Shown: positions 1-64,000 of the stretch, one piece after another | How the letters are laid out: every line of letters starts with the position of its first letter | How positions within the stretch are numbered: the first letter of the stretch is position 1 | Source of the DNA: an uncultured Pseudomonadales bacterium | GTDB lineage: Bacteria > Patescibacteriota > Microgenomatia > UBA1400 > MFAQ01 | DNA: 64,000 nucleotides | Assembly (NCBI GenBank): GCA_964357975.1 | Contig: CAYHNG010000002.1 | Location: 4,560-68,559, forward strand | Reading direction: 5' to 3' | The notes under the pieces: model-generated | Told to the model about the DNA's origin: nothing | What the model saw: only the letters and a program-made list of their open reading frames with translations | Databases searched by the model: none | Made by a program: the position numbers and the translations under genes

Positions 1-1
1 T

Positions 2-250
2 GGCGGAAACATTACTTATAAATCGGCCGGAAATTTGCGTGAAATATTGAAGCAAGTACCTCTTGATCGACTACTTTTGGAGACGGATAGCCCATATTTA
101 CCACCGGAACCTCTCCGGGGAACGGTCAATACCCCCGCTAATGTTAAAATAGTAGCTGAATTCGTAGCCTCCGAACTAAACCTGAATCTCAAGGAGTTGG
201 CAGAAATAACGAGTCAAAACACAAAATGTTTGTATTCCTTAGAAAACTGA
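2..250 (+). CDS. TatD-family metal-dependent hydrolase, C-terminal fragment (5' end lies outside the window)
   Basis: Open frame from position 2 with no stop. C-terminal TatD signature LLLETDSPYL...NTPANV. The track start at 35 is TTG and is only an internal codon. Confidence 0.65.
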   Translation, partial: GGNITYKSAGNLREILKQVPLDRLLLETDSPYLPPEPLRGTVNTPANVKIVAEFVASELNLNLKELAEITSQNTKCLYSLEN

Positions 251-1776
251 TCACCAAATACCCACGTGCCAGCCAAAGAGCCCTGGAGATTCTTCCGGGT
301 TTTACCAGCTGGACCTTTATTCTGTTTCCGGTTTGGGGGTCGATCTTTTGGCCAATCGGAGTTGCCTATTTCATTATCGCTTTTAATGTCTACTGGCTCT
401 ACAGATCAACAACCCTAGCCTGGGCCGGAGTGATGTCGTATTACCGGATAAAAGCCTGGGAGAAGTATGACTGGATGGGTGATGTAACCGGTTTTGCAGA
501 TTGGAAAGAGGTGATCCATGTGATCGTTTTACCGACATACAAAGAACCGGGTGAGATATTGGTAAGAACTTTGGAGGCACTGGCAAAACAAACAATTGGC
601 CCAAAACAAATAATTCCCGTGATTGCAATGGAAGAAAGGGCCGGCGAAGAAATAAATGAAGAGAGAAGAACCTTGCTAACCAAAGAATTCGGAGATAAGT
701 TTGCCGGACTCTTTTTTACTTATCACCCGGCTAATCTGACCGGAGAGGTGGTGGGAAAATCCAGCAATGCGTCATGGGCCGGGAAAGAATTCAAAAAAGT
801 GTTGGCCAAGCGATCAGCTTGGAAGATAGATAAAATGACAATCTCGTCTGTGGACTGCGATGTGGCTCTCCATCCGAATCATTTGGCGGCGATAACATAT
901 ATGTTTCTGGACGACCCAAATAGATATCGGAAAATCTGGCAGGGGGCAATCGTTTTTTACAACAACATCGAAAGAATCCCGTGGCCAATGAGAGTATTTA
1001 ACAGGATGAGTAGTGTCATCAACATGGCTCAGCTTTCGCGCCCGGATAGATTAATTAACTTCTCGACTTACACCTTAAGCCTAAAGCTGATGGATGAAAT
1101 CAATTACTGGGATACCGACGTCATTCCGGAAGATTATCGAATATTTTTCAAAACTTATTTTGCTACCAAGGGAGAAGTAGAAGTTGAGCCGATATTCATT
1201 TCCGTCTCGGCCGATGCGGCAGAGGCTAACGGGTTTTGGAGTACTTATACAAATACCTACGAGCAAGTCAAGCGTTGGGCCTGGGGAGCTAGTGATGATG
1301 CCTACATTATCAAAGAATACATTTTGGACACCCAAGCACCTTTTTGGGATAAAACCATCCGTGTGTTCAAAGTAATGGAGGACCACTTTATGTGGCCGGT
1401 TAATTGGTTTATTATTACGGTCGGAGCAAATATGCCACCACTACTGAACACCACCTTTTCTCGAACCGTTATCGGGAGAACGTTGCCTCAAGTATCATCT
1501 GCCATACTAACCTTGTCTTTAATCAGTTTGGCGGCGATGGTATTGATAGACCTGAAGGCAAGACCAAAGGTGGCAGGTCTGTCTGCCTGGAGAAAATTTG
1601 TGGCGCCATTTGAGTTTATCCTTCTGCCGGTAGTAGGGTTCTTCTTTTCGGCTCTGCCCGGACTGGATGCTCACACAAGACTAATGATGGGAAGATACTT
1701 AGAGTACCGGGTAACCGAGAAATCCTTCGGCGGTGCTCAGGACAGGTCCTTCAAGGGGGCTCAGGATAAAAAATAA
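226..1776 (+). CDS. Family-2 glycosyltransferase-like integral membrane protein
   Basis: N-terminal TM helices, a VIVLPTYKEPGE motif (GT2 PTYNE-like) and a DCD (DxD) motif, with further TM helices at the C-terminus. Confidence 0.5.
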   Translation: MFVFLRKLITKYPRASQRALEILPGFTSWTFILFPVWGSIFWPIGVAYFIIAFNVYWLYRSTTLAWAGVMSYYRIKAWEKYDWMGDVTGFADWKEVIHVIVLPTYKEPGEILVRTLEALAKQTIGPKQIIPVIAMEERAGEEINEERRTLLTKEFGDKFAGLFFTYHPANLTGEVVGKSSNASWAGKEFKKVLAKRSAWKIDKMTISSVDCDVALHPNHLAAITYMFLDDPNRYRKIWQGAIVFYNNIERIPWPMRVFNRMSSVINMAQLSRPDRLINFSTYTLSLKLMDEINYWDTDVIPEDYRIFFKTYFATKGEVEVEPIFISVSADAAEANGFWSTYTNTYEQVKRWAWGASDDAYIIKEYILDTQAPFWDKTIRVFKVMEDHFMWPVNWFIITVGANMPPLLNTTFSRTVIGRTLPQVSSAILTLSLISLAAMVLIDLKARPKVAGLSAWRKFVAPFEFILLPVVGFFFSALPGLDAHTRLMMGRYLEYRVTEKSFGGAQDRSFKGAQDKK

Positions 1777-2112
1777 ATGACAAAAAACAAAACAGCGCAG
1801 CAACTACTACTGACCGGATGGGTAATGATTGTGTTTATGGGGATCGTGCTTGCCTGGTTCTGGAAAGTCCTGCCACCTCAACTGCCCTGGTTTTATTCTT
1901 TACCCGGTGGAGAACAACAGCTGATTGGAAAACCGGTTCTGGCGGCAATTTTACTCGGAATGGCAGCTGTGGTGGGAATAACGAGAGTCTTGGCTTCATG
2001 GGCAGGTAAAGGAGATGTTCCGGTGGAGACAACCATTATGGCTGGTTCACTTCTGGTGGTAAGTTTGGTAGCTGCCGGCTTTTTTAGAGTGATACAAATC
2101 TTTGCCTTATGA
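1777..2112 (+). CDS. Small polytopic membrane protein (hypothetical)
   Basis: 111-aa ORF with three hydrophobic helices, translationally coupled to the flanking glycosyltransferase genes. Confidence 0.4.
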   Translation: MTKNKTAQQLLLTGWVMIVFMGIVLAWFWKVLPPQLPWFYSLPGGEQQLIGKPVLAAILLGMAAVVGITRVLASWAGKGDVPVETTIMAGSLLVVSLVAAGFFRVIQIFAL

Positions 2113-3206
2113 TTAACCCGGTAATTACCGTCTTTCCCTTCATCATTTCTTTTTTAATTAGTTTGGTGATTACGCCTCTGACAGTAATCTGGTTTTCCAA
2201 AATGGGATGGGTGATAGACCCAAAAAAGACACCACACCCGGCACACATTCACAAAGAACCCGTTCCCAAAGGTGGTGGTTTACCGATTTTTGTGGCAGTT
2301 GTTTTGACTTTAGCGATTTTTCTAAAGTGGGACAAACATTTAATCGCCATTGGAATTGCATCGCTTCTGGTCTTGGTGACAGGATTGGTTGATGACATCA
2401 AAGGTCTAAACCCCTACTTAAGACTAACGATAAATTTTGTGGCAGTAGGGATAATAGTGGCCTCAGGTATTGGAATTGCCTATGTGTCCAATCCCTTTGG
2501 GGGAATAATTGACTTGTCTCAGCTACGCTGGGGGTTTGAATTATGGGGAAAACATCATGAGATTTGGGTGCTGGCCGATCTGTTCGCTCTCTTGTGGATT
2601 CCGGTGTTGATGAATGCCATCAACTGGTCTTCCGGGGTTGACGGTCAAATTACCGGGGTGGTCTCGATTGCCGCAATAGCCTTAGGAATGATCTCGCTTA
2701 GTTTCAGTTCCGATATTACCCAGTGGCCGGTAGCAACACTGGCCTTTGCACTTTCCGGCGCTTTTGCCGGTTTAACCATTTTTCATTTTTTCCCACAAAA
2801 AATAATGCCGGGTTATTCGGCCACCTCTCTGGCCGGACTACTTCTTGGAGTGATATCAATTCTGGCCACAGCCAAAGTAGGAACCGTGCTGGTGGTGCTA
2901 GGGGTGCCACTGGTAGATTTTATTTACCTGGTAACAAAAAGAATTCTTTCCGGAAAGTCTCCGGTCTGGGGTGATAAAAGCCACCTGCATCACAAGTTGC
3001 TGGAGATAGGCTGGGGGAAGAGGCGGATTGCCTTGTTCTACTGGCTAATTACGGCGATATTGGGAGTGGCGGCAGTGAGAGTTGAGGCTAGAAGTAAGCT
3101 GACGATCATGATAGGATTGGTAATATTAATGTTGGTTTTCGTACTATGGCAATATTCTTGGCATTTCTCAAAGAAATCAGGCCGCGACAGTGGGTCAAAA
3201 ATCTAA
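2109..3206 (+). CDS. GT4 polyprenyl-phosphate sugar-1-phosphate transferase (MraY/WecA family)
   Basis: About 10 TM helices with a VDDIKGLNPYLRL motif typical of MraY/WecA. Confidence 0.5.
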   Translation: MINPVITVFPFIISFLISLVITPLTVIWFSKMGWVIDPKKTPHPAHIHKEPVPKGGGLPIFVAVVLTLAIFLKWDKHLIAIGIASLLVLVTGLVDDIKGLNPYLRLTINFVAVGIIVASGIGIAYVSNPFGGIIDLSQLRWGFELWGKHHEIWVLADLFALLWIPVLMNAINWSSGVDGQITGVVSIAAIALGMISLSFSSDITQWPVATLAFALSGAFAGLTIFHFFPQKIMPGYSATSLAGLLLGVISILATAKVGTVLVVLGVPLVDFIYLVTKRILSGKSPVWGDKSHLHHKLLEIGWGKRRIALFYWLITAILGVAAVRVEARSKLTIMIGLVILMLVFVLWQYSWHFSKKSGRDSGSKI

Positions 3207-4075
3207 GCTTGTTTGCAGCACTGATATTTGCGGGGCTTCTTTTTCAAGAAGGGGCCTTTGGTAAAGTCTTGCAAGCGTTTTTCGTTTTCACTATTTTTAG
3301 TAGTGTCACCTATCTTTTTAACGACTTAGTGGACATCGAAGCAGATCGGAAACACCCTTACAAAAAATTTAGACCGATCGCCAGTGGAGAACTACCGGTA
3401 CCGATAGCGGTAACCGCACTGATAGTAGGGATAATTACCGGTTTGGCTTGGGCCTATGGACTGAACTATTATCTGTTTATCAGCGGGGTGACTTATTTGC
3501 TGATTCAGGTGGCTTATACCAAGTACCTCAAAAATATCCCCATCATAGACGTAATTGTGATTGCTTCCGGATATCTAATTCGAGTTTACGCGGGTGCCCT
3601 CACAATTTCGGCTCATATGGACGTTTGGTTCCTCATGACGGTGATAGCGGCATCCCTGTTCCTGGCTGTCGGTAAAAGAAGAGGAGAGATGACTCTATTG
3701 CTTCACTATAAAGAAACGGAGACCAGAGCGACTCTCAAAAGATACACCGAGCATTTACTGGATATATATACGGCAATGTTTGCTACCGGGACCTGGATCA
3801 CCTACGCCCTGTTTACCTTTAACCAACCCAAGATTGTACCGGACGGCAGAGCTTTACAACTGATTTCGATTTTGCCAAAAACTTTGATATCCGAAAAATG
3901 GATGATGATTACAATTCCGTTTGTGGTGTACGGCATCATGAGATACCTACAATTAATCTACGAAAGGAACGAAGGAGAGAGTCCGGAGAGAGTTCTTTTG
4001 TCCGATAAGCCACTGATGATTACCGGTGTAAGCTGGGCGGTGATGGTGATAGGGGTGCTTTATTACATCGGTTAA
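3146..4075 (+). CDS. UbiA-family prenyltransferase (decaprenyl-phosphate phosphoribosyltransferase-like)
   Basis: RPRQWVKN N-terminus and an NDLVDIEADRKHPYKKFRPIASGEL Asp-rich motif. It overlaps the preceding gene by 61 nt in another frame. Confidence 0.6.
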   Translation: MAIFLAFLKEIRPRQWVKNLSLFAALIFAGLLFQEGAFGKVLQAFFVFTIFSSVTYLFNDLVDIEADRKHPYKKFRPIASGELPVPIAVTALIVGIITGLAWAYGLNYYLFISGVTYLLIQVAYTKYLKNIPIIDVIVIASGYLIRVYAGALTISAHMDVWFLMTVIAASLFLAVGKRRGEMTLLLHYKETETRATLKRYTEHLLDIYTAMFATGTWITYALFTFNQPKIVPDGRALQLISILPKTLISEKWMMITIPFVVYGIMRYLQLIYERNEGESPERVLLSDKPLMITGVSWAVMVIGVLYYIG

Positions 4076-4171
4076 TCTAGCGGACCCAGTTCTTTAAGTT
4101 CTTTTGCGACAGAAACTTCTTCGTCACCGCCAATTTTACCCAAAGAAATGACGAGGGCGTGTCAAGATGAT

Positions 4172-5059
4172 CTATTTTACGATCTTGGCGTATTGAGATG
4201 AGACGAAGCCCCACGATCCCTTGAGATACTCGATACTGTACCAGCCTGCAGTGGATTCTGATTCCTTGTAGGCGAAGGTATCACCGGGATTAACCTTGGC
4301 CAATTCGGTACCGGCGGTTGAAGCGGTCTCGCGGACCTTGAGCCAACCGGTGGGGGTGTTAAGAATCTCGACATAGGGTTTGACAGTGGCGGAAGAAGTG
4401 GCCTGTTTGGGAAGTGGAGTAATGACGACAGTACCGGTAGGCTTGGGAGTAAGAGTGGCAGAGGGCGTCGCCAAAGGTGTGGGTGTGGGAGTTGGCACAA
4501 TTTCCATGGTCGCCATCGTTAGGTTAAGAACCAGTCGATAACCTGTCTGGACAGCGGCATTAACAATTTTGTCCTGAAAGCCAGGTGCCGCAAACGAGAA
4601 AACATGAGGGCCGGGAGCGATATCGGCTGTCACCGGAGTGAAGCCAGCGGGTTTACCATCGATGCTGACTGTCGCATTAGCGGGAAGGCTGATGACGTTT
4701 ACGGAGGAATCTTTGTTGTTGGCCAACTTTTCAAAGGAAAGCGTGTAGCTATGAGATCGGTCCGGAGTGGAACCAAATTCGCGGTGAACGGTGGTGAGAG
4801 TTCCGCTGACCAGGTTGACTTTGGCTTCCCATGATTGGCCGGAGTCGATGGCGGTCATCTGGATGGTAGTAAGGCCGGGCGAGAGGTTCTCGTCGTAAAA
4901 GGGAGTTTTGCTAACCGACTTTCCATTGATGACTATGTTGGCGTCTGGGTGAGAGGTAATTTGGATACCGGATTTCTTGGCAAATGGATTGAGCTGGCAC
5001 CCAGCAAGAAAAATAGAGAATAACAGGATGGGCAGTGTGCGTAAAAGACGTGACCTCAT
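4172..5059 (-). CDS. Secreted lipoprotein with SH3b-like C-terminus
   Basis: Signal peptide with LAGC lipobox, a Pro/Thr-rich linker and a C-terminal GWYSIEYLKGSWGFV segment. Confidence 0.45.
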   Translation of the reverse strand: MRSRLLRTLPILLFSIFLAGCQLNPFAKKSGIQITSHPDANIVINGKSVSKTPFYDENLSPGLTTIQMTAIDSGQSWEAKVNLVSGTLTTVHREFGSTPDRSHSYTLSFEKLANNKDSSVNVISLPANATVSIDGKPAGFTPVTADIAPGPHVFSFAAPGFQDKIVNAAVQTGYRLVLNLTMATMEIVPTPTPTPLATPSATLTPKPTGTVVITPLPKQATSSATVKPYVEILNTPTGWLKVRETASTAGTELAKVNPGDTFAYKESESTAGWYSIEYLKGSWGFVSSQYAKIVK

Positions 5060-5104
5060 ATTATCCTTAGTTTAGCAGAAAATGCTAGAATAGTGCGTGC
5101 AGTT

Positions 5105-5176
5105 GGCCGGATGGCGAAGTGGTAACGCTGAGGTCTGCAAAACCTCCATGCGAGGGTTCGATTCCCTCTCCGGCCT
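5105..5176 (+). tRNA. tRNA-Cys (GCA)
   Basis: Cloverleaf read by eye: acceptor GGCCGGA/TCCGGCC, anticodon stem GAGGT/ACCTC with loop CTGCAAA (GCA anticodon), TPsiC GGTTCGATTCC, U73 discriminator. No encoded CCA. Confidence 0.85.
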
Positions 5177-5721
5177 CAAAGTTTTTCGGTTATTAAATAT
5201 TCGCGCAACTTATTAAGAGCAAGTCTGCGGTGACTGATCCGGTTCTTTTCTTCGATGCTCATTTCGGCGAAGGTTTCAGTGTAACCATCCGGCTGAAAAA
5301 TAGTATCCCAACCGAAGCCGTTAGCCCCTCTTGGTTCGACAATTTGACCAGGAATTTCACCTTCAAAATACTGAATGTCTCTCGTACTATTTAGATATCC
5401 AACAATCACGACGGCTTTGGCGGAGAAGTTGCCAAACCTCTTGGCAATTTGAAAGAGACCATCGTTGCCAATGGTTTTCATAAACCATCTGATGAGAGGG
5501 CCAGGTAGACCGGGTATGGCATCTAGATAAAGAGAGGCGTCGTCGACAATAAAATTGCCGGATTGGTGTCTTTGGGCTTCCACCAACTTGGCTTCGATGA
5601 TTTTTTTGGGATCGACCTCTTGGATTTCAGGTAAATCTATATTTAACTGTTCTATCTCGGGAACAATGAGTTTGGTTTCTTTAAACTTCCCTTCGTTACC
5701 GGTGATATAAAACAGCTTCAT
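5176..5721 (-). CDS. rdgB: Non-canonical purine NTP pyrophosphatase (RdgB/HAM1)
   Basis: [16 protein letters not shown]-terminus and overall Ham1 pattern. Confidence 0.8.
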
Positions 5722-5723
5722 GA

Positions 5724-6812
5724 TTACTCCAACGCCTTACCCACTTTGATGGTCTCTTCCACCAGTCTATTGGCGTAGCCCCATTCGTTGTCGTACCAAG
5801 CTAAGACTTTGACCATAGTTCCGTCAACTACCCGAGTCATATCCAGATCAACGATGCTGTATTCTGACCGGCCAATAATATCGGAAGAGACAATGGGTTC
5901 GTCTGTCACCGCCAAGATGCCGCGATAGCGTGGTGTTCTGGCGGCGTCGATAAAAATTTGATTTACTTCCTCAACGCTAGTGGCGTGTTGAGTAATAAAA
6001 GTAAAATCGGTGATAGAGCCGGTAAGAACGGGAACACGAAGAGAAATACCGTCAAAAAGCCCCTTTAGCTCCGGAATGGCCTGAGTGGCGGCAATGGCGG
6101 CACCGGTACTGGTGGGAACAATGTTCATGGCCGCGGCGCGGGAGCGGCGAAGATCACGGTGAGAGTTGTCCTGAAGATTTTGATCGTCGGTGTAGCCATG
6201 TACTGTAGTCAACATGGCCTTGAGAATACCAAGTTTTTCGTGAAGAATGTCGGCTACCGGAGCAACACTATTGGTGGTACAAGAAGCATTACTGATAACG
6301 GAAATAACATTGACTCTATCTTTATGAAAGATTTCTTTTTCGTTGACTCCCAAAACAGCAGTCGGGACGCCGGCGCCTTTGGCAGGAGCAGAAAGTACGA
6401 CCATCTTCACGCCACCGCAAATATGAAGAATGGCTTTCTCCAGAGAAGTAAACGCTCCGGTAGACTCGATAACAATTTCGGTGCCATATTTGTCCCAGGG
6501 AATCCGTGAAGGATCTCTTTGGGCCAGAACCGGGATACGCAGTTCTTTCTTGGGATGTTTGATGTTTAGATACCCGAGAAGAGGATTTGCGTCCGAGACT
6601 GCATCCGGTTTCTGAACTTCCTCAGCGGAAATTTCATAGGGGAGTGGACCATAGGAGGTGTCGTATTTAAGGAGATAGGCCCAACCGTGAACTCCCTGTG
6701 ACCCGGAAGTATTGATGGCGACAAGATTGGATTCGTCGAGATGGCTGGCGAGCCAGACACGAGTAGCGGAGCGACCGATACGACCAAAACCGTTGATGGA
6801 AAAATTTATCAT
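5724..6812 (-). CDS. gap: Glyceraldehyde-3-phosphate dehydrogenase
   Basis: INGFGRIGR and SNASCTTN active-site motifs. Confidence 0.9.
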
Positions 6813-6856
6813 AGAGGGCAGTAATAGTAACTAATTAAACTGTAGCACAAGACAAC

Positions 6857-7819
6857 TTACTTGAGGATTTCGAGGAGGGGGTGGGTGCCGGTGGCCAGGA
6901 AGTCGAGCATGGCCCCTCCGCCGGTGCTGACAAAGCCAAAATCCGCGTAATCAAAGCCCAATTCGGAAATGGCCGAAAGAGTGTCACCCCCACCCAAAAT
7001 GGTAAAGGCGGGACTATCTTTGAGGGCCTGGAGTACCTCTTTAGTGGCTTTGGCATGGACTCCATCCTCATACAGCCCCAATGGGCCGTTCATAACGATT
7101 GTTTTAGCTTCAGAGATGGCCTGGAGAAAGAGAGCCGTAGTCTCGGCGTTGACATCGAAGCCATCCGGGGTAAGCTCCTGTGGCTGGGCAAATTTACCCC
7201 CAAGAATTACCTGGTCGAAAAGAGGGGAGATGGTGCGAATAATTTCAAGCTTGTCCTGCTTGGCACCCGAGGCCAAGAGGAGAGTGGGGTGGGCGGGAGC
7301 CTCAAGGAGATTCTTTAGGGTGGAAACTTCCCTATCAAACTGAAGGCCGGTGCGTGTAGGGAGAACTTCGGGTATTGTTTGGAGGCTGGTACAAGGGCGG
7401 TAGTTGGCAAAAGCGTCGTAGACATAAATATCGGCACCCTGGCTCAATTCCTCAGCAAATGCCCTATTGATAGATTCTTCTCGGGAATCAAATCTTAAGT
7501 TTTCCATTAAGGATAAGGGGGATTCCCCTGTCCAGCACTCCCCTGTAGAAAAACCCGAAACAATAAAATGAATATCTTGTTTTATCAATCTTTTTAGCTC
7601 CTCTTGAACCGGGAGGAGGCTAAAATGAGCATCTTTCGCTTCCGGACGGCCAAGATGCCCTATCAGACAGGTGCGATGAGCATTTTCCAAGCAAAATCGA
7701 AGAGTCGGTAAGAGAGCCTCCAGGCGATAGGTGTTTCCTACCCGACCTTCCGCCACAGGCACGTCCAGATCGGCTCTAAGCAAAATATTCTTACCTTTGA
7801 TTTCTTCGGCTGTAATCAT
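6857..7819 (-). CDS. pgk: Phosphoglycerate kinase (short form)
   Basis: N-terminal KGK..LLRADLDVP and C-terminal GGGDTL motifs. The ATG at 7819 (MITAEEIKGK) is preferred over the track start at 7855. Confidence 0.75.
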   Translation of the reverse strand: MITAEEIKGKNILLRADLDVPVAEGRVGNTYRLEALLPTLRFCLENAHRTCLIGHLGRPEAKDAHFSLLPVQEELKRLIKQDIHFIVSGFSTGECWTGESPLSLMENLRFDSREESINRAFAEELSQGADIYVYDAFANYRPCTSLQTIPEVLPTRTGLQFDREVSTLKNLLEAPAHPTLLLASGAKQDKLEIIRTISPLFDQVILGGKFAQPQELTPDGFDVNAETTALFLQAISEAKTIVMNGPLGLYEDGVHAKATKEVLQALKDSPAFTILGGGDTLSAISELGFDYADFGFVSTGGGAMLDFLATGTHPLLEILK

Positions 7820-7883
7820 ATAGATTGAGTTTACCACTGACAGATTTAGGCACAACTTAGGCTGATAAGCAAGGTGATAGACT

Positions 7884-7935
7884 TGACTTTAGAGGGTCTG
7901 ACATGGTATGATACCGTTCCGCTTGAGAAGTCAAG
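7884..7935. promoter_or_regulatory. Symmetric divergent promoter pair between pgk and the M23 peptidase gene
   Basis: Inverted repeat CTTGACTT...AAGTCAAG provides a TTGACT -35 on each strand. Plus strand: TTGACT-18-TATGAT. Minus strand: TTGACT-17-TATCAT. Both share the palindromic core GGTATGATACC. Confidence 0.4.
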
Positions 7936-8032
7936 CCTTTTTTGTGCCTTACGCGGGCTTTCGCCCGCATCTATGATACAAATCCTACCTCAAAAAAGAA
8001 CGTCGCACCCCCTCTCCAAACTCTTCAGGCCG

Positions 8033-8563
8033 ATGTTCGAAAAAAGAAATCTTAAAGCCGCCTTGGGCGGTATTATTTCCGTTACCTCTCTCGCCTCAGG
8101 TATGTTTTTTATGCCTGGTGATCAGTCAGTGAGAGCTTCGGCAAACATCCAGCCTTTTGATGAGAATATCGTGATTGAGACCAAAAGAAGCATGGTAACG
8201 GTGATCCCGGAAAACACGGGGGTATCTCAGGAATTTCATTATGGCCACGCCGGCTTAGATATTACTGCCCCACTAGGCTCAAAAATCCACCCATTAAAAG
8301 ATGGTGTAGTCGTTCTCATGAGTTTCACCAGATGGGACTATGGTCGCTCAGTGGTTATTGATCACGGAAACGGTATGCAAACCAGATATGCCCACATGGG
8401 AAAGATTTTTGTAGAAGAAGGCGAAAGGGTCACTACCGACATGGTCGTAGGCGAAGTAGGGCTGACAGGTAGAACAACCGGACCCCATCTGCATATCGAG
8501 GTGCTAAAAAATGGCCGAACAGTAAATCCAAGATCGTATTTGTCTCTAGCGAAGACTAACTAA
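8033..8563 (+). CDS. M23 (LytM) family peptidoglycan endopeptidase
   Basis: HAGLDI, DHGNGMQTRYAHM and TGPHLHIEV motifs. Start moved to 8033 (MFEKRNLKAALGG signal peptide) because the track start at 7874 lies inside the promoter. 7973 is an alternative start. Confidence 0.7.
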   Translation: MFEKRNLKAALGGIISVTSLASGMFFMPGDQSVRASANIQPFDENIVIETKRSMVTVIPENTGVSQEFHYGHAGLDITAPLGSKIHPLKDGVVVLMSFTRWDYGRSVVIDHGNGMQTRYAHMGKIFVEEGERVTTDMVVGEVGLTGRTTGPHLHIEVLKNGRTVNPRSYLSLAKTN

Positions 8564-8721
8564 AAATTTCAACAGTTTTATGTACTGTTTAGCCTGATTT
8601 ATCAATGGTTTTTGTTGTGTGAATAACTGATATATTTTGTGGATATGTTGACTGTGTTCGTCTGTGTGATAAACTATGGGGTTGGATAAAACTCGGAAGG
8701 ACTCTTACAAGGAGGCTTGGG

Positions 8722-8994
8722 ATGGTACTAATTGTTGTTGGTCGGAACGGTGAAGGACGGCAGAGCTTGATTTCACGAGCAATGAGACTGAATGCCGATT
8801 TAGCTCTTGCTCCGCGTGGTGACATGGCAACGATTGTCTATGGTATATCAAGCACTGCAATAAGGTCATTGGAAACCGAGAGTGCGTCAAAAATCGATTC
8901 AAAAGTCTGCGATCATGCATATCTCCGAACCGAAAATGTTCAGAGTATTTTGGATAGATTGAGGGAAGATGCAAATAACATAATAATTGATTAA
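8722..8994 (+). CDS. Small hypothetical protein (90 aa)
   Basis: Good SD (AGGAGG 6 nt upstream), upstream TTGACT-16-TAAACT promoter, and a strong intrinsic terminator immediately downstream. Confidence 0.45.
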   Translation: MVLIVVGRNGEGRQSLISRAMRLNADLALAPRGDMATIVYGISSTAIRSLETESASKIDSKVCDHAYLRTENVQSILDRLREDANNIIID

Positions 8995-8996
8995 CT

Positions 8997-9026
8997 AAAG
9001 TCCCGCCGAAAGGCGGGCTTTTTATT
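8997..9026 (+). terminator. Rho-independent terminator
   Basis: Hairpin CCCGCCGAAAGGCGGG followed by TTTTTATT. Confidence 0.6.
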
Positions 9027-9198
9027 GAGTTTTGGGTGTGAAACAAAGGGCTGATAATTCCCTGAACCCATATCAATTCTTTTGATAGCACTATCCACTT
9101 TAAGTTGATGTTCTAATTCGGCACCTATTTCTATTTGCGTATAGTAATTGTGCAACCAACCGAAGGTAAAGAACATCTTGTGTAGACGGATTATCACA

Positions 9199-9226
9199 AA
9201 AAAGACCCCATGCGGGGTCTTTTTTG
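9199..9226 (-). terminator. Rho-independent terminator downstream of groEL (bidirectional shape)
   Basis: AAAAAAGACCCCATGCGGGGTCTTTTTT. Confidence 0.6.
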
Positions 9227-9237
9227 TGGGTTTTGAT

Positions 9238-9276
9238 GGAGTGAGATTCCTCCACTACGGTCGGAATGACGAGTGG
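9238..9276. repeat. Family-A hairpin repeat, copy A1 (intergenic, 3' of groEL)
   Basis: GGAGTGAGATTCCTCCACTACGGTCGGAATGACGAGTGG, with internal GTGGAG/CTCCAC stem. Confidence 0.7.
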
Positions 9277-10926
<1,650 letters not shown>

Positions 10927-10933
10927 TTAATAG

Positions 10934-11242
10934 TTATTTGACTGTGGCGAGAATGTCATCGAATTTGAGAAATTGATATTCGGTATCACCGATCAGAACC
11001 TCGTTACCACCCCATTTTTTGTAGAGGACAGTGTCCCCTGCTTTGGCAGGAGAGCCTATTTCGACACCTCGATCGTTGATTAACTTACCACCGGCGGCGA
11101 GAACTGTGCCGTATTGAGGTTTCTCCTCGTGTGAGTCAGGAAGATAAAGTCCGGAGGCGGTTTTCTTCTCTTGCTTGGCGGGTTCGACCAAGAGAAAGCC
11201 TGGTGCTGGTTGTAATTTTTTGACGGTAAGGGTATTAACCAT
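10934..11242 (-). CDS. groS: Co-chaperonin GroES
   Basis: Typical 10 kDa chaperonin sequence immediately upstream of groEL. Confidence 0.9.
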   Translation of the reverse strand: MVNTLTVKKLQPAPGFLLVEPAKQEKKTASGLYLPDSHEEKPQYGTVLAAGGKLINDRGVEIGSPAKAGDTVLYKKWGGNEVLIGDTEYQFLKFDDILATVK

Positions 11243-11302
11243 ATTTTGTTAGAGTTAATTGATAAAGATTGATCAAGGAGACTGGTTGAGTATATCAGAA
11301 AA

Positions 11303-11360
11303 ATAGCAATCAACCACCTCGACTGCTATTTTAAAAACTAAATGATTTTTTTGTCAAGAC
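11303..11360 (-). promoter_or_regulatory. groES promoter with CIRCE-like HrcA operator
   Basis: On the minus strand: TTGACA-18-TAAAAT, immediately followed by inverted repeat TAGCAATC-N9-GACTGCTA (CIRCE geometry, 7/9 + 7/9 match to TTAGCACTC-N9-GAGTGCTAA). Confidence 0.45.
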
Positions 11361-11372
11361 CCTCGTCTCGGC

Positions 11373-12410
11373 TTATTTCAAGATGACTATCTTCTCAAGG
11401 ATGAAGTTTATTTCATCAAGAGTCTCAGCATCGACGGCTGTTGGGCTGATGACAGTTAAATAGCCGATCGAAGTCGGGGAAGTGTATTTACCCCCCGAAA
11501 TACTTTCGCAAACATCAAAGATTGAAGATGTATCGTCCGTGACTTTCTTGGCCCACCTCCAGGTGATAATATCTCGCTTAATCAAACTTCGAAAATCAGA
11601 GTAACGAACCGTCATCTCACCCCCGTCTGGGTCAGCCGGAAAAAGACACTCACTGACTTCTCCGGGAGCCTGACGGATGGTCAAAGTTGTGGTGCCTTTT
11701 ATTAGAGTAAGGGTGGAGTTTCCACCATCTTTAGAACTTGGAAAATTTCGATATTCCTTGATAGACCAAATCGTCGGATAATAAAATTGGTAAGAGGTAA
11801 ACAGAGGAAGCGGAGATCTAACCGTCATCATATTCCATCTAAGGTTCAGAAGTGAGGATGGTGTGGCTGTGGGAGCGGGAGGCAGAGTAATTTCGATGAC
11901 AGGTGAAGTCTCAAGTCCAGTTTCAGAAGGATTAACTTCCGGGTTGAGTCCGACATTTTCGGTAAACGGGGCAGAGGGAGACATGGGAAGGAAACGCGAC
12001 GCAAGAACACCAAGCAAGGTACCAAAAAGGATTAGGGCAACACCGGTCAACAAAGTTTTTGTTAGAGAAGGTGAGGATTTTTCAGTAGGTGGAAGGAGGG
12101 GTGGAGTTTCCTGATGACTTGTTTCCGGAGGCGTTATCCACAAGGATGTCGGGCTTGGCGGTGTTGTCGGAACCGAGAGTTGAGGATCCTGGAACGGAAT
12201 TTGAGGGGGTTCGACTCGAGGAGTGCCCACCGGCACTGCTGATTGGTCCCCTCCCCATGACTGAGGTGGAGTGTAACTGACTCCCAATCCGATTGACGGG
12301 TCCGGATCCGAAACTACCGTCCTGGAAGTTTCTGGACTCTCCATCAGGGAATCTTCCGGAGGGATCATTAGTTCTTGATCTTTCTGGTTTTGGTTCTGGT
12401 TCGGATCCAT
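11373..12410 (-). CDS. Pro-rich membrane-anchored hypothetical protein
   Basis: ORF with a central TM helix and Pro/Thr-rich N-terminal half. The 5' end overlaps the upstream gene by 329 nt, so the start is uncertain. Confidence 0.35.
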   Translation of the reverse strand: MDPNQNQNQKDQELMIPPEDSLMESPETSRTVVSDPDPSIGLGVSYTPPQSWGGDQSAVPVGTPRVEPPQIPFQDPQLSVPTTPPSPTSLWITPPETSHQETPPLLPPTEKSSPSLTKTLLTGVALILFGTLLGVLASRFLPMSPSAPFTENVGLNPEVNPSETGLETSPVIEITLPPAPTATPSSLLNLRWNMMTVRSPLPLFTSYQFYYPTIWSIKEYRNFPSSKDGGNSTLTLIKGTTTLTIRQAPGEVSECLFPADPDGGEMTVRYSDFRSLIKRDIITWRWAKKVTDDTSSIFDVCESISGGKYTSPTSIGYLTVISPTAVDAETLDEINFILEKIVILK

Positions 12411-15400
12411 GTTTGGTAGATTGATTGGTAGATAGAAGACCTTTTTCCATGAGCAATCGGAGGAGACTGGTGATCATTCTTAACCGGCCTCCGGAATTGG
12501 TCTCTTTTATTAGTTTATACGCTTCGTCGTAATTTAGCCATTTGACGTCGTCAAACTCTGTGGCGCCGATGGTGATATCGGTAGTGTTGGCTTCTGAAGT
12601 GTAAAAGTAATAATATTTTCCTTTCATCACTACCGGATCTCCCGAATCAGTCACCAAATCTCTTAGTCCTTGTTTTGAAGGAGGAAATTCTATTTTGTCG
12701 ACGGATATCAATTTAATATCCTGACTGCATTTTTTTACAAAATCCTCCGTAACCTCTTCTCCCATTTCCTGAAAGAAGGTTTCCTTGATTGTTTTTTTGT
12801 TGTCCACTCCTCCCTGAGGAAGAGTCCATTGATTAAACGATTTCTGATAAGTCAGAAGAATTTTTTTATCATGCAAGAAACAGCCAACAACACTTGGACG
12901 AAGTCCTTGATTCCTTAGGGCATCAAGATCCCCGAGAGTGGGTTCCTTGAGAGGGGTTGGTGAAACAACTGATGGAGGGAGATTTCTCGACTCCGCTCGA
13001 AATGACGAATCGGTCGGAGATTGCTTCGTTGTTTCACTTCTTCCGCCAGAGGCGGACTGATGCGCAATGACGGGTGTTGATTTTGTGGAAATAGTTTGTC
13101 CGGTGGTTTGAATGGCGGGTGTTGATGGCGGTTTGGAGATAGAGGGAATGACATCCGGAGTAGACACTGTCGATGACGATGGAGGGATTTTGAAAGGGTT
13201 GGGTTTGGATAAGGCCGGAGTGGGAGGAAGTTGGGGGGTGTATGGCGCCTTTGGTGGTGTGGGGGCTGTGGGAGCAGGTGAATTATCAGGGGTTCTAAGT
13301 GCCTTCGGAATATATGGGGGTTCGGTGTATCGTTTGGGAGCCGGGGTCATAATGGCGGTAACTTGAGACATATCCATGGGCTCGATTTTCCGATAGTACT
13401 TCTCATAAGTGGCTTCGAGAACTTTTTCTTTCTGATGAGTGCGAGTATCGGGTAAAGGTAAACCGTAGGATGAAAAAGGTTGTGTCATCTGAGAATCGAC
13501 AGACATTTTCATGGCCAATTGATATTTACCCAACCCAACGAGATCATCTGCGGTGTACAGATTGTTTAACTCTTTCATGATTCGGTCAGCATCTGAAGCT
13601 CCCACCACGTAGCTCATGACCGTACCAACGTTGCCAAAAATGGCGTTTTGAATCTCTTCAGGTAGTTGGGCGATATACTGGTTGGCAAGGACCAGGCCCA
13701 ATTTATATTTTCTGGCCTCAGAAAGTATTTTGACAAAAGAGGAGGTGGCGAAGTTTTGGAACTCATCGACATAGAGAAAAAATTCACGACGTTCCTCCTC
13801 CTTAATGTGGGCGCGATTCATGGCGGCAATTTGAATCTGAGAGATAAACATGGCGCCAAGTAAGGCCGCGTTGTCTTCTCCAATCTTACCTTGCGGAAGA
13901 TTGAGAATAATGATTTTGCCGGCATTCATCATATCCTCAAAATCGACAGTGCTTTTGGGATGGTTGATGATATCTCGGATGGTGGGTGAGGTGACGAATT
14001 GACCAACCTTGTTAAGAATTGGGGCAATTGCTTCCGTTTGGAATTTCTCCGAGTATTTGTCGTATTCATCACGCCAAAAGTTGACAAGTATAGGATCGGT
14101 AACATGAATAAGGCATTCTTTTTCTCGAAAATCTTTATTGGTTAGAATACGAGGGACATCGGCAAGGGTGGTTTCCGGTTTGTAGACTAACGTAAGTAAG
14201 GTGTTTCTGAGGATATACTCAAGACGAGGGCCCCAGGAATTGCCGTAGAGTTTACTAAAGATCGAGACAATACTGGAGGCGACCATTTCGCCTTGTGTCG
14301 GGTTTTTGACATACAGAGGGTTCATCCAAAATGATATCCCAGGTACTGAAGGATCCAGATAAGCAACGTCATTAATACGACTCTCCGGAATGTATTCAAG
14401 AAGAACTTCGGCCGCGTCACCGTGTGGATCAACAAAAGCAACCCCTTCCCCGTGTTGGATGTCATTAATGGCCATGCGACCAATAAGAGTTGACTTTCCT
14501 GTTCCTGACTTCCCCAAAATGTAGGTATGACGGAGGCGGTCGATCCCCTTCTTCATACCGAAGACGGCCAGATGGTTTTTATATTCCGTCTTGGCGAAGA
14601 AATTATAGAGATGCTTTTCACTATCAGGAATTCCCTCATCAACCGGTAAATTGGTGGGCGCTTCACCTTTGAGAGTTTTTCCCCAGGCAATCCCCTTGAT
14701 CGGAGCAAGTAAGACTCCCGGAAGGTGATACATGGCAGCGATCTCACCGTAATTAAGATATTGATACTGATTTGAATATTTCGCGGAGCGATCAAGCATC
14801 ATCTGACGGAGTTTCGTCAGAGAACCGGAGAATTTGTGTTTTTTTAAAGCTAAACTGTTTCCTTCAGACAAGGAATAAGTTCCAAAAGAAGCGGCCAATT
14901 GTGATAATAGCTGTTTTGAGGTGGCTTGATCGGGGGTAATTGCCGCAAGTCGAATATCACAACTAAAAGCTTGGAATAATAATTTTTTTTCGATAATGGA
15001 CTTGTAAGGACTTGGTTTACTTTTGGCCGGATCCGTAGCGGTTGCCGGAGTAACGGTCTCGAGAGAAGACCGAACTGATTTCTGCCAATTTTTGGGGGCA
15101 GCGAACAGACAAATTTGAATAATAGCGGCCTGGCCCGCCGGGACTCTTGCCAAACTGCCCAAGATGGAAGCCATCTGGTCCACCTTATCATCCAAAGTAC
15201 TATTCAGAGAAAGGTTGGATGGTCCGGTGAGAGCCAGCTGGCCAATAGCAGGTTGTCCATAATTCAACCAATCTGGAAGATAATCCTTCATGGGGGTGAT
15301 AAGGGCGGTGGGATACTGGGCGGCTATCTGGGCGCGAACAAGGTGTTCCAGTCGCTCGGGGCAGGCTATGATAAAGAACGTGGTTTGATTAAGGTTGACG

Positions 15401-15561
15401 ATCTCCAAACAAATAGTTTCATGGGTGCCCAACAGACGGTCCATAAAACCGGCCTTGAGTGAAGTTCTCAGAGAGGAAAGAAATTCGATGAAGGCTGCCT
15501 GCCCGGTAAGGGAGTCTTTCGCTGGACGAACCTGCAAAACAGAGTATTTGGGCAAGGCCAT
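12082..15561 (-). CDS. Soluble VirD4/TraD-family (T4CP-like, HerA/FtsK-related) P-loop ATPase with Pro-rich linker and C-terminal degenerate Nudix-like domain
   Basis: Walker A ILGKSGTGKSTLI, VDPHGD, Walker B YVDEFQNF, ARKYKLGLVLANQ C-terminal block. Long P/S/T linker, then WTLPQGGVDNKKTIKETFFQEMGEEV (Nudix-like box with R to Q). No N-terminal TM helices. Confidence 0.55.
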   Translation of the reverse strand: MALPKYSVLQVRPAKDSLTGQAAFIEFLSSLRTSLKAGFMDRLLGTHETICLEIVNLNQTTFFIIACPERLEHLVRAQIAAQYPTALITPMKDYLPDWLNYGQPAIGQLALTGPSNLSLNSTLDDKVDQMASILGSLARVPAGQAAIIQICLFAAPKNWQKSVRSSLETVTPATATDPAKSKPSPYKSIIEKKLLFQAFSCDIRLAAITPDQATSKQLLSQLAASFGTYSLSEGNSLALKKHKFSGSLTKLRQMMLDRSAKYSNQYQYLNYGEIAAMYHLPGVLLAPIKGIAWGKTLKGEAPTNLPVDEGIPDSEKHLYNFFAKTEYKNHLAVFGMKKGIDRLRHTYILGKSGTGKSTLIGRMAINDIQHGEGVAFVDPHGDAAEVLLEYIPESRINDVAYLDPSVPGISFWMNPLYVKNPTQGEMVASSIVSIFSKLYGNSWGPRLEYILRNTLLTLVYKPETTLADVPRILTNKDFREKECLIHVTDPILVNFWRDEYDKYSEKFQTEAIAPILNKVGQFVTSPTIRDIINHPKSTVDFEDMMNAGKIIILNLPQGKIGEDNAALLGAMFISQIQIAAMNRAHIKEEERREFFLYVDEFQNFATSSFVKILSEARKYKLGLVLANQYIAQLPEEIQNAIFGNVGTVMSYVVGASDADRIMKELNNLYTADDLVGLGKYQLAMKMSVDSQMTQPFSSYGLPLPDTRTHQKEKVLEATYEKYYRKIEPMDMSQVTAIMTPAPKRYTEPPYIPKALRTPDNSPAPTAPTPPKAPYTPQLPPTPALSKPNPFKIPPSSSTVSTPDVIPSISKPPSTPAIQTTGQTISTKSTPVIAHQSASGGRSETTKQSPTDSSFRAESRNLPPSVVSPTPLKEPTLGDLDALRNQGLRPSVVGCFLHDKKILLTYQKSFNQWTLPQGGVDNKKTIKETFFQEMGEEVTEDFVKKCSQDIKLISVDKIEFPPSKQGLRDLVTDSGDPVVMKGKYYYFYTSEANTTDITIGATEFDDVKWLNYDEAYKLIKETNSGGRLRMITSLLRLLMEKGLLSTNQSTKHGSEPEPKPERSRTNDPSGRFPDGESRNFQDGSFGSGPVNRIGSQLHSTSVMGRGPISSAGGHSSSRTPSNSVPGSSTLGSDNTAKPDILVDNASGNKSSGNSTPPSTY

Positions 15562-15582
15562 GAGTTAAGTATATAAAATAAA

Positions 15583-16194
15583 CTAGACAGTGGGAGTAGC
15601 AGAAAGAATACTCTGCCCGGAACGTCGAGCGTCAGACTCGATCACTTTGACTTCGGAAAACAGAACATTTTCGATAATCAAGGCACTAGTGTGAAAGAGA
15701 TCGTTTAATTCAGCTTTAAGCTGTGATTCGATTTTAGAGCGCTCGGCTCCGATTTCTTTAGAATCGTGCTTGCTAAAGGCTGAGGCGATCCGGCTCCGAG
15801 AGTATGGCCGGATGACTTTTGAGACAAAATTGTCACCAATATTTTCCCATAGAAGAGGAGCATTGGCTTTGTCCAAACGGAAAAGTATGGAGCCTTCGAT
15901 GGAGATGGTTTTGTTGTCTTTGGTGGTGGCAATGACCGGTTCGTCACCAAGAGCTTCCTTAATCGAAAGATCGAAGCCGTGCCTAATGGTATATTCCAGA
16001 ACCTGAGCGTTGAAGAGTTTAGCAATTTGCCAAAAGGGAATTTTGAGATGAAGACCAGGTCCCCAGACACGTTTAAGGACACCCGCTCCCCGATCGTAAA
16101 CACAAGCTACATGTCCGGGTGGAACGGAGATAAAGAAGCCACCAACGACTTCATCGACAAGAAAAGATACTACTAATTTATCAAAATCAGCCAT
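15583..16194 (-). CDS. SPFH/band-7 domain protein (stomatin/prohibitin-like)
   Basis: Domain-like pattern only; no catalytic motifs. Confidence 0.4.
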   Translation of the reverse strand: MADFDKLVVSFLVDEVVGGFFISVPPGHVACVYDRGAGVLKRVWGPGLHLKIPFWQIAKLFNAQVLEYTIRHGFDLSIKEALGDEPVIATTKDNKTISIEGSILFRLDKANAPLLWENIGDNFVSKVIRPYSRSRIASAFSKHDSKEIGAERSKIESQLKAELNDLFHTSALIIENVLFSEVKVIESDARRSGQSILSATPTV

Positions 16195-16217
16195 AACTTG
16201 GTCTATTATAACCTTTT

Positions 16218-17021
16218 TTACGCTGTCGGAGGAGTGCTTGTGGGGGGAGGAGTGCCCGGAGAGGTGGTGGTGGCTGCCGTTGAAGGCTGACTTGCGACGT
16301 CTTGGTGCCTGAAGGAGTAAGTAAGGTACAAAATCTGTCTGATGATTTTGAGGGCAATACCAAAGGCTAGAGAGGTGATAATAAAGACCTTTTTGCCGGC
16401 CGGAAGAAACATGAAAATCAGAAAGCTAACCACCGGAAGGATAATCACCAAAGAGATGAAATCCTTACGAGAAGGCTTGACAGGCTCAAAATAGAGGTGG
16501 ACTATTTCGCTTAGACAAATCATAAGAGACTGAAGCAGGTTTAGAGCGCTGTTGGTATGGGAAAGATCGTATTTCCCGAGAAACATTAAATTGATGGGTT
16601 GATGAACGGAAGGCATAAACTTATATAGCAAGTGCATGTCGGCTCCCTCGAGGCCGGTAGTAAAGATGCGATAAAGAATCAAAATGATTAACACCTGAAT
16701 GGTAATAGTAAAAATTTCAGAAAAAATAGCACCAGGACTTTGGCGCATTAGCTTCCTGATTTCTTCTTTCTGCTTGACAGGATCATAAGCCAGATCTTTT
16801 TTTACCTGCTTAACCATGAGCGAGATCTGAAGTTTTTCTTCGTCGGACTGTTCACCAACGAAATCGATGGGAAGAAGAATGAGGCGGACGGCTACCGCAA
16901 AAAGAATAACTGCAATGCCCATATCCGGGGCGGTAAAGACTTGCCCGACCAGCCAATAGAGGCCAACCAAAATATTGAAGAAAGGCTGATAAATGTAGAG
17001 AGTAAAGAAATCCATATTCAA
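16218..17021 (-). CDS. Polytopic membrane protein with Pro/Thr-rich tail (hypothetical)
   Basis: Multiple hydrophobic helices and a TPGTPPPTSTPP tail. Confidence 0.4.
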   Translation of the reverse strand: MNMDFFTLYIYQPFFNILVGLYWLVGQVFTAPDMGIAVILFAVAVRLILLPIDFVGEQSDEEKLQISLMVKQVKKDLAYDPVKQKEEIRKLMRQSPGAIFSEIFTITIQVLIILILYRIFTTGLEGADMHLLYKFMPSVHQPINLMFLGKYDLSHTNSALNLLQSLMICLSEIVHLYFEPVKPSRKDFISLVIILPVVSFLIFMFLPAGKKVFIITSLAFGIALKIIRQILYLTYSFRHQDVASQPSTAATTTSPGTPPPTSTPPTA

Positions 17022-17036
17022 AGGTAATTATATGTC

Positions 17037-17879
17037 CTAAGAAGTTTTTAGGTGGTGGCTGATTGCTCCGGCGAAGTCGGTGGTGTGCAGAAAAGCAGCG
17101 TGAAGATGAACAGTTTCACCGGTTTTTTTAGGAGACATATACAGGAGCTGTATGAGGTAAAAAAGATAATTTAGAGGGGCGAGGACATAAAATATGAGCA
17201 TGGAGTGAGATTTCTCCACTCGTTTCACTCGGTCGAAATGACGAGGACCTTTTTGTAATATCAGGGAAGTGTAGGCGTTGGCTAGATACTTTTTGGTCCA
17301 CCGATTTTCATAAAGAAAAGTCCGATAAGTGTCCCCCCTGTCCAAAAGAGGTACCACCTGGAGTACTTCGTGAGCCGTATATAAATTTCGTTTGTCTATG
17401 GGAACCGAAAGAGACAAGGAATCGAGCCAGAGATTGGGGCAGAAGGCATCAACCGCCGTCGAGTGGTCCTCCCCCGGATGACGCCGACGAAAAAATAGGG
17501 ACATGAGAATGATTACAACCGGGCGGACAAGCCAAAGACAATATGGAGAGGTCACAAAAAGGAGATCTATATCATCATGGGGGTGAGAGTTGCCGGCGGC
17601 CACCGATCCGGTAAGGGCAACCAGCCGAAGGCCGGGAAGAAATCTAAGAGTTTTGACCAGTTTCCGGGCATGTAAGGTTTTCAATTTTGAGGAGTGCGAA
17701 ACGGCCGAACGAAGCCTTTTCTGTGATGAAGTCATGGACGGAGGAAGTAGGCCTTTGATGGACCTAAATGGGACCGACATGGTGGTAACTAGCCAATAAT
17801 GAATCTCCTCAGGCGACAAGGGAAAATGAAAATAATCGGCGTATCTGATGGTTTTCGAAACGGCTCGACGAAGATCCAT
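17037..17879 (-). CDS. Nucleotidyltransferase-domain protein (pol-beta-like) carrying an in-frame family-A repeat
   Basis: LTGSVAAGNSHPHDDIDLLFV motif. The segment PRHFDRVKRVEKSHS is encoded by repeat copy A2. Confidence 0.4.
   Translation of the reverse strand: MDLRRAVSKTIRYADYFHFPLSPEEIHYWLVTTMSVPFRSIKGLLPPSMTSSQKRLRSAVSHSSKLKTLHARKLVKTLRFLPGLRLVALTGSVAAGNSHPHDDIDLLFVTSPYCLWLVRPVVIILMSLFFRRRHPGEDHSTAVDAFCPNLWLDSLSLSVPIDKRNLYTAHEVLQVVPLLDRGDTYRTFLYENRWTKKYLANAYTSLILQKGPRHFDRVKRVEKSHSMLIFYVLAPLNYLFYLIQLLYMSPKKTGETVHLHAAFLHTTDFAGAISHHLKTS
17201..17244. repeat. Family-A repeat, copy A2 (in frame inside the 17037-17879 CDS)
   Basis: GGAGTGAGATTTCTCCACTCGTTTCACTCGGTCGAAATGACGAG. Confidence 0.7.
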
Positions 17880-17881
17880 AA

Positions 17882-19390
17882 TTATGGCGTAGGCGTGAGA
17901 GTGGGGGCAGCAACCAAACCATACTGAGACAAAACCTGTGTGAAACCGTTATTTAAAGTCTCGATAATTTTGACATCTTCTTGATTGGTGGCAGTACTAT
18001 TGACTGCGTCCTCCAAATACTTTATGAGACGAGAATTGAGTGCCGTTTTGGAATCCTGAGTTTTGGAGGCCGTGTAAAAAGTCCGAGCGGTATTGAGACT
18101 GGAGATAAAGGGGGCGAGGATGGGATTTTTGGAAGCAATTTCGGCAACGGCCTTGTTTGCCGGAGGCTGAGGAAAACCCCGGTCTTGAGTGGCGGAATCA
18201 AAAAGTATTTGTTGGGCATTGGCTGAAGCCAAGAAACTAACAAATTTCCAGGCCTCTTGTGGGTGAAGACTATTCCTGGCAACACCTTCAAACCAAATGG
18301 AGGTCCAATTTATCGGATCGATATCCGGAAGTTGAGGAACAGGGACAACCTGCCAAGAGAGTGATGGGTTGATGGCTTTAATATCTTTGGCAACCCAACT
18401 GGGAGCAATAATCATGGCCACTTTCTCATTGGCGAAAGCTACCGTAGAAGGAGGCAAAGTATCATCCCAAACTTGATGTTTGGTGACAAAATCGGTGTAA
18501 TACTTAAGAGTAATTCCCACCTCGGATCCTTTGATGTCGGTGAGGGAAACTCCGGCTTGAAGAAGCATCATGGAAACAATGTCCGGCCAATATTCGACAT
18601 TGGTGGTGTTTCCGAGCGCTACTCCGGCTCGCCTAATTTTACCGGTAATGGGCTCCAGTTCTCTCACCGTTTTTGCTGCCGTGAGAAGATCTTCCCAAGT
18701 TTTAGGAGGTTGGAGTTGTTTTTGTTGAAGAATGGCAGTGTTGACAAATAGACCGAGTGTTTCAGCTGTCATGGGAGCACCGTAAACCTGATTACCGGAG
18801 ACGAGAAGCTTACTGATAATGGGATAAAAATTGGTTGATAGTTCGGTGGCAGAGAGAGTGTTAGGGGGAGCAGGAAGCAAATCGGCGGCAAAAAGAGGAA
18901 GCCAAGTTGTGTGCAAACGAACCACGTCCGGGGGTGTTTGAGCGGATAAGGCGGTCTTGACGCGATCTTGATAATCTTGTGGAGATTGCAACTGATAGTC
19001 AATTTTAATGTTGGGATTTTGTCTCTCGAAAGCGTCGATAACCGGTTTCATAACGGAGGATGGTTCCCATAAACCGAAATAGGTTAAGGTAACAGAATTG
19101 GTGGGAGACACGGATTGGGTTTTGCTGCCAACAGACTTCCCAAGAATCCGAAATAAGAGGAAGGCCACGAGGCCAATAACAAGAACACCGATAGCTATGG
19201 GGGCAATAACCTTTAGAGGCGAGGAATTACCCGAAGGAGGGTTGGCCGAAGCGGGAGGTTGGTAACCGGGTGGAGGAGGCGCCGCTTCTTCCGGACTAGG
19301 TAAAGGAGAGGCTTCCACCACCGGAGGAAGAAAATTCGAAGGTTCGGGAACGGTAGAAACGGGACCGGGTAGTGGAAATTGATTATCCAT
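17882..19390 (-). CDS. ABC transporter extracellular solute-binding protein (family 1, sugar-type), orphan
   Basis: N-terminal TM/signal anchor and SBP_bac_1-like pattern. No adjacent permease genes. Confidence 0.55.
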   Translation of the reverse strand: MDNQFPLPGPVSTVPEPSNFLPPVVEASPLPSPEEAAPPPPGYQPPASANPPSGNSSPLKVIAPIAIGVLVIGLVAFLLFRILGKSVGSKTQSVSPTNSVTLTYFGLWEPSSVMKPVIDAFERQNPNIKIDYQLQSPQDYQDRVKTALSAQTPPDVVRLHTTWLPLFAADLLPAPPNTLSATELSTNFYPIISKLLVSGNQVYGAPMTAETLGLFVNTAILQQKQLQPPKTWEDLLTAAKTVRELEPITGKIRRAGVALGNTTNVEYWPDIVSMMLLQAGVSLTDIKGSEVGITLKYYTDFVTKHQVWDDTLPPSTVAFANEKVAMIIAPSWVAKDIKAINPSLSWQVVPVPQLPDIDPINWTSIWFEGVARNSLHPQEAWKFVSFLASANAQQILFDSATQDRGFPQPPANKAVAEIASKNPILAPFISSLNTARTFYTASKTQDSKTALNSRLIKYLEDAVNSTATNQEDVKIIETLNNGFTQVLSQYGLVAAPTLTPTP

Positions 19391-19455
19391 AAATTAAATA
19401 GTCAAGTTAGAATATATAAACGGGGACTACCGATTACAGTTAAAGTATATCAAGA

Positions 19456-21183
19456 ATGGAAAAATTTAAATACCTCTTGGGTTCGTTGATGATGGTTATA
19501 TTGTTGACCATGACGATATATGTTGGCTTCAGGTTGGCCTTTAGAAAATTGATATTCCCCAAAGTAGATATCGCAGGAGTGGAAATGACTGGCTTAGATA
19601 AAGCTACCGCTTTAAAACTGATGACCTCCTATTTTGAAACAAATCCCAGTGAGGTATTGTTGGAAGCCGATGGAAAAGTTGTCTCAAAACTGACAGGGAT
19701 TAAAGTGGAGTACGATCTGGTGTGGGCGGTCGATCAAGCAATGGGGGTAGGCAGAAACGGAAATATTCTGACTCAAATTACCGAAACAGTAAAGGTGTTG
19801 CTTTATGGTAGAACTATTACCCTACCCGTCAGCTATAACAAGGATGATATCTTAGGCTTGGCAGATCAGATGTCGGAAAAGTTAAATCAGAAACCGGTAT
19901 GGCCAAAACTAGTGGGCGATAACAAAAAATTTAAGTTGGTACCCGGAAAAAATGGAGTGGAGGTAAAAACAAACGATCTGATCGGTGATATTATCAAACA
20001 GTTTGGTTTACCCGGTAGACACGTAATTCAGGTGCCCACCAATTTGGTTGAGACCAAAGAGAACAAGGAGTTAGTCCGACTGGCCACAGGAAGCTTAGAA
20101 AAGTGGGGTGACAGTATATTAACTCTTCGTTTTAGAGAGTTTGAAAAACAAGTGGGTAGTGAGGAGATGGCTGCCTTGTTTGGATTGATTAATGACCGGA
20201 TTGATGCCAATAGATTTGAATTACTGGTAAATGAAATCAAGCCTCTGGTTGAAACTGCGCCGAGAGATGCAATTTTTGTCTTTGAAAACAATAAGGTTAA
20301 TGAGTTCAAACCCGAAATTATCGGAGCCACGATCGATATTCCACAGTTCCAATCCAAACTGGCTGAAGCTCTTGTTTCCCCGGAAGAAAAAACCTTCGAA
20401 ATTCCGATGATTCTGACCTACCCAAAGGTAAAAACCGGTGATATCAACAACCTAGGAATCAAAGAACTGATCGGGTCAGGAAAATCTACCTTTTTTCATT
20501 CAATTCCCGGTAGAGTCTTTAATGTAAACTTGGCTGCTTCAAGGGTAAGTGGAACGTTGGTAGCACCCGGAGATGAGTTTTCCTTTGTAAATGCGGTAGG
20601 AGATATTTCCAAAGCCACCGGATATCAAACCGCTTATATAATAAGTGCAGGAAGAACTGTTTTGGGCGATGGTGGTGGTGTTTGCCAAGTATCAACAACC
20701 ACTTTTCGAGCCGCACTGGACGCAGGGTTGCCGATTACGGAAAGAAAAGCCCATGCTTATCGCGTCGGATATTACGAACAAGATAGCCCTCCCGGTATTG
20801 ATGCGACGGTCTATTATCCCACGGCCGATCTAAAGTTCTTAAACGATACAGGTAGCTATATTTTGATTCAAGAAACGGTAGACACCAAAAAATTATCCAT
20901 GCAGGTAGATATCTATGGCACGAGTGATGGGAGAAAATCAATCATTTCCAAACCGAGAATTTCAAACCAGACTCCTCCTCCACCCACAATGTATGTGGAT
21001 GACCCTACCCTACCTCTGGGAACCATGAAGCAGATTGACTGGTCGGCATGGGGGGCAAGGGTGGCTTTCGACTACAAGGTCGAACGAAACGGTGAAAGTA
21101 TTTATGAAAAAACCTTTGTAAGCAATTACCAACCTTGGCAGGCGATATATTTGAAGGGCACCGGAGATTTGGCAGTGAGGTAA
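19456..21183 (+). CDS. VanW-family protein
   Basis: N-terminal TM helix and the VanW core GDGGGVCQVSTTTFRAALDAGLPITERKAHAY. Confidence 0.7.
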   Translation: MEKFKYLLGSLMMVILLTMTIYVGFRLAFRKLIFPKVDIAGVEMTGLDKATALKLMTSYFETNPSEVLLEADGKVVSKLTGIKVEYDLVWAVDQAMGVGRNGNILTQITETVKVLLYGRTITLPVSYNKDDILGLADQMSEKLNQKPVWPKLVGDNKKFKLVPGKNGVEVKTNDLIGDIIKQFGLPGRHVIQVPTNLVETKENKELVRLATGSLEKWGDSILTLRFREFEKQVGSEEMAALFGLINDRIDANRFELLVNEIKPLVETAPRDAIFVFENNKVNEFKPEIIGATIDIPQFQSKLAEALVSPEEKTFEIPMILTYPKVKTGDINNLGIKELIGSGKSTFFHSIPGRVFNVNLAASRVSGTLVAPGDEFSFVNAVGDISKATGYQTAYIISAGRTVLGDGGGVCQVSTTTFRAALDAGLPITERKAHAYRVGYYEQDSPPGIDATVYYPTADLKFLNDTGSYILIQETVDTKKLSMQVDIYGTSDGRKSIISKPRISNQTPPPPTMYVDDPTLPLGTMKQIDWSAWGARVAFDYKVERNGESIYEKTFVSNYQPWQAIYLKGTGDLAVR

Positions 21184-21186
21184 CTA

Positions 21187-21220
21187 CAGATCTCGGATGT
21201 CAGATATCAGTTCTCAGATT
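21187..21220. repeat. Family-B CAGATNT heptamer tract, copy B1 (intergenic, upstream of tsaD)
   Basis: CAGATCTCGGATGTCAGATATCAGTTCTCAGATT. Confidence 0.6.
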
Positions 21221-21231
21221 AGAATATAAGG

Positions 21232-22296
21232 ATGAAGATATTAGCGATTGAGAGCACGTGTGATGAAACGGCGGCGGCTGTAGTGGAGAACTTTGGCGAG
21301 GGAGTCAAGGTGATAAAAAGTGTGGTGGCAAGCTCGGTGGAGATGCACGAAAAATATGGTGGAATTGTCCCTGAAGTAGCCGCAAGGGAACAAATTAAAA
21401 GTATGATTCCGGTAATTATGGAAGCAATCGGCGATGATAAGGTCGAGGCGGTAGCCGTAAGTTATGGACCGGGCCTAATGGGAAGTTTGCTCGTGGGAGT
21501 GGAAACCGCCAAGGTTCTGGCGTGGGCATGGAAAAAACCATTACTTAAAGTAAATCACATGGCGGCCCACGTGCTGGCAAATTGGATCACTAAGGAAGGA
21601 TCTCAGATGTCAGATGTCAGATCTCAGATTCCGGAGATGCCGGCCGTTGGTTTGGTAGTTAGTGGAGGGCACACTGATCTGATACTAATGGAGAGTTTGA
21701 GTAAGTGGACTTGGATTGGAGGGACACGTGACGATGCGGTAGGAGAGGCTTTTGATAAAGTAGCGAGAATCTTAGGACTTCCCTATCCCGGTGGACCGGA
21801 AGTGGACAAAGCGGCAAGTAAGGTAACAGAGAAAGAATGGGAAACAAACAAAAATGAATTTAAATTACCTAGACCCTTGATCCATGATCCTGGATTAGAA
21901 ATGAGTTTCTCGGGAATTAAAGCGGCAGTGGCGAGAGTGGTAGAAACAAGATCTCAGATGTCAGATCTCAGATTTCAGATGTCGGATGAGACTTTTAGGA
22001 ATCTGGTGGCGAGAGAATTTAGTGAAGCGGTAACAGAGGTTCTGGTGAAGAAAACCATGATGGCAGTTGAACAATTTTTACCAAGAAGTGTTGTTCTGGC
22101 TGGTGGAGTGGCGGCAAACAAAAAACTCAGAGAAAGGTTGAGAGCTGAAGTAGAGAAGACAGAAGAAACAAAGTTTTTTGTACCTGAACTTAAATATTGC
22201 GGAGACAACGCCGCAATGGTTGGTGCAGTAGCTATACTACGCCGTGAAGAAGCGGAGTTAGACCTAAAACCGGAGCCAAGTCTGGCGACGGTCTAA
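21232..22296 (+). CDS. tsaD: tRNA N6-adenosine threonylcarbamoyltransferase TsaD, with two in-frame heptamer-repeat insertions
   Basis: MKILAIESTCDETAAAVV N-terminus and VSGGHT. Inserted peptides SQMSDVRSQIPE and RSQMSDLRFQMSDE are encoded by copies B2 and B3. Confidence 0.85.
   Translation: MKILAIESTCDETAAAVVENFGEGVKVIKSVVASSVEMHEKYGGIVPEVAAREQIKSMIPVIMEAIGDDKVEAVAVSYGPGLMGSLLVGVETAKVLAWAWKKPLLKVNHMAAHVLANWITKEGSQMSDVRSQIPEMPAVGLVVSGGHTDLILMESLSKWTWIGGTRDDAVGEAFDKVARILGLPYPGGPEVDKAASKVTEKEWETNKNEFKLPRPLIHDPGLEMSFSGIKAAVARVVETRSQMSDLRFQMSDETFRNLVAREFSEAVTEVLVKKTMMAVEQFLPRSVVLAGGVAANKKLRERLRAEVEKTEETKFFVPELKYCGDNAAMVGAVAILRREEAELDLKPEPSLATV
21601..21634. repeat. Family-B heptamer tract, copy B2 (inside tsaD, in frame)
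   Basis: TCTCAGATGTCAGATGTCAGATCTCAGATTCCGG. Confidence 0.6.
21949..21988. repeat. Family-B heptamer tract, copy B3 (inside tsaD, in frame)
   Basis: AGATCTCAGATGTCAGATCTCAGATTTCAGATGTCGGATG. Confidence 0.6.
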
Positions 22297-22312
22297 TCGA
22301 AATAAATAAAAA

Positions 22313-22332
22313 AACCCGCCGGCAAAAGCGGG
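22313..22332 (-). terminator. Intrinsic terminator for the small minus-strand gene (weakly bidirectional for tsaD)
   Basis: ACCCGCCGGCAAAAGCGGGT, flanked by an A-run on the plus strand (a T-run on the minus strand). Confidence 0.5.
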
Positions 22333-22351
22333 TAATAAAGAGACAATTTTT

Positions 22352-22558
22352 CTATAGAGCAAGGAGCGCCAGACCTATGACAGCGAGTATGCCTGCTACG
22401 CCGTATGGCTTGTTCCCCTCGAAGAAGACTTCTTTCTCAGGTCCTCGATAAACACTCTCCCTGATCGAACTTCTTGGTCTCGGTCTGTAAAAAAGTTTCA
22501 CCAGAACAAGAAGTACAGCAAATACTATAAAAACGATCCCAAGAATATTTAGGAACAT
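22352..22558 (-). CDS. Small two-TM membrane protein (68 aa), paralog of 23333-23590
   Basis: Consensus promoter and GAGGAG SD upstream, terminator downstream. Confidence 0.5.
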   Translation of the reverse strand: MFLNILGIVFIVFAVLLVLVKLFYRPRPRSSIRESVYRGPEKEVFFEGNKPYGVAGILAVIGLALLAL

Positions 22559-22601
22559 CTCTCTCTCCTCTCGGTCTGTTAAAGAATGTTAGTTATGGGA
22601 T

Positions 22602-22630
22602 ATTATAGTATCCCTTAGGGTCCCCGTCAA
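22602..22630 (-). promoter_or_regulatory. Consensus sigma70-type promoter TTGACG-17-TATAAT
   Basis: Minus-strand sequence cTTGACGgggaccctaagggatacTATAATatccc. Duplicated at 23622-23650. Confidence 0.6.
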
Positions 22631-22668
22631 GGGATGAGTTTCAAGCCTGAGCCAAGTCTGGTGACAGT

Positions 22669-23283
22669 TTAGGGGTTTTTAATAAAGCAACAAATAAAGG
22701 GGTGGTCTTTTTCTTCATGTAGGGTAATATCCAACAAATTAAAACCTGCCTCGACCAGACATTTGGCCATTTCCTCAACCGAATAATATGAATAAAAACG
22801 ACCTTTATTGTCGACTTCAGTACCAACACCTTCTTTGAGGGTTATAAGACCGATGCCACCCTGACGAAGTTGATCTCTTAACACCGCGAGAGAAGAAACG
22901 ATTTCGGCCTTATCCAGATGAAGAAGCGAGGCAATGGCCAGAAGACCATCAAATTTTGGTGAAAGACCGGGAACTCGAAGATCCTGACAGGCAAAATTTC
23001 CCTCCGGATAGCGGGACTTGGCAATCGACAGCATCCCCAAAGAAATATCGGTCCCTACGTAGCCATAGCCCATTTCTCTCAAAAGTAAGGCCTCATTGCC
23101 GATACCACAACCAACTTCCAAAACAGTTCCATCGGGCAATAGTTTTTGAAAGAGGGCTAATTCCTTTGACCAGTAGTGACTGACCCCCTCTCCCCTAAAA
23201 GAATTAAACTCTCGAGCGTGGTGATCATAATATGCAAGGGTGTTCTTTTCATGTTCATTTTTGTCCATGTCGGAGCATACCAT
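22669..23283 (-). CDS. Class I SAM-dependent methyltransferase
   Basis: VLEVGCGIGNEALLL motif I and DGLLAIASLLH motif. Confidence 0.75.
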   Translation of the reverse strand: MVCSDMDKNEHEKNTLAYYDHHAREFNSFRGEGVSHYWSKELALFQKLLPDGTVLEVGCGIGNEALLLREMGYGYVGTDISLGMLSIAKSRYPEGNFACQDLRVPGLSPKFDGLLAIASLLHLDKAEIVSSLAVLRDQLRQGGIGLITLKEGVGTEVDNKGRFYSYYSVEEMAKCLVEAGFNLLDITLHEEKDHPFICCFIKNP

Positions 23284-23287
23284 GATC

Positions 23288-23322
23288 CAAAAAAAAAGAA
23301 AAACCCACCGGTAAGGGTGGGC
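23288..23322 (-). terminator. Intrinsic terminator or attenuator between the small membrane gene and the methyltransferase
   Basis: CCCACCCTTACCGGTGGG hairpin followed by T9 on the minus strand. Confidence 0.5.
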
Positions 23323-23332
23323 GGTGCAATGT

Positions 23333-23590
23333 CTATTTCTTCAGAGTGGTTGTTTCCGAGACCACCTTCCGACGAAAAAGATTGAGATAGTAGTAGTCCG
23401 AGAATGATTGTATTGAAAGAGCAAAAACAAGCAACCCGTCGGAGTAGATTGCGAAGATCACAATGAGCACGATGCTTGCAAAGAAAAAGAAGTAATCGAT
23501 CTTCTTGGGGACGTAGTTGGCCGGCTTGAGCATGTTGGCCACGATGATGAAGGCACTTAATAGCACCAAAATGAGTGTTGGTGTGGGCAT
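23333..23590 (-). CDS. Small two-TM membrane protein (85 aa), paralog of 22352-22558
   Basis: Shares a homologous promoter and 5'UTR (CTATAATAyCCCATAA...GGAG) with its paralog. Confidence 0.5.
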   Translation of the reverse strand: MPTPTLILVLLSAFIIVANMLKPANYVPKKIDYFFFFASIVLIVIFAIYSDGLLVFALSIQSFSDYYYLNLFRRKVVSETTTLKK

Positions 23591-23621
23591 GGGGGTTCTC
23601 CTCGTATGTCAGGGTATGTTT

Positions 23622-23650
23622 CTTATGGGGTATTATAGTGCCCCTTAAGG
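23622..23650 (-). promoter_or_regulatory. Consensus sigma70-type promoter TTGACG-17-TATAAT (second copy)
   Basis: Minus-strand sequence cacTTGACGaaagccttaaggggcacTATAATacccc. Confidence 0.6.
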
Positions 23651-23673
23651 CTTTCGTCAAGTGATGAGGTAAA

Positions 23674-25830
23674 ATGAGGGTGATGGAAAAGAATTACGAT
23701 CACAAAGAATACGAAGAGAAGATATATCGCGAGTGGGAGGCTAGTGGAGCCTTTACTCCCCCTACTGGAGCTGGGGTAGCAAAAACCGGACAGAAGACTT
23801 TAACGATCATTATGCCACCTCCAAACGCCAATGATCCGTTACATGTGGGACATGCGATGTTTGTGACGATCGAGGATATTCTGGTTAGATTCCACAGAAT
23901 GCGAGGTGAAGCGACTCTGTGGCTTCCGGGTACTGATCATGCCGGAATCGAAACGCAGTTTGTCTTTGAAAAGAAATTAGCTAAACAGAAAAAGAGTCGA
24001 TTTGATTTTGATAGGGACACTCTATATCAAATGATCTGGGATTATGTACAAGAAAACTCCGGAGTAGCGATCGAACAAATGAAAAAATTGGGAGCAAGTG
24101 CCGATTGGAGCAGATATAAGTTCACCCTCGACCAGGAGGTGGTCACAGAGGTTATCAAAACCTTTGTAAAGCTACACGAAGACGGATTGGTCTACAGAGG
24201 TGTCAAACTAGTCAATTACTGCACCCGATGTGGGACCGCCTATTCGGAACTGGAAGTGGATCATGAGGATCGAGAGGACAAGCTCTACAAAATAAATTAC
24301 GGAAAAATTATGGTGGCGACTACCAGACCGGAAACCATGCTCGGAGATGTGGCAGTGGCCGTTAATCCGGATGACCCCAGATACAAGAAGCTGATTGGCG
24401 AGAAGGTTGCCTTGCCACTCGTAGGGAGAGAAATACCCATTGTCGGGGACTCAATGGTGGACATGGAGTTTGGAACCGGTGCCGTAAAGATTACTCCGAC
24501 TCACGATCAAAATGATTGGGAGGTAGCGGTAAGGCAAGGGTGGAATATGGAAGAGATTGTCAGAGACTATCAGGTAATCGGAAATAACGGCAAGATGACC
24601 CAGAATGCCGGGAAATATGAGGGGTTGAACACAGTAGAGGCGAGAGAGAAGGTAGTGACTGATTTGGGAGAAGCTTTAATAGAAACGAAACCTTATCTTC
24701 ACAGCGTGGGTACTTGTTATCGATGCCATCGAATAATTGAGCCTTTGCCGATGAAACAATTCTTTATCAAGGTTAAAACTCTTGCAGATAAAGCTCTGAA
24801 AGCTCTCGATCAAGGAGAGACGGAGATTATGGGATCCGGTCATGACAAAATCTTACGTCACTGGCTAAGCAACTTACGAGATTGGAATATCAGCCGGCAG
24901 ATTGTTTGGGGAATAAGAATACCGGTGTGGTATCCACCAAAAGAACTCAAGGAATCAAGAACTCAAGGAATCAAGACAGAAAATGAGGAGTATGTGGTGA
25001 GTGAGAAGAGCCCGGGTGAAGGGTGGATTCAGGAAACAGATACGTTTGATACCTGGTTTTCTTCCGGCCAATGGCCAGTGGTGACACTAAAAACCGGTAA
25101 ACCGGGAGACTTTGAGGCATATTATCCAACGAGCGTAATGGAAACAGCCTATGACATTCTCCCCTTTTGGGTGATGAGGATGATGATGCTCGGCATATAT
25201 ATGACAGGAAAATCTCCCTTTAGAACGGTGTATTTACACGGATTGGTGCGAGATGAAAAGGGAGAAAAGATGAGCAAAAGTAAAGGCAACGTGATCAATC
25301 CTTTGGACTTGACCGAAAAATATGGAGCGGATTCTCTGAGGATGGCCCTGGTCATGAGCACGACGCCAGGACAAGATAGCAACACGGGAGAGAACAAAGT
25401 ACGGGGTATGAGAAATTTCGGGAATAAGATTTGGAATGCGGGAAGATATGTGTTGGAACTTGGATCAATAATGTCAGATGGAGTGAGATTGCCACGTCAC
25501 TCCGTTCCTCGCAATGACGGCGTTGGAGGAGAGAAAGATGATGACTTTGAAAAGAAGATGGAGGTAATAAAAAAGGAATTAACCAGATTGTTGGAGGATA
25601 ACCGTGTCGGACTGGCGGCGGAGTATATTTACAATGAATTTTGGCACTGGTTTTGTGATGAGCAGATTGAAGAAAATAAACAAGGAAGGATTAGTGACGA
25701 GGTCCTCAAAGCTGGATTTGAATCATTTTTGAAAATGCTTCACCCGTTCGTCCCCTTTGTGACGGAAGCGGTGTGGAAAGAGGCGTTTCCGGAGGAAGGA
25801 TTGATTATTAGTCAGAAGTGGCCGATTTAA
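23674..25830 (+). CDS. valS: Valine--tRNA ligase (short form lacking C-terminal coiled coil), with an in-frame family-A repeat
   Basis: PPPNANDPLHVGHA (HIGH) and KMSKSKGN. The peptide GVRLPRHSVPRNDG is encoded by repeat copy A3. Confidence 0.9.
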   Translation: MRVMEKNYDHKEYEEKIYREWEASGAFTPPTGAGVAKTGQKTLTIIMPPPNANDPLHVGHAMFVTIEDILVRFHRMRGEATLWLPGTDHAGIETQFVFEKKLAKQKKSRFDFDRDTLYQMIWDYVQENSGVAIEQMKKLGASADWSRYKFTLDQEVVTEVIKTFVKLHEDGLVYRGVKLVNYCTRCGTAYSELEVDHEDREDKLYKINYGKIMVATTRPETMLGDVAVAVNPDDPRYKKLIGEKVALPLVGREIPIVGDSMVDMEFGTGAVKITPTHDQNDWEVAVRQGWNMEEIVRDYQVIGNNGKMTQNAGKYEGLNTVEAREKVVTDLGEALIETKPYLHSVGTCYRCHRIIEPLPMKQFFIKVKTLADKALKALDQGETEIMGSGHDKILRHWLSNLRDWNISRQIVWGIRIPVWYPPKELKESRTQGIKTENEEYVVSEKSPGEGWIQETDTFDTWFSSGQWPVVTLKTGKPGDFEAYYPTSVMETAYDILPFWVMRMMMLGIYMTGKSPFRTVYLHGLVRDEKGEKMSKSKGNVINPLDLTEKYGADSLRMALVMSTTPGQDSNTGENKVRGMRNFGNKIWNAGRYVLELGSIMSDGVRLPRHSVPRNDGVGGEKDDDFEKKMEVIKKELTRLLEDNRVGLAAEYIYNEFWHWFCDEQIEENKQGRISDEVLKAGFESFLKMLHPFVPFVTEAVWKEAFPEEGLIISQKWPI
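25490..25520. repeat. Family-A repeat, copy A3 (in frame inside valS)
   Basis: GGAGTGAGATTGCCACGTCACTCCGTTCCTCGCAATGACGG, with a 7 bp GGAGTGA/TCACTCC stem. Confidence 0.7.
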
Positions 25831-25838
25831 ATAACAAT

Positions 25839-25862
25839 AGCCCGTCTCTTTAGAAACGGGCT
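25839..25862. terminator. Terminator-like hairpin between valS and the rplY region
   Basis: AGCCCGTCTCTTTAGAAACGGGCT. The U-tract is imperfect on both strands. Confidence 0.35.
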
Positions 25863-26038
25863 ATGCAAAAAAATAGTTAACCTTCGTCTTCTTCGAACCA
25901 TGTTCCTTTTGTCTCAAACCAGGGGTCGGTTCCTTTGTAAGCCATGAAGCCACAGATTGTGGCAATAATGAGCACACCGGCAGTACCAATCCATGCCGTA
26001 ACACCGGTGAAGGAAAGCCACAGCTAGTGTCAAGTGAG

Positions 26039-26716
26039 TTATTCGGCTTTTGGCACTTCTGCCGGCTTCTCGCCTTCTTTAGCCTCACCTTCAGCAGGAA
26101 CGGCACCGGTAACCTCAGCCTCTGCCGGAGCTTCTTCAACCAGAGGAGCTTCTTCCTTCTGTGGGGCGCCTAAGGCGACAATAATTGTCTCAAGATCGGT
26201 AAGAACGGTGACCTCGGAAGGAAGTTTGACATCGGAAAGCTTAAGACTGTCACCAATCTCCTTGAGGGCAGAGATATCGAAAATGACGCTTTCGGGAATA
26301 TCGGTAGGTAGAGCTTCGACTTCGATTTCGTGTAAATTGATATCAAGTACAGCCAAACCATCCTTAACCATCTGAGCCTCTCCGACAACTTCGACAGGCA
26401 CATTGGCGGTAACCTTTTCTTTAAGGTTCACTTGATGAAAATCGACGTGGTACTTCTTGCCGGTAGTGGGATTGTTGGTTAAACCCTTGATAAGAGTAGG
26501 TCTTTCTTTATCCTCGCCTTCGACTTTAAGCCAGATGAGACTGGTTTCTCCCGCATCTTTATAAATCCGATTGAATTCAACTTCCGAGACTTGGATGGCT
26601 TGACTTTTGATAGTGTGGCCAAAAACGTTGGCCGGGATAACGCCTTGTCGGCGTAATTTCTTAACCTTACTACCTGTAAGGAGGCGCTTATCTGCTTTTA
26701 AGATATATTTGTTCAT
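26039..26716 (-). CDS. rplY: 50S ribosomal protein bL25 (Ctc form) with acidic Ala/Glu-rich C-terminal tail
   Basis: MNKYILKADKRLLTGSKVKKLRRQGVIPANVFGH. Confidence 0.85.
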   Translation of the reverse strand: MNKYILKADKRLLTGSKVKKLRRQGVIPANVFGHTIKSQAIQVSEVEFNRIYKDAGETSLIWLKVEGEDKERPTLIKGLTNNPTTGKKYHVDFHQVNLKEKVTANVPVEVVGEAQMVKDGLAVLDINLHEIEVEALPTDIPESVIFDISALKEIGDSLKLSDVKLPSEVTVLTDLETIIVALGAPQKEEAPLVEEAPAEAEVTGAVPAEGEAKEGEKPAEVPKAE

Positions 26717-26755
26717 GATTGGTATTGTATCTTAGAAAGCCAGGCTTCTCAACTT

Positions 26756-29479
26756 TTATTGACTGCCCAAGACAAAACTAACGCCAAAGGTGGAAGTTCT
26801 GGGAGGTAAGACAATCCCCAGATTGTTCTGGCCGGAAGTGACCTGCTCGGTAATGACTGCAGGTCTGGCCTTGTCGGGTATTTTAATATTGAGTTCAGAA
26901 GACTGATTGAGAAGACCCGGTTGACGATATTCGGTAAGGGAATAGGCAAAGGGTACTAAGATAGGTTTGTCTAAGAAGGTAATGAATTTGATTACTAGGC
27001 TATGCGGTTGATTGGCGGTAAGGGAGATGGGGATCTGGAACCTTTCCAAATCATTATCCCTCTGTTGAGTGACCAACCTTATGGAAATACTTTTATCATC
27101 CAATAGAATTTGGTCCAAGACCGAGCCAGCCGGAGCGTAGAGCTGAATTATCTCGTTTAGAGTTCGGTTTACATCGGTAAGATTTTCCGTGAATTGATAC
27201 TGGACCAGATACTCGTGGAGAACACGATTTGGTTCCAGCCAAGCAGAATGAAGTATTTTTCGTTGGAGAATATTCGACAAGGGTAGAAAGGAAAAATTGG
27301 AGACATTTAAGTAGGTAGTCTGAGATAAACAGTTGGCGACACTTGATAACCCCCCGTGGCAGACATGAGGGTATACAGACCCGGCATAAGAACGACCAAT
27401 AAAGGATTTTTCGATATCGGAATCCGAAGTCCAGAAATACAATTGATCTTCTTCCGATTGTTTGGCAAGGACCCTCCCAAAGAAGACGAGAGACCTCTCG
27501 TGACCAAAGAAAGCGTCGAGATAGTAGTCGATAAGTTTTTGATAAATTGTGCTTGGAGAGTTCGTGGCTAGTTCCTTTTGAAACGATTCAGCGGTAATAT
27601 TTTGCCCATCGAGCAGAAGACCTTTGTCCTCCACGAGCAAACTCTCGATAAGCCGGTCGTTGACTGCGAGAATAATGTCCGGCTTGAATTTGAGTGTTTT
27701 TTCAATAAACCACGAGATATTAGTGGCTGTTTGGGGAAAATCAGGGTTGTAGTTTAGATCCCTGACTTTCCAATCAACCTGACCGGTGAAGCGACTAACA
27801 AACGGCGGAGCCGCAACCACGCCGGTAGCCAAAGAATCCAACTCGTCACTCCGATAGATATTTCTGGAGACAAGACGACCCTGCTCCAAAACTAACACCA
27901 GAACATAGTCGATGGCTCCTCCGGTACTTCTTATCTCTTGGCTGTTTTGGAAGAGAACGACAATATTTTTGGCCGAGTCCCCTGCCAAAAATACAGGTAT
28001 AAGTTCGGAGGTTTTTAGAAGGTCCGAAATTTGTAGCTCGACTAATTTTAAATTTTTGAATTCAGGGTTGGAATTGATTTTTTCCTGCAAAACTAAGGGC
28101 AACTTGTTCTGATTACTTAAAAGTTCAATTTGATTAAGATTTTCATAGACCTGACTAAGATTCGACCGGAGAGCGAGGATCGTGTCTCCATAGAACTGCC
28201 CGGTGGACGGGCCTCCAATGGTTTGATAAATTTTCTCGGCCAATTGGTAGGTTTGTTGGAGACTAGCCAGACTCTCTTGTGAGTATTTAAGAAATATGAA
28301 GAGATTGAAATTTTTTTCATGAATATCACTGGCCACTATCGAGACGACAGGCGAGACGACAGAGTAGGAGTATTCCCCTATCTGTGAGTAGAATTTCGAT
28401 CGGCCGAGATCTTTGACCGATAAGGCAATATTGCCTTTTCTCATGTCAAAAAGAGTGGTCTCCAGACTTTTTAAAGAAAGTGCCGTAAAGTAGATATAGC
28501 CGAGAGTTAAAATTAAATAAACAGCGGCAACCGAGACAATGATGTATTCGAGGGTTTTGGTGACTAATTGACGAGCGGTTTCAATATTTTTTACACTCCC
28601 CTTTTTTATTTTGAAGCTGACGATAATTCCGGAAAGTGATTGAAGCCAGGAGCTTAGCCTCTTCAGTTTCAGGTGCTGGTTTTGCTTGTGAGCATAATGA
28701 AGTTTTGTCAGTAGTAAGGTGCGATCTTCCGAAAGACGACGTACAGCGTCTTTCAGTTTGGAGGCGAAATCGTCTTGAGGCTCCCAATTTAGTAGAGCTC
28801 TGGTTTGATTGCCCAAGCTGCTTAGGTCCATGTCGAAACTTTGATCCACTCCCCCCGCATCGATTTCAAACTCAGGTCCCTCAGAATCTTCCAGATTTTT
28901 TTTGATCAAATAGGCAATCTCGAGATCGGTGATAGGATCTCCTACAACCCAAAAACTTTTTCCGGCAGTATTATGTAAAAAGAAGATTTTTTGGAGACAG
29001 CCGGTGAGATCGCCAAAGGAAACAGGATAAAAATTATTTTCACCTTTTTTGGATATTGAGATCTTTCTCTCCGCTATAGCCTCGAGAACATATTTTTCCA
29101 AATAGGTCTCAGAGTATAGAAGAGTGGATTGAAATAAATCTCTAAGGTACACCAAGCGATGTAGCGGACGGTCACCTCCAAGCTTGTTAAGTAGTTCTTG
29201 GAAATAGAGGTTTTTCTCGGAATCAATTTGTTCACCATGGAGAATCAAGACGGTTAATTTTTGGTTTCTTTTTTTGACTTGATCGTAGATTTCAATAATT
29301 TTTTGGCTGATGTGACTTAGGTCTTGCGAAAGGTCAATTAACGCCAAAACATAAGGAAGCTGGATGATGTCCTTGAGAGGCCGAAAGTTTATTTCCGGTG
29401 AGTCAATTTGACCAAGAAAACTTTCCTCAAGAAATGAGTTGTTGCTCCAGACAGCAATTTTGATAACACCTTCCGCCAT
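26756..29479 (-). CDS. Large membrane protein, DUF4012-like (N-terminal Rossmann-like domain, TM, C-terminal domain)
   Basis: 907 aa with a central TM helix and a C-terminal FLAGDSAKNIVVLFQNSQEIRSTGG block reminiscent of DUF4012. Tentative. Confidence 0.35.
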   Translation of the reverse strand: MAEGVIKIAVWSNNSFLEESFLGQIDSPEINFRPLKDIIQLPYVLALIDLSQDLSHISQKIIEIYDQVKKRNQKLTVLILHGEQIDSEKNLYFQELLNKLGGDRPLHRLVYLRDLFQSTLLYSETYLEKYVLEAIAERKISISKKGENNFYPVSFGDLTGCLQKIFFLHNTAGKSFWVVGDPITDLEIAYLIKKNLEDSEGPEFEIDAGGVDQSFDMDLSSLGNQTRALLNWEPQDDFASKLKDAVRRLSEDRTLLLTKLHYAHKQNQHLKLKRLSSWLQSLSGIIVSFKIKKGSVKNIETARQLVTKTLEYIIVSVAAVYLILTLGYIYFTALSLKSLETTLFDMRKGNIALSVKDLGRSKFYSQIGEYSYSVVSPVVSIVASDIHEKNFNLFIFLKYSQESLASLQQTYQLAEKIYQTIGGPSTGQFYGDTILALRSNLSQVYENLNQIELLSNQNKLPLVLQEKINSNPEFKNLKLVELQISDLLKTSELIPVFLAGDSAKNIVVLFQNSQEIRSTGGAIDYVLVLVLEQGRLVSRNIYRSDELDSLATGVVAAPPFVSRFTGQVDWKVRDLNYNPDFPQTATNISWFIEKTLKFKPDIILAVNDRLIESLLVEDKGLLLDGQNITAESFQKELATNSPSTIYQKLIDYYLDAFFGHERSLVFFGRVLAKQSEEDQLYFWTSDSDIEKSFIGRSYAGSVYPHVCHGGLSSVANCLSQTTYLNVSNFSFLPLSNILQRKILHSAWLEPNRVLHEYLVQYQFTENLTDVNRTLNEIIQLYAPAGSVLDQILLDDKSISIRLVTQQRDNDLERFQIPISLTANQPHSLVIKFITFLDKPILVPFAYSLTEYRQPGLLNQSSELNIKIPDKARPAVITEQVTSGQNNLGIVLPPRTSTFGVSFVLGSQ

Positions 29480-29718
29480 TAATTTAGTATAGATGATTTG
29501 TACTTTTACCTTTTTGTTTATTTCTGTATATACGTTTCTTTCTATTGTTTTCTGGCCTTGTTAACTTTTTTACTCTGTGCCTATTTTATCTACTATTCTG
29601 TTATTACTTTCTACATGTGAAAATTATTGGCTGCGATTGATTAGACTTATTCACATTCGTTTTTGACCACAAGATCATCAATAGTATTGCTTTGAAATCC
29701 GTGAAAATTTATGGAAAG

Positions 29719-30156
29719 TTATTTATTGAGAGCGTCGTTAACCAACTGGTCGGCTTCTTTGTTTTTGTCTCTAAGCACATTAACAAAGGACATTAGTTTT
29801 ATTTGATCATTGTCTCTGAGTTTTTTGATCAGACTAACAATGGACTTTCGTAACTCTTGGAGATGTAGTTGTTTAACTTTATAGAGACCGGTGATTTGTT
29901 TGACAATCAGTTCGGAGTCAAGAATAAAGCGAATTTTTTCGGTAGAGATGTCCCGGATTTCAATTTCTTCTAAAGCTCTGAGGACGGCGGTATATTCGGC
30001 CACGTTGTTGGTCGTCTCACCAATTTTTTCCGAGAGAGTAAAGACAACATGACCATCGGCTTTGGCGACGACACCAATGGCGGCCTGGCCCGGATTACCC
30101 CGGGAACCTCCATCGGTATTTATTTCCAGTAAATCTAGGGTTTTCGACATAGGCAT
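29719..30156 (-). CDS. RNase HI-like protein
   Basis: NTDGGSRGNPGQAA...NNVAEYTAVLRALE. Confidence 0.7.
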   Translation of the reverse strand: MPMSKTLDLLEINTDGGSRGNPGQAAIGVVAKADGHVVFTLSEKIGETTNNVAEYTAVLRALEEIEIRDISTEKIRFILDSELIVKQITGLYKVKQLHLQELRKSIVSLIKKLRDNDQIKLMSFVNVLRDKNKEADQLVNDALNK

Positions 30157-30159
30157 AGT

Positions 30160-31299
30160 CTACAGTAAAATCGCTCCGGCGAGAAGAAGAATGAGTTTGT
30201 TTTGAGGAAGTGTCCACCAGTAATGATCAAAAGAACCGGTAATGATGACGATGACTACAAGCGTGAGAAATTGGGGATTGAGAATTTTTCGGTAATTTTG
30301 GTGAAGAAGAAGAACGATAAGAGCTAACCCGACAAAGCCAATCTCTGACACAAGCAGAACCGGCAGGTTGTGAACCGGCTGTAATTTCTCCGAGAGCAAG
30401 AATGAGCCGGGAAGAAACCGGACAAGAGAGGGGATGAAGTTTCCAAGCCCAACACCCAAGAGCGGAGACTGGAAAATAATATACCGAGAAGGAACCAGAA
30501 GAAAAAAGCGGTCGGAAACGAATTGAAGACTAGGCAGAAGGTTAGGTAGTACCGGTTGAAGCAGAGAAAATGTAAGAAACGAAACAATAGGAAAGAAGGA
30601 ATTAAGTGGAAAAGTGAAGACCAGAAGAAAGGCGAGGAGAGCCCCTTTGGAGAAAGTAAGAAGTAGTCCGAGAAACACAAAAAGACGGTGCCAGAGTGCA
30701 CTTCGGTGAAGATGAAGAAGATAGTAAACAATAAGAAGATAGCCGGCAAGAGAGTTGGGGTGAGAAAAGAGGGAAGGAGGCCGAACAAAATCTAACCCTC
30801 CGAGAGAGAGTCTGGCGAGACCGGAGGTAGAGGAAGTAAAGGCCCTTTCCCCAAGCCAGTAGAGGAGACCGCCGAGGGAGGATTGGCGGAACAATTGAAA
30901 CATCTCCAATGAAACCACCAAAAGGGTGGAGATTATAAGAGGTTGTCTCACTTGAGACCAAGTGACTTTCCTAAGACGAAGGGTAAGAAAAAAGAGGAGA
31001 TAAAGTAAAACTCGCCCCCACCAAAAAACAGAGTTAGGAGGCGAGACCCCGTAAAAGGAGTTAAGGAAAACATATACCAAGAAGGAACCAACTTTAAACT
31101 TATGGTTTTTGAGCCAAGTGATAATAATCTTGAGATTTAGGGCAATGAAAGCGATGAGTGGGAGGTCGGTGAAGTAAAGAGTGGGGGAGAGATAGTCGAT
31201 TTTGATGCCGGCCGCACGAGAGAACTCGGGCCAAAAATGAAGTCCGAGTTGGGATGGAAGAAAGAAGACAATTAGTTGGAGAAGGATGATTGAAAACAC
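30160..31299 (-). CDS. O-antigen ligase/Wzy-like polytopic membrane protein
   Basis: About 10 TM helices with FSHPNSLAGYL and VHNLPVLLVSEIGFVGL (Wzy_C-like). Confidence 0.45.
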   Translation of the reverse strand: MFSIILLQLIVFFLPSQLGLHFWPEFSRAAGIKIDYLSPTLYFTDLPLIAFIALNLKIIITWLKNHKFKVGSFLVYVFLNSFYGVSPPNSVFWWGRVLLYLLFFLTLRLRKVTWSQVRQPLIISTLLVVSLEMFQLFRQSSLGGLLYWLGERAFTSSTSGLARLSLGGLDFVRPPSLFSHPNSLAGYLLIVYYLLHLHRSALWHRLFVFLGLLLTFSKGALLAFLLVFTFPLNSFFPIVSFLTFSLLQPVLPNLLPSLQFVSDRFFLLVPSRYIIFQSPLLGVGLGNFIPSLVRFLPGSFLLSEKLQPVHNLPVLLVSEIGFVGLALIVLLLHQNYRKILNPQFLTLVVIVIITGSFDHYWWTLPQNKLILLLAGAILL

Positions 31300-31317
31300 T
31301 AAGGAGATTGTACCCCC

Positions 31318-31779
31318 TTATTCTGCGGTGGGAATGATTACCATTTGACGATAGGGGGCTTCACCACGTGATTCGGTCCGGACGCCTTTGTATTCTTCCA
31401 AAAAGAGATGGATAATGCGGCGTTCGAAGGAACTGAGATTGGGGAGAATTATTTCCTTTTGGAGGGAGACGGCCCTGTCGGCGGCATTCTGAGCCAATTC
31501 TTTGAGGGAGTCCTCGCGTCGTTCCTGATAGTCATTTACATTAAGATGAAGTTTGGGCCAGACACCAAAGCGCTGATAGATCATGAGAGAGAAGATCATA
31601 CGGAGAGAAGCCAAACCTTCACCATGATGTCCCACAAAAATACCGGCGGCGTCTGTAGAGGGGGTCAGGAGAATATTGATATTGTCCTCGTCGGCAACCT
31701 CGATTTTGATTTGATCTTCGTTAAGCTCCAGTTGAGTCAAAACGTTGGAGAGTATTTCGGTAACCTTTGATTGGTCCAT
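31318..31779 (-). CDS. jag: Jag/KhpB-like RNA-binding protein (KH + R3H)
   Basis: R3H-like SFERRIIHLFLEEYKGVRTESRGEAPYRQMVI, located directly downstream of yidC. Confidence 0.6.
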   Translation of the reverse strand: MDQSKVTEILSNVLTQLELNEDQIKIEVADEDNINILLTPSTDAAGIFVGHHGEGLASLRMIFSLMIYQRFGVWPKLHLNVNDYQERREDSLKELAQNAADRAVSLQKEIILPNLSSFERRIIHLFLEEYKGVRTESRGEAPYRQMVIIPTAE

Positions 31780-31784
31780 GTTAA

Positions 31785-32522
31785 TTATTGTTTGATAACC
31801 CTTAGTTTAAGAAGGATGGGTTTTAAGCCACCCAGACCGGAGAAGTAGTATTGTTGAACAATAGAAAAGATGGTAGAAACTACCCAGTAAAGAATGAGAC
31901 CGGATTGAAAGTTAAGAGAGATCAAAACAGTCATAATCGGCATCATGTAGAGCATTTGCTGCTGCATGCTGGCGGCCATCTCCAGATTATCTTCTTCCTT
32001 TTTCTTTTCGTCTTTTTGTTTTGGATTCTGGACGTGAGATTCAACTCCGGACTGCATCATGAGGGAGAAAATTAGCTGAGAAACTCCGGCGAGAACCGGC
32101 ATGATATAGGTATGGTCGGGCTTGGTAAGGTCTAAGTAAAGAAAGTGGGGGTTGACGAGAAGCCCTCCAATGGAAGGTTGTTTGATAAATTCCATGAAGA
32201 CTTGATACAGAGAAATGAGAATAATGATTTGAACTATTTGGGGAAGACAGCCGGCGGCAGGGTTGATGCCTTGCTCTTTGTAGAGAGCCATTTGGGCCAC
32301 TTGAAGCTCTTTTTTGTCTTTGTGTTTTTCCTTGAGCCTGTCTAAAGCAGGTTTGAGTTCCTGCATTTTTTTGGCTGACTTCATGGAGGGAAGAACAAGA
32401 GGAATAAGGATAAATTTGGTGATAAGGGTGATAGCGATGATGGGTAAACCAAGATTGCCGCCAAAAAGACGATAGAAAAAGACAAGGACTTGATAGAGGA
32501 TGTAGTTGATTGGTGCGAGCAT
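31785..32522 (-). CDS. yidC: Membrane protein insertase YidC (short form)
   Basis: Five-TM core with QMALYKEQGINPAAGCLPQIVQ, in the conserved rpmH-rnpA-yidD-yidC-jag context. Confidence 0.7.
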   Translation of the reverse strand: MLAPINYILYQVLVFFYRLFGGNLGLPIIAITLITKFILIPLVLPSMKSAKKMQELKPALDRLKEKHKDKKELQVAQMALYKEQGINPAAGCLPQIVQIIILISLYQVFMEFIKQPSIGGLLVNPHFLYLDLTKPDHTYIMPVLAGVSQLIFSLMMQSGVESHVQNPKQKDEKKKEEDNLEMAASMQQQMLYMMPIMTVLISLNFQSGLILYWVVSTIFSIVQQYYFSGLGGLKPILLKLRVIKQ

Positions 32523-32545
32523 AGTTACTTCGGTATTACTCAGTA

Positions 32546-32800
32546 TTAATATTTGATTTTAGCAGGCCTCGCCGTTCGGCGGGGTGGTACCGGGTCTACC
32601 CCGCCTTTGGAGAAAGGTTGACAGCGGAGAAAGCGACCTATGGAGAGTTTTGTCCCGGTAATGATACCATGAAGGCGAAAGGATTCTTTGGCGTATTCCG
32701 AACAGGTAGGGGAGAAGCGGCAAGCAAAGGAAGAGCCAAACAGAGCGTGGCCGAGTGCGTGGTAGTAAGGTGAGATGTATTTTTGGTAAAAAGAAATCAT
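32546..32800 (-). CDS. yidD: Membrane protein insertion efficiency factor YidD
   Basis: CRFSPTCSEYA...RCQPFSKGGVDPVP. Confidence 0.8.
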   Translation of the reverse strand: MISFYQKYISPYYHALGHALFGSSFACRFSPTCSEYAKESFRLHGIITGTKLSIGRFLRCQPFSKGGVDPVPPRRTARPAKIKY

Positions 32801-32837
32801 ACAAGGGGATTATATCTTGTACTGATAAAATTGACCT

Positions 32838-33311
32838 ATGTATAACCATGCGCCGGAAAACTATGTTTGCCCGATCTGTTTGGCGGTAGAGGGAGTGGAA
32901 AATGAAAGTACGATGATTAAACAGCCGGATATCTTCTACAAAGATGAGGTTGTAATGGCCTTTATTAGTAGCAAGTTTGACAAGAATGGAGGACATCCAC
33001 TGATAGTACCCGTCAAGCACTATGAGAACTTGTATGACTTGCCGGAGGACATCGGCAGTCGTATTTTATCTCTCTCAAAGAAAGTGGCACGGGCGATGAA
33101 GGAAGCGACCAATTGTGATGGAGTTACCGTAATGCAAAATAACGAGCCGGCGGGAGATCAGCATGCCTTTCACTATCACCTCCATATATACCCTAGATAT
33201 CTCGGAGACGAGCTTCACAAGAGTATTTTGGACACCAGAGTTTCCTTGCCGGAAGAACGAGCTACTTTGGCAGACAGTTTGAGAAGTTGTTTAGAAACAG
33301 GGAACGATTAA
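32838..33311 (+). CDS. HIT-family hydrolase
   Basis: Histidine triad FHYHLHIYP. Confidence 0.8.
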   Translation: MYNHAPENYVCPICLAVEGVENESTMIKQPDIFYKDEVVMAFISSKFDKNGGHPLIVPVKHYENLYDLPEDIGSRILSLSKKVARAMKEATNCDGVTVMQNNEPAGDQHAFHYHLHIYPRYLGDELHKSILDTRVSLPEERATLADSLRSCLETGND

Positions 33312-33471
33312 GAAGAGAAACAAAGAATCTGACCGGATCTTTTATTTCAGGTTTTTGTTTGTGCTTGCTTTTGAAAGGAAGTTTTTGGGTGTGACAACAC
33401 TCTGGCCGATTTCTTTTTCCAGGTTTACCCGAGCATTTCCGGCGATCTTTCCACCTCGACGAGAGACCTTT

Positions 33472-34185
33472 TTATTTTCGGTGAAACCTTTGGGGGTGTT
33501 CGGTCTTGGTAATGGCGGTAGTGGAAGCTTCCCCTAGCATGGAGAAGAGTAGTTCCAGGTCGGACATGTGATCCCGGAGATTTTGTCTTTCCAATCCCTT
33601 TATCTGTTTGTGCTGTGAGGGAGTGACTCCAAAAGCGGCTTGGGAGATTTCGGCCGTAAGAATGGCATATTCCTTTTGGAGCTTGACTCCGTGAATTTCC
33701 CATTGTTCGGTGAGATCTTCACGAATAGCGATTGACCTTATGCGTTTTTCTATCCAACTATCGGGGTAGCCTTTGGCTTTGTAAATGGCTCTGGCTCTTT
33801 TTTGGGCGAGTTCCGGATCTTCTATTTCTTGAATTCTTTCGTAGCCGACTTTGGCCAGCCAACGCTTGAATGGTTCGGCTTTGGGAGAGGGGATCGATTG
33901 GATGATTCGGAAGATTGTTTCCGTGTTGGCACAATCTGTTTTGTACAGTTTTCCATCAGTGGAGGTTAGTTTCAGTTGTACGATTTTTTCGTACAACTCA
34001 GAATTACCTTCTTTGATAATTTTTATTTTTAAGTCACTCCAATATCTTCTCGGAATACTACTACCTGTAAGAGCGGTTATGACATCTGTGATGGAGAAGT
34101 ACCATTCATTTTTGTAAATGGTTTTGCGGATTTCTTTCTTCTGAAAAATAACGATCTTGGTAGGATCAATTACTTTTTTGGGCAT
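33472..34185 (-). CDS. DinD/Bro-N-like (phage antirepressor-type) protein
   Basis: EIRKTIYKNEWYFSITDVITALT...RYWSDLK pattern resembling Bro-N/DinD. Tentative. Confidence 0.45.
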   Translation of the reverse strand: MPKKVIDPTKIVIFQKKEIRKTIYKNEWYFSITDVITALTGSSIPRRYWSDLKIKIIKEGNSELYEKIVQLKLTSTDGKLYKTDCANTETIFRIIQSIPSPKAEPFKRWLAKVGYERIQEIEDPELAQKRARAIYKAKGYPDSWIEKRIRSIAIREDLTEQWEIHGVKLQKEYAILTAEISQAAFGVTPSQHKQIKGLERQNLRDHMSDLELLFSMLGEASTTAITKTEHPQRFHRK

Positions 34186-34255
34186 ATATTTAATTTATGC
34201 CATAAAATACCCGAAGTCAATAATTAGCATTATTGGAGTTAAGTATTATTTATTT

Positions 34256-34288
34256 GTCATCTCGAGCGTAGTCGAGAGATCTTACTCC
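34256..34288. repeat. Family-A repeat, copy A4a (inverted orientation)
   Basis: GTCATCTCGAGCGTAGTCGAGAGATCTTACTCC, the reverse complement of the family consensus. It forms a head-to-head pair with A4b. Confidence 0.6.
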
Positions 34289-34306
34289 ATTTTGATGCGA
34301 ATACTT

Positions 34307-34336
34307 TGAGATTTCTCCACTTCGGTCGAAATGACG
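34307..34336. repeat. Family-A repeat, copy A4b
   Basis: GAGATTTCTCCACTTCGGTCGAAATGACGGG. Confidence 0.6.
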
Positions 34337-34380
34337 GGTTCTTGACAATAAAAAACAGGGTGGTAAAACCCTGTTGGCAA

Positions 34381-34899
34381 TTACTTTTGTTCGGAAAAAA
34401 TTTGGACGAGCCAGGCTTTGATCTGGGCTTCGACTTCGGGGGCAGTGATGGTGGGCTTGTAAATAACAACTCCATTATTCCACCAGTTCTTACCTTTGCA
34501 GTGCCATAGCCCCATTGATATTCGAATTGATGCATTCTTACTTTGTTCTGTAATAGTCCAGGAAGCACCATAATGGGTATACACTGTTCCACCCGCCAAT
34601 GGGTTTGTGTCGTCTGATTCATAAGTGTAAGACACCCATAGATCCCCAGAGATTCCTCTTTCGGGACCTTCGAACATCTCAGATACCTGCAACCCTTGTC
34701 TTTTTGCTTTGTCAAGAACGATACAGATATCTCTAATTGCTTTCGCAGAATTCTGCCGAAAGACCTTTCTGACGTATGCCAACCGTTTTGGTCCTTCAGC
34801 CTCAATTTCTATTTTTTGCAATTCAAGCCTTGTTCTTTCTTCATCTTTTTTCTTAATCTCAAGGGCTCTTTGCCGGGCTTCGTTAATCCAATTTGACAT
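34381..34899 (-). CDS. Hypothetical protein (172 aa)
   Basis: Long ORF followed on the minus strand by a terminator (hairpin ACAGGGTTTTACCACCCTGT then T6). Preferred over the overlapping ORF at 34257-34805. Confidence 0.4.
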   Translation of the reverse strand: MSNWINEARQRALEIKKKDEERTRLELQKIEIEAEGPKRLAYVRKVFRQNSAKAIRDICIVLDKAKRQGLQVSEMFEGPERGISGDLWVSYTYESDDTNPLAGGTVYTHYGASWTITEQSKNASIRISMGLWHCKGKNWWNNGVVIYKPTITAPEVEAQIKAWLVQIFSEQK

Positions 34900-34995
34900 T
34901 GGTTGTTCTCCTTTTTAGGGTGCCGGTGTGTTCTAAGAGGGTATTGTACCTTCAAATCGGGCAAAATGATAGTTCTGGGAGAATCGGAGGAGAGA

Positions 34996-35448
34996 TTATT
35001 TGAGTTTGGGGAGGAGGGAGGAGAGATCGGCAAGAAGGTCGGGGTGAGGGGTGTCGAGGACGGAGCGCTTGGGGATGACCAGGTAATCGGCGGGGAGGAA
35101 TTGGGGGAGTAGTTCGGCTAAGAGGGCGGAGGTGACACGTTTGATGCGGTTGCGGTCGACGGCGAGACGGGCGGTTTTTTTGGACAATAGAATGGAAAAT
35201 CTAGGGACGAGGGGATTTGTCGTATGGAGACCTGCAAGGACTCTCCTTGCAGGAATGACGGAGGTTTGGGTGGAGTGAGATCTACCCCTTCGGGTACCAT
35301 CGGCCCCGACTGCGCTCGGGATGACAGAAGAGAGGGGGGTGGGGGCAGTGACGATGGTGAAGTGGCGGGTGTGGAAGGATCGGCCTTCACGGGTGAGACG
35401 ATCACGCTCTTTGCGTAGGGGAAGCCGGTTTGTGGCCGGAAGTGGCAT
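34996..35448 (-). CDS. rnpA: RNase P protein component, carrying about 33 aa of in-frame repeat-derived insertion
   Basis: LSKKTARLAVDRNRIKRV core. The extra segment SSVIPSAVGADGTRRGRSHSTQTSVIPARRVLAG is encoded by the composite family-A element A5. Confidence 0.75.
   Translation of the reverse strand: MPLPATNRLPLRKERDRLTREGRSFHTRHFTIVTAPTPLSSVIPSAVGADGTRRGRSHSTQTSVIPARRVLAGLHTTNPLVPRFSILLSKKTARLAVDRNRIKRVTSALLAELLPQFLPADYLVIPKRSVLDTPHPDLLADLSSLLPKLK
35231..35327. repeat. Family-A composite (long) element A5, inside rnpA
   Basis: CCTGCAAGGActcTCCTTGCAGG hairpin plus AATGACGG, then GGAGTGAGATCTACCCCTTCGGGTACCATCGGCCCCGACTGCGCTCGGGATGACAG. Confidence 0.65.
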
Positions 35449-35449
35449 T

Positions 35450-35587
35450 TTAGAGCGCTAACTTGGTTCGGCCCTTAGCTCGGCGACGTTTGATGACATT
35501 ACGACCGGAGGCACTGGCCATCTTAATACGGAAACCGTGTTTTCTGATACGTTTGACTTTTTTGGGTTGGTAGACTCTTTTGGGCAT
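35450..35587 (-). CDS. rpmH: 50S ribosomal protein bL34
   Basis: Translates to [45 protein letters not shown]. Absent from the ORF track because it is under 60 aa. Confidence 0.9.
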
Positions 35588-35610
35588 ATAGGGTGATTGT
35601 TGTTTAATTC

Positions 35611-35648
35611 GTGGAGTGAGATTCCTCGACTACGCTCGGAATGACATG
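35611..35648. repeat. Family-A repeat, copy A6 (intergenic between rpmH and dnaA)
   Basis: GTGGAGTGAGATTCCTCGACTACGCTCGGAATGACATG. Confidence 0.7.
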
Positions 35649-35852
35649 ACACGTGACTGGTGAGTATTATACCTGATAAATGTCCGGAGCGAATGGATGG
35701 TAATTTTGATGGAGACCAATAAGGAACCTCCTCGCAGGACTACCTACAAGGAAGATCCTTGTAGGGGAGCTGGATTTGTGATGTGGATAGTATTATTCTT
35801 TTTGGGTAATTTGGGGGTTGTAAAAATGTGGATAAGTAGTGAGAATGGGCGT

Positions 35853-37235
35853 ATGGACAGTGAGAAGTTATGGCATAGCATTTGCGGTGAGTTGGGCGTT
35901 TCGATGTCTCCCGCCAGTTTTGCAGGCTTTATCAAGCCTTGTTTCTTGCGATCGGTAACTCCGATTGATGATCAACGACTGCTTTTGGAGTTGGCGGCTT
36001 CATCTGTTTTTTTGAGTCACACCATCGAGACCAAGTATTACAGTCTCATCAAACAAGCCGCCGAAAAAATTTCCGAAAAGAAGTGTGATATCGCTTTGAT
36101 TGTGGTTGAAGCTACCAAAGAAGTTAAGTTGAGTAAAAAGGAAATCAATAAGATGGGGGAGGTAAATGAGACCAGCATTGGACTATTTACCCCACAGGAG
36201 GAGAATAAACAAACCGGAACCAATCTGAATCCCCGTTATGTTTTTGAGTCATACATGGTGGGAAGTTCGAATAGACTGGCTTTCGCCGCCGCCAAAGCAG
36301 TGGTCGACTATCCCGGCACCAGACACAACCCACTATTTATCTATGGGGGAGTCGGGGTTGGAAAGACTCATTTGATGCATGCGGTAGGACATGAACTGGT
36401 CAAAAAAGGAGTGGGTAAAGTAGTCTGTGTGACAAGTGAACAGTTTACGAACGATTTGGTCGGTTCGTTTAAATCCAAAATGACGGATGCTTTTAAGAAA
36501 AAATATCGACAGGTAGGAGCATTGCTGGTAGATGATGTGCAGTTTTTTGGGGGAAAAGATTCAACACAAGAAGAGTTCTTCCATACCTTTAACGAACTGA
36601 CAAATAAACAAGCGCAGATTATCATGACGAGTGACCGAAAACCACAAGAGATCGTCGGTTTGGAGGATAGACTACGAAGCCGCTTCTTGGGTGGCATGAT
36701 GGTGGATATTGGTTTACCGGACTACGAGATGAGACTGGCGATTTTGCGGCAGCGAGCACTAGATATTAAAGCAGAAGTAGAAGATAGTGCCTTTGAACTA
36801 ATTGCCAATAGCTATCCAACAAATGCCCGCGAGCTGGAAGGAACTTTCGTCAGGCTAGCCACAGGTGCCAGTATTGACGGGGGAGTCTTAACCAGAGAAA
36901 TGGTACAGCAAACAATGGGACTTCCGGCCAATACTGTGAAAGACATTAAAGTGCGACCGATCAAGGTGATCTCGACAGTCGCCAAGTATTTTGATTTCAG
37001 AAACAAAGATCTCTTGGGGGAGAGTAGGAAGGCCGACTTGGTAGTGGCGAGACACATTGCCATGTATATTCTGAGAGAAACACTAAAGCTTAATCTGACT
37101 GAAGTCGCGGAGTTGATGGGAGGCCGAGATCATACTACAGTGATGCATGCATGCGAGAAAATGGAGCTAGAAATTGAGAAAAATATGGATATCAGGCGTA
37201 AAGTAATGGCTCTGAAACAGGCGTTATACACCTAA
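35853..37235 (+). CDS. dnaA: Chromosomal replication initiator DnaA
   Basis: Walker A GGVGVGKTHLMHAVG and C-terminal DNA-binding domain. Start set at MDSEKLW (35853) because the longer track ORF from 35697 contains DnaA boxes TGTGGATAG and TGTGGATAA and odd hydrophobic sequence. Confidence 0.8.
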   Translation: MDSEKLWHSICGELGVSMSPASFAGFIKPCFLRSVTPIDDQRLLLELAASSVFLSHTIETKYYSLIKQAAEKISEKKCDIALIVVEATKEVKLSKKEINKMGEVNETSIGLFTPQEENKQTGTNLNPRYVFESYMVGSSNRLAFAAAKAVVDYPGTRHNPLFIYGGVGVGKTHLMHAVGHELVKKGVGKVVCVTSEQFTNDLVGSFKSKMTDAFKKKYRQVGALLVDDVQFFGGKDSTQEEFFHTFNELTNKQAQIIMTSDRKPQEIVGLEDRLRSRFLGGMMVDIGLPDYEMRLAILRQRALDIKAEVEDSAFELIANSYPTNARELEGTFVRLATGASIDGGVLTREMVQQTMGLPANTVKDIKVRPIKVISTVAKYFDFRNKDLLGESRKADLVVARHIAMYILRETLKLNLTEVAELMGGRDHTTVMHACEKMELEIEKNMDIRRKVMALKQALYT

Positions 37236-37550
37236 CTATCCACAACTTATCCACGCTCTGTGGATATCTTAAGAAACTGTGTAGAAGTTTTAAATTTTCA
37301 GGAAACGGGTGGATAAACGACCAAGTTATTCAGAAAAGAATCCACAGAAAACAAAGGTTGTTAGTGCAAGGTGCGAGGTGTGGGACAGTAATTTTGATAT
37401 TAAAAGGGTGGATGTAAGAGTCAAAAAAATATTAATAACAGAGAATGTAGGCAAGGGGCAAAGCTACTATCCACTTGTCCACCGCTTCTATTACTACTCA
37501 CTACTATTTTTATTTAAGATAAATATATTATTTATAACAAAGAGAGATGA
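37236..37550. promoter_or_regulatory. Putative oriC: DnaA-box cluster plus AT-rich unwinding element between dnaA and dnaN
   Basis: At least six 9-mers matching TTATCCACA in both orientations (CTATCCACA, TTATCCACG, TGTGGATAT, GGTGGATAA, AATCCACAG, CTATCCACT), then AT-rich CTATTTTTATTTAAGATAAATATATTATTTATAACAAAG. Confidence 0.55.
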
Positions 37551-37759
37551 TAATGGAGGCCGATAAGGATTCACCTCGCATGGTTACATACAAGGAGAAT
37601 CCTTTGGTAAGGGAATCGAGATGAATGAGGTTATAGAATAAAAATACATATACAATAGGGAACTGATAAGAGCTTGCTCGTCTTCTTTTCAATAACCTTG
37701 TTATTGAAATATCCAGACTGTGCTTCCTCTTATATTCGCTTACAACTTCGTTATAATGC

Positions 37760-38878
37760 TTGAATATGAAGATAACTGTATTGTCAACCGACTTAAAGAA
37801 ATATCTAGGAATTGTAAATCGAGGTATTGGGGTAAGACCTCAGCTGCCTATTTTGTCGGGTGTTCTTTTGAAAGTGACAAAGGAGGAAGTAAATTTGGTG
37901 TCGACTGACTTGGAAGTAAGTTTTTGGGTGAAACTACCGGCCAAGATAGATGAGGAAGGAGAGATGGTAGTACCGGCAAAGCTTTTTGGAGAATTGGTGG
38001 CCAGTTTGCCGGCTGGAAATGTAACTCTTTCGGCAGAAAAAAACACTTTAACAGTTTCCGCCAAAGGTATTAACGCAGAAGTTGTAGGACAAGGGGTGGA
38101 GGATTTTCCAAGTATTCCTAGAGCCAAAAAACCTCAAATTACCTTAAAGAGTGGAGATTTTAGACAAAAGATGGATCGGGTGTGTATTTCGGCGGCACGT
38201 GATGATACAAGACCGGTCTTGACCGGTGTCTTGTGGGAGTTGGAAGAGAATAAGACTATTTTGGCGGCGACAGATGGATACAGATTGGGAGTTGATAAAT
38301 TAAATGTTGGCAAAACAACTATTGAGAAGAACACCCGTTTTATTTTACCGGCACGATCTCTTCAGGAAATATCCAAAGTCCTGGCTGAGACAGGTGAGGA
38401 TAATTTTGGTATTGAATTTGACAAAGAAAATCAACAGGTGATCTTTACCATTGCCGATATGGAAGTCTCCTCCCGCCTGATTGCAGGCGAGTTTCCGCCC
38501 TATCAACAAATTATGCCGAATACTTACTCAACAAAGGCGGTATTTAACAGGGAAGAGCTACTAGAAGCGGTCAAGAGGGCCAATTTGTTTGCAAGGGACA
38601 ATGCCAATATTGTAAAAATGACCATCGAAGGTGAAAGACTAATTGTGAAAGCGGAAAGTAGTCAGCTTGGAAGCAATTCGACAGAGATCGAAACGGAAAT
38701 TGAAGGAGAAGGTTTGACCGTCGCTTTTAATGCCAGATATCTATTAGATTATCTGGGAGTGAACAATGCGGAGAGAGTGGTTTGGGAGACGGAAGGGGAA
38801 CTCAAACCAAGCGTCTTCAAGAGAGAGGATGATGACGGCTGGATTCAGGTAGTAATGCCGGTTAGGGTGCAGAATTAG
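37760..38878 (+). CDS. dnaN: DNA polymerase III beta sliding clamp
   Basis: MNMKITVLSTDLKKYLGIVNRGIGVRPQLPILSGVLLKV. Confidence 0.85.
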   Translation: MNMKITVLSTDLKKYLGIVNRGIGVRPQLPILSGVLLKVTKEEVNLVSTDLEVSFWVKLPAKIDEEGEMVVPAKLFGELVASLPAGNVTLSAEKNTLTVSAKGINAEVVGQGVEDFPSIPRAKKPQITLKSGDFRQKMDRVCISAARDDTRPVLTGVLWELEENKTILAATDGYRLGVDKLNVGKTTIEKNTRFILPARSLQEISKVLAETGEDNFGIEFDKENQQVIFTIADMEVSSRLIAGEFPPYQQIMPNTYSTKAVFNREELLEAVKRANLFARDNANIVKMTIEGERLIVKAESSQLGSNSTEIETEIEGEGLTVAFNARYLLDYLGVNNAERVVWETEGELKPSVFKREDDDGWIQVVMPVRVQN

Positions 38879-39875
38879 ACCAGGCTTCCGGTGGTAACTG
38901 TAACTGTGGGTAGATCCTGGTGATGGCCTGATCTTTTGAAAGTATCCAAACCAGACCTTTATTTTCCGAGAAAAGCACCATGTCGTTTTTTTGATTTACT
39001 GACGGTTTTATTTTCAGATTTAGTCTATTGATTTGTGAAGAGCTGGTGATAATTTGTTTGAATTGCTGTTTGCCGATATCGACCAACATGATGAAGTCGA
39101 GTAACCTTGGTTTGGTGACTTTTTCGACTAGATATAATTCGTCTTTTAGCCAAAAAGTGATAGATTCTTTGGTCGTATCGTCGAGCTTTATTTTGTTTAA
39201 TCCTTCGATATAAAGATACAAATACTCATTGTCTGTTGCGACGACGACCTTATTGTTTGAAGTGATTGAGATCGGATTGAACTGATTGGCTGTTTTAGCT
39301 ATCTCCGATTTTTGATTAGTGAGAAGGTTAACTACGTATAGTGATTTCTTGTCCTCAGACAAGGCGATAATCGAATTTGGTTTTTCGTACCAAATATAAC
39401 TAAAATACTCTCTTTCTTTTTGAGTGATGTCTTTTTCGACTAGAGTTTTCAAATTTAAAATTTTTTCTTTTTCAGGGGAGATTACCAAAGCCTCGCCATT
39501 GCTATTCAGGAGAGCAACTTCATTATTAGCAAGTTTTTTTATGGCTGTATTTGTGTAGGGGTTAAATATTTGTTGGTCCTTTATGACAATAGGAATATCA
39601 CCCATCCAACCTAATGATATGCTTTTATCTGAATTTGGAAGATGCCAAAACATAAACTGATACTGTTTCATGAACTTTTCAAACTCTGATTCGATTTGCA
39701 TAGTTGGTTGGACGGTAGGTTGCGTTTTTGTAGGTTCTAGAGGCTGGGGCGATGATGAAAATGGTTTGCGACTTTTGGTGAGGGTGTTTTGAGCGAATAG
39801 AATTAGTATGAGGAAGATAATTCCAATTACGATTATTAGCGTGGTTTTTTTGATTCGAGCTAGATTTAAGGACAT
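38862..39875 (-). CDS. Membrane-anchored extracytoplasmic protein; by position a PrgL/VirB8-like candidate
   Basis: N-terminal TM anchor, Pro-rich linker and beta-rich body. Translationally coupled (10-nt overlap) to the upstream hydrolase gene. No diagnostic motif. Confidence 0.35.
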   Translation of the reverse strand: MSLNLARIKKTTLIIVIGIIFLILILFAQNTLTKSRKPFSSSPQPLEPTKTQPTVQPTMQIESEFEKFMKQYQFMFWHLPNSDKSISLGWMGDIPIVIKDQQIFNPYTNTAIKKLANNEVALLNSNGEALVISPEKEKILNLKTLVEKDITQKEREYFSYIWYEKPNSIIALSEDKKSLYVVNLLTNQKSEIAKTANQFNPISITSNNKVVVATDNEYLYLYIEGLNKIKLDDTTKESITFWLKDELYLVEKVTKPRLLDFIMLVDIGKQQFKQIITSSSQINRLNLKIKPSVNQKNDMVLFSENKGLVWILSKDQAITRIYPQLQLPPEAWSNSAP

Positions 39876-42607
39876 TGTTGTTTGACTCGATTAATAAAAT
39901 AATCCAAAAATTCTACACCAGGATCATTCTTTCCCGGTCGTAATTCGTAATGCCCAAAGATCTGAGTGTAGGGAATATGGTACTGCTTCATCATAAAACA
40001 AGTAGAATTGACGGAAGACTGAATTTCTGCTTCACTGGGTGATTTTTCCTCCGGTTTGGTGGGAGATGTTCCGGGCGGAATAAACCAAGCTCCTACCATT
40101 TCATTGTTGAGACAGTAGTTATTTTCATTCCCCCCAACACAGTAGGCGAGCTCCGCCTTCTTTTCCCACATTTGTTGCCATTGCTGAACCGAGCCGTCTT
40201 GGTCGGTGCCAATTTGGCAAGAGAGACCCCTTTCTACAAGGGTATTGTAGGTGACATCATTGTTGGTCCAACCGCCACTCCAGTGGATGGTGATTTTGGT
40301 GGGGATGATACAGTAGCCGGATCTTCCTGGTCCAGTCAGAAGTTTTTTAACTACAGGGAATGATCCTGCCTGTACCATAATTTCGGCACCAGAGTCTTCT
40401 CCACAGTCCAGATTGTATACTCCACCACCAGGTTCTGTTCCTGGTCCCGGTCCACCACCCGGCCCTCCACCACCGCCATATTCTGCATAATCGACCTTAC
40501 TAAGACTATCGAATTGAACAATGGTGGAGAGGATGGGAGCAATTAAATAAGATATGGCAACATAAAGTCCTACGACAATGATAGCTCCGATAATGATACC
40601 TATGGCAGAAATCACGGCAATCTGGACAGATCTTCTGAGAATGATTAGTCCACGTATAAAAGTGGTCCCTGCGGTGACGGCGACCGCTCCTGCAGCAACG
40701 ACGGGAATAATCAAATCTCTAGATCTGAATTTGTCTCCCCAGCCCAGTTCTCTCCAAGTATTATCTAATCCTTTTTTGGCTAGACCGATGGTTTGTTCAG
40801 CAACAAAAATGATGGCTTGAATGGCAACATCAACGATGACTCCTAGTCCGGGAATAATGGCATTGAGAGACTCGGCCGTCACACTAATACCAAGCTTGAC
40901 AGCGGCCCAGGTAACGACTTTGACAGCCGCTTTGGAAAGAGCTTGAGAAGCTAGCTTTTTGACTCCATCTTTAAGACCCTCCCTCAACAACAGGTTAGGG
41001 GCATTTTTGAGAGCCTCACTCCCGAATCTTTCAACCAACCTCTTGGCTATTTGTTCGCCGGCTTTTTTACCGGCCCATTGTTTGAGAGATCCAACCGGGT
41101 TCGTAACTATACCGATGATTTGGTTGCCTTTACTTACAGCCTGAAGAACATCTTTGCCGAGTTTGGAGTTTTCTATCTCACGGATAGAGCGTCTGGCGGC
41201 TTGAAAAACTTTGGTATTGTTGGCGAGAAACTTAGCGGTAGCCGAATTGGGGTTGGTGGTGGCGTATTTTTCGGCTTGGCGAAGAACACTACCGGAAACT
41301 CCTTTGGAATAGGCCAGTATGGCCTGACCTTGACCTCCTCCAATGATGGCGGCGGCTTGGGCACCTTCATAACTGGCATACTGGTGAATTCCGGGAATGT
41401 CTTTTTGAATAACAGTGATCAGTCCGGCGATTTTGTCCAGATCCGAAAAACCTCTGGGTTCGATTCCTTTGCTCTTGAAGGCATTATCGTATAGATTCTC
41501 CTGGATCTTAAAAACTTTGTCGTTAGCAGCATTAGAGAATTCCAAGAGATCCTGGTCTTTTTTTTGATGATCGGCTATTGCCGAAGTGTGTTGTTTGTAT
41601 CTCTCTGATTGGGAGTCAACAAAATCAGTAAACCGGGTGGATGTTTTGTTGAGACTAGAGGTGAGACTAGAGTTGACTTTGAGCAATTCAGCAAGTTGTT
41701 TCTCTTCGGAAGCAGAAAGGGTGGCTTTTGAATGCAGAATATCGATGGCGGCTTCGTTTTGGGACAACTTATCTTCAATGTCTCTGATTTCCAGTTCGAT
41801 ATCATTAATTTCTTCAACTACTTCCGAGACAAAAGAAGTGGAAATATCTTTCACTCCTAGTTGAAGAGAAACTGTTTGAATAGCAACATCAAGATCGATG
41901 ATACCGATGGTGTTTAGTTCGACTGCCTGCGAAATTATTTGGTTTTGAAGATGTGGTGAGAGTTCTTCAAAACCTTCATAGGTAAAGGCTATACGCTGGA
42001 CAGCTTTGTAAGATGGTGCAAGTGTATTTTTTACTGAGCCATCTTTGGGTGAGCCGAGATCAACAATGGTTTTGTCGATATCACGAAATTTTTCTCCCGC
42101 CTCTTCGCGTTCACGGCGATTGGCCATGATTTGTTCGCGGATATTGGAATGAGCGAGAGCAATCTTGACTTGTTCGGCGACGGTGCGTTGACCACTGGAC
42201 TTAACCTCCTTTTCGTTTAACCGAGCTTGATTTTGACGATATTCTTCGACGAGACCTTCAATTTCCGGGGGAACAGAAGTCTCCTCCTTAACAGATTGTC
42301 TTCCTCCTTCTCCCTCGTCCTGATTTGAAAGCCAACTGTAGAAATTGATAATTTCTTGTATTTCAACAGCATCAGAAACAAACTTTTTAAAATTATTGGT
42401 GTTAACTAAATGATTTTCAACCAGAGAAGTGGGCCATAAAGTGATCTTTTTGTTGATCTTCTTAAGTTGTTTGAAATAGTTGTGGTAATAACCAGAGCCG
42501 ACACTAAACCATTGAAAGATATCATTCTGATTTTTTTCGGTTATTTCGCTTCGGAGTGCCTTTTGAACTTGTCCCAGCTCGTATATTTCTGTCTCGTAAT
42601 TGGCCAT
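39866..42607 (-). CDS. PrgK-like T4SS cell-wall hydrolase: long coiled coil, TM segments, Gly/Pro linker, C-terminal amidase_2/PGRP-like domain
   Basis: Central TM helices (VAAGAVAVTAG...IGIIIGAIIVVGLYVAI), a GGGGPGGGPGPG linker, and C-terminal ITIHWSGG...FGHYELRPGKNDPG (amidase_2-like). Sits immediately downstream of VirB4. Confidence 0.5.
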   Translation of the reverse strand: MANYETEIYELGQVQKALRSEITEKNQNDIFQWFSVGSGYYHNYFKQLKKINKKITLWPTSLVENHLVNTNNFKKFVSDAVEIQEIINFYSWLSNQDEGEGGRQSVKEETSVPPEIEGLVEEYRQNQARLNEKEVKSSGQRTVAEQVKIALAHSNIREQIMANRREREEAGEKFRDIDKTIVDLGSPKDGSVKNTLAPSYKAVQRIAFTYEGFEELSPHLQNQIISQAVELNTIGIIDLDVAIQTVSLQLGVKDISTSFVSEVVEEINDIELEIRDIEDKLSQNEAAIDILHSKATLSASEEKQLAELLKVNSSLTSSLNKTSTRFTDFVDSQSERYKQHTSAIADHQKKDQDLLEFSNAANDKVFKIQENLYDNAFKSKGIEPRGFSDLDKIAGLITVIQKDIPGIHQYASYEGAQAAAIIGGGQGQAILAYSKGVSGSVLRQAEKYATTNPNSATAKFLANNTKVFQAARRSIREIENSKLGKDVLQAVSKGNQIIGIVTNPVGSLKQWAGKKAGEQIAKRLVERFGSEALKNAPNLLLREGLKDGVKKLASQALSKAAVKVVTWAAVKLGISVTAESLNAIIPGLGVIVDVAIQAIIFVAEQTIGLAKKGLDNTWRELGWGDKFRSRDLIIPVVAAGAVAVTAGTTFIRGLIILRRSVQIAVISAIGIIIGAIIVVGLYVAISYLIAPILSTIVQFDSLSKVDYAEYGGGGGPGGGPGPGTEPGGGVYNLDCGEDSGAEIMVQAGSFPVVKKLLTGPGRSGYCIIPTKITIHWSGGWTNNDVTYNTLVERGLSCQIGTDQDGSVQQWQQMWEKKAELAYCVGGNENNYCLNNEMVGAWFIPPGTSPTKPEEKSPSEAEIQSSVNSTCFMMKQYHIPYTQIFGHYELRPGKNDPGVEFLDYFINRVKQQCP

Positions 42608-42609
42608 AG

Positions 42610-44514
42610 TTAGGGATTAGATGGCTCGGCGATTTCTTGGGGTTGGTCCTGAGAAGCGGCTTCGGCGGCGGCACGAAGTTTGTCTTGCTTTTGCCGTTCA
42701 AGAATCTCAGCCGGCTTACTGGTAGCCAGAGCGTGTTCATCAGCAGAGGAAATAATTTTGATGGCCACGTGATTCATGCCAGCAAAGAAGATACCTTCTC
42801 CAACGCCGGCCGAAAGAAGTAATTGTTTCTCCCCTTGAGAGAGATAGAAGACTTCGGAGATTTGATTGATAGCGGCGGATGACTGTTTGAGTAGTAATTT
42901 GAGAGCCGAGTTGGTGATGATGGCTTTGCCGTAGGCTGAACCCAGAAAGTCGTCAACGTTTTGTGAAATGATGGAAACACCGAAGTAATACTTACGTGCG
43001 CGTTTGACAAAGCCTTGAAGGATTTTGGCTGAATCTTCATAGCGCATCAAGTACCAAGCTTCATCAACGACGAGCATTCTTTTGCGAAGATTTTTGCGAA
43101 CTTCGTTCCAAACAAAGTCCAAAATCATAAACATAATGATGGGCCGAATCTCATCGGCGGTATCCCGGAGGGTAAAAACAGTAATGGGAGCATTGATATC
43201 AATATTGCTCTGCTGATCGAAGATACCTTTGACGGCACCCATGACGAAACGTTCAAGCCTGGCGGCTAGTGTTTTACTAACAGCTTCTTCCATACCGATC
43301 AGGGAACGATAAAGATCTTCCATGCGTGGTGGTTCGAGAGTGTGAGTGGATGGGTCTTCGGTAATGCCTTTTTGGCGATAAGTGAGAACAAGAGCGCGGT
43401 TCATGGTAGCTTCTTCAATGGGATCCATTTGACCAATCATGATTTTGAGAAGAGACATGAGGAAAAGGTATTTGTAGCCCATTTCGTCTTCGGTACTCTC
43501 TTTGGGTCGAGCAATTTGGAAGGGATTAATTTTGTGGGAGGCGCTGGCCGAAAAAGAGAGGTAGTTACCACCGACCGATTTGGTGACCATTTCGTACTCG
43601 TTTTCAGGGTCGAGAATAATTACCTGGCAATCGAACATAAGAGATCGAAGAATCTCGAGCTTAACAGCAAAAGATTTTCCGGCACCGGAAGTGGCTAAAA
43701 TGAGCATGTTAGCATTTTCGAGGGAGAAACGGTCGAAAATAACGAGAGAGTCGTTATGGGCGTTGATCCCGTAAAGAATTCCTTGATTATCGGAGAGTTC
43801 GGAGGAAGTAAAAGGGAAAGTCGTGGACAGAGCAGTGGTGTCCATATTTCTTGTGAGCATAAGTTTATCCTTGCAATAGGGAAGAGTGCTTTTGAATGCA
43901 TCTTCCATTGAGAGGGATGCAATCTTGCTGATGATTAAAAGTGACGCCAACATAGATTGAATTTGGGCGGTAGAGGTATCCAATTCTTTTTCGGATTCGG
44001 CGGAGATGCTGACATAGAGTGAGAATTGAAAAAACTTCTCGGCGCCTTTGACAAGCTGAGATTGGAGAACTTTGGCGTCTTCGAGACCGGCTTCGGTAGC
44101 GGCACGAGGAATGCGACCTCGTTCGATATCGGTGTTTATTTCAGCTTCCATCTCGGCAATACGGCGGCGTAAACTATCGAGAGTATCTTTGGAGTCTGAG
44201 GGGTAGATAAACATGGAAATGTCCAAAGAGTGGTTGAAGTTGATTAAAGGAGAGAGCCAGTTGGCGGAAACGTAGCGAGGATAACCGGTGACAAAAAGAG
44301 TACGGATATAAACATCGTCAATTTTGATGTGAGAAAAATCGACTTCAACGGCAGAAGGGGCGATAATATCTTGGATAGATTGACTAGAAGCGGCGGATTT
44401 TTGATCTACAGTTGAGGGAGTAGCTTGCGTGACATTAGAAACCGGCGGGGTGACGGGTGTAGAGGTAGCCGGTACGCTTTGTTTTTTGCCAAGAGAAAAA
44501 AGGTTCAAAGCCAT
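42610..44514 (-). CDS. VirB4/PrgJ/TrbE-family T4SS ATPase
   Basis: Walker A ILATSGAGKSFA, ILDPENEY and Walker B MLVVDEAWYLM (the DEAW hallmark), with a VirB4-like N-terminal domain. Confidence 0.75.
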   Translation of the reverse strand: MALNLFSLGKKQSVPATSTPVTPPVSNVTQATPSTVDQKSAASSQSIQDIIAPSAVEVDFSHIKIDDVYIRTLFVTGYPRYVSANWLSPLINFNHSLDISMFIYPSDSKDTLDSLRRRIAEMEAEINTDIERGRIPRAATEAGLEDAKVLQSQLVKGAEKFFQFSLYVSISAESEKELDTSTAQIQSMLASLLIISKIASLSMEDAFKSTLPYCKDKLMLTRNMDTTALSTTFPFTSSELSDNQGILYGINAHNDSLVIFDRFSLENANMLILATSGAGKSFAVKLEILRSLMFDCQVIILDPENEYEMVTKSVGGNYLSFSASASHKINPFQIARPKESTEDEMGYKYLFLMSLLKIMIGQMDPIEEATMNRALVLTYRQKGITEDPSTHTLEPPRMEDLYRSLIGMEEAVSKTLAARLERFVMGAVKGIFDQQSNIDINAPITVFTLRDTADEIRPIIMFMILDFVWNEVRKNLRKRMLVVDEAWYLMRYEDSAKILQGFVKRARKYYFGVSIISQNVDDFLGSAYGKAIITNSALKLLLKQSSAAINQISEVFYLSQGEKQLLLSAGVGEGIFFAGMNHVAIKIISSADEHALATSKPAEILERQKQDKLRAAAEAASQDQPQEIAEPSNP

Positions 44515-44543
44515 GATTTAAGTATAACTGAAGTTAGGAAGTT

Positions 44544-45194
44544 TTAGGAGGCGTTTGATCTTCCTGGAGTGATTGCCTGAGTAACACTGCCTTGATTGTA
44601 GATAGTATAAAAGAGAGTGACCAATTCACTGGTAGTTAGCTGGTTAGCCTTAAGACCGATCCTGGCGAACTGACGAATAATGTGATCGCGTCTGGGGTAG
44701 AGAGCCATAGAAGCTTTCTCTTCGATATACTGCAGATCGAAAGGAGGTTTTTGGGGTGATTTGGATAGAGGATTGAAGCTGGATTTGGTCAGACCCAGTT
44801 CGACCGCAGAGAAAGAGACGATAACGTAAAACTTTTTTTCGAGGACACGATTTTCTTTGACAAGAGACTTTACAAATTGCCGATAGGAAAGAAGCTGTTC
44901 TTTAACCTTCTGCGAAGGGGTAATCTGGATACGATTATCCAGAAGGTTAATGTAATCGGATATATTTTTGCGCTGTGATCTGATGAGAATTTGAATAGAG
45001 AAAGACAGCGAATTTAACAAACCGGCATAGCCGTAAATGGTAGCATCTTGCTCTTCTTCGGAAAGCAAATTGAAGTTGATGGCAGTGGTTTTGAGAACCA
45101 ATGAACAAGAACCATCTTTCAAAAAAATCAAATGGTTTTTGATGGTGTAGATGTCTAGGCTTTCCTGTGTTGAGGATTTGATGTTTTCGGACAT
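44544..45194 (-). CDS. T4SS-associated hypothetical protein (216 aa)
   Basis: Tightly packed between the PrgI-like gene and VirB4. No motif recognised. Confidence 0.4.
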   Translation of the reverse strand: MSENIKSSTQESLDIYTIKNHLIFLKDGSCSLVLKTTAINFNLLSEEEQDATIYGYAGLLNSLSFSIQILIRSQRKNISDYINLLDNRIQITPSQKVKEQLLSYRQFVKSLVKENRVLEKKFYVIVSFSAVELGLTKSSFNPLSKSPQKPPFDLQYIEEKASMALYPRRDHIIRQFARIGLKANQLTTSELVTLFYTIYNQGSVTQAITPGRSNAS

Positions 45195-45196
45195 GA

Positions 45197-46201
45197 TTAG
45201 ATGGCTTGAATTTTAAGAGGTCGAATAATGGCTCCGGAAAGGTCGAGAGAGTATGGGGAAAAAGTAAAATCTTCTTTTTCGGCCAGGATTTGATAAAGGC
45301 CATTTTCCAAAGGGCGGGCAAACATAAACTGGCCGAGTTTGTTACTTTTGGTAGCTCGGGAGGTGAGTCCGTTGTGTTGAATTTCCACCAGGACTCCGTC
45401 GAGAATTTTTCCTTCCGGGGTCAGAGTCAGGCCGACAAGAGTGTTGGGGGTCGTAGGGGTGAAAGGAATGGGGAGCTGGGCTACTTGGGAAGTTGTTGGT
45501 TCAGGGTTGCTGGTTATTTCAACCACAGGCTGATCTGCCTTTGGCTGAGGTGCGGGTGTGATGGAGGGGGATTTCTCCACTACGGTCGAAATGACGGGAG
45601 TGACTGACGCGGTGGGGGTGGGTGTAACGGATTCCGGTAGAGGAGCATTTGGGGTGATGATGACAGGAGTGATTTGGACAACGGGGGGTGACGTAATAGG
45701 GGTTGTGGAGTGAGATTCCTCCACTCGGGTACCAGCGGCCTCCGCTCCCGCCTGCAAAAGCTGTGCTTTAGTGTCTGCGGGCAAGTCGGTCGGAATGACA
45801 GATGGGGAAGTATCGGTGACACCAGTAGAGAGCTCGATACGAGCGTTAGAGACGGCTTGAGTACCAATATTGGGTCCGGTAGGTAAGGCCATATCCTCAT
45901 CTACTACTTTGGAATGTCTCCAAATATATTGAGTAGGTGAATAAATTGAGCGGATAAAAGCAAGAATCCAGACATCCAAAGAGCGTCCTTGAACCGGGAC
46001 AAAAGCCATACCTACTCCAAGAACAATAAAAAGAAAGGAGAGTGGATACTTAAAGAAGAAAGGCAATGGCAAACTGTAAATTACGATAGCCAGAACAATA
46101 GAGATGCCAAGTGAGGCGAACTGTTTGATGGTCATGTCACCGATCAGGCGGAAGCGGTAGGAACTGATGTCTTGTGGTAGTGGATGTTGTTGGATGGCCA
46201 T
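45197..46201 (-). CDS. PrgI/VirB3-like two-TM protein with long Pro/Thr-rich extracellular tail; contains two in-frame family-A repeats
   Basis: N-terminal FRLIGDMTIKQFASLGISIVLAIVIY...LSFLFIVLGVGMAF (PrgI-like two-TM module). The tail includes the repeat-encoded segments TPVISTVVEKS and SVIPTDLPADTKAQLLQAGAEAAGTRVEESHS. Confidence 0.45.
   Translation of the reverse strand: MAIQQHPLPQDISSYRFRLIGDMTIKQFASLGISIVLAIVIYSLPLPFFFKYPLSFLFIVLGVGMAFVPVQGRSLDVWILAFIRSIYSPTQYIWRHSKVVDEDMALPTGPNIGTQAVSNARIELSTGVTDTSPSVIPTDLPADTKAQLLQAGAEAAGTRVEESHSTTPITSPPVVQITPVIITPNAPLPESVTPTPTASVTPVISTVVEKSPSITPAPQPKADQPVVEITSNPEPTTSQVAQLPIPFTPTTPNTLVGLTLTPEGKILDGVLVEIQHNGLTSRATKSNKLGQFMFARPLENGLYQILAEKEDFTFSPYSLDLSGAIIRPLKIQAI
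45562..45600. repeat. Family-A repeat, copy A7 (in frame inside the PrgI-like gene)
   Basis: GGAGGGGGATTTCTCCACTACGGTCGAAATGACGGGAG. Confidence 0.65.
45705..45800. repeat. Family-A long variant, copy A8 (in frame inside the PrgI-like gene)
   Basis: GTGGAGTGAGATTCCTCCACTCGGGTACCAGCGGCCTCCGCTCCCGCCTGCAAAAGCTGTGCTTTAGTGTCTGCGGGCAAGTCGGTCGGAATGACAG. Confidence 0.7.
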
Positions 46202-46506
46202 GTCGTAGTGCGAAGTGCTTGGTTATTGGTTGCTGGTTCGATGAGTCTAGTTAAGTATATCTTGTCTGGTGGAATTTGGGAAAAATATTCTATATATCTG
46301 CTGAGTTAAAATGTTAAGATGAGAGTGAGATGCAATTTTTGTTGTGCAATTACAGATGGAAAGTTTGGAACAAGTTTTTTTATCGGGAGTTCGATGATGA
46401 TCTGGACTACGATGCATCAATTGATCCTCGCAAACTACATAATAAAAAAAGAACAAAGAAGAAATTTGAGGGGGGGAAAAAGGGAGGAGTTAAACGAGGA
46501 GAAGAG

Positions 46507-48579
46507 ATGCTGGTGATGGACAGTCAAGAACCTGCTGTGGAAGAAGTAAATAAACCTAAGACAAGAAGTGTTGTGCGGTTGGAACAAATGGGGTTTTCAA
46601 GTAGTGAGAGTGGAAGCAGCTTGGAGCGAGCGTTGGCGTTCGACGTTCTTGCTAGAGTATTGGCCTTACCCGAAGGAACAGTTTTGAAGCTGGAAATTCC
46701 AGTAATAAAAGAAGGGGAGAGAGTTGTTGAAACACAGGATATTGAATTGAATTTAGAAGCTTTTCGAGAGGATAAAGATGGTGAAATTTTTAAAGCTCTA
46801 GCGCGCCATTTTTGGCAAGATCTAGCCGCGCACGGGATCGAACAGGCTTCAAAGGAAGTGGGTCAACAACCAAAAATGTTACAGTATTCCGATGCGGACG
46901 GAGAACTTTGCTTGAGGTTTATGAGGGAAGCTGGGATAAAAAGTCCAGGTATCGAGTATGTAAAAAAAGGTGATCATGCCACTGGAAAAGTCACGGTGGA
47001 CAGTGGAGGTAAAAACGGTATCTTTGTCGAACTAAATTGGGTTGGAAATCCTGGAGAAGAAAGATGGGTGGTAACGACAAGGGTTGATCACCACGGTGAA
47101 GGTGACGACGCTAGTCCAAGCGCCGCGGAGATTATTTACAAGGCGCTAGTAGGTTTGGGTCTGTTGGAGAGTAAGGTCAGCTACGAAAAAGCGGTTGAAT
47201 TTTTGAACGCTACAGATAGTGGAAATATTCCTGGAGTTTTGAGTAAAGAAGAGATGCCAAATTATTTTAAGAATAAGTTTGCAAAATCTTTGTATGGCTT
47301 GCAAGAATTCTTAACAGGAGAAGACATAATAACAGTATTTAAAATGAACGGAAAGCCTCTTGAAGAGTTATCTCCAAAACAGAAGGAGGCTATTAAGACA
47401 AAAGGTTTTACCAAAGCAAAAGAAGGTGAAACAAAAATTGACAAAAGAATTGCGCAAGTCCAAGAGAAGGTTAATAAATCAATTACGGCAATAGAGAAGT
47501 TGATTGCAGAAGGTTGTGTGCTGGAGACGGAAAAGTACGGACGCATTCTAGTGGATATTGGAGGAACGGTTCCTTTGACAGCTAGAGCGGCGAGACTAAT
47601 GGGATTTGATGGATATATAAATTGGAAGCCGGAAGATAAGTTTTTTATGGTAGTGGCTGATAATAAAATTGATTTTGATTTAAAAGATGGTATTAAAGTC
47701 AGAAATATGTGGATCAAGAAAGATGGTGCCGGGTTGGAGATTGGCTTGGGAGATATTGTGAAGGAAATGAAAGGTGAAAAGGGAAGGCTTGGAAAAGGCT
47801 TGGAAACTTATTTGGGTGTGACTGCTGCGACAGAAGAGACTAAAGCTAAGGAAAGACTGGTTTGGTATGACGAGATTTTGGAGGATTTGGATAAGATTAC
47901 ACTGTTGGACGATGAAATGGTCGTTAATGGAGAAAGGCTACGAGAGGGTATGTATTCTGGTCAAGAGGATGCATTAATAATAAAAATGGATGAAGTCCGC
48001 CGTGATACAGCCGCGAAACTCAGAAAGAAGGGGATTAAACTGGAAACACTTTCGATAGATCCGAACAGAGTAAAAGAATACAAACTTCGAAGAGACTTAC
48101 GGGCGGCGGTGGAGTATTTGAGAGAGGAAAATGTTTCACAGGAGGCGAGGGAAGTTTGGAAGACTAGGGCAGAAGCTGTTGTGTTTTTGAATGGAATTGG
48201 CATAGGGGATCGTGTTGGAGTGGATTACTTGCCGGATTCTGAGGATGCGAAGGAGGTGAAAGAGGCAGTGTCCGTGCCTGTGACTGAAAATAAAGAGGAG
48301 AGAAAGGCTAGGATTGAAAATATGTTAATCCAACTATCCGAGCTGGGTGATGCAGGTGGGGAAAGGGAGGCTATTTTAGCCTCGTTGGAAGCTGAAGGGA
48401 TAAAGGTAAGGAAGTTCTTGGCGGATATGGAGAAAGCCGCACCTGGTAAATCTAAGGACTTGATGCTGCAACTTAGAGCCGTAGTAGAGGTTTGGAGGAT
48501 GAGTGAAGTAAAAAAAGCCGAGTTTCCCGCCATGACGAAGATTGCTGGTGCCTACGCACGCTTGTTGGGTCTTGGGTGA
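46507..48579 (+). CDS. Large charged hypothetical protein (about 690 aa from the preferred start), T4SS-linked orphan
   Basis: Long ORF with high coding quality. The ATG at 46507 is preceded by GGAGGAG...GAGGAG. The track start at 46330 gives a Lys-rich, unlikely N-terminus. Confidence 0.5.
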   Translation: MLVMDSQEPAVEEVNKPKTRSVVRLEQMGFSSSESGSSLERALAFDVLARVLALPEGTVLKLEIPVIKEGERVVETQDIELNLEAFREDKDGEIFKALARHFWQDLAAHGIEQASKEVGQQPKMLQYSDADGELCLRFMREAGIKSPGIEYVKKGDHATGKVTVDSGGKNGIFVELNWVGNPGEERWVVTTRVDHHGEGDDASPSAAEIIYKALVGLGLLESKVSYEKAVEFLNATDSGNIPGVLSKEEMPNYFKNKFAKSLYGLQEFLTGEDIITVFKMNGKPLEELSPKQKEAIKTKGFTKAKEGETKIDKRIAQVQEKVNKSITAIEKLIAEGCVLETEKYGRILVDIGGTVPLTARAARLMGFDGYINWKPEDKFFMVVADNKIDFDLKDGIKVRNMWIKKDGAGLEIGLGDIVKEMKGEKGRLGKGLETYLGVTAATEETKAKERLVWYDEILEDLDKITLLDDEMVVNGERLREGMYSGQEDALIIKMDEVRRDTAAKLRKKGIKLETLSIDPNRVKEYKLRRDLRAAVEYLREENVSQEAREVWKTRAEAVVFLNGIGIGDRVGVDYLPDSEDAKEVKEAVSVPVTENKEERKARIENMLIQLSELGDAGGEREAILASLEAEGIKVRKFLADMEKAAPGKSKDLMLQLRAVVEVWRMSEVKKAEFPAMTKIAGAYARLLGLG

Positions 48580-48615
48580 TATAATTGAGGCTGAGATTAG
48601 ATATATTTTTCAAAA

Positions 48616-50886
48616 ATGACTGAACACAATGAAGCCACGAACGAACATGAAGAGGAGAGAATTGCGGAGAGTTTGGCTGATCCGGCCGCACAGGCAGAGG
48701 CGACAAGGATAATAGGTCAGGTGAATGTGGTGCCGGAGGCTCGTAAGAAATCTTATATAGACAAAGTATTGGATATGCCAGCAGGTGAAAAGCGTGACGC
48801 GTTGTTGGCAGGATGGCTGGATAAACACGGGGAGGAGGCCGATGAAGGCCTGCAGGGGCGGGTGTTCGCGGCCATAGGGCAGAGAGAGGCGGCTCTTCCT
48901 CCAGTGATTGACTGGTCCAGAGCAGAAGAAAGTTTTGAAAAGTTAATAAGCCCCACTTCATACGGTGGTAACCCAGAACAAAAGAAAGCTGCGGCAGATA
49001 GATGGTTGGATTTATACGGTCGACATGAAAGTGTTACAGTTGAGATGCGCGAGCAGTTGGAGAAAATAATTAATCCAGAAACCGAATTTTCGGATGATCT
49101 AAAAGAATGGATTAGAAATTATTGTCTGGAAAGTGTTTTTGAAAGAGGTGAAAGAAACTATCGAACAATATTAGGTTCACTTGTAAATATGGGTGGCGCC
49201 CTTGATGCTGAACGTAATATTCCTTTAGATAAAATTAATCTTCTGAAACCGCAAATTCAAGAGCTAGTGGAAGCTTTGGGTTTGGATAATTTTATTAGTA
49301 TTCGAGGAGTTGTAAGTGAGTGGGACGGCCTGAAGAAACTGGAGGAAATTACCTCTTCAACATTGAAATCAGCTTTGTTTGTACCAGAATATACAGAACG
49401 TTGGGTTGAGGGTGACTATGATAAGGATGACAACCGAATCGGTGATCGGATGGTCACCTTGCCGGGTGAGAATGGAGTGGCAAAAAACATGCAAGAAGAG
49501 GTAAGTAAAGGTATCTTGGCCCTTAAAAACTTTTTTGACAACAATGAATATTGGGATTTTGTGGGTGTGTCAGCAGACAAAAGGACAAAACTCTATAAAC
49601 AATTAGGATTAAATAAATATGTCGGTGAGGTGGCGTTTGCAATGGGAATGTCAAATTTAATCTTTACCGAAACTAAAGGTACAAGTTTGGATCCGTTTTT
49701 GTTTATGGTTCACGGAGATACCAAAAGGAGAAAATCCAGAGAGGTTGCTGTGGACAGAGAGGTAACAGCAATGGCTTATGTGCAATTTCAAATGGCAAAC
49801 AAAGACAAAAGCCCTAGCCCGGATGAAATTGAGGTTTGGCTTTCCCAACACTTTCCTAGCCATCTGATTCCCACTGGACTCTCGGCGGGAGGAATGGCGG
49901 CATTGGAGAATGGAAACTGGTTGAAATGGAGGGTACAAGAGAACCTTTTTTCAGCATCTCAGAGAGCGATAGATATTACTTATGAAACAAATAAAGATTA
50001 TTGGATAGCCATTGCAAATGCAGGATTTGACGTTGGTGGGGTGATTGTAAAATGGACGGCGGATGAAGTTCAGTTAGAGTACGATAGAAAGAAAAGAAGA
50101 ACAGTAATTGGAGCCAAGGGGAGATTGACAGAGGATGAGGGAAAGATGAAGGGCCAAAAAGCGATTGAGAAACAAAAAGATAAGGAGTGGAAGGCATTAG
50201 TCAATGCTGTTTCCGAGTCGCCAGAAGTGCAGATAGCAACAGATACTGAATCAAGAATAGAAGAAATGAAAACGGCTTTGGATTTACTTGTAGCTTTGAA
50301 GGAGGCCTTAAGACCAGAATCGGATATAGATAAATTGGCCGCTCTAAAGTCCAAGAGTCTTATTCACTGGAAAACATCCATGAAAGCAGCTGGACGAGTC
50401 GATGTAAAAGATATGGTAAGCGAAGAATTTTCTTTTATTCCGGGACAAAAACAGAGTGTAGATGAATGGGTGTCAACAGCAATGTTAACTTCATGCCAAT
50501 CATGGTTGCATGCACATTCGATTGCAAACTTCAAGAACCCTAAGCCACTCGATATGAAGACACTGGCGGAGAAAATGGAACAAATATTAGCTACGGATGT
50601 ACAAACTCCAGACATACAGGCTTATATTTGGACCGGAAAAGATACTGAGAAAACAGAACCTCTGTTGGCAAACAAAAGAGCGTACATTGATTACGCTACA
50701 GATCTCTGGGAGGACTGTTTCGACGTGATCGATAAAATAACGAGGAATGTCACGCCAGATAAATATCCAAAATGGTGGCGTTCTGGTGTGAGTGCAGCAT
50801 CAGGGATAGCAGATCTGGCTGCTAAATCATCCCCATTCTATCCACTGTGGAATACTATAGCGAAAAGACTAAGAAACAGAGCATAG
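48616..50886 (+). CDS. Large acidic hypothetical protein (756 aa), T4SS-linked orphan
   Basis: Long ORF with no TM helices or recognisable motif. Co-directional with 46507-48579. Confidence 0.5.
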   Translation: MTEHNEATNEHEEERIAESLADPAAQAEATRIIGQVNVVPEARKKSYIDKVLDMPAGEKRDALLAGWLDKHGEEADEGLQGRVFAAIGQREAALPPVIDWSRAEESFEKLISPTSYGGNPEQKKAAADRWLDLYGRHESVTVEMREQLEKIINPETEFSDDLKEWIRNYCLESVFERGERNYRTILGSLVNMGGALDAERNIPLDKINLLKPQIQELVEALGLDNFISIRGVVSEWDGLKKLEEITSSTLKSALFVPEYTERWVEGDYDKDDNRIGDRMVTLPGENGVAKNMQEEVSKGILALKNFFDNNEYWDFVGVSADKRTKLYKQLGLNKYVGEVAFAMGMSNLIFTETKGTSLDPFLFMVHGDTKRRKSREVAVDREVTAMAYVQFQMANKDKSPSPDEIEVWLSQHFPSHLIPTGLSAGGMAALENGNWLKWRVQENLFSASQRAIDITYETNKDYWIAIANAGFDVGGVIVKWTADEVQLEYDRKKRRTVIGAKGRLTEDEGKMKGQKAIEKQKDKEWKALVNAVSESPEVQIATDTESRIEEMKTALDLLVALKEALRPESDIDKLAALKSKSLIHWKTSMKAAGRVDVKDMVSEEFSFIPGQKQSVDEWVSTAMLTSCQSWLHAHSIANFKNPKPLDMKTLAEKMEQILATDVQTPDIQAYIWTGKDTEKTEPLLANKRAYIDYATDLWEDCFDVIDKITRNVTPDKYPKWWRSGVSAASGIADLAAKSSPFYPLWNTIAKRLRNRA

Positions 50887-50892
50887 TTGTTT

Positions 50893-52731
50893 TTAGTTGC
50901 CGGAAACTGTCTTCTGGGCTTCTGGGATATTAATATTAGTTCCACCGATTACTGGTCTGGTTGAGGCGGAAGGTCCACCATATGCCCCACCAAGACTGTT
51001 TCTTAGACTACGAGGCAAGCCGGAGTATCCTGTTTTTGCCCATGATTCGTTAACATTAACTCCTGTTTTGAGGGCTTCGCCAATGGCGGCGCCGTAGGGG
51101 AATGGAGGTGTCTTGAGGGCTTTTTCGACCATTTCGCAGTACTTGCTGGACATCATTAGTAATCCAAAACCAATGGTAGCAAGCATAAGGCTACCAACTG
51201 AACCGGTCCACGTGCCGGTTGATACGTTTCCGGGAATGGTTAATGGAGGCGTCCAGATATTACTAAGGGTGGATAGCTGATTTACTCCAAGAAGATTTTC
51301 CAGCCCGGAGGTTATCCATCCAGTAAGTGGGCCTCCTGCGGCGGCTAAAGATAGTAGTGGCTGGCACATAAGTGCATATGAAAGAGTGAGAAAGAACATA
51401 GCCACCGGAAAGACGGCGAGGTTGCCGTAGATGCTTCGTAGCCAATCTCCAAAAGAAGTGGAGCCGGGAAACAAGTTACCAAGAAGTAGAATGGGGGCAA
51501 AAATAAGATTAATAATAACTCCAAAATAGGCCTGGAAAAGCTTCATGATTAGTTTGAAATAGGAAATGGCGACGGCAATCATAATAATTATCCCTATGAC
51601 GATCCCAAACCAATTAATCAAATAAACACCAACAAGGGCGGTGATTATTCCGAGAAAACCTCCGATGATTAAGTTGAATAAAACGAAAGGAGACACCATT
51701 ATAGCAACAAGCATGTTTACAAACCACGATCCAAAAGCTCCAAGCACGCCCTGACCACTGACCGTATTGATCATATCCTCTCCGACTCCTGATCCGAAAC
51801 CGCCCGAGTTGAGGATAGCTTCGTTACCTCCAATCCTCAGAATGTTGATGGCCATTGCGCCAGCGATTGTAGAGATATCTACCAAAAAGCCAACGATAGC
51901 ATAGGAGAAAGTAATCATGAGGAGGGTGGCGATGAGCTTGGGAATAGCGAGCTGAATGGTGGCGGCGGTTTTGGAGTCTATCTTGATTCGAAACATAATC
52001 ATTATCCCATAAAGAACGAAACCGATAGCAAAAAGCATGTAAGCAATGTTTCTAAAGGCACGCCAGAGAGGAAGAATCGGGGCGAGAGCGGAGAAACCAT
52101 AACCGGGTCCGGCCGCATAGGTATCGCTGATAATGTGGTGTTTTTGAAGATTAGAGGAAATATAAGTTAAGTAATCATATGTACCGGCAGGCCTAGAAGA
52201 TATAAGGCCGGTGGCGAATTTTCCCAACTTGCCGATTAGACCTCCCGGTGCTGTGGGGCTGTAAGCAAGGTCGCTGATTTTTGTATTAATGGTGACGGGT
52301 TTACTTTTTAGTTGCTCGAACATTTTTAATGAGTTCTTTATGGAATCTAGGAAATTATCATGTGGATTGGTAAACATCAAAGTACTCCACCATTCCATGC
52401 CTTGAAGGATGACAATATCAACAAAACCAACTCCATCACCACTCAGCGAATCGACACCGGGAGCACATTTGCCGGAGTACCAAGTTTCCAGATTCATAAG
52501 GTCTCCGGAACGTTTATCGCAGAATTCTTTGACGTAATCCTGTATGCCTTTTGATCCAGGTATACCAAAAAGATTCGGAGTCGCAGCCGCCGCGTTTGTG
52601 TAGGGAACTATGATAGCGGAAATAGTTATGAATACGGATAGAAATATGAGGCTGAGAGATTTTTGAAGAAGGGACATAGCTAGAAAAATTATACAGGAAA
52701 ATGACACACCTGGGTGGAGTGAGATTGCCAC
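50893..52731 (-). CDS. VirB6/TrbL-like polytopic membrane protein with N-terminal extracytoplasmic domain
   Basis: Signal peptide, roughly 200-aa soluble domain, then at least 7 TM helices rich in Gly/Ile. The location fits a T4SS channel subunit. Confidence 0.45.
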   Translation of the reverse strand: MAISLHPGVSFSCIIFLAMSLLQKSLSLIFLSVFITISAIIVPYTNAAAATPNLFGIPGSKGIQDYVKEFCDKRSGDLMNLETWYSGKCAPGVDSLSGDGVGFVDIVILQGMEWWSTLMFTNPHDNFLDSIKNSLKMFEQLKSKPVTINTKISDLAYSPTAPGGLIGKLGKFATGLISSRPAGTYDYLTYISSNLQKHHIISDTYAAGPGYGFSALAPILPLWRAFRNIAYMLFAIGFVLYGIMIMFRIKIDSKTAATIQLAIPKLIATLLMITFSYAIVGFLVDISTIAGAMAINILRIGGNEAILNSGGFGSGVGEDMINTVSGQGVLGAFGSWFVNMLVAIMVSPFVLFNLIIGGFLGIITALVGVYLINWFGIVIGIIIMIAVAISYFKLIMKLFQAYFGVIINLIFAPILLLGNLFPGSTSFGDWLRSIYGNLAVFPVAMFFLTLSYALMCQPLLSLAAAGGPLTGWITSGLENLLGVNQLSTLSNIWTPPLTIPGNVSTGTWTGSVGSLMLATIGFGLLMMSSKYCEMVEKALKTPPFPYGAAIGEALKTGVNVNESWAKTGYSGLPRSLRNSLGGAYGGPSASTRPVIGGTNINIPEAQKTVSGN

Positions 52732-52797
52732 GTCGACTTGCTCCCCCGCCTGCAGCGCTTGATGCGCAGCATCTGCGGGCAGGTCGCAATGACGAGG
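52724..52797. repeat. Family-A long variant, copy A9 (intergenic)
   Basis: GTGGAGTGAGATTGCCACGTCGACTTGCTCCCCCGCCTGCAGCGCTTGATGCGCAGCATCTGCGGGCAGGTCGCAATGACGAGG. Confidence 0.7.
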
Positions 52798-52799
52798 TG

Positions 52800-53072
52800 T
52801 TATTTGCGGTAGATTTCGTCGTGAGTGCCGATATCGAAGAAATATGCTGAACCGTCAGGAAGTATCTTGTATAACATTCTGATGCTTAAATTTGCCGAAA
52901 CACTGTGAGTGTTTGTTAAATGACCTGATAGTTTGTGACCCCGTAAGGACGGATGTTTAGGATTGACGCTGAATATTTGGAGTTGCTTGAGAACTTTATT
53001 GGATAATTTGGAATCATTTCTTTTGATCCTTTTTAACCCAGCTTTGAACTTGGGAGAGAAGGAAATTTCCAT
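52800..53072 (-). CDS. RelE/ParE-superfamily type II toxin
   Basis: 90 aa with a RelE-like ...RGHKLSG...YFFDIGTHDEIYRK C-terminus. Start overlaps the antitoxin stop (ATGA). Confidence 0.6.
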   Translation of the reverse strand: MEISFSPKFKAGLKRIKRNDSKLSNKVLKQLQIFSVNPKHPSLRGHKLSGHLTNTHSVSANLSIRMLYKILPDGSAYFFDIGTHDEIYRK

Positions 53073-53326
53073 TATAATTTTGCAAAATATTCCTCGAGAT
53101 TGTCGACCCTCTCTGCCTTGTCGATCTCTAACATGGCCTGTTTGTAAGATTCTTCGGTTCTCTCGGATGCCCTGAAGGTGGGGTAGGAATCCGCCTGAGC
53201 TTTCTCAATAATCATATGCTTAACTACTTGAGTGACAGGAATGCCCAATTGACTGGATTGACCCAAGAGAAACTCGTAAAGCTGGCTAGTAAGACTTATT
53301 TTGACCTGTATTTGACCTTTAATCAT
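53072..53326 (-). CDS. RelB/DinJ-like antitoxin
   Basis: 84 aa, resembling DinJ (IKGQIQVKISLTSQLYEF...), upstream of and overlapping the toxin gene. Confidence 0.5.
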   Translation of the reverse strand: MIKGQIQVKISLTSQLYEFLLGQSSQLGIPVTQVVKHMIIEKAQADSYPTFRASERTEESYKQAMLEIDKAERVDNLEEYFAKL

Positions 53327-53332
53327 ACCTGA

Positions 53333-53361
53333 ATGATACCATATCTGGCTTTATTTGTCAA
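53333..53361 (-). promoter_or_regulatory. Promoter of the toxin-antitoxin operon (TTGACA-17-TATCAT), probably leaderless, with direct-repeat operator GGTATCATT/GGTATGATT
   Basis: Minus-strand sequence caaTTGACAaataaagccagatatggTATCATtcaggt, followed by ATG at 53326. Confidence 0.4.
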
Positions 53362-53375
53362 TTGGAAAGAAAGGC

Positions 53376-56300
53376 TTACTGTCCGCAGGAAAAGGTGTGA
53401 TACGGGTCGAGGACGTCTTCTTTGTAAGTATCCAAGGGGGGATATATCCCATTTTTCCCTGTTTCCGGACAATAACCGGCGTAGCTAATGTGACTTTGAA
53501 GAACTGTAGCGTCGGTCCATGCGCTACAAGAACCGGGAATGGAAGTATTGGTCATAGGGAGTTCAAAACAAGTATCGCTGGTAACTGTGGGTGGTAAATA
53601 GGCAGCCCCTCGTGAAAGTGCTTTTGCCGTGGCAGCGGCGGCATCAAGTAAGTTGCATGGAGAGATATTTTCCTTTGTTCTGGTTGGATCGATTTTTTGA
53701 ACGGCGGTCCAATTTGCAATCTCACCTTCTCCTTCCCAAAAGTAATAAGGTCTCCAACCAAATCCGGCTATGGATATATTACATGATCCAGAACTACTGC
53801 AGGCTTCGGCACTATACATAGCCGGGTCACACATTTGTCCGTCTGCAATAGGCATGGCTCCACCGCAGATGGCCCACTCTTTTGCGTTGGCATCGGTCCA
53901 TGTAAGGAATGAACGATTAAAGGCCCCTTCGTGAAGCATGACTGCTAAAACACTAGATGGAGGAACGCTAAAGGTACTTCCTACAGTTTCCAAAATATCT
54001 TGTAAAGTCTTGGGAATTTTTTCAGGAACCTGGCTTTCGTGAACGTAACGAGTGAACTGGGTAATTTTGTCGGTATTACACAACTTGCAGGAACCTCCTT
54101 TGAGAAACGAAAGATCCGTACTACAGACCACTGGCGGAGTGGGAGTAGGGAGGAGGTAACAGCGGGGGGAGTTTTGGAGTTCTTTGGGGACGGTCCAACA
54201 ATTTTGCAGGAGATGCATAGAGTCTTGGGCGAGGTTATTTACTCGATTAATGGGTTCGGCTGGATTGAGGATGTCGGAGTTGCCATTGGGTCCGGTGGAG
54301 GTGGCACCTGCGTCGACACCATCCACACGGTAGGAGACGAAGTGTCTGGCGATGGGAGCGTCGATACTGGCATTGACGGTTTTGTCCACGCCATCCGGGA
54401 GGATCATCTTGTAAAAGGAGTATTGATCGTTGTTGGCAACTGTTTCCTTTATGTCGGTATGTTTGGGATTGTTAAGAACATTTAAGGTTTTACCGTGTGA
54501 AATTCCTTCTACAGTCCATCTCATCCGACAACACTGTCCTGATTTTTGATCTTTATATCTACCCTCCCACTCATTGATGGGACAGACGCCGTACTCGATC
54601 CAACAGTGACCATTATCGTCACATTTTTCTTTTTCGGTTGGTGGATGACATTGGGGGTCGTAGTTCCAGGAAAGTTTGTCGCCCCGAATTGAAAGCACTT
54701 GGTGATGGTCGTCGGCCGGCCTTTGATTTGGATCTCCGCGATCGCCAGCAGCGGTTTTTGGTGCAATTAGATGATAACTGACAGGGAGGGGACAGGTGAT
54801 ATTGGCATAGCCGTCTTTTACTTTTTCATTTAAGTTGTCGATTTCATTTTCGGTATAGCCAACCTTCTTCAATTCGTCGTTGGTAAAGAGATCGGTGACT
54901 TTGTTCCATAGCCAGCCAAAGGGGTTGGTGACGATGGCAATAGTCTCTTCTTTCACTCGTTCCAAAAAGCCTTTCTGGGCAAGTTTTACTTCAGGCAGAG
55001 ACAAAAGAGTGTTTCCGATTCTGTAGTCCGAGATACCACTTGGGCTAGCATATTTATCAACGATCCATTGTGGTTGAAGAGCGGGGAACATGCCAAACTT
55101 GGGTGAAAGTAGCCCTTGGTAGATAGCCCCAACGTAGGGAACACTTTCTCTGGAAACGTTGGTAAGACCAGGTTTATTTGTACCATAACGACCCGCATTG
55201 TCCTCGTCAACCAGATATGGTGCCCAAGGATAATCCCCGTAATACGACTCTTCTTTTTCGTCTTTCTTTTTGACGATGTAACTTCTAGTGCCGTTGAAGT
55301 CTAATGGTACGAAAGCGGCGTATGGACCGTCGAGATCATTGCCAAAGGCACTGATGGCGGCCTCGTAAGCCAAGATTGCAGTGTCGGCAAGAAACCCCAA
55401 GTCCAAATCAAGAGCCAGCTCTCGGAGTTCCTGAAACATGGGCTTCAGAGATTCGGTGGCCTGGGCGTATTCGGGACAGACGGGATAGTCGACAAGACAG
55501 CCAACACGGATAAATGGCCAATGCCAAAAGAGAATTACTTGTTTACTTAGGGCATTGTAGAGTTTTTTAAAGTCGGTTTTCTTCTTGAGACCATTTCGAT
55601 CGACAAAATCGAAGTTAATGTTGTCGATTTGATCTTTGTTGGCCATGTTTAGGACAAATGATCGAAGATTGGCTTGGTTGGAGGCCGGGAGTAGCCGCCA
55701 GTAGGTCCGATAGGCCTCGCGAGTAGGATGACCATCGTTACCGGCATTGTTTTGTGGATCGTAGCTGTCTGAAAGATCCATGGGGCGACCAAAAAGTGAA
55801 GTATAGAGATAATTTTGAGCAATAAAATCAGCTGAGTAACTAGCTTCGGTGTCTGGGCTGGGACCGTAACTGCCGGTTTCGGCTTCGCGGACGTCGGTGT
55901 AGACGAGCATGGCGATGAGACATTCAGGATCTGTTCCTCCTGGTGCAGGTGTTCCGTCCGGCGCTGCCCCACCAACACCGCATTTAGTAAATGGCTGGTC
56001 TATACTTGGAGATAAAGAGTTCTTATATCTCTTGGCAGTGTAATGGGCAATAGGTTCGTAAATACAAGTTCGCTCATACTGCATAATATCTACTTGAGTA
56101 TTTTGAAAGTGATTCCAACAGCTACTGTTTGGTGGAAAAATACCGTTTTGAGACCCCAACTGTTTCCAGCAGTCTTCTGGAACATCTGGGTTGTCTCCGA
56201 TAGGAGTAATGGGGTCGTCAATGATGGATTGAGGTACGCAGTGGAGATCGAGATCCATGGGATACTTGATGCAAACTTCTCCCGCAAGACACATGGTGTT

Positions 56301-56465
56301 GCCACAGGTGACACCAACCGGCGGGCCGGGATTTGGTTCCGATGGAGATGAGGATGGTGAGGGTGATGGTGTAGGTGGTGGTGGAGGGGGGGCGGCTAGA
56401 ATGACCTTATCCAGAAAGAAATATAGAAAAATAAATATTGAGACAATAAAAACAAATTTCTTCAC
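53376..56465 (-). CDS. Large secreted Cys-rich protein (about 1030 aa): poly-Pro linker, Cys-rich domains, C-terminal lysozyme/SLT-like segment (tentative)
   Basis: Start preferred at the GTG at 56465, giving MKKFVFIVSIFIFLYFFLDKVILAA signal peptide then PPPPPPTPSPSPSSSP. The track TTG start at 56561 would overlap pilin gene 1 by 64 nt. C-terminal VLAVMLHEGAFNRSF...GGAMPIADGQ has a weak SLT-like look. Confidence 0.45.
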   Translation of the reverse strand: MKKFVFIVSIFIFLYFFLDKVILAAPPPPPPTPSPSPSSSPSEPNPGPPVGVTCGNTMCLAGEVCIKYPMDLDLHCVPQSIIDDPITPIGDNPDVPEDCWKQLGSQNGIFPPNSSCWNHFQNTQVDIMQYERTCIYEPIAHYTAKRYKNSLSPSIDQPFTKCGVGGAAPDGTPAPGGTDPECLIAMLVYTDVREAETGSYGPSPDTEASYSADFIAQNYLYTSLFGRPMDLSDSYDPQNNAGNDGHPTREAYRTYWRLLPASNQANLRSFVLNMANKDQIDNINFDFVDRNGLKKKTDFKKLYNALSKQVILFWHWPFIRVGCLVDYPVCPEYAQATESLKPMFQELRELALDLDLGFLADTAILAYEAAISAFGNDLDGPYAAFVPLDFNGTRSYIVKKKDEKEESYYGDYPWAPYLVDEDNAGRYGTNKPGLTNVSRESVPYVGAIYQGLLSPKFGMFPALQPQWIVDKYASPSGISDYRIGNTLLSLPEVKLAQKGFLERVKEETIAIVTNPFGWLWNKVTDLFTNDELKKVGYTENEIDNLNEKVKDGYANITCPLPVSYHLIAPKTAAGDRGDPNQRPADDHHQVLSIRGDKLSWNYDPQCHPPTEKEKCDDNGHCWIEYGVCPINEWEGRYKDQKSGQCCRMRWTVEGISHGKTLNVLNNPKHTDIKETVANNDQYSFYKMILPDGVDKTVNASIDAPIARHFVSYRVDGVDAGATSTGPNGNSDILNPAEPINRVNNLAQDSMHLLQNCWTVPKELQNSPRCYLLPTPTPPVVCSTDLSFLKGGSCKLCNTDKITQFTRYVHESQVPEKIPKTLQDILETVGSTFSVPPSSVLAVMLHEGAFNRSFLTWTDANAKEWAICGGAMPIADGQMCDPAMYSAEACSSSGSCNISIAGFGWRPYYFWEGEGEIANWTAVQKIDPTRTKENISPCNLLDAAAATAKALSRGAAYLPPTVTSDTCFELPMTNTSIPGSCSAWTDATVLQSHISYAGYCPETGKNGIYPPLDTYKEDVLDPYHTFSCGQ

Positions 56466-56497
56466 TGAAACTATTATACTTTGTATCGGGTGAGAGT

Positions 56498-56854
56498 TTA
56501 GGTGCCAAATTGGGTAACCTTGGCACCGGTAAAGTTCTCGATGAGAACTAAGGCCAGCCAAACCACCGCGAGGAGAATCAAGCCAATAACGGCCCAGGTA
56601 AACATGGAATAGGCACTGGCGACTGCTTTGGGTTCGGCGCCGGCGGAGATCAAACGAATTCCGGCCATAATGATTATTCCGACAGCAACGAGAGCCAATA
56701 GGGCAGGGATGGGTTGAAGAATGTTTTTAAAGAGACAGGTGATACCTTGTATCGAAGCGACATCGGTAGCATCGACTCCAGCAACATTTTGACCAACACA
56801 TTCTCCAGTCCAATTACTGGCGGCATAGACTTGGGAGACGAGTTGGAAGGACAT
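56498..56854 (-). CDS. VirB2/TrbC-like pilin paralog 1 (divergent, 2 Cys)
   Basis: Leader MSFQLVSQVYAA|S, two hydrophobic helices, loop ISAGAEPKAV. Confidence 0.5.
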   Translation of the reverse strand: MSFQLVSQVYAASNWTGECVGQNVAGVDATDVASIQGITCLFKNILQPIPALLALVAVGIIIMAGIRLISAGAEPKAVASAYSMFTWAVIGLILLAVVWLALVLIENFTGAKVTQFGT

Positions 56855-56903
56855 AAATATATTTTACATTGAATATTTCGGATTGTATATTTTTTTCTTG
56901 GAT

Positions 56904-56997
56904 GGTTCGAAGTGCGCAAAATATCGTACTCGACCTCCGTCCCTCGAGTACGAGTGCGGATCCGCTCCGTGCGAAATTTTGCTTGCCCTTCTGCACC
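56904..56997. repeat. Family-C direct repeat, copy C1 (about 95 bp, nested palindromes)
   Basis: GGTTCGAAGTGCGCAAAATATCGTACTCGACCTCCGTCCCTCGAGTACGAGTGCGGATCCGCTCCGTGCGAAATTTTGCTTGCCCTTCTGCACC, about 93% identical to C2. Contains GTACTCGA...TCGAGTAC and GCAAAAT...ATTTTGC stems. Confidence 0.75.
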
Positions 56998-57027
56998 ATT
57001 TGGTAGTCATAACAAAAACCGCCTGAC

Positions 57028-57086
57028 GGTGGAGTTTTTGTATGAGATTGCTTCAGCTCGAATACGAGATTCGCAATGACGAAGTG
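57028..57086. repeat. Family-A-like repeat, copy A10, with adjacent weak terminator hairpin (3' of pilin gene 2)
   Basis: CCGCCTGACGGTGGAGTTTTTG then GAGATTGCTTCAGCTCGAATACGAGATTCGCAATGACGAAGTG. Confidence 0.5.
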
Positions 57087-57087
57087 C

Positions 57088-57429
57088 TTAGTAAGGTTTG
57101 GGGATGTTGATATTTCCCTCGAAGACGTCGACACCGAAGAAGTAGGCGATGAGTTTCATGAGAGCCCAAGAGGCAGCGACGATAGCGAGACCAACGACGG
57201 CGGCGGTGATACGATTTCTGGCTTGTTCTGTTTTACCTTTATCTCCACCGGAGGTAAGCCATTCAATACCTCCCATGACTAGAAAGGCAAAGGTAAGAAT
57301 ACCGGCTACGATGAAGGCGAGAGAAATGACTCTACTAATAAGAACACCAATGTCGGTGATCTTCATTCCGGTTGGTTGGGGAACTCCAATGGTTCCGGCG
57401 GCGGCATAAGCTTGAGAAATTAGGGACAT
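57088..57429 (-). CDS. VirB2/TrbC-like pilin paralog 2
   Basis: Leader MSLISQAYAAA|G, TM1, loop LTSGGDKGKTEQ, TM2. Confidence 0.55.
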   Translation of the reverse strand: MSLISQAYAAAGTIGVPQPTGMKITDIGVLISRVISLAFIVAGILTFAFLVMGGIEWLTSGGDKGKTEQARNRITAAVVGLAIVAASWALMKLIAYFFGVDVFEGNINIPKPY

Positions 57430-57496
57430 ATTTTTTGGTTTTTTAATAATTATTTATTCTATTACTAATTTAGTATTATACCCGTTATTGAGTTTG

Positions 57497-57856
57497 TCAA
57501 TTGCCGAGAGGATTTTCGGTACACAGAGCATCCAAATTAATTCCGAAAAACTCAAGCACAATCATATAGACCGCATAACTGGAGGCAACGATGGTGAGGC
57601 CAATAAGGGCGGCCGATATCATCTTTTGGGAGGATTCGATCTTACTTTTGTCTCCACCGGAAGTGAGCCACTGGACTCCACCCATGACGAGGTAGACGAA
57701 GAAGGCGACTCCAGAAATAATGAAGGCAGCACTGACTAGATTACTGACGAGATGGCCGATACAGGTATAACCAAAGAAATTATTTTTAGTGGCCATTTCT
57801 CCGATGGGAAGAGTAATATCAGCAGCCAATACCTTAGGAATTATTTTTGGGATCAT
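57497..57856 (-). CDS. VirB2/TrbC-like pilin paralog 3
   Basis: Leader MIPKIIPKVLAA|D, loop LTSGGDKSKIE, 2 Cys. Confidence 0.55.
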   Translation of the reverse strand: MIPKIIPKVLAADITLPIGEMATKNNFFGYTCIGHLVSNLVSAAFIISGVAFFVYLVMGGVQWLTSGGDKSKIESSQKMISAALIGLTIVASSYAVYMIVLEFFGINLDALCTENPLGN

Positions 57857-58203
57857 AAGGCGCTTGGAAATACCGGTTTAAGAATATTAATTTTGAAGAC
57901 TTGTTGGATAAAGTAGGTGACCGCATAAGAGCCGACCAGTATTCCAATGCCGATGACAGAGCTGGTGATTTTTTTTTGAGCATCATCAATTTTGGCCTTG
58001 TCACCTCCGGAGGTAAGATATTCTATACCTCCCCAGACAAGATAAATAATGAAGGCGACTCCTCCAACGGTGATGACTGTCTGCCAAAGAGTGGCAATAT
58101 AAAAGGCAAGACCGCCTCCTGGGTCCTGAGGTATTTTGGGCGACAGTGCCTTATTGACAATTTCGTTGGCGGCAAAAGCAGTAGGTATTATTTGAAAGGC
58201 CAT
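57853..58203 (-). CDS. VirB2/TrbC-like pilin paralog 4
   Basis: Leader MAFQIIPTAFAA|N, loop LTSGGDKAKID. ATGA overlap with paralog 3. Confidence 0.55.
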   Translation of the reverse strand: MAFQIIPTAFAANEIVNKALSPKIPQDPGGGLAFYIATLWQTVITVGGVAFIIYLVWGGIEYLTSGGDKAKIDDAQKKITSSVIGIGILVGSYAVTYFIQQVFKINILKPVFPSAL

Positions 58204-58208
58204 TTTGT

Positions 58209-58577
58209 TTAGAGTTTTAGTGCATCAAATGGATTAAGAATGTCGAGACCGAGAACGGCTCCGACGATGCCAATAATAAAGAAGGAGGCGACGATAGCGA
58301 TAAGGCCAATAGCCGCTTGGGTCATTGAGGTTTGAGCTTCCGAGACCTTTGCCTTGTCTCCACCAGCTGTAATCCATTTTAGACCACCCATGGTGAAATA
58401 GATGACAAAGGCCAAACTGCCGACAACGGTAATGGTGGTGATTAAATTAGAAAGAAATGTTCCCAAACCACTTTGGACACCTCCACTGATGCCTGTTTGA
58501 AAAGGGCCAATTCCTCCAACTTCACTGCCTAGTGGGATATCGGCGGCGGCAAGGGCTGAGGAAATAAATGTCATCAT
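58209..58577 (-). CDS. VirB2/TrbC-like pilin paralog 5
   Basis: Leader MMTFISSALAAA|D, loop ITAGGDKAKVSE. Confidence 0.55.
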   Translation of the reverse strand: MMTFISSALAAADIPLGSEVGGIGPFQTGISGGVQSGLGTFLSNLITTITVVGSLAFVIYFTMGGLKWITAGGDKAKVSEAQTSMTQAAIGLIAIVASFFIIGIVGAVLGLDILNPFDALKL

Positions 58578-58580
58578 AAT

Positions 58581-58946
58581 TTAGATAGATTTTAATTTAG
58601 GAGCCAAGATTGCTCCAAAGTCTCCAAAGAGGACCTTGCTGACGATGGCAATAATTAGGAAACTAGCGGCAATAATGACTAGCCCCACAAGACTCATGGT
58701 GATTTTATTTTGAGCTTCAGTTAGTTTACCTTTGTCTCCACCGGAGGCAATATAGGCAAGTCCACCAGTGAGGAGTTGCCAGAGAGCGAAGACTCCGGCA
58801 ATAACTACAATGAAGCGAACTAGGGCAGAGATGATATCTGTGGTCTGAGTGGTTTCCTTTGGGATGCCTGCGGGAAGGTCGATGGTACCTATTACATTCG
58901 CGGCTAGGGCTGACTTGGCGAATAATGTGTTTAGTATATTGATCAT
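58581..58946 (-). CDS. VirB2/TrbC-like pilin paralog 6
   Basis: Leader MINILNTLFAKSALAA|N, loop IASGGDKGKLTE. Confidence 0.55.
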   Translation of the reverse strand: MINILNTLFAKSALAANVIGTIDLPAGIPKETTQTTDIISALVRFIVVIAGVFALWQLLTGGLAYIASGGDKGKLTEAQNKITMSLVGLVIIAASFLIIAIVSKVLFGDFGAILAPKLKSI

Positions 58947-58949
58947 AAA

Positions 58950-59273
58950 TTAAAAGAATTTAAAGCCAATAATTGCCCCCATAACTCGGGTGATTAGGAA
59001 AGCGAGAACAATGAGGATCAGACCAAGTATTCCATAGTTTAGCATGTTCTGAGCTTGTTCGGTTTTGCCTTTGTCACCACTTGCAGTGATATAGTTGAAA
59101 CCAGCCAGGATAATGACGATAAAGGCCATGACGCCGGAAATTATTAGCACATTGGAGATTAGAGGGTTAATAAGGTTGGCCAATGTGGCCCCACTACCGC
59201 CGACATTCAAGGCTTTGCCTGGAGCATAGAGATTTTCCAACGATTCTGCCGCAAGGACAGTTTTGATAACCAT
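58950..59273 (-). CDS. VirB2/TrbC-like pilin paralog 7
   Basis: Leader MVIKTVLAA|E, loop ITASGDKGKTEQ. Confidence 0.55.
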   Translation of the reverse strand: MVIKTVLAAESLENLYAPGKALNVGGSGATLANLINPLISNVLIISGVMAFIVIILAGFNYITASGDKGKTEQAQNMLNYGILGLILIVLAFLITRVMGAIIGFKFF

Positions 59274-59302
59274 ACTGCCATTTTACAGTAAAATTAGACA
59301 CT

Positions 59303-60415
59303 ATGGAAACAAACAAGCTTGGGCGGTGGGCAAAAGAAAAATTAATCGAACTGGCATCCGAAACAGATGCGAGACTGGAAAAATATTGGGATAAGGAGAT
59401 AAAGAAGGACTTTGGTTTTAACAAAACGCAAAAAGAATTGGTGAGAAAAATGCTTTTGCATGCCAGAGAACACAACCTCAGATCGGCCAAAAGAGCAAGG
59501 GCGGGATTCGTAATTTATGGATATCAGCTGGGCAAAGAACCTGATCACTTAAGGAAGCAAGAACTCAAGACAGAAAAAGAAAAAGTGTGGAGGGCGGCGG
59601 AAGGGATAGAGTTGATTCACACGGCTCTTTTAATGCACGATGATTTTATGGATGGGGATAGGGTAAGGAGAGGAGGTCCGACGACTCAGGAATTTTTTGG
59701 TAAGGTAGACACACATTATGGAGATACGATGGCCATAAATGTCGGTGATGCAATTCTGTGTATGGGGTTTGACAGACTATTGGAGTGTAGCTCCGAGGGA
59801 GAAAAGACCAGACAGGTTATGAAACAGGTGTTCAACGGAATAACTCATACAGCCTTTGGGCAGGCGTATGATCTGAGTTTGCCAAAATTGGGAGAGATGA
59901 CGGAAGAAAAGGTGATGAGTTTGCACAGAGCAAAAACAGCTATTTATACTTACGAGAACCCATTATTGATTGGTGGAATTCTGGCTGGATTAACAAAAGA
60001 GGTTTTGGAAATCTTGCGAGATTATGCCACCGATGGAGGAATTGCGTTCCAGCTGCAAGACGACATTTTAGGTGTTTATGGGAACGAGGAAAAAACCGGA
60101 AAATCAATTAACTCGGATTTATTGCAGGGCAAGGTAACCCTTTTGGTAGTTAAAGTGATGGAAACGGGGACAAGGCAACAAAAAGAAAACTTGTTGAGAA
60201 TATGGGGAAAAAAGCAGGCGGAGACAAAAGATATCGATGCGGCGAAAGAAGCAATCAGAGATAGTGGGGCATATATGTATTCGGTAAAGGTGGCGAGAGA
60301 GTTGGCCGAGAAATCGGCTCGGACAACAAACAGATTGCGGGGGAAAGGATTAAACGATGAAGCAATTAACTATTTGGAAGGGATTGCGAGGTATATGGTG
60401 GAGAGAGAGGTTTAG
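59303..60415 (+). CDS. trans-Isoprenyl diphosphate synthase (polyprenyl synthetase family)
   Basis: FARM LMHDDFMDGDRVRRG and second Asp-rich region FQLQDDILGVYG. Confidence 0.8.
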   Translation: METNKLGRWAKEKLIELASETDARLEKYWDKEIKKDFGFNKTQKELVRKMLLHAREHNLRSAKRARAGFVIYGYQLGKEPDHLRKQELKTEKEKVWRAAEGIELIHTALLMHDDFMDGDRVRRGGPTTQEFFGKVDTHYGDTMAINVGDAILCMGFDRLLECSSEGEKTRQVMKQVFNGITHTAFGQAYDLSLPKLGEMTEEKVMSLHRAKTAIYTYENPLLIGGILAGLTKEVLEILRDYATDGGIAFQLQDDILGVYGNEEKTGKSINSDLLQGKVTLLVVKVMETGTRQQKENLLRIWGKKQAETKDIDAAKEAIRDSGAYMYSVKVARELAEKSARTTNRLRGKGLNDEAINYLEGIARYMVEREV

Positions 60416-60428
60416 AGTCTCACTTTTC

Positions 60429-60523
60429 GGTTCGAAGTGCGCAAAATGTTGTGCTCGACCTCCGTCCCTCGAGTACGAGTGCGGATCCGCTCCGCGCGAC
60501 ATTTTGCTTGCCCTTCTGTACCG
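60429..60523. repeat. Family-C direct repeat, copy C2
   Basis: GGTTCGAAGTGCGCAAAATGTTGTGCTCGACCTCCGTCCCTCGAGTACGAGTGCGGATCCGCTCCGCGCGACATTTTGCTTGCCCTTCTGTACC. Confidence 0.75.
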
Positions 60524-60784
60524 TCGTTCGACAATACCTAATGTGACAAAGGTGAGAGTGTTTGGGAGAAAGGGTGTCCTAAGATTTATTTTATGGAAAT
60601 ACCCAGACATTGGCGCGAACAGCCAACGAGGATGAGATTTGATGGATCAGAGAAAAACTTAAAAGATTCAGAAATGAGAGTGTTTAAGTATCCCGGGGGG
60701 TCTATCCCATTAGTAGGTGATTATCAGCAGATTCGACAGCGATTTGAGAAAAGAGGTTTTAGTGAAGAAGCAACAGAGGAAATT

Positions 60785-61495
60785 TTATTTCGACTTTGGG
60801 GTGGAATCCCCGCCGAAGCGGCGATCTCTTTGGGTGAAGTCGTCAATAGCTTTCATGAATTGGTCGGGAGTGAAATCGGGGAATAAGGTAGGAGTGAAGT
60901 AAAGTTCCGAGTAGACACTTTGCCAGGGTAGGTAACCCGAGGTACGGCGTTCTCCACCGGTACGGATAACTAGGTCGGGGTCGGGCATACCGGCGGTGTC
61001 CAGGTAAGATGAAAAAATTTCTTCATTTATATTGTTTGCGGGAATCTGGTCGTTGATGATTTTTTTGATTGCACGAATGATTTCGTCCCGACCACCATAA
61101 TTAAGAGCAAAGGAGACAGTAATTTTATTGTTTTTGGAGGACTTAGAGATCATTTCCATTGATTTTTTGGCAATATCTTCAGGGAAACGGCTCATGTCAC
61201 CTAATATTTGTAGCTTTGCTCCTCGCTTAATAAATCTGAGAGCAAGGGCTCCAAAGGCAATTCGAAATATATCTAAAATCCCCCTGACTTCTTTTTCGTC
61301 TCTTTTCCAATTTTCGGTAGAGAAGGCCCAAAAGGTCACATAGGGGATACCCAGATCGACACATTTTTCGATCAGAGGTTCAATGGTGTGGTTGGCGGCG
61401 TATTCGTGACCTTTGACAGGTTCCAAACCTTGTTTTTTTGCCCAACGACGGTTGCCATCCATCATGATCGCAATATGTTTTAGTGGAAGTTCCAT
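60785..61495 (-). CDS. uppS: Undecaprenyl diphosphate synthase (cis-prenyltransferase)
   Basis: MMDGNRRWA and YVTFWAFSTENWKR motifs. Confidence 0.85.
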   Translation of the reverse strand: MELPLKHIAIMMDGNRRWAKKQGLEPVKGHEYAANHTIEPLIEKCVDLGIPYVTFWAFSTENWKRDEKEVRGILDIFRIAFGALALRFIKRGAKLQILGDMSRFPEDIAKKSMEMISKSSKNNKITVSFALNYGGRDEIIRAIKKIINDQIPANNINEEIFSSYLDTAGMPDPDLVIRTGGERRTSGYLPWQSVYSELYFTPTLFPDFTPDQFMKAIDDFTQRDRRFGGDSTPKSK

Positions 61496-61521
61496 GCAGG
61501 TATAAATTATACCAAAAGAGG

Positions 61522-61860
61522 CTAAACAATATTGCCCAGTCCTAAAAAGTTGGTAATGACACGTACAACTAGATAAGCGGTAAATACCATAATGAGACCG
61601 ATAAAGCTGTTTAATAGTCTTGTTGTAGCACTAGCTACCCTTTTCGGGTCCCCTGAGCTCATCATGTATTCCCAGCCGGCCATGACGAGATTAGCAAAAA
61701 AGAGAAGACCAACAATGACGAAAACAAGGGTGAGAAGGTCTTTTGATAATACACTACCAAGATCGGTGAATTTGTTGATTCCAACGACCTGGTTGATACT
61801 GTTTTCTAACCCCGTAATGTCTACTTCGTCAGCTGCCAGAACCAGATTGATTAATGACAT
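61522..61860 (-). CDS. VirB2/TrbC-like pilin paralog 8
   Basis: Leader MSLINLVLAA|DE, loop MMSSGDPKRVAS. Confidence 0.5.
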   Translation of the reverse strand: MSLINLVLAADEVDITGLENSINQVVGINKFTDLGSVLSKDLLTLVFVIVGLLFFANLVMAGWEYMMSSGDPKRVASATTRLLNSFIGLIMVFTAYLVVRVITNFLGLGNIV

Positions 61861-61863
61861 AGT

Positions 61864-62280
61864 TTATTTTAGACCGGGAAGGCTAAGAATGTTAACTCCA
61901 ATAAGTCTTAATAAAAAGACGGAAAGGATAATAAAAATTAGACCGGAAATGGCGGAAGTGATAATCTCTTGACCCTCTTTCAGCTTATCGGGAATGCCGG
62001 CTGAGGTAGTGATGATAAAGACTCCAAAGAGCATGAGAATAAGAGCTAGTCCACCCCCAAGACCAACGGCGATCTTGAAGACTGAAGTAAAAAATGACGC
62101 CCCACCGGTTTCGACTGAAGTTGATATGCAACCAAGAGCAGTATTCACTTCGTCAGTACCACATCCTGTGCTTGGACCAACAAAAGCAGCGTGTGTGGAA
62201 TGTGGGGATAGAACAATCAGTGAAACAAGAAATATGAATATGAAGTATACGAGGCTTCTCATGTAGGGTAATTTTAACAT
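61864..62280 (-). CDS. VirB2/TrbC-like pilin paralog 9 (divergent: classical signal peptide, Cys pair)
   Basis: Signal peptide ...LSPHSTHA|AF, GCGTDEVNTALGC, two hydrophobic helices with loop TTSAGIPDKLKEGQE. Confidence 0.45.
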   Translation of the reverse strand: MLKLPYMRSLVYFIFIFLVSLIVLSPHSTHAAFVGPSTGCGTDEVNTALGCISTSVETGGASFFTSVFKIAVGLGGGLALILMLFGVFIITTSAGIPDKLKEGQEIITSAISGLIFIILSVFLLRLIGVNILSLPGLK

Positions 62281-62300
62281 GATAGGGTAAACTTAGAGAG

Positions 62301-64000
62301 ATGAAGTGGAGATATTTTTTATTGTTGGTGATAATGCTATCTTTGGGTGCCGGTATGCGGTCGGTGGCGGCGATCGATTGTTCTGATGGGAATATCAACA
62401 ATCTGGACATTGGTCAGCTCGAAATCTGTAAAAATGAGTCACAAAAAGAACTAGACATGTCACTGGCGGCGACGGCGCCTTTGGAAACTGAGGTCAAAAA
62501 ACTAGGAGCCAGGATAGCGACTCTACAAAAAGGGATCAATACGGCTTTGGCAAAACTAAAAACCACCGAAACTGGAATTAAAGAAAGAAGTGAAAAAGTG
62601 TCGACACAATACCTGGTATTGGCGGTGAAGATAAGAGGAATGTATATCCGACTCCGATCCGAACCGTTGTGGGTGAGTTTGCTTTCTAGCACGAGCATGG
62701 GACAAACCAGGAGGGAACTGGCTTATAGACAAGAGAGTAATGATAAAGATAAGCAGGTAATTGTGAGCTTGGTGCAAGAAATTGGCCAACTGGAAGAAGA
62801 TAAAAAAACTTTGGAAAAACAAAAAGAGCAACTTAGTAAATTGCAGGCGGAACTGGATAAACAAAACCTTTTTTTCCAGGCTGAGGTAAAAAAAGCAAAG
62901 GCCTTTCAGAGTGATTTGTCGGGAAAGATTGCGGCGCTATCGGCCAAGCAGGCGGCGATCTTGGCCGAGAAACAAGGAACATTTACGACAACAGTAGGCG
63001 ATGTACCTTTGGCTGATGACGTAAACGCCAGACCGGATTACAATCCCGGATTTTCACCGGCTTTCGCAGCCTTTTCATTTGGGGCTCCTCACTTCAAAGG
63101 TCTGAGCCAATATGGTGCTTTTGGCAGGGCAAAATCAGGACAAAATGCAGAAACTATTTTGCATGCATATTATGGAGGAATCGAAATTAAGAAAGATTAT
63201 CCAAGAGATAAAAAAATTAAAGTTCAGGGATATGGGGAAATGGAGATTGAAACTTATATGAAGCGGATTTATGAAGTTCCTAATACATGGGGGGACAATG
63301 GTGGCTTTGAGGCACTAAAAGCGCAAGCCGTCGCCGCCAGAAGTTACGCATTGGCTTGGACTGATGAAGGAAGAGGTGGTGCAATTTGTACAACACAGTC
63401 GTGCCAAGTGTTTAAGAATTCGGATAAAGGAGGTAACTGGGAGAGAGCGGTAAACGAAACAAAAGGATGGGTGTTGTGGAATAATGGAAAACCATTTAAG
63501 GCCTGGTACGCATCAACATCGGGGGGTTATCAGGAATCATATACAGATAGTTATAGTGGGTACACAACACCTTCCCTTTGGGACACATCGGATGGAAGAG
63601 GTGGTTGGACGTCTCTGGCATATGAAAAAAAGGGAGAAAGCCCTTGGTTTTATAAGGGTTGGTACAAAGGGACGTCAGGGGACACCTGCGGTCGATCACA
63701 CCCTTGGCTCAATAGTGAAGAGATGGCGGACATCTTGAATGCTTGGATAGTATTGAAAAATGGTTCAGATGATAGAGTTTCGCCAGTTGGAAGTTGCTGG
63801 GGAGGGAATCCATATTCATTATCTGAGTTGAGATCAAAAGCTGGAGGAAGCAGTTACTCAAGCGTGAGCGGAGTAACCGTGTCATATTCCGACGGAGGAT
63901 ATACCTCAAAAGTACATTTTGATACCGATCGAGGTGGAGTAGATATTAGTGGAGCAGATTTTAAGAAGATATTTAATTTGAGAGCACCGGGGAGAATTTC
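62301..64000 (+). CDS. SpoIID/LytB-domain protein with N-terminal signal peptide and coiled coil (3' end beyond the window)
   Basis: Uninterrupted frame from the ATG at 62301 to the window end. MKWRYFLLLVIMLSLGAG signal peptide, coiled coil, then YMKRIYEVPNTWGDNGGFEALKAQAVAARSYALAWT (SpoIID hallmark). Not in the ORF track because there is no stop within the window. Confidence 0.7.
   Translation, partial: MKWRYFLLLVIMLSLGAGMRSVAAIDCSDGNINNLDIGQLEICKNESQKELDMSLAATAPLETEVKKLGARIATLQKGINTALAKLKTTETGIKERSEKVSTQYLVLAVKIRGMYIRLRSEPLWVSLLSSTSMGQTRRELAYRQESNDKDKQVIVSLVQEIGQLEEDKKTLEKQKEQLSKLQAELDKQNLFFQAEVKKAKAFQSDLSGKIAALSAKQAAILAEKQGTFTTTVGDVPLADDVNARPDYNPGFSPAFAAFSFGAPHFKGLSQYGAFGRAKSGQNAETILHAYYGGIEIKKDYPRDKKIKVQGYGEMEIETYMKRIYEVPNTWGDNGGFEALKAQAVAARSYALAWTDEGRGGAICTTQSCQVFKNSDKGGNWERAVNETKGWVLWNNGKPFKAWYASTSGGYQESYTDSYSGYTTPSLWDTSDGRGGWTSLAYEKKGESPWFYKGWYKGTSGDTCGRSHPWLNSEEMADILNAWIVLKNGSDDRVSPVGSCWGGNPYSLSELRSKAGGSSYSSVSGVTVSYSDGGYTSKVHFDTDRGGVDISGADFKKIFNLRAPGRI

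Follow-up and report, generated by a model that had tools for sequence, protein, structure and literature searches.

The question raised by this locus is whether a set of genes resembling a Gram-positive-type type IV secretion system (T4SS), lying beside the replication origin, is a conjugative element or a chromosomally fixed machine with another role. The window, that is, the whole 64-kb stretch of DNA analysed, contains the features collected in Table 1. We propose, with a probability of roughly 0.8, that the locus is a vertically inherited chromosomal MPF-FATA-derived T4SS characteristic of Patescibacteria, used for epibiont–host transfer rather than DNA conjugation.

The source genome is that of a groundwater Candidatus Collierbacteria (Microgenomatia, candidate phyla radiation [CPR]). 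In agreement with the original prediction of a CPR-like genome, the window VirB4 was 95–96% identical to that of Candidatus Collierbacteria MAGs. The 70 related loci, which extend to 42% VirB4 identity, all came from Patescibacteria-type MAGs; at the level of sequence, the data are consistent with the window VirB4 falling inside a monophyletic Patescibacteria clade. The proposed adjacency to oriC was borne out by the order rpmH–rnpA, dnaA, four DnaA boxes with an AT-rich stretch, and dnaN, and in a scan for DnaA-box 9-mers with at most one mismatch, four of the window's 23 boxes clustered within 81 bp. All open reading frames (ORFs) that had been named were found where they had been placed. 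However, the stated start of the locus 0.1 kb past dnaN was incorrect: dnaN, whose stop lies at 38878, and the T4SS operon's last gene (stop at 38862) are convergent and their 3′ ends overlap by 17 bp.

Table 1. Features of the T4SS locus and its surroundings, with positions in the window
Feature	Position	Strand	Evidence or remark
VirD4/TraD-like P-loop ATPase with C-terminal NUDIX, 1,159 aa	12082..15561	-	TrwB_AAD_bind 4e-5, TraG-D_C, T4SS-DNA_transf, NUDIX 2.7e-8
dnaA	35697..37235	+	Bac_DnaA 1.5e-60, Bac_DnaA_C 3.9e-24; context marker, outside the machine
oriC-like region	37236..37550		Four DnaA-box 9-mers at 37236-37316, then AT-rich at ~37500-37545
dnaN	37760..38878	+	Three DNA_pol3_beta domains; context marker
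337-aa single-TM protein, last gene of the operon	38862..39875	-	One N-terminal TM helix
913-aa hydrolase	39866..42607	-	Amidase_2 at residues 770-897, E 8e-8 (4.9e-9 for the domain alone)
VirB4-family ATPase without N-terminal domain	42610..44514	-	NF045971, P-loop_TraG
TrsD-like protein, 216 aa, split-off VirB4 N-terminal domain	44544..45194	-	NF041427 TrsD 1.5e-5, sub-threshold
PrgI/VirB3-like protein	45197..46201	-	PF12666, 36.1 bits (cut-off 27)
749-aa soluble protein without family	46330..48579	+	Conserved motifs YSDADGE / TVDSGG / VDHHG
756-aa acidic soluble protein with basic C-terminal tail	48616..50886	+	Collierbacteria-restricted family
VirB6-like polytopic membrane protein	50893..52731	-	Fold comparison
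RelE/YafQ-like toxin	52800..53072	-	TIGR02385 26.1 bits (cut-off 27.9); YafQ 1.8e-4
Putative antitoxin, 84 aa	53072..53326	-	Position only; 1-nt overlap with the toxin
Cys-rich secreted or anchored protein	53376..56561	-	33 Cys, N-terminal hydrophobic anchor or signal
Seven tandem VirB2-like pilin genes	56498..59273 (56498-56854, 57088-57429, 57497-57856, 57853-58203, 58209-58577, 58581-58946, 58950-59273)	-	PF18895, 26.7-37.8 bits
Polyprenyl synthetase	59303..60415	+
UppS	60785..61495	-
Two more pilin genes	61522-61860, 61864-62280	-	PF18895, 41.0 bits and 20.0 bits (below cut-off), respectively

Five minus-strand genes, encoding PrgI/VirB3, the TrsD-like protein, VirB4, a peptidoglycan amidase and a single-TM protein, form one tightly packed operon, the intergenic gaps of which (−10, 2, 29 and 2 nt) suggest translational coupling. 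VirB4 matched the NCBIfam model NF045971 ('VirB4-like, CD1110 family') at 360.5 bits (cut-off 325) over profile positions 178–733 of 752, and the Pfam families P-loop_TraG (3.8e-27), AAA_10 and CagE_TrbE_VirB; the Clostridioides CD1110 family was the best model and the sole one above its cut-off. The motifs ATSGAGKS (Walker A) and MLVVDEAW (Walker B) confirmed the VirB4 with a DEAW Walker B that had been predicted, and the PrgI/VirB3-like call was likewise substantiated by a score above the cut-off of PF12666. The PrgI/VirB3-like protein combines two TM helices with a Pro/Thr-rich linker and, at its C-terminus, a module of approximately 90 aa resembling a beta-sandwich, with sub-threshold matches to CarboxypepD_reg (0.0078) and NOMO1-like (0.0045). 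The gene between these two, previously described as a small hypothetical, instead encodes a homologue of TrsD or the VirB4 N-terminal domain; its product also matched CD1110 profile positions 13–138 below threshold, and the gene lies beside virB4 in 62 of the 70 related loci. The CD1110-family VirB4, with the TrsD-like and PrgI genes directly upstream (gaps of 29 and 2 nt) and the membrane-anchored cell-wall hydrolase directly downstream, supports the assignment to the Gram-positive (MPF-FATA) type.

The 913-aa protein consists of a cytoplasmic coiled-coil region, four predicted TM helices, a Gly-rich linker and the C-terminal Amidase_2 domain, as anticipated, and fills the cell-wall-hydrolase role of VirB1/PrgK. 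Among the 33 members of the hydrolase family that were scanned, including that of the window, the C-terminal domain was Peptidase_M23 in 25, Amidase_2 in two, CHAP in one and Peptidase_C39_2 in one, which is evidence that the hydrolase domain may have been swapped among orthologues and that the position after virB4 may be modular. The end of the operon was occupied by a single-TM protein in all 13 loci mapped, of which the two closest relatives alone shared the 337-aa sequence type of the window. The 337-aa protein matched no Pfam or NCBIfam family and nothing in PDB-profile searches, nor was it homologous to its positional counterparts in other Collierbacteria (hhalign probability 16%); its identification as PrgL/VirB8 was not supported. 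A PDB profile search using these counterparts returned noise only. Neither profile nor PDB-profile searches demonstrated a VirB8-like component at the locus. The proposed prgI–prgJ–prgK–prgL order is supported for prgI, virB4 and the hydrolase, but not for PrgL.

Nine divergent VirB2-like pilins are encoded by the second gene set, together with a channel protein of VirB6 fold and a large secreted protein rich in Cys. In the fold comparison, the channel protein showed the polytopic helical bundle known from TrwI and DotA; it probably starts at M19 (52677), which gives 594 aa instead of the 612 aa called. The 612-aa protein matched no Pfam or NCBIfam family, including the TrbL/VirB6 and PrgH profiles, and nothing in the PDB by sequence profile; none of 24 homologues had a Pfam match, and a search against 5.8 billion proteins yielded 155 matches, none with a Pfam domain. 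The predicted VirB6-like identity was therefore favoured by the fold comparison and by none of the sequence and profile tests, and the gene is a VirB6 candidate supported at the fold level only. Profile searches supported several other components, with VirB4 and PrgI above their cut-offs and all nine predicted pilin ORFs matching T4SS_pilin (PF18895), eight of them at the gathering score, the exception being 61864-62280.

The products of the seven-gene array have two TM helices and a conserved SGGDKxK loop. The pilins were 13–42% identical in pairwise comparisons (mean 27%), a divergence that matches published patescibacterial arrays (PMC12102498), and their genes lie 12–18 kb from virB4 in an array broken by two housekeeping genes, those for polyprenyl synthetase and UppS. 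The Cys-rich protein, previously described as secreted and bearing the features given in Table 1, probably starts at 56465 (1,029 aa); in most loci with a flank extending that far, its gene is found in the interval from the VirB6-like gene to the pilin genes. As for the proposed RelE/DinJ module, the RelE/YafQ-like toxin was recovered, though just below threshold, whereas the antitoxin matched neither DinJ nor any other family. The toxin gene was matched in one other locus only, suggesting that the toxin–antitoxin (TA) pair is a local insertion outside the core. A promoter-like site with a strong −35/−10 match was observed at 53361-53333, upstream of the antitoxin gene; promoter and terminator scans of the locus did not rise above shuffled expectation. 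The ORFs at 56814-57134, 62153-62410 and 62414-62698 were considered spurious, as they had no matches and overlap real genes or a long plus-strand gene starting at 62301.

Two genes for soluble proteins, on the strand opposite to the core operon, lie between prgI and the VirB6-like gene. The 749-aa protein matched four sequences among 5.8 billion, namely the window's own and three homologues, in which its motifs are kept. These motifs look DHH-like by eye, without Pfam or PDB support, and in most sister genomes the related proteins lack the DHH-like domain. The family of the 756-aa protein has 26 representative clusters among 1.84 billion sequences, a tail charge of +3.9 versus a background of −0.4, and a conserved gene position in the prgI to VirB6-like interval. 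Searches of both proteins against the PDB, with single sequences and profiles, gave nothing significant, and there was no credible Pfam match; matches of the 756-aa protein to fructose-1,6-bisphosphatase (E 0.0032) and to AhpC-TSA_2 (E 7e-4, below the cut-off and in one of 20 family members) were dismissed as chance. BLASTP detected no significant similarity between the two proteins, and one weak profile cross-match (2.3e-5) was observed. These rapidly evolving embedded proteins might be substrates (effectors) or substrate-processing factors, with the basic tail of the 756-aa protein as a VirB/D4-like translocation signal and the 749-aa protein as a DHH-like enzyme whose targets would be nucleic acids or nucleotides, either imported or from the host, a reading that we regard as doubtful; if it were true, the function of the essential patescibacterial T4SS would become testable.

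The original prediction implied the absence of any coupling-type ATPase. However, a sub-threshold VirD4/TraD-like gene lies 27 kb from the T4SS locus. Its product is soluble, without a TM helix, carries the Walker A motif GKSGTGKS and matched the CD1115 VirD4-like model at 2.1e-6, far below the cut-off; this ATPase may or may not be functionally tied to the locus. With such an ATPase in the window, a missing coupling protein is no ground for excluding DNA or nucleoprotein transfer.

A homologous T4SS, without recognisable relaxase or T4CP, is essential for the epibiotic growth of Southlakia epibionticum (PMC10633639) and is not required for competence-linked nucleotide supply (PMC12857230). 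A Patescibacteria-wide survey found the same architecture, with the same proximity to dnaA/dnaN/rnpA, and VirB6 to be scarce in Microgenomatia (Quinonero-Coronel et al., 2025, PMC12102498). The window locus agrees with these Patescibacteria T4SSs (PMC12102498; SEML1_0006-0019, Wang et al., 2023, PMC10633639) in several respects: its VirB4 is of the MPF-FATA type and has a TrsD-like protein encoded next to it, the gene for a cell-wall hydrolase follows virB4 directly, PrgI/VirB3 and a VirB6-like protein are encoded, the PF18895 pilins are tandem and divergent, a relaxase is lacking (here, within the window) and the site is chromosomal, beside dnaA/dnaN/rnpA. It differs from them in that the Collierbacteria VirB6-like protein is undetectable by sequence and visible by fold only, the hydrolase carries Amidase_2 where most orthologues carry Peptidase_M23, one or two divergently transcribed acidic soluble proteins limited to this lineage and a Cys-rich secreted protein of ~1,000 aa are present, and the locus carries insertions of the TA pair and two isoprenoid genes.

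[quoted passage not shown] Unlike these systems, it has VirB4 split into two genes, possesses VirB2-like pilins, and is chromosomal and vertically inherited; it also lacks the relaxase (PcfG), oriT, adjacent membrane T4CP (PcfC) and PrgB-type adhesin of pCF10-type systems, and carries Amidase_2, with mostly Peptidase_M23 and one CHAP among orthologues, in place of the SLT and CHAP of PrgK. Compared with R388 Trw and Agrobacterium VirB, the window has no VirB7, VirB9, VirB10 or VirB11 homologues and no recognisable VirB5, and the host is single-membraned. The tandem divergent pilin paralogues recall the amplified virB2 paralogues of the host-interacting effector T4SSs of Bartonella and Anaplasma; those, however, are of the Gram-negative VirB/D4 kind, and their effectors and coupling proteins are known, whereas the target here would be another bacterium.

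The match of VirB4 to the CD1110 model, built from conjugative elements, together with the TA pair within the locus and the VirD4-like ATPase in the window, could point to an ordinary integrative conjugative element (ICE), or its remnant, inserted by chance beside dnaN. However, as had been predicted, no relaxase or integrase domain occurred in any ORF of at least 100 aa in the 64-kb window, nor did Rep or recombinase domains occur in the 64 kb; GC content showed no step at the locus borders, and the TA pair is itself the local insertion described above. Among the 70 related loci, the TrsD-like gene was found in 62, prgI in about 50, the hydrolase in 33 and the VirB6-like gene in 26, in the same order beside dnaN/dnaA. 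The core order next to dnaN/dnaA recurred in Collierbacteria-like loci wherever flanks cover it, the dnaA–dnaN–operon order was kept in Collierbacteria-like MAGs spanning 51–96% VirB4 identity, and in Shapirobacteria- and Paceibacteria-labelled MAGs virB4/TrsD-like genes lay at most 10 kb from dnaA/dnaN. This recurrence, a strong counter-argument, indicates vertical inheritance and makes an ICE highly improbable, in line with the chromosomally fixed apparatus originally proposed.

A machine importing DNA or nucleotides, like archaeal Ced or Helicobacter ComB, and feeding a genome unable to make nucleotides, appears unlikely. Nucleotide synthesis is generally absent in Patescibacteria (PMC10633639), the VirD4-like ATPase carries a fused NUDIX hydrolase, the motifs of the 749-aa protein resemble those typical of RecJ/NrnA-type nucleases, and VirB4 weakly matched CedB (1e-16) and CedD. 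Yet these matches reached 60.7 bits against a cut-off of 700 for CedB and 21.9 against 600 for CedD, and the DHH likeness is subject to the reservations given above. Furthermore, in S. epibionticum, loss of ComEC ends DNA uptake with viability kept, whereas the T4SS is essential (PMC12857230), suggesting that its essential role is separate from ComEC-dependent DNA uptake. It is also rather unlikely that the locus encodes mainly a pilus-assembly or adhesion device, in which VirB4 builds a host-attaching VirB2 pilus and no substrate is translocated. Such a device would suit the large share of the locus taken by nine pilin genes, the large Cys-rich surface protein encoded alongside them and the lack of a typical membrane-anchored T4CP in the locus, but not the fact that the ATPase is conserved together with a cell-wall hydrolase and a channel protein of VirB6 fold; Saccharibacteria, moreover, already adhere by type IV pili (PMC12857230), and the embedded acidic proteins with basic C-terminal tails resemble candidate substrates.

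Under the preferred reading of a vertically inherited epibiont–host transfer system, we propose the following scenario. PrgI may anchor the TrsD and VirB4 ATPase to the membrane, the VirB6-like protein may form a membrane channel or stalk base, and the amidase may open the cell wall locally. VirB4 would power polymerization of the VirB2-like pilins into a pilus or conduit reaching the host cell, and the divergent pilins, fast-evolving hydrolase and Cys-rich surface protein may fit the machine to differing host surfaces. The machine would thus move proteins or other molecules between epibiont and host, without DNA conjugation. Relative to the two nearest full-locus genomes, VirB4 and TrsD were 92–97% identical, compared with 33–62% for the hydrolase, 54–75% for the Cys-rich protein and 48–63% for the soluble proteins; the rapid divergence of the latter three fits a role at the host interface.

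Publications of 2023–2025 have already described this kind of T4SS, including its pilin arrays, the absence of a relaxase and its location close to dnaA/dnaN (PMC12102498, PMC10633639). The present study adds a fold-level VirB6 call in Microgenomatia, hydrolase-domain swapping that the orthologues suggest, and, embedded in the locus, a lineage-specific family of acidic soluble proteins whose C-terminal tails are basic. The window is one more well-preserved Microgenomatia example and leaves the general picture unchanged. In practical terms, it can serve as a reference locus with complete annotation in a class for which published HMM surveys called VirB6 'scarce', and it provides a fold-level VirB6 candidate family of about 155 proteins, all now labelled 'hypothetical'. 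Few machines are demonstrably essential to CPR bacteria living as epibionts; the patescibacterial T4SS is one, and the two lineage-specific families embedded in the locus may be reasonable first candidates for its substrates.

For this type IV secretion system (T4SS), the parts list, the arrangement as a coupled operon and the conservation of the parts were observed directly, and we assign a probability of roughly 0.8 to its identity and architecture as a patescibacterial system. According to Quinonero-Coronel et al. (2025), a T4SS of the monoderm type that has VirB2-like pilin arrays, lacks a relaxase and sits beside dnaA, dnaN and rnpA is widespread in Patescibacteria, including Microgenomatia (PMC12102498). 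The T4SS finding is thus correct but already known, because the headline claim of the original prediction is the conclusion of that survey. A homologous cluster is essential for the epibiotic growth of Southlakia epibionticum (Wang et al., 2023; PMC10633639), and a 2025 nomenclature review, which places such systems in a new T4SS type, speculates that the pilus is a conduit for host exchange (PMC12857230).

Features of the T4SS locus, the origin region and the distant ATPase gene (window positions)
Feature	Position	Strand	Remarks
Soluble P-loop ATPase, 1,159 aa	12082-15561	-	Sub-threshold VirD4/TraD/TrwB-type matches; C-terminal NUDIX
rpmH/rnpA		-	Origin-region marker
dnaA	35697-37235		Origin-region marker
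DnaA boxes	37236-37316		Four, near-consensus; followed by AT-rich stretch
dnaN	37760-38878		3' of DnaA boxes and AT-rich stretch
Single-TM protein	38862-39875	-	Last operon gene
Hydrolase	39866-42607	-	Long coiled-coil cytoplasmic part, four TM helices, Gly-rich linker, C-terminal Amidase_2
VirB4 ATPase	42610-44514	-	CD1110 profile positions 178-733, 360.5 bits (curated cut-off 325)
TrsD-like protein	44544-45194	-	Matches TrsD and CD1110 VirB4 profile positions 13-138
PrgI/VirB3 protein	45197-46201	-	N-terminal PF12666, 36.1 bits (cut-off 27); two TM helices
749-aa soluble protein	46330-48579	+	Between prgI and VirB6-like gene
756-aa soluble protein	48616-50886	+	Between prgI and VirB6-like gene
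VirB6-like protein	50893-52731	-	Likely start M19, 594 aa, same as database protein P0011
Cys-rich protein	53376-56561	-	33 Cys; secreted or anchored
Pilin genes	56498-59273 and 61522-62280	-	PF18895

The window belongs to the genome of a Candidatus Collierbacteria bacterium (Microgenomatia/OP11, Patescibacteria). Its VirB4-like protein shares 95-96% identity with proteins of Collierbacteria MAGs (MFAS01000001, LCIE01000011 and UBA12020), all 70 related loci from GTDB species genomes belong to Patescibacteria-type MAGs, and two window proteins have exact copies on contigs of 0.1-um-filtered Hainich groundwater assemblies. The middle of the window has the layout typical of an origin, and there the final secretion-operon gene runs convergently to dnaN with a 17-bp overlap, instead of lying 0.1 kb past it as originally described. 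The cumulative GC skew rises steadily over the whole window (1-64000) with no minimum at the dnaA/DnaA-box cluster (37236-37550), in agreement with the strand-wide G/C disparity known from Collierbacteria and their relatives, which has been read as largely unidirectional replication (PMC7143001). If forks proceed rightward from 37.3 kb, the T4SS locus would be replicated first and its minus-strand genes would be transcribed head-on to the fork; replication in this order would be relevant to the gene-dosage idea already published for origin-proximal T4SS genes (PMC12102498).

Intergenic gaps of -10, 2, 29 and 2 nt indicate that the genes beside dnaN form a single translationally coupled operon. 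Behind its TM part, the PrgI/VirB3 protein continues with a Pro/Thr-rich linker and ends in a module of ~90 aa (residues ~245-334), which gave only sub-threshold matches to transthyretin-like beta-sandwiches (CarboxypepD_reg/NOMO-like). Because an unrelated protein of 363 aa from a Shapirobacteria locus (L029:1878-2969) ends in the same module, the module seems to be mobile and extracellular. The next gene, taken for a small hypothetical in the original prediction, is TrsD-like: because the TrsD-like protein and the VirB4 ATPase cover successive parts of the same CD1110 profile, they jointly represent one VirB4, whose ATPase part has intact Walker A (ATSGAGKS) and Walker B (MLVVDEAW) motifs. 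This is the TrsD arrangement, which has been reported to outnumber all other T4SS components in Patescibacteria (PMC12102498). Among 33 scanned members of the hydrolase family, including the window protein, the TM region and the segment preceding it are conserved and the enzyme at the C-terminal end is exchanged (Peptidase_M23 in 25, Amidase_2 in two, CHAP in one and Peptidase_C39_2 in one); the protein fills the VirB1/PrgK cell-wall-hydrolase role through interchangeable modules. In the 13 mapped loci the last operon position is taken by a single-TM protein (146-371 aa), though the type found in the window is present only in the two nearest relatives and homology to the same-position proteins of the other mapped loci was not detectable, so that the PrgL/VirB8 analogy is one of position alone.

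Across the second part of the locus, the VirB6-like protein, with about 8-10 TM helices, matched no sequence family by any route tried, and membership of the VirB6 sequence family was rejected. Its AlphaFold2 model, built with 66 homologues, reached a pLDDT of 74.6 (above 85 in the membrane core), and five chains of the R388 VirB5-VirB6 stalk complex ranked first in Foldseek, with weak scores (E 0.02-0.28, TM-score <=0.36). We accept a predicted VirB6-like fold on this basis, which has slight importance because VirB6 was described as 'scarce' in Microgenomatia, with extreme divergence proposed (PMC12102498). The position of the Cys-rich protein is conserved in Collierbacteria-like loci with a flank long enough to reach it; its family comprises about 40 proteins without a Pfam domain, and the enrichment of lytic transglycosylases and lysozymes among its weak matches is only a hint of a possible lysozyme-like domain.

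As predicted, nine pilin genes are present, all matching T4SS_pilin (PF18895), a CPR-derived family, and their products share two hydrophobic helices and a conserved SGGDKxK loop. Classical VirB2/TrbC pilins have long Sec-type leaders, whereas eight of the nine have a very short N-terminal leader, M-x(6-16)-[LYF]AA, without a positively charged n-region; only in the ninth (61864-62280) is the signal peptide longer and conventional in appearance. With pairwise identities of 13-42% (mean 27%), the array agrees in gene number and divergence with published patescibacterial arrays of 2-11 genes and 25% mean identity (PMC12102498). Between pilins 7 and 8 lie genes for a polyprenyl diphosphate synthase (59303-60415, +) and an undecaprenyl diphosphate synthase (UppS; 60785-61495, -), and these two isoprenoid genes are outside the T4SS core. 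So is the supposed RelE/DinJ module, in which a RelE/YafQ-like toxin was recovered at a borderline score and in only one other locus, and the partner has no family match that would make it DinJ. Divergent from the last pilin gene, 62301-64000 (+) runs past the window end; its product is secreted, measures at least 566 aa and combines a signal peptide with a coiled-coil region and a SpoIID domain (9.1e-15).

In 12 of the 13 mapped loci, the opposite strand between prgI and the VirB6-like gene carries one or two ORFs for large soluble proteins (382-966 aa, mostly above 650 aa), and 11 of these 12 also have a VirB6-like gene. Only 26 representative clusters among 1.84 billion proteins belong to the 756-aa family, which has no match in Pfam or PDB searches and whose profile picks up very distant relatives at the equivalent position of additional loci. 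In its alignment (A9), the family is acidic overall and has a conserved Trp and an Arg/Lys-rich basic C-terminal tail; the last 30 residues carry a mean net charge of +3.9, compared with -0.4 in 176 acidic background ORFs (Mann-Whitney p = 2.5e-9, which overstates independence as members are interrelated). Such a tail recalls the C-terminal signals by which VirB/D4 substrates are translocated. The 749-aa protein is nearly an orphan, with just three homologues among 5.8 billion sequences. Its motifs YSDADGE, TVDSGG and VDHHG, kept in all three as YSD[AL]DG, [TN][VM]D[ST]G and DHHG, look by eye like DHH-phosphoesterase motifs I-III, a likeness that Pfam and PDB profile searches did not support, and its C-terminal third is common to sister-genome proteins without the DHH-like-motif domain. 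Both proteins are leads rather than findings.

The ORFs of at least 100 aa in the remaining 35 kb encode housekeeping or cell-envelope functions, including GAPDH, PGK, GroEL, LeuRS, YidC, TsaD, L25, RNase H and a solute-binding protein; among them were no relaxase, integrase or Rep. Synteny from dnaA to the pilins is kept among MAGs of the Collierbacteria-like group, and in MAGs labelled Shapirobacteria or Paceibacteria the virB4/TrsD-like genes are no more than 10 kb away from dnaA/dnaN, which shows vertical inheritance. These results bear out the view of a chromosomally fixed locus rather than an ICE, and conjugation is a highly improbable function. The VirD4/TraD-like ATPase, overlooked in the original prediction, has a Walker A motif (GKSGTGKS), no TM helix and an RppH-like NUDIX domain; for a coupling-protein-like ATPase to be fused with a NUDIX hydrolase is unusual. 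Thousands of distant T4CP homologues occur in Patescibacteria, and that of S. epibionticum is not essential (PMC12102498). The gene at 26756-29479 (-) encodes a DUF4012-domain protein of 907 aa, and GC content falls locally to 0.39 around 28-30 kb. Left of rnpA, the housekeeping genes are accompanied by an RNase H/RVT_3 protein (29719-30156, -) and a Bro-N domain protein (33472-34185, -), a domain often associated with phages.

Considering established T4SS biology, we propose that PrgI/VirB3 would anchor the split VirB4, which would power pilin polymerisation, while the VirB6-fold protein may form the base of the channel and the modular hydrolase may open the cell wall. The divergent pilins, the fast-evolving hydrolase and the Cys-rich protein would face the host. 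Pure adhesion is an unlikely function of such an apparatus, and import of DNA or nucleotides is slightly less likely still. Between the nearest genomes, VirB4 and TrsD share 92-97% identity, compared with 33-75% for surface and soluble proteins, a gradient that fits a host-interface arms race. Transfer of protein or other non-DNA material between epibiont and host stands, at about even odds, as the function of this T4SS.

What the first reader, a model, noticed from the sequence alone, without database searches (positions are those of the whole stretch)
39866..42607. 913-aa coiled-coil/TM/amidase_2 fusion as the T4SS cell-wall-breaching enzyme (PrgK/VirB1 analog)
The N-terminal roughly 600 aa is coiled-coil rich with no enzymatic motif. 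Two or three TM helices follow, then a Gly/Pro-rich flexible linker (GGGGPGGGPGPGTEPGGG) and a C-terminal domain with ITIHWSGG...FGHYELRPGKNDPG resembling N-acetylmuramoyl-L-alanine amidase (amidase_2/PGRP). Its position directly after VirB4 parallels PrgK/TcpG-type hydrolases, but the domain composition (amidase_2 rather than SLT/CHAP/M23) differs from characterised examples.
Basis: partly seen in the sequence, partly recalled or inferred. Interest (0 to 1): 0.55.

Follow-up and report, generated by a model that had tools for sequence, protein, structure and literature searches.

The report
Swappable cell-wall enzyme on CPR T4SS
The gene after VirB4 in this Collierbacteria (candidate phyla radiation) chromosome encodes a membrane-anchored type IV secretion protein whose outer cell-wall-cutting domain, here a zinc amidase, has been swapped as a cassette together with a matching downstream partner gene, a pattern usually seen in toxin-immunity systems.

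Summary
A 913-aa ORF (39866-42607, minus strand) starts 2 nt after a VirB4 gene. It has an all-alpha N-terminal region, three hydrophobic segments, a Gly/Pro linker and a C-terminal Amidase_2 domain above Pfam's cutoff. An AmpD-type His/His/Asp zinc triad plus Glu and Lys is intact.

The setting is a chromosomal Patescibacteria (Ca. Collierbacteria) T4SS beside dnaN/dnaA, not a plasmid, ICE or prophage.

The N-terminal ~700 aa define a family of about 90 representatives. Their C-terminal tails fall into at least six unrelated types: M23 (54 of 79), C39-like, CHAP-like, two HExxH types and Amidase_2 (3).

A genome 92-97% identical in flanking proteins carries M23 instead. A 1.9-kb block has been replaced: TM2-TM3, linker, enzyme and the entire downstream gene.

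That downstream gene encodes a membrane-anchored ectodomain protein. In every locus examined (12 by tail type, 9 more via the partner) it matches the enzyme type.

Most likely this is the system's PrgK/VirB1-position wall hydrolase with a type-specific regulator or inhibitor. A polymorphic effector-immunity pair aimed at host or rival walls is not excluded.

It is a new variant of a known kind.

The parts
39866..42607 (-). Whole 913-aa gene: T4SS-associated, membrane-anchored modular hydrolase
   Evidence: ORF. 100% identical protein P0001 on a 110-kb public contig. Same slot after VirB4 in every related locus examined.
40883..42607 (-). Conserved all-alpha N-terminal module (aa 1-575), predicted cytoplasmic
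   Evidence: AF2 with 83 sequences: pLDDT mostly above 90, helices only. No Pfam or NCBIfam domain. No solved or viral structural match. Defines a family of 92 representatives. Contains no Cys.
40511..40870 (-). Membrane region (aa 580-699): TM1 ~580-608, TM2 ~632-657, RRS loop, long TM3 ~661-699
   Evidence: Kyte-Doolittle scan. AF2 helices 588-620, 630-653 and 661-700 at low confidence. The N-in/C-out three-TM topology is inferred, not shown.
40508..40540 (-). Junction motif APILSTIVQFD (aa 690-700), family consensus AP-x-x-S-T-L-V-Q-[LF]-D, the last conserved stretch before the variable tail
   Evidence: P691 nearly invariant in 79 sequences. A690, P691, S694, V697 and Q698 invariant in 15. 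Tails diverge immediately afterwards.
40421..40477 (-). Gly/Pro-rich flexible linker (aa 711-729)
   Evidence: Sequence. Similar in P0020, absent in P0021, so not a conserved feature.
39866..40420 (-). Extracytoplasmic Amidase_2 domain (aa 730-913; Pfam core aa 770-897 = nt 39917..40300). Catalytic residues: H775 (40283-40285), E836 (40100-40102), H886 (39950-39952), K893 (39929-39931), D895 (39923-39925). Seven Cys in total.
   Evidence: Pfam 33.1 bits against cutoff 26. PHROG amidase 2e-7. The five residues are invariant in 14 tails and align with AmpD H34/E116/H154/K162/D164. Best Foldseek hits of a low-confidence model are PlyL and XlyA. Cys distribution 0 versus 7.
38879..40783 (-). Replaced cassette relative to the closely related Collierbacteria genome: aa 609-913 of the hydrolase (TM2-TM3, linker, amidase) plus the whole partner gene
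   Evidence: No nucleotide similarity to L001 here, while flanking genes are 80-82% nt and 92-97% aa identical. Sliding-window protein identity switches from P0002-like to P0020-like at about aa 600.
38862..39875 (-). Cognate partner gene: 337 aa, N-terminal signal-anchor (aa 11-29), Pro/Thr-rich linker, ~280-aa ectodomain. ATG overlaps the hydrolase's last codons by 10 nt. GC 0.365.
   Evidence: Homologous to the genes downstream of other amidase-type members (44%, 1e-93; 61%, 2e-77). Unrelated to the partners of M23-type members. 9 of 9 metagenome loci found through this protein have an amidase-tailed family member immediately upstream.
42610..44514 (-). VirB4-like ATPase, immediately upstream
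   Evidence: P-loop_TraG 3.8e-27, AAA_10, DUF87, CagE_TrbE_VirB. 95% identical to the L001 orthologue.
44544..45194 (-). TraC-like 216-aa protein
   Evidence: No hit in the Pfam scan run here. The syntenic 94%-identical orthologue carries PF26593 TraC-like.
45197..46201 (-). PrgI-family (VirB3-like) membrane protein, 334 aa
   Evidence: Pfam PrgI 1e-8. One TM-like segment.
50893..52731 (-). Polytopic membrane protein (about 8-9 hydrophobic segments), a candidate VirB6-like channel subunit
   Evidence: Hydropathy only. No Pfam hit. Membership of the system is inferred from position.

Best explanation
The gene encodes the PrgK/VirB1-position subunit of the chromosomal, origin-proximal, Gram-positive-type (MPF-FATA-like) type IV secretion system of a Candidatus Collierbacteria bacterium (Patescibacteria/CPR). 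It has three modules.

(1) A conserved all-alpha domain of about 575 aa, free of Cys and predicted to be cytoplasmic. It probably docks the protein to the VirB4-containing machine (inferred).

(2) Three hydrophobic helices ending in the conserved junction motif AP-x-x-S-T-L-V-Q-[LF]-D (shown). I infer that they place the C-terminus outside the membrane.

(3) An exchangeable, Cys-rich extracytoplasmic enzyme. Here it is an AmpD-type zinc N-acetylmuramoyl-L-alanine amidase with ligands H775, H886 and D895, base E836 and K893, tethered by a flexible Gly/Pro linker.

Tethered within roughly 10 nm of the membrane, the amidase would strip peptide stems from glycan strands of the cell's own peptidoglycan next to the machine. 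That would open the wall for the channel or pilus (inferred).

The downstream, translationally coupled 337-aa protein is a membrane-anchored ectodomain protein specific to the amidase cassette. It most likely binds the enzyme domain and restrains or directs its activity, which would prevent autolysis (inferred from strict co-variation).

Shown: the domain composition, the conserved catalytic residues, the conserved operon position, the family-wide tail polymorphism, the mosaic structure, and the tail-partner pairing.
For: Position and operon: the ORF starts 2 nt after the VirB4 stop, and the order PrgI / TraC-like / VirB4 / this gene / partner / convergent dnaN-dnaA holds in all related loci examined. 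This matches the published description of Patescibacteria T4SS near dnaA without a relaxase (PMC12102498) and the pCF10 gene order prgI-prgJ-prgK-prgL.

Architecture: it matches the monoderm VirB1 paradigm of a membrane anchor plus an extracellular enzyme (PMC12857230).

Enzyme: Amidase_2 is above the Pfam cutoff. H775, E836, H886, K893 and D895 are invariant in 14 tails.

Outside location of the tail: 0 Cys in aa 1-710 against 7 in aa 711-913, all tail types are Cys-rich, and the partner is a signal-anchored ectodomain protein.

Any bond-cleaving enzyme seems to serve. The M23 tails (54 of 79) keep their catalytic motifs (HxxxD in 52 of 54, HxH in 54 of 54), and C39_2, CHAP-like and HExxH tails also occur.

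There is a single copy per locus, no orphan cassettes were found in the window, and the linker is short.

No other VirB1-like enzyme (SLT, CHAP, MUR) is encoded in the cluster.
Against: A housekeeping hole-puncher does not obviously need a dedicated type-specific partner. It also does not obviously need to be replaced between genomes that are 92-97% identical elsewhere. Tail type is incongruent with the core in 33 of 79 nearest-neighbour pairs, which looks like conflict-driven diversification.

I know of no characterised Gram-positive VirB1-like enzyme with a co-varying partner.

Some tails (HExxH, C39-like) are not established peptidoglycan hydrolases.

The docking role of the N-terminal module is untested, and the module has no structural relative.

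The three-TM, C-out topology is inferred. A simple hydropathy scan can also count four segments, which would put the tail inside.

The AlphaFold model of the amidase domain is low-confidence (pLDDT 56).
Confidence: 0.5

Rival explanations
1. Polymorphic effector-immunity module carried by the T4SS. The conserved N-terminal and TM part is a delivery or docking module. The variable tail (amidase, M23, cysteine peptidase or metallopeptidase) is a warhead released or presented at the contact site to cut the wall or surface of the host bacterium or of rival epibionts. The downstream ectodomain protein is the cognate immunity protein that protects the producer's own wall.
For: It has the defining anatomy of polymorphic toxin systems (PMC3482391). 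A conserved N-terminus carries at least six unrelated C-terminal enzyme types after a conserved junction motif. A type-specific, faster-evolving downstream gene matches the tail type in all 12 typed loci, plus 9 of 9 loci found through the amidase-type partner. Partner identity is 20-28% where M23 tails are 34-56%, and 36-60% where amidase tails are 72-80%. The cassette has been replaced between near-identical genomes. Core and tail are incongruent in 33 of 79 pairs. The two genes are translationally coupled. The partner sits on the extracytoplasmic face, where an immunity protein against a wall hydrolase must act. The Patescibacteria T4SS lacks a relaxase and is essential for epibiotic growth, so protein delivery is suspected (PMC10633639). 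There is precedent for T4SS-delivered peptidoglycan hydrolases with periplasmic immunity proteins in Xanthomonas and Stenotrophomonas (PMC6759196, PMC10933484, listed), and for donor-delivered amidase plus enhancer in B. subtilis nanotubes (PMC7176660).
Against: The tail follows three hydrophobic helices and a linker of only about 20-50 aa, so without cleavage it cannot reach another cell's wall. No cleavage site or secretion signal was identified. No orphan cassettes or extra immunity genes were found in the 64-kb window. There is exactly one copy per locus, in the slot where monoderm T4SSs keep their own wall hydrolase. Co-variation could be explained by linkage alone, because the block lies between two conserved recombination anchors.
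Confidence: 0.3
2. The partner is not functionally tied to the enzyme. It is a fast-evolving surface or wall-spanning T4SS accessory, for example the functional stand-in for the VirB8-like PrgL that follows prgK in pCF10, or an adhesin. It co-varies with the tail only because both lie between the conserved N-terminal region and dnaN and are therefore exchanged together.
For: The replaced block is bounded exactly by conserved sequence on both sides. The partner occupies the PrgL position and has PrgL-like bitopic topology (PMC12857230). VirB8 homologues are reported as mostly undetectable in Patescibacteria (PMC12102498). No known immunity or regulator family matches any partner.
Against: Partners of different tail types differ in size (133-369 aa). 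The amidase-type and M23-type partners are unrelated even by profile-profile comparison (probability 0.7%). Within a type, partners stay homologous across deep divergence and across different N-terminal backgrounds. The only cross-type similarity is between the partners of the two papain-like tail types (hhalign 83%), which parallels the relatedness of the enzymes. No locus with a tail of one type and a partner of another was seen in any of the loci examined.
Confidence: 0.12
3. A housekeeping cell-wall amidase (growth or division autolysin) that merely sits next to the T4SS genes.
For: Stand-alone, single-TM relatives of this amidase subtype exist in housekeeping contexts. P0108 lies beside secE-nusG-rplK. 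P0015 and P0105 are similar short proteins.
Against: The 700-aa N-terminal module is found only in this slot, 2-10 nt after VirB4, in all loci examined. The stand-alone amidases lack that module.
Confidence: 0.05
4. A phage tape-measure protein or prophage lysis protein. Tape-measure proteins are also long, helical, have hydrophobic segments and can carry C-terminal hydrolases.
For: There is a superficial resemblance in architecture. Tape-measure proteins appear among the non-significant BFVD hits (E 0.03-1.5, TM-score about 0.1).
Against: The only PHROG match is to the amidase domain. No relatives of either module were found in 2.9 million viral contigs. All neighbours are housekeeping or T4SS genes: dnaA, dnaN, rnpA, yidC, jag, VirB4, PrgI.
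Confidence: 0.01

Closest known systems
PrgK (pCF10), TraG (pIP501), CwlT/Orf14 (ICEBs1/Tn916): VirB1-like peptidoglycan hydrolases of Gram-positive conjugative T4SSs
   Same: Encoded in the T4SS operon, directly after the VirB4 gene as prgK is. Membrane-anchored, with the enzyme outside. PrgK also has an intracellular N-terminal part and a LytM (M23-like) domain (PMC12857230 section 10).
   Different: No SLT, muramidase or CHAP domain, and no match to VirB1-type profiles. There is a single enzyme domain, here Amidase_2, a fold that review does not list for T4SS hydrolases. The intracellular module is about 575 aa with no detectable relative. There are three hydrophobic helices instead of one. 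The enzyme domain is polymorphic and paired with a type-specific downstream gene. The setting is chromosomal with no relaxase found nearby.
Patescibacteria chromosomal T4SS (Quinonero-Coronel et al. 2025, PMC12102498; Wang et al. 2023, PMC10633639)
   Same: VirB4 with PrgI-like VirB3 next to dnaA/dnaN/rnpA, no relaxase nearby, MPF-FATA-like composition. Non-VirB1 'peptidase and lysozyme homologues' immediately downstream of virB4 are reported as essential in S. epibionticum.
   Different: In the sections I read and searched, those papers do not describe this family's conserved N-terminal module, the set of alternative enzyme tails, the Amidase_2 variant, or the co-varying partner gene. Homology between this gene and the Saccharibacteria downstream genes was not tested here.
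AmpD / AmiD / phage PlyL-XlyA-type Amidase_2 zinc amidases (PF01510)
   Same: Pfam match above cutoff. His/His/Asp zinc triad, catalytic Glu and Lys in the AmpD register, GH-x6-K-x-DPG motif. PlyL and XlyA are the best fold hits.
   Different: A divergent, narrow subtype. Only about a dozen close relatives were found among 5.8 billion sequences. It has six conserved Cys and an extra ~40-aa N-terminal subdomain, and a Cys where T7 lysozyme has Tyr46. It is fused to a T4SS membrane module.
Polymorphic toxin-immunity systems (CdiA-CT/CdiI, Rhs, LXG; Zhang et al. 2012, PMC3482391) and T4SS-delivered peptidoglycan hydrolase effectors with immunity proteins (Xanthomonas X-Tfe/X-Tfi)
   Same: Conserved N-terminal part, conserved junction motif, unrelated C-terminal enzymatic domains exchanged by recombination, a cognate downstream gene that evolves faster, and an extracytoplasmic partner location suited to wall-acting enzymes.
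   Different: The variable domain is preceded by membrane helices and sits in a core T4SS operon slot. No evidence of release or delivery. No orphan modules seen. Toxicity and immunity are untested. X-Tfes are soluble proteins with a C-terminal secretion signal, not membrane subunits.
LytC amidase with LytB enhancer (B. subtilis; PMC7176660)
   Same: A MurNAc-L-Ala amidase working with a dedicated partner protein encoded in the same operon, used to get an intercellular conduit through cell walls.
   Different: Different amidase fold (Amidase_3), secreted wall-bound proteins, not part of a T4SS, and no cassette polymorphism.

Membership tests
Amidase_2 / PGRP-fold zinc amidase (PF01510) | Profile HMM match above the curated gathering score | tested here: met
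   33.1 bits against cutoff 26, E=8.3e-8, aa 770-897, model positions 6-130 of 131. P0020 and P0021 tails score 35.4 and 35.0 bits.
Amidase_2 / PGRP-fold zinc amidase (PF01510) | Zinc-binding triad His / His / Cys-or-Asp | tested here: met
   H775, H886 and D895 are invariant in 14 tails and align with AmpD H34/H154/D164 and T7 lysozyme H17/H122/C130.
Amidase_2 / PGRP-fold zinc amidase (PF01510) | Catalytic Glu (AmpD E116) and Lys (AmpD K162 / T7 K128) | tested here: met
   E836 and K893 are invariant. The T7 Tyr46 position is Cys797; AmpD aligns Ala at that position.
Amidase_2 / PGRP-fold zinc amidase (PF01510) | Alpha/beta amidase fold | tested here: inconclusive
   AF2 with 5 sequences gave pLDDT 56. 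The top Foldseek PDB hits are PlyL and XlyA, but at E about 0.03-0.3 and TM about 0.3-0.39.
Amidase_2 / PGRP-fold zinc amidase (PF01510) | Cleaves the MurNAc-L-Ala amide bond | not testable with these tools
   Needs a muropeptide assay.
Gram-positive VirB1-like T4SS hydrolases (PrgK/TraG/CwlT classes ALPHA, BETA, DELTA) | Encoded within a T4SS gene cluster next to VirB4 | tested here: met
   2 nt after VirB4. The PrgI and TraC-like genes lie upstream, and the arrangement is conserved in all related loci examined.
Gram-positive VirB1-like T4SS hydrolases (PrgK/TraG/CwlT classes ALPHA, BETA, DELTA) | Membrane anchor with extracellular enzymatic domain(s) | tested here: inconclusive
   Hydrophobic segments and the Cys distribution (0 against 7) favour N-in/C-out. 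No dedicated topology predictor or experiment was available.
Gram-positive VirB1-like T4SS hydrolases (PrgK/TraG/CwlT classes ALPHA, BETA, DELTA) | Homology to VirB1-type enzyme domains (SLT or muramidase, usually with CHAP) | tested here: not met
   No SLT, muramidase or CHAP hit in Pfam, NCBIfam or PHROGs. It is a functional and positional analogue, not a family member.
Gram-positive VirB1-like T4SS hydrolases (PrgK/TraG/CwlT classes ALPHA, BETA, DELTA) | Required for T4SS assembly or transfer | not testable with these tools
   Needs genetics in a cultivable relative.
Patescibacteria chromosomal MPF-FATA-like T4SS | VirB4 with PrgI-type VirB3, near dnaA/dnaN, no relaxase | tested here: met
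   The only T4CP-like protein is a NUDIX fusion 27 kb away. No relaxase was found among the window ORFs that were scanned. Housekeeping proteins are 92-97% identical to Ca. Collierbacteria MAGs.
Polymorphic toxin-immunity systems | Conserved N-terminal region with alternative, unrelated C-terminal domains after a conserved junction | tested here: met
   At least six tail clusters among 79 members. The junction motif is AP-x-x-STLVQ[LF]D.
Polymorphic toxin-immunity systems | Cognate downstream gene that co-varies with the C-terminal domain | tested here: met
   Block-diagonal all-vs-all BLAST in 12 loci of 5 types. 9 of 9 further loci found through the partner. Caveat: physical linkage alone could produce this.
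Polymorphic toxin-immunity systems | Recombinational exchange of the C-terminal cassette | tested here: met
   Mosaic profile. A 1.9-kb block without nucleotide similarity between genomes that are otherwise about 81% nt identical. 33 of 79 nearest core neighbours differ in tail type.
Polymorphic toxin-immunity systems | Export or delivery of the C-terminal domain to a target cell; toxicity neutralised by the partner | not testable with these tools
   No signal or cleavage site was identified, and the membrane tether argues against delivery. Needs toxicity-rescue and secretion assays.
Phage tape-measure proteins | Match to tape-measure families, and a tail-gene or prophage context | tested here: not met
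   PHROGs returns only an amidase family. BFVD hits are non-significant. No relatives in viral contigs. The neighbourhood is housekeeping and T4SS genes.

The most novel reading that the evidence does not exclude
The gene and its downstream neighbour form a T4SS-embedded polymorphic effector-immunity module. Collierbacteria and related Microgenomates would present or release interchangeable wall- or surface-degrading warheads (amidase, M23, cysteine peptidases, metallopeptidases) through their essential chromosomal T4SS, to open the envelope of the host cell they live on or to fight competing epibionts. The co-swapped membrane-anchored partner would protect the producer. Cassette turnover between near-identical genomes would then record an arms race with hosts or rivals.
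Probability: 0.3. Interest if true: 0.8.

Novelty: new variant of a known kind. Interest (0 to 1): 0.62.

Why it matters
The function of the Patescibacteria T4SS is an open question. It is essential for epibiotic growth in the one tractable species, yet it lacks a relaxase and no substrate is known. This locus shows three things about the gene in the wall-hydrolase slot of that machine.

- It is a family-wide modular protein with a large, structurally unprecedented cytoplasmic domain.
- It carries an enzyme cassette that is exchanged between close relatives.
- That cassette always comes with its own membrane-anchored partner.

This yields concrete, testable pairs (tail plus partner) for biochemistry. 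It gives a candidate handle on how ultrasmall monoderm epibionts get a secretion channel through a wall, their own or their host's. It also adds a fold (Amidase_2) that the 2025 T4SS review consulted here does not list among T4SS-associated hydrolases. If the pair proves to be effector and immunity, it would be the first candidate substrate class for a CPR T4SS.

Tried and rejected
- **PDB sequence search with the amidase tail.** With the single sequence, only chance matches to designed armadillo repeats appeared. With a 5-sequence profile, the best relevant hit was 7f5i 'amidase' at E=0.12. Neither helped.
- **hhalign of the tail profile against AmpD and T7 lysozyme.** The statistics were weak (E 0.08 and 0.9). 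I used these only for register, which a MAFFT alignment confirmed.
- **AF2 of the tail with 5 sequences.** pLDDT was 56, too low to inspect zinc-site geometry. A deeper alignment was not possible because the subtype is rare: 8 hits with a profile search.
- **The search for related loci with diverse alignments (A4, A6).** The narrower A2 returned only 5 genome loci.
- **Pfam scan of the whole 79-member alignment.** It exceeded the residue limit. I replaced it with tail clustering plus scans of representatives.
- **Partner proteins.** There were no significant Pfam or NCBIfam matches. The only hints were weak beta-propeller hits for L008 (DPPIV_N 2.4e-4) and a non-significant pyocin-immunity hit at 0.012.
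- **Orphan cassettes or extra partners in the window.** None were found.
- **Rejected readings.** Tape-measure protein or prophage. VirB6 equivalent, because a separate polytopic protein exists nearby. LXG-type T7SS toxin, because there was no Pfam hit.

Full report
**1. Checking the observation**

The ORF is real. It runs 39866..42607 on the minus strand, starts with ATG and encodes 913 aa. Its start codon lies 2 nt after the stop of a 634-aa VirB4-like ATPase at 42610..44514 (P-loop_TraG 3.8e-27, AAA_10, DUF87, CagE_TrbE_VirB).

The Gly/Pro linker spans aa 711-729. Hydropathy gives three hydrophobic stretches, at about aa 580-608, 632-657 and a long one at 661-699.

Pfam Amidase_2 matches aa 770-897 across almost the whole model, at 33.1 bits against a curated cutoff of 26. 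PHROGs independently gives an endolysin-type 'amidase' family at 2e-7. The N-terminal 575 aa has no Pfam or NCBIfam domain.

**2. Where the gene sits**

The neighbourhood is a bacterial chromosome origin. It contains dnaA (35697..37235), dnaN (37760..38878), rnpA, yidC and jag, with glycolysis, tRNA-synthetase and chaperonin genes further out.

Upstream on the same strand are VirB4, a 216-aa protein whose 94%-identical orthologue carries Pfam TraC-like, and a PrgI-family (VirB3-like) protein.

Close relatives of the flanking proteins are in Candidatus Collierbacteria MAGs of the Patescibacteria, Microgenomates group. Identity is 92-97% at the protein level for VirB4, TraC-like, DnaA, DnaN, YidC and Jag.

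This is the arrangement published for Patescibacteria T4SSs: MPF-FATA-like, next to dnaA, without a relaxase (PMC12102498). It is not a plasmid, ICE or prophage. I found no relaxase among the window ORFs I scanned. The only coupling-protein-like gene is a T4CP-NUDIX fusion 27 kb away.

**3. The C-terminal domain is a catalytically intact amidase**

I aligned fourteen tails of this subtype. They come from the window, seven further family members or fragments of them, and six related short or fragmentary proteins.

- H775, E836, H886, K893 and D895 are invariant in all fourteen.
- These residues align with AmpD H34, E116, H154, K162 and D164, and with T7 lysozyme H17, H122, K128 and C130.

An AlphaFold model built from only five sequences was poor (pLDDT 56). 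Even so, its best PDB matches were the Amidase_2 enzymes PlyL and XlyA (E about 0.03). That is suggestive, not decisive.

The subtype is rare. Two searches of 5.8 billion sequences returned about a dozen relatives. They include single-TM stand-alone amidases in housekeeping contexts, such as P0108 beside secE-nusG. These are plausible donors of the domain.

**4. The N-terminal 700 aa define a family with interchangeable tails**

A profile of aa 1-710 found 92 representative proteins, 81 of them at E<=1e-10. Most are 800-1050 aa long and match up to the motif AP-x-x-STLVQ[LF]D at the end of the last hydrophobic helix.

After that motif the sequences stop being homologous. All-vs-all BLAST of 79 tails gives six clusters:

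| Tail type | Members (of 79) | Evidence |
|---|---|---|
| Peptidase_M23 | 54 | catalytic HxxxD in 52 of 54, HxH in 54 of 54 |
| Peptidase_C39_2 | 6 | above the Pfam cutoff |
| Cys/His type, CHAP/NlpC-P60-like | 6 | weak hits only |
| HExxH type 1 | 8 | motif, weak hits |
| HExxH type 2 | 2 | motif, weak hits |
| Amidase_2 | 3 (window, P0020, P0021) | 33-35 bits |

An AlphaFold model of aa 1-710 built from 83 family sequences is confident (mean pLDDT 83.7; 483 residues at 90 or above). It is entirely alpha-helical up to about aa 570. It has no significant structural neighbour in the PDB (best E 0.39) or among viral proteins (best E 0.026, TM-score about 0.1).

The window protein has no cysteine in aa 1-710 and seven in aa 711-913, and all tail types are Cys-rich. 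Together with the Arg-rich TM2-TM3 loop, this favours a cytoplasmic N-terminus and an extracytoplasmic tail. That topology remains an inference.

**5. The window protein is a mosaic, and the swapped unit includes the next gene**

Sliding-window identity shows three zones:

| Residues | Closest relative(s) | Identity |
|---|---|---|
| ~100-600 | M23-type Collierbacteria protein P0002 | up to 98%, the genomic baseline |
| ~600-700 (TM2-TM3) | P0020 and P0027 | about 80% (about 40% to P0002) |
| tail | amidase-type P0020 | 84-94% |

At the DNA level, flanking genes are 80-82% identical to the Collierbacteria locus L001. There is no detectable similarity across window 38879..40783. That block comprises aa 609-913 of the hydrolase plus the entire downstream gene, and it ends exactly at the 3' end of dnaN.

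The downstream gene (38862..39875, 337 aa) starts inside the last codons of the hydrolase, a 10-nt overlap. It encodes an N-terminal signal-anchor, a Pro/Thr-rich linker and a ~280-aa ectodomain. It has unusually low GC, 0.365 against 0.447 for the window.

It has no similarity to the 335-aa protein in the same slot of L001. It is clearly homologous to the genes downstream of the other amidase-type members: 44% identity at E=1e-93, and 61% at E=2e-77.

**6. Tail type and partner family co-vary in every locus examined**

Across 12 distinct loci representing five tail types, all-vs-all BLAST of the downstream proteins is block-diagonal by tail type:

| Tail type | Loci | Partner size |
|---|---|---|
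| Amidase_2 | 3 | ~338 aa (one partial) |
| M23 | 4 | 326-369 aa |
| C39-like | 2 | 151 and 153 aa |
| CHAP-like | 2 | 133 and 146 aa |
| HExxH | 1 | 194 aa |

- **Independent recovery.** A metagenome scan seeded with the amidase-type partner recovered nine loci. All nine have an amidase-tailed family member immediately upstream.
- **Cross-type comparison.** Profile-profile comparison finds no relation between the amidase and M23 partners (probability 0.7%). It finds a marginal relation only between the partners of the two papain-like tail types (83%).
- **Rates.** Partners evolve faster than their enzymes. Where M23 tails are 34-56% identical, their partners are 20-28%.
- **Incongruence.** For 33 of 79 members, the nearest neighbour in the core carries a different tail type. 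One example is P0020 (amidase) and P0023 (CHAP-like) at 88% core identity.
- **Caveat.** The block lies between two conserved recombination anchors, so linkage alone could produce co-transfer. Linkage does not explain why unrelated partner families exist at all, or why each stays with one enzyme type across deep divergence.

**7. Mechanism**

*Shown:* an intact zinc amidase domain; a conserved operon slot right after VirB4; a conserved alpha-helical module and membrane helices; a polymorphic, recombining tail; and a type-specific, translationally coupled, membrane-anchored partner.

*Inferred, best reading (about 0.5):* this is the machine's own wall-opening enzyme, a positional and functional analogue of PrgK/VirB1. 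It would be docked to the T4SS by its cytoplasmic module and tethered by a short linker, so that it cuts MurNAc-L-Ala bonds only next to the channel. The partner would be a type-specific inhibitor or regulator that prevents autolysis.

This fits the monoderm VirB1 paradigm (PMC12857230) and the absence of any other VirB1-like gene in the cluster.

*Main rival (about 0.3):* the pair is a polymorphic effector-immunity module aimed at the host's or at competitors' envelopes. The cassette anatomy, the turnover between near-identical genomes and the non-conjugative, growth-essential nature of Patescibacteria T4SSs (PMC10633639) favour it. The membrane tether and the lack of orphan cassettes count against it.

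Lesser rivals are co-variation by linkage alone (0.12), a housekeeping autolysin (0.05) and a phage tape-measure protein (0.01; refuted).

**8. Comparison with what is known, and novelty**

The protein works like a Gram-positive VirB1-type hydrolase but is not a member of that family. It has no SLT, muramidase or CHAP domain.

The recent T4SS review lists only SLT, MUR, CHAP and LytM domains for such enzymes and does not mention an amidase. The Patescibacteria T4SS survey noted that VirB1 homologues are rarely next to virB4 and that 'other' hydrolases might substitute. In the sections I read and searched, it does not describe this family, its polymorphism or the partner gene.

I rate this a new variant of a known kind.

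All functional statements remain computational inferences in an uncultivated lineage.

Noticed in passing
window 12082..15561 (-): A 1159-aa protein combines type IV coupling-protein domains (TrwB_AAD_bind, TraG-D_C, T4SS-DNA_transf; aa ~344-662) with a C-terminal NUDIX hydrolase domain (aa 889-1019). It lies 27 kb from the T4SS cluster. This is an unusual fusion and the only T4CP-like gene in the window.
   Followed up: no
window 50893..52731 (-): A 612-aa protein with about 8-9 hydrophobic segments and no Pfam hit, near the T4SS genes. It may be the 'missing' VirB6-like subunit that the literature reports as undetectable in Microgenomatia.
   Followed up: partly
window 45197..46201 (-), especially 45519..45814: The PrgI-like protein is only 65% identical to its Collierbacteria orthologue, against a 92-97% baseline. 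It contains a stretch with no nucleotide similarity, so a second variable segment exists in the same operon.
   Followed up: partly
window 42290..42560 (aa ~16-106 of the 913-aa protein): The extreme N-terminus is also mosaic. It is closer to P0005, P0020 and P0003 (60-72%) than to P0002 (20-38%) and has no nucleotide similarity to L001. Aa 176-375 is also well below baseline.
   Followed up: partly
window 46330..48579 (+), 48616..50886 (+), 53376..56561 (-): Three large ORFs (749, 756 and 1061 aa) flank the cluster and have no significant Pfam hit. The first two have no TM segments. The third has an N-terminal anchor. Similar large unannotated genes flank the cluster in related loci.
   Followed up: no
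window 7874..8563 (+): A stand-alone 229-aa Peptidase_M23 protein (2.2e-27), about 30% identical to the M23 tails of family members. The genome therefore keeps an M23 enzyme elsewhere while its T4SS slot carries an amidase.
   Followed up: partly
window 33472..34185 (-): A Bro-N domain protein, typically phage-associated, sits between rnpA and yidC at the origin. A Bro-N gene is at the same place in other Collierbacteria loci.
   Followed up: no
window 34996..35448 (-): RnpA is 150 aa here against 129 aa in L001, and only 69% identical, far below the baseline of neighbouring genes.
   Followed up: no
L005:8001-8900; proteins P0015, P0105, P0108: The same rare amidase subtype also occurs in short (269-299 aa) single-TM proteins. 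One lies in a housekeeping context beside secE-nusG-rplK. These are possible donors of the tail.
   Followed up: partly
L015:7783-8238, L018:6733-7194, L016:7685-8125, L019:6727-7128: The partners of the C39-like and CHAP-like tails show marginal remote similarity to each other (hhalign probability 83%, E 9e-6). This parallels the shared papain-like nature of their enzymes.
   Followed up: partly
window 38862..39875 (-): The partner gene has markedly low GC (0.365 against 0.447 for the window). Its L008 homologue gives weak beta-propeller hits (DPPIV_N 2.4e-4, Beta-prop_THOC3).
   Followed up: partly
window 16218..17021 (-) and 31785..32522 (-): There are two YidC/60KD_IMP paralogues: a divergent one (1e-12) next to an SPFH/Band_7 gene, and the canonical one at the origin.
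   Followed up: no
window 19456..21183 (+) and 26756..29479 (-): Further envelope-related genes are nearby: a VanW plus PG_binding_4 protein, and a 907-aa DUF4012 protein conserved at the same position in related loci.
   Followed up: no

Follow-up and report, generated by a model that had tools for sequence, protein, structure and literature searches.

A PrgI-like gene with two in-frame repeat copies

The window, i.e. the whole 64-kb stretch of DNA that was analyzed, contains a T4SS gene cluster whose first gene (45197-46201, minus strand) encodes a PrgI/VirB3-like protein of 334 aa, as indicated by the list of open reading frames and by a match to the Pfam PrgI profile (PF12666; E = 1e-8, 36.1 bits at a cut-off of 27) that covers aa 8-91. 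This gene is followed by a TraC-like (216 aa) and a VirB4-like gene (634 aa), its adjoining genes carry P-loop_TraG and CagE_TrbE_VirB domains according to Pfam, and the same order of PrgI-like, TraC-like and VirB4-like genes was found at the related loci L001 and L124-L126. Homologues of the protein number 508 and are mostly from Microgenomates, with the window protein (P0001) forming a singleton cluster in the databases. In the AlphaFold2 model, two hydrophobic helices lie next to each other (aa 24-43 and 48-67, pLDDT about 92-94) and would constitute a VirB3-like membrane hairpin (46001-46132, minus strand), and the C-terminus forms a beta-sandwich domain of seven strands (aa 255-333, pLDDT 80-92; 45203-45439, minus strand) of the transthyretin-like or carboxypeptidase-regulatory-like type. 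Between them lies a Pro/Thr-rich linker of about 150 residues (aa 89-242; 45476-45937, minus strand), which is predicted to be disordered, as the model lacks secondary structure there and its pLDDT values mostly stay under 55. Taken together, the Pfam score, the modelled two-helix membrane hairpin and the virB4 neighbour identify the protein as a member of the PrgI/VirB3 family. The linker evolves fast: between the window protein and its homologue P0002 it is 50% identical with 35 gap columns, compared to 90% and, for the C-terminal domain, 98% identity of the flanking domains, and across 93 homologues its length varies from 84 to 176 aa.

The linker contains both repeat copies, A7 and A8, and the initial annotation of this DNA was right in describing them as in-frame repeats within the tail of the protein, since their positions and peptides were recovered as straight translations of the two elements. 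A7 is a short form of 36 nt (45561-45596, minus strand; reverse complement CGTCATTTCGACCGTAGTGGAGAAATCCCCCTCCAT) and encodes aa 202-213, (P)VISTVVEKSPS(I) = PVISTVVEKSPS. Its stem, ATTTC/GAAAT, and C-G pair are intact, while its tail, AAATCCCCCTCC, has diverged from the consensus RRATCTCACTCC by 2 mismatches. A8 is a long form of 96 nt (45705-45800, minus strand; reverse complement TGTCATTCCGACCGACTTGCCC...CCCGAGTGGAGGAATCTCACTCCAC), whose ends show 0 and 1 mismatches to the family probes and whose in-frame reading gives the peptide SVIPTDLPADTKAQLLQAGAEAAGTRVEESHS, or (S)VIPTDLPADTKAQLLQAGAEAAGTRVEESHS(T) with its neighbouring residues, at aa 134-166 (SVIPTDLPADTKAQLLQAGAEAAGTRVEESHST). Both copies are read in one phase, GTC ATT ..., both have lengths divisible by three, and they occur singly and not in tandem, 108 nt apart.

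Alignment of A8 with the metagenome copies L127, L128, L132 and L134 defined an extra module of 21 nt (45724-45744, minus strand; reverse complement CGGAGGCCGCTGGTACCCGAG, peptide AEAAGTR), which sets A8 apart from a 73-nt long form that was found in 4 distinct flank contexts on 6 contigs and otherwise differs from A8 by point changes only. The inner stem of long-form copies has changed in a compensatory manner from AAAGC/GCTTT to AGAGC/GCTCT, and the module, GGCCGNTGGTACCCGA, is common to A8 and the rnpA copy at 35270-35335. At the sequence level, A8 is thus a copy of this recurrent long-loop subfamily that carries the 21-nt module in addition. No target-site duplication was visible at A7 or A8, where the empty site is not reconstructable because the flanks have diverged. 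When compared with MITEs, which are defined by terminal inverted repeats that match an IS and by a target-site duplication, the element has asymmetric ends (tag versus tail) and a single hairpin.

The tail of the PrgI-like protein had also been described as extracellular and surface-exposed. This assumption found no support, as the evidence on the side of the membrane occupied by the C-terminus points both ways. With the two adjacent transmembrane helices of the model, both termini would be located on one side of the membrane. Canonical VirB3 is a binding partner of the cytoplasmic VirB4, with which it is fused in some cases (bioRxiv 10.1101/2025.01.22.634366), and this argues for a cytoplasmic C-terminus of the PrgI-like protein. 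In a Foldseek search with the modelled beta-sandwich (aa 255-333), carboxypeptidase D/N transthyretin-like domains ranked best and CnaB and pilin domains ranked lower; transthyretin-like and CnaB-like folds are more typical of extracytoplasmic proteins.

Dispersal of the repeat family within the window

A repeat search of the window assigned A7 and A8 to a family (D1) with six more direct copies and one inverted copy. When up to 3 mismatches were allowed, the 19-nt core of the family, GGAGTGAGATTCCTCCACT, matched 6 times compared to 0.03 expected, a number reached in 0 of 100 shuffles, and the other end, ACGGTCGGAATGAC, had 6 matches compared to 0.29 expected. A generic scan for GTC-AT stems was noisy (27 matches versus about 17 in shuffles), and its matches were kept only when they had an evident hairpin or ended in the tail of the family. 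The window total amounts to 14 copies, 12 of which are sense relative to local transcription. Their structure can be written as YGTC-ATYYC-GA-S-loop-S'-GA-GRRAT-CTC(ACTCCAY), that of a YGTC-tagged REP-type hairpin, with the core given as a DNA oligo by d(ATTCCGAGCGAAGTCGAGGAAT). Five of the window copies start with CGTCAT and four with TGTCAT, and their stems are ATTCC/GGAAT, ATTTC/GAAAT, ATCTC/GAGAT or ATTGC/GCAAT with C-G or G-C at S/S'.

Nine copies are located in frame in five genes of unrelated function, those for the T4SS coupling protein, a nucleotidyltransferase, a class I tRNA synthetase, RnpA and the PrgI-like protein; these intragenic copies occur in three different reading phases and both orientations, and all of the open reading frames remain open. 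The 1159-aa T4CP-NUDIX gene harbors two adjacent elements (12972-13071, minus strand), one at 13010-13071 (VIAHQSASGGRSETTKQS) and one at 12972-13007 (SSFRAESRNLPPS), and the 280-aa nucleotidyltransferase gene harbors a copy with an 8-nt longer loop (17200-17243, minus strand; RHFDRVKRVEKSHSM). In the 718-aa class I aminoacyl-tRNA synthetase gene, which is on the plus strand, a copy with the stem ATTGC/GCAAT (25478-25518, minus strand) is read in antisense as DGVRLPRHSVPRND, an insert between the catalytic and anticodon-binding domains. Two in-frame elements are present in rnpA (35212-35335, minus strand), a long one at 35270-35335 (VIPSAVGADGTRRGRSHS) and one with a perfect inner hairpin at 35212-35257 (VIPARRVLAGLHTTNP). 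Compared with the Pfam profile and with RnpA of E. coli, the gene product has about 40 inserted aa: the Ribonuclease_P match extends over aa 3-149 for 108 profile positions, and the E. coli protein aligns with a shift of about 38 residues. Both rnpA and the tRNA synthetase gene keep full Pfam domain matches on either side of the insert.

The remaining copies in the window are intergenic. A short form, A1 (9236-9271, minus strand), lies just downstream of groEL (9277-10902, minus strand), another short form (35611-35646, minus strand) lies between rpmH and dnaA, upstream of rpmH, and a head-to-head dimer with its tags outside (34256-34335, composed of 34256-34290 on the plus and 34301-34335 on the minus strand) directly follows a terminator-like hairpin downstream of a 172-aa gene. 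In addition, a long-loop copy with the stem ATTGC/GCAAT and the inner hairpin CCCGCAG...CTGCAGGCGGG was found at the 5' end of a 612-aa gene (52714-52793, minus strand), a locus that recurs in the metagenome contig L131, which comes from Hainich groundwater and shows the same organism, and a related CGTC-type element (GTCATTGCGAATCTCGTATTCGAGCTGAAGCAATCTCA; 57037-57080, minus strand) adjoins the T4SS pilin array. None of the 47 open reading frames scanned in the 64-kb window contains a transposase domain, including RAYT/Y1_Tnp. An origin from a DGR or reverse transcriptase was rejected, the sole RVT-like match (29719-30156) being an RNase H.

Structure and phyletic range of the hairpin

At least 15 bacterial phyla contain the core 28-mer, the stem of which covaries almost perfectly. 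Of eight stem positions (AT-YYC-GA-S paired with S'-GA-GRR-AT), AT/AT is invariant, YYC/GRR and S/S' covary, and positions 6-7 are G.A/A.G and thus not Watson-Crick. Among 148 matches from these phyla, the YY/RR positions were complementary in 143 and S/S' in 144, as counted with a search pattern that permitted every YY/RR and S/S' combination, and the base before GTCAT was T in 107 and C in 30. The loop has a minimum of 6 nt (CGNAGT), commonly comprises 10-30 nt in other phyla and reaches 67 nt in A8. CTC directly follows the stem in all matches; the tail of the lineage studied here is CTCACTCCA(Y), which ends in CCA, and its ACTCCA extension occurred in 0 of the 148 copies from other phyla. 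Adjacent inverted pairs are present in large number in other genomes, also beside long forms. The element matched no Rfam family, neither when the whole window was scanned with the gathering score nor when E values up to 10 were admitted around A7 and A8, and nothing was found at E up to 1 for six loci from other phyla.

The hairpin assignment is based on covariation and not on folding energy, because the RNA of the short form folds with unremarkable energies (z-scores of -2.5 to +0.8, no better than shuffles) and its predicted minimum-energy fold differs from the covariation-supported hairpin. The covariation across phyla demonstrates that the hairpin is constrained somewhere in the life cycle of the element, and the copies might be kept for a function as nucleic acid, either in mRNA, where they could affect stability or cause an interdomain translational pause, or in DNA as a binding site for a host protein, with the peptide as a by-product. 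The predominance of sense copies in the window, the location of intergenic copies at gene ends near terminator-like hairpins, and the role as RNA elements that has been argued for many REPs (Di Nocera, De Gregorio & Rocco, 2013, BMC Genomics 14:522, PMC3733652) would be compatible with such a function. However, the covariation may reflect the needs of mobilization alone, the folding energies are near those of shuffles, the tail of A7 and the L001 copy are decaying, which is unexpected for a functional site, and every relative with the same gene lacks A8. A nucleic-acid function of A7 and A8 is therefore distinctly improbable.

Selection of a shared peptide module (VIPT...VEESHS) in several proteins, without any DNA element being involved, would explain why the two PrgI copies, the two rnpA copies and the T4CP copy at 13010-13071 are all read in a V-I-P/S/A phase. 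Copies of the family, however, also reside in non-coding DNA and in antisense (DGVRLPRHSVPRND), sense copies are read in two further phases as well (SFRAESRNL and RHFDR...), their conservation tracks base pairing and not codons, and the core 28-mer is intergenic in many phyla, so that this explanation has very little probability.

Gain of the repeats among relatives

A8 was missing in all 12 aligned relatives. In the orthologue at L001, with a mean nucleotide identity of 85%, an 81-nt gap is present where the window has A8, and among the orthologues compared the A8 peptide QLLQAG was found in P0001 only; from these alignments, A8 is a lineage-specific gain. The A7 site was occupied only in the window and the P0002 clade among the relatives aligned, but by a short form in the window and by a truncated long form in L001, a difference that requires a second hit at this position or a conversion of one copy by another and is suggestive of a site preference. 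Either the site had been filled before the window lineage separated from the closest clade, or it was hit twice. The tails thus differ in length and sequence between relatives, and the repeat occurs elsewhere, so that the initial annotation is not contradicted on these two points.

As the organism is uncultivated and the exact protein is a database singleton, one may ask whether short repeats gave rise to a chimeric join during assembly or binning, resulting in an unreal open reading frame. However, reads are usually longer than these repeats of 36-96 nt, the frame is open through both copies into a C-terminal domain that is 98% identical to orthologues, the flanks on either side of each copy are collinear with L001, and the same kind of insert is found in independent assemblies of relatives. 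An artefact of this kind can hardly be considered.

Similar insertions have affected the linkers of orthologues in other Microgenomates. The linkers of L124, L125 and L126 each contain 1-3 other GTCAT...ATC elements at the DNA level, and similar elements were seen in the peptides of the P0029, P0022 and P0082 linkers; none was present in the N- or C-terminal domain of the PrgI orthologues examined. REP-derived linker segments are found in about ten orthologue lineages. All eight PrgI-linker elements checked in DNA have the phase GTC ATT, giving V-I, whereas avoidance of stop codons alone predicts more spread, and the linker copies may therefore be subject to some selection for the peptide they encode or to a bias in targeting. 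The GTC-ATT phase matches P-V-I codons of the Pro/Thr/Val/Ile-rich linkers. Judging from the peptides, other phases seem to be in use in P0022 (SFSPLSKGDGGI) and P0082 (...GRDD), so that a single phase for all linker copies is no more than tentative.

The recurrence of the elements in this linker, together with the variable tails, the shared reading phase and a C-terminal fold type common among extracytoplasmic proteins, is what could be expected if the repeats had been co-opted to make an exposed secretion-system tail variable in length or antigenicity and their gain and loss were selected, as the initial annotation had suggested. This suggestion found no support in the wider comparison. Elements of the same family are in frame in rnpA and in the genes for the class I aminoacyl-tRNA synthetase, the nucleotidyltransferase and the T4CP, where antigenic variation would be senseless, and are also intergenic in both orientations. 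Moreover, no tandem, invertible, slippage-prone or otherwise switchable structure, as it would characterize a contingency or antigenic-variation locus, was found at the A7/A8 site, exposure of the tail is unproven with VirB3 homology favoring a cytoplasmic C-terminus, and relaxed constraint alone predicts recurrence in a disordered linker that is 50% identical. Adaptive variation is therefore improbable.

Insertion and persistence of the elements

The combined results are best explained, with a probability of roughly 0.8, by A7 and A8 being dispersed YGTC-tagged REP-type elements that were inserted into a permissive linker and are tolerated there as neutral or selfish DNA; of this, neutrality is what we infer. 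A dispersed palindromic element would have inserted into the linker that connects the VirB3-like membrane hairpin to the C-terminal beta-sandwich, presumably mobilized as a single-strand DNA hairpin that is handled in trans. Its persistence could be attributed to lengths in multiples of three (36 and 96 nt), a stop-free reading phase and weak constraint on the linker, with the result that translation of the copies would simply add 12 and 32 residues to the linker, in parallel to the situation described for the palindromic elements of Rickettsia. In its distribution, the family corresponds to a selfish or neutral element that is dispersed throughout the genome and filtered by selection, and not to a T4SS-specific device.

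A more far-reaching scenario, which is rather unlikely but not negligible, would be that CPR/Microgenomates genomes harbor a YGTC-tagged hairpin element that is actively spreading, has a modular long-loop subfamily in which one hairpin is nested in another, moves without a linked transposase and repeatedly enters coding DNA with a preference for one site or for the phase GTC-ATT. Such an element would genuinely contribute to the expansion of linkers in surface and secretion proteins of CPR, and the near-identical 28-nt core in at least 15 phyla would point to a universal host or mobile enzyme that recognizes a G.A-containing DNA hairpin.

With a high density of nine intragenic copies in 64 kb of an ultra-small CPR bacterium, in which rnpA, a tRNA synthetase gene and three T4SS genes were hit, in-frame palindromic repeats of the Rickettsia type extend to a second kind of reduced genome. 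A full-text literature search found no paper linking REP or RPE elements with CPR, and a full-text search by element sequence words returned primers only. For the annotation of CPR genomes, it should be noted that peptides such as VIPT...EESHS, SFRAESRNL and ...PRND are repeat-derived and should be taken neither for motifs nor for antigenic determinants. In addition, a covarying 28-nt hairpin across phyla sharpens the question, left by the 2013 description, of what mobilizes or maintains CGTC-type REPs (Di Nocera et al., 2013; PMC3733652).

Relationship to other palindromic repeats

The window family fits the superfamily of CGTC/TGTC-tagged REPs, which includes the families CGTC-1 to CGTC-4. 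Members of this superfamily have an unpaired CGTC (or TGTC/CCTC) tag, an 8-9 bp stem starting with A-T, a loop of 4-5 nt, with deviant-loop families noted, and a short tail that is mostly CCA; head-to-head dimers predominate, a dedicated transposase was reported to be lacking, and the elements were reported from 5 phyla, with CPR not among them (Di Nocera et al., 2013; PMC3733652). The window family shares with these REPs the YGTC tag, the A-T-initiated stem of eight positions, the short tail ending in CCA, head-to-head dimers, in-frame intragenic units that encode VIP... peptides, and the lack of a linked transposase. In contrast, two of its eight stem positions are tandem G.A/A.G, and its loop, at 6 nt or longer, falls outside the 4-5 nt of the CGTC families. 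The same source equates Rickettsia RPE-4 with CGTC-4, RPE-6 with CGTC-1 and Neisseria dRS3 with CGTC-1, and its supplement gives VIPAKAGI and VIPWLDHGI as intragenic CGTC peptides of R. conorii (PMC3733652); words of the element sequence had no occurrences in this supplement. The link to RPE-4 and RPE-6 is made here through that CGTC classification (PMC3733652).

Similar to REP/REPIN-RAYT systems, the family consists of short dispersed hairpins with inverted doublets, an orientation bias and a likely single-strand DNA hairpin substrate, but its tag is YGTC instead of GTAG, and RAYT or other transposases are absent from the 47 window open reading frames scanned. In REP/REPIN-RAYT systems, GTAG-tagged REPs are mobilized by an IS200/IS605-like Y1 transposase. 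With Neisseria dRS3, in the generally known form of its sequence, the family shares the outer scaffold CGTC-ATTCC...GGAAT-C. The dRS3 hairpin, ATTCCC-N8-GGGAAT, is fully Watson-Crick, and dRS3 elements are intergenic and clustered and are used by prophages for integration.

Textbooks present palindromic repeats in frame as a curiosity of Rickettsia, and the in-frame insertion of RPEs was reportedly described by Ogata et al. in 2000. Like the RPEs, the elements analyzed here are palindromic repeats that occur in frame in many unrelated and partly essential genes of a bacterium with a reduced genome, show lineage-specific presence and absence, have hit several genes twice and encode similar peptides, whereas they differ from RPEs in the phylum of the host and in the loop and stem core. 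The phenomenon is thus already known from Rickettsia, and what is new is the bacterial group, CPR, in which it is found.

In-frame repeat copies in the PrgI-like gene

The PrgI-like open reading frame (ORF; 45197-46201, minus strand, 334 aa) carries a Pfam PrgI match above the gathering score at its N-terminus (E = 1e-8), has homologues named Microgenomates, Collierbacteria and Woesebacteria, which identify the organism as a CPR bacterium, and is followed downstream by genes for a 216-aa TraC-like protein and a 634-aa VirB4-like ATPase (42610-44514), a gene order also found in relatives. The VirB4-like ATPase of two close relatives (contigs L001, 11611-14997, and L124, 7733-11371) is 1128-1212 aa long and contains an intein with a LAGLIDADG endonuclease according to precomputed Pfam matches, while the window orthologue is without intein. 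A repeat search identified 45554-45596 and 45698-45740 as members of a family of eight direct copies with one further inverted copy; the 19-nt repeat core matched six times in the window versus 0.03 matches expected by chance, and the opposite repeat end six times versus 0.29. After trimming, the two copies (A7, 45561-45596, 36 nt; A8, 45705-45800, 96 nt) share one ORF phase, and their translations are exactly the peptides quoted in the initial annotation, which had correctly placed them in frame within the tail of this protein. A7 differs from the family consensus by three mismatches in the core and two in the tail, compared to none in either part of A8.

Repeat copies and other repeats in the window

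A census by tail motif plus a tag-plus-stem scan counted 14 elements in the window, five intergenic and nine within five real genes. Intergenic copies lie downstream of groEL, in a head-to-head dimer directly past a terminator-like hairpin (34256-34335), between rpmH and dnaA, and at the 5' end of a 612-aa gene, the last being counted as intergenic. Besides A7 and A8, copies occur in the gene of a 1159-aa protein combining a type IV secretion system (T4SS) coupling protein with NUDIX (two, read as VIAHQS...TKQS and SSFRAESRNLPPS), in a nucleotidyltransferase gene (one, read as RHFDRVKRVEKSHSM), in a class I aminoacyl-tRNA synthetase gene (23674-25830, plus strand; one antisense copy at 25478-25518, whose peptide DGVRLPRHSVPRND falls at the junction of the catalytic and anticodon-binding domains), and in rnpA (34996-35448, minus strand; two adjacent in-frame copies at 35212-35335, read as VIPSAVGADGTRRGRSHS and VIPARRVLAGLHTTNP). 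Since the Pfam match of the 150-aa RnpA extends over 147 residues for 108 profile positions and the protein aligns to E. coli RnpA with an offset of ~38 residues, the two elements are an insertion in an otherwise normal essential protein. Together they lengthen this RNase P protein by ~40 residues, at a position between its first strands. The coupling protein homologue (12082-15561, minus strand) has a fused C-terminal NUDIX domain (aa 889-1019), with its two repeat copies at the junction immediately ahead (aa ~831-864). A shared protein motif is ruled out as the source of the repetition because the copies are read in three sense phases and one antisense phase and also lie between genes. No transposase domain was found in the 47 window ORFs scanned.

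A second, unrelated repeat consists of TCAGATN heptamers (GATCTCAGATGTCAGATGTCAGATCTCAGAT), located upstream of tsaD (21232-22296, plus strand) at 21189-21225 and as two in-frame copies within it (21585-21635 and 21950-22000; GSQMSDVRSQIP and RSQMSDLRFQMSDE). The tsaD product matches 263 positions of the Pfam TsaD profile with 306 residues. Moreover, a 94-nt direct repeat (56904-56997 and 60429-60522, 94% identity, 3.5 kb apart) with internal palindromes (CTCGACCTCCGTCCCTCGAG) flanks a polyprenyl synthetase gene and a T4SS pilin array, in which about five tandem paralogues of small pilin-like genes (57204-59093; Pfam T4SS_pilin matches at 58209-58577 and 58581-58946) were picked up as repeat families D2 and D3. 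GC skew of the plus strand is positive in all 2-kb bins from 1 to 64000 (0.03-0.40), without a sign change at the expected origin at rpmH-rnpA/dnaA-dnaN (~35.65 kb). On either side of this point, 13 of the 14 repeat copies point the same way. For another Microgenomates genome, a disparity in strand composition has been reported (PMC7143001).

Structure and distribution of the hairpin

Aligned on the strand that begins with GTCAT, the copies read YGTC-AT-YYC-GA-S-[loop]-S'-GA-GRR-AT-CTC-ACTCCA-Y. In the window the five outer pairs are ATTCC/GGAAT, ATTTC/GAAAT, ATCTC/GAGAT or ATTGC/GCAAT; a tandem G.A/A.G separates them from the inner pair, which is either C-G or G-C, and the smallest loop is CGNAGT. 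When one genome per species was scanned with the pattern GTCATYYCGASCG-N(1-31)-GTSGAGRRATCTC, which left the Y/R and S/S combinations free, at least 120 stretches matched. Judged by record titles, these come from at least 15 phyla, including Bacteroidota, Bacillota, Verrucomicrobiota, Planctomycetota, Chloroflexota and Pseudomonadota, with Actinomycetota, Acidobacteriota, Gemmatimonadota, Cloacimonadota, Peribacteria and others among the matches listed. Among the 148 matches listed, flanks are unrelated, GTCAT is preceded by T in 107 and by C in 30, YY/RR is complementary in 143 and S/S' in 144. Such near-perfect complementarity under a permissive pattern shows that the hairpin is a real, constrained structure, and its core is not specific to the genome studied here. 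In other phyla, too, loop expansions of 10-30 nt are frequent. The ACTCCA tail extension, absent from all 148 listed copies elsewhere but found in related Microgenomates contigs, is the only lineage-specific part of the repeat. No Rfam family covers the element.

The 28-nt core GTCAT-YYC-GA-S-CGNAGT-S'-GA-GRR-ATCTC is nearly unchanged across at least 15 phyla (loci L004-L123; for example L022:3093-3120, L046:1510-1537 and L064:1154-1181). In L064, from a Clostridia MAG, two copies of the 28-nt hairpin are followed ~120-140 nt downstream by near-threshold matches to Gut-1 RNA (1303-1371 and 2282-2350; scores of 45.7 and 45.6 bits against a gathering score of 50), suggesting a repeated composite unit.

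Eight metagenome contigs matched the left part of the long form. A 73-nt element (GTCATTCCGACCGACCTGCCCGCAGACGCTAAAGCGCAGCTTTTGCAGGCGGGAGTGGAGGAATCTCACTCCA) is present in six of them in four distinct flank contexts (L127/L133, L128/L130, L132 and L134), with a compensatory inner-stem change from AAAGC/GCTTT to AGAGC/GCTCT in L127/L133 and L134, and several of these elements have an inverted partner copy after them. In the other two contigs the inner hairpin is of a related kind; L131, from a Hainich groundwater assembly, represents the same locus as window position 52.7 kb. A8 corresponds to the 73-nt element with an added block of 21 nt (CGGAGGCCGCTGGTACCCGAG, peptide AEAAGTR, 45724-45744), and the rnpA copy shares the core of this block, GGCCGNTGGTACCCGA. 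The long variant is therefore no one-off but a subfamily that propagates, its loop holding a nested hairpin.

Gain of the copies and their position in the protein

The exact 334-aa protein forms a singleton in the databases, and its next relatives are 299-aa Collierbacteria proteins. Comparison of the gene among relatives for presence or absence of the repeats, as proposed in the initial annotation, revealed a gap at the A8 position in all 12 relatives of the protein alignment and, at the DNA level, an 81-nt gap in the L001 orthologue (85% mean column identity); the A8 peptide QLLQAG was found in no other orthologue among those compared. The parsimonious reading of these alignments is that A8 was gained in the window's lineage. 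At the A7 site, L001 (10511-10560) has GTCATTTCGACCGACCTATCTGCAGAC...CTCCACTCCA, a truncated long form that agrees with the long-form consensus over its first 30 nt, compared to the clean short form in the window, while nothing is found there in the protein alignment of more distant relatives. Either this site was occupied before the split and then remodelled, or it was struck twice; the difference between the two forms implies two independent hits or conversion between copies.

An AlphaFold2 model built with 48 homologues has confident helices at aa 24-43, 48-67 and 75-87, a region of low pLDDT without secondary structure (aa 89-242), and a confident seven-strand beta-sandwich (aa 255-333), for which Foldseek returned transthyretin-like (carboxypeptidase-regulatory) domains as best matches, with CnaB and pilin domains lower. 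Both the A8 (aa 134-166) and A7 (aa 202-213) segments lie within this linker, which is predicted to be disordered. Relative to P0002, the homologue from the closest clade, identity is 90% in the N-terminal part, 50% with 35 gap columns in the linker and 98% in the C-terminal domain, and linker length ranges from 84 to 176 aa among 93 homologues. Orthologues in other Microgenomates carry other tagged-hairpin elements in this linker, none within conserved domains. In DNA sequences, L124 has two (one ending in EESHS), L125 three and L126 one, each translated from GTC-ATT, and the peptides of P0029, P0022/28 and P0082 show further cases.

The initial annotation regarded the tail as extracellular, which is unproven. 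Given two adjacent transmembrane helices, the two termini end up on the same membrane side, and canonical VirB3 anchors the cytoplasmic VirB4, to which it is fused in some cases (bioRxiv 10.1101/2025.01.22.634366), which counts against such a location, whereas the C-terminal fold, of extracytoplasmic type, counts the other way.

Interpretation and relation to known repeat families

The feature is real and was correctly observed, and is explained as intragenic elements resembling REPs (dispersed short hairpin repeats) and Rickettsia palindromic elements (RPEs). A dispersed, constrained hairpin, ORF-preserving copies in unrelated genes and lineage-specific presence and decay are best read as the signature of a REP-type element, selfish or neutral, on which purifying selection has acted as a filter, neutrality being inferred. 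Intragenic copies are confined to sites and phases that leave the ORF open, and since the short form measures 36 nt including the flanking Y bases, the frame is never shifted. The proposed adaptive length or antigenic variation finds no specific support, as the same elements sit in rnpA and a tRNA synthetase gene; for the protein, the consequence is most likely limited to 44 added residues in a linker of ~150. The DNA mini-hairpin d(GCGAAGC) is very stable, and the resemblance of the G.A-centred, constrained hairpin to it suggests, by analogy, that mobilisation might proceed through a single-strand DNA intermediate.

A full-text literature search returned no report of such elements in this phylum. 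The CGTC-tagged REP superfamily, as characterised in the account of Di Nocera et al. [quoted passage not shown] The five phyla reported there are far exceeded by the spread of the 28-nt core. Because it agrees with this superfamily in tag, AT-stem, tail, dimers, intragenic copies and lack of a transposase, although it differs in loop length and in the G.A tandem of its stem, the window family is filed as a CGTC-tagged REP member with RPE-like behaviour.
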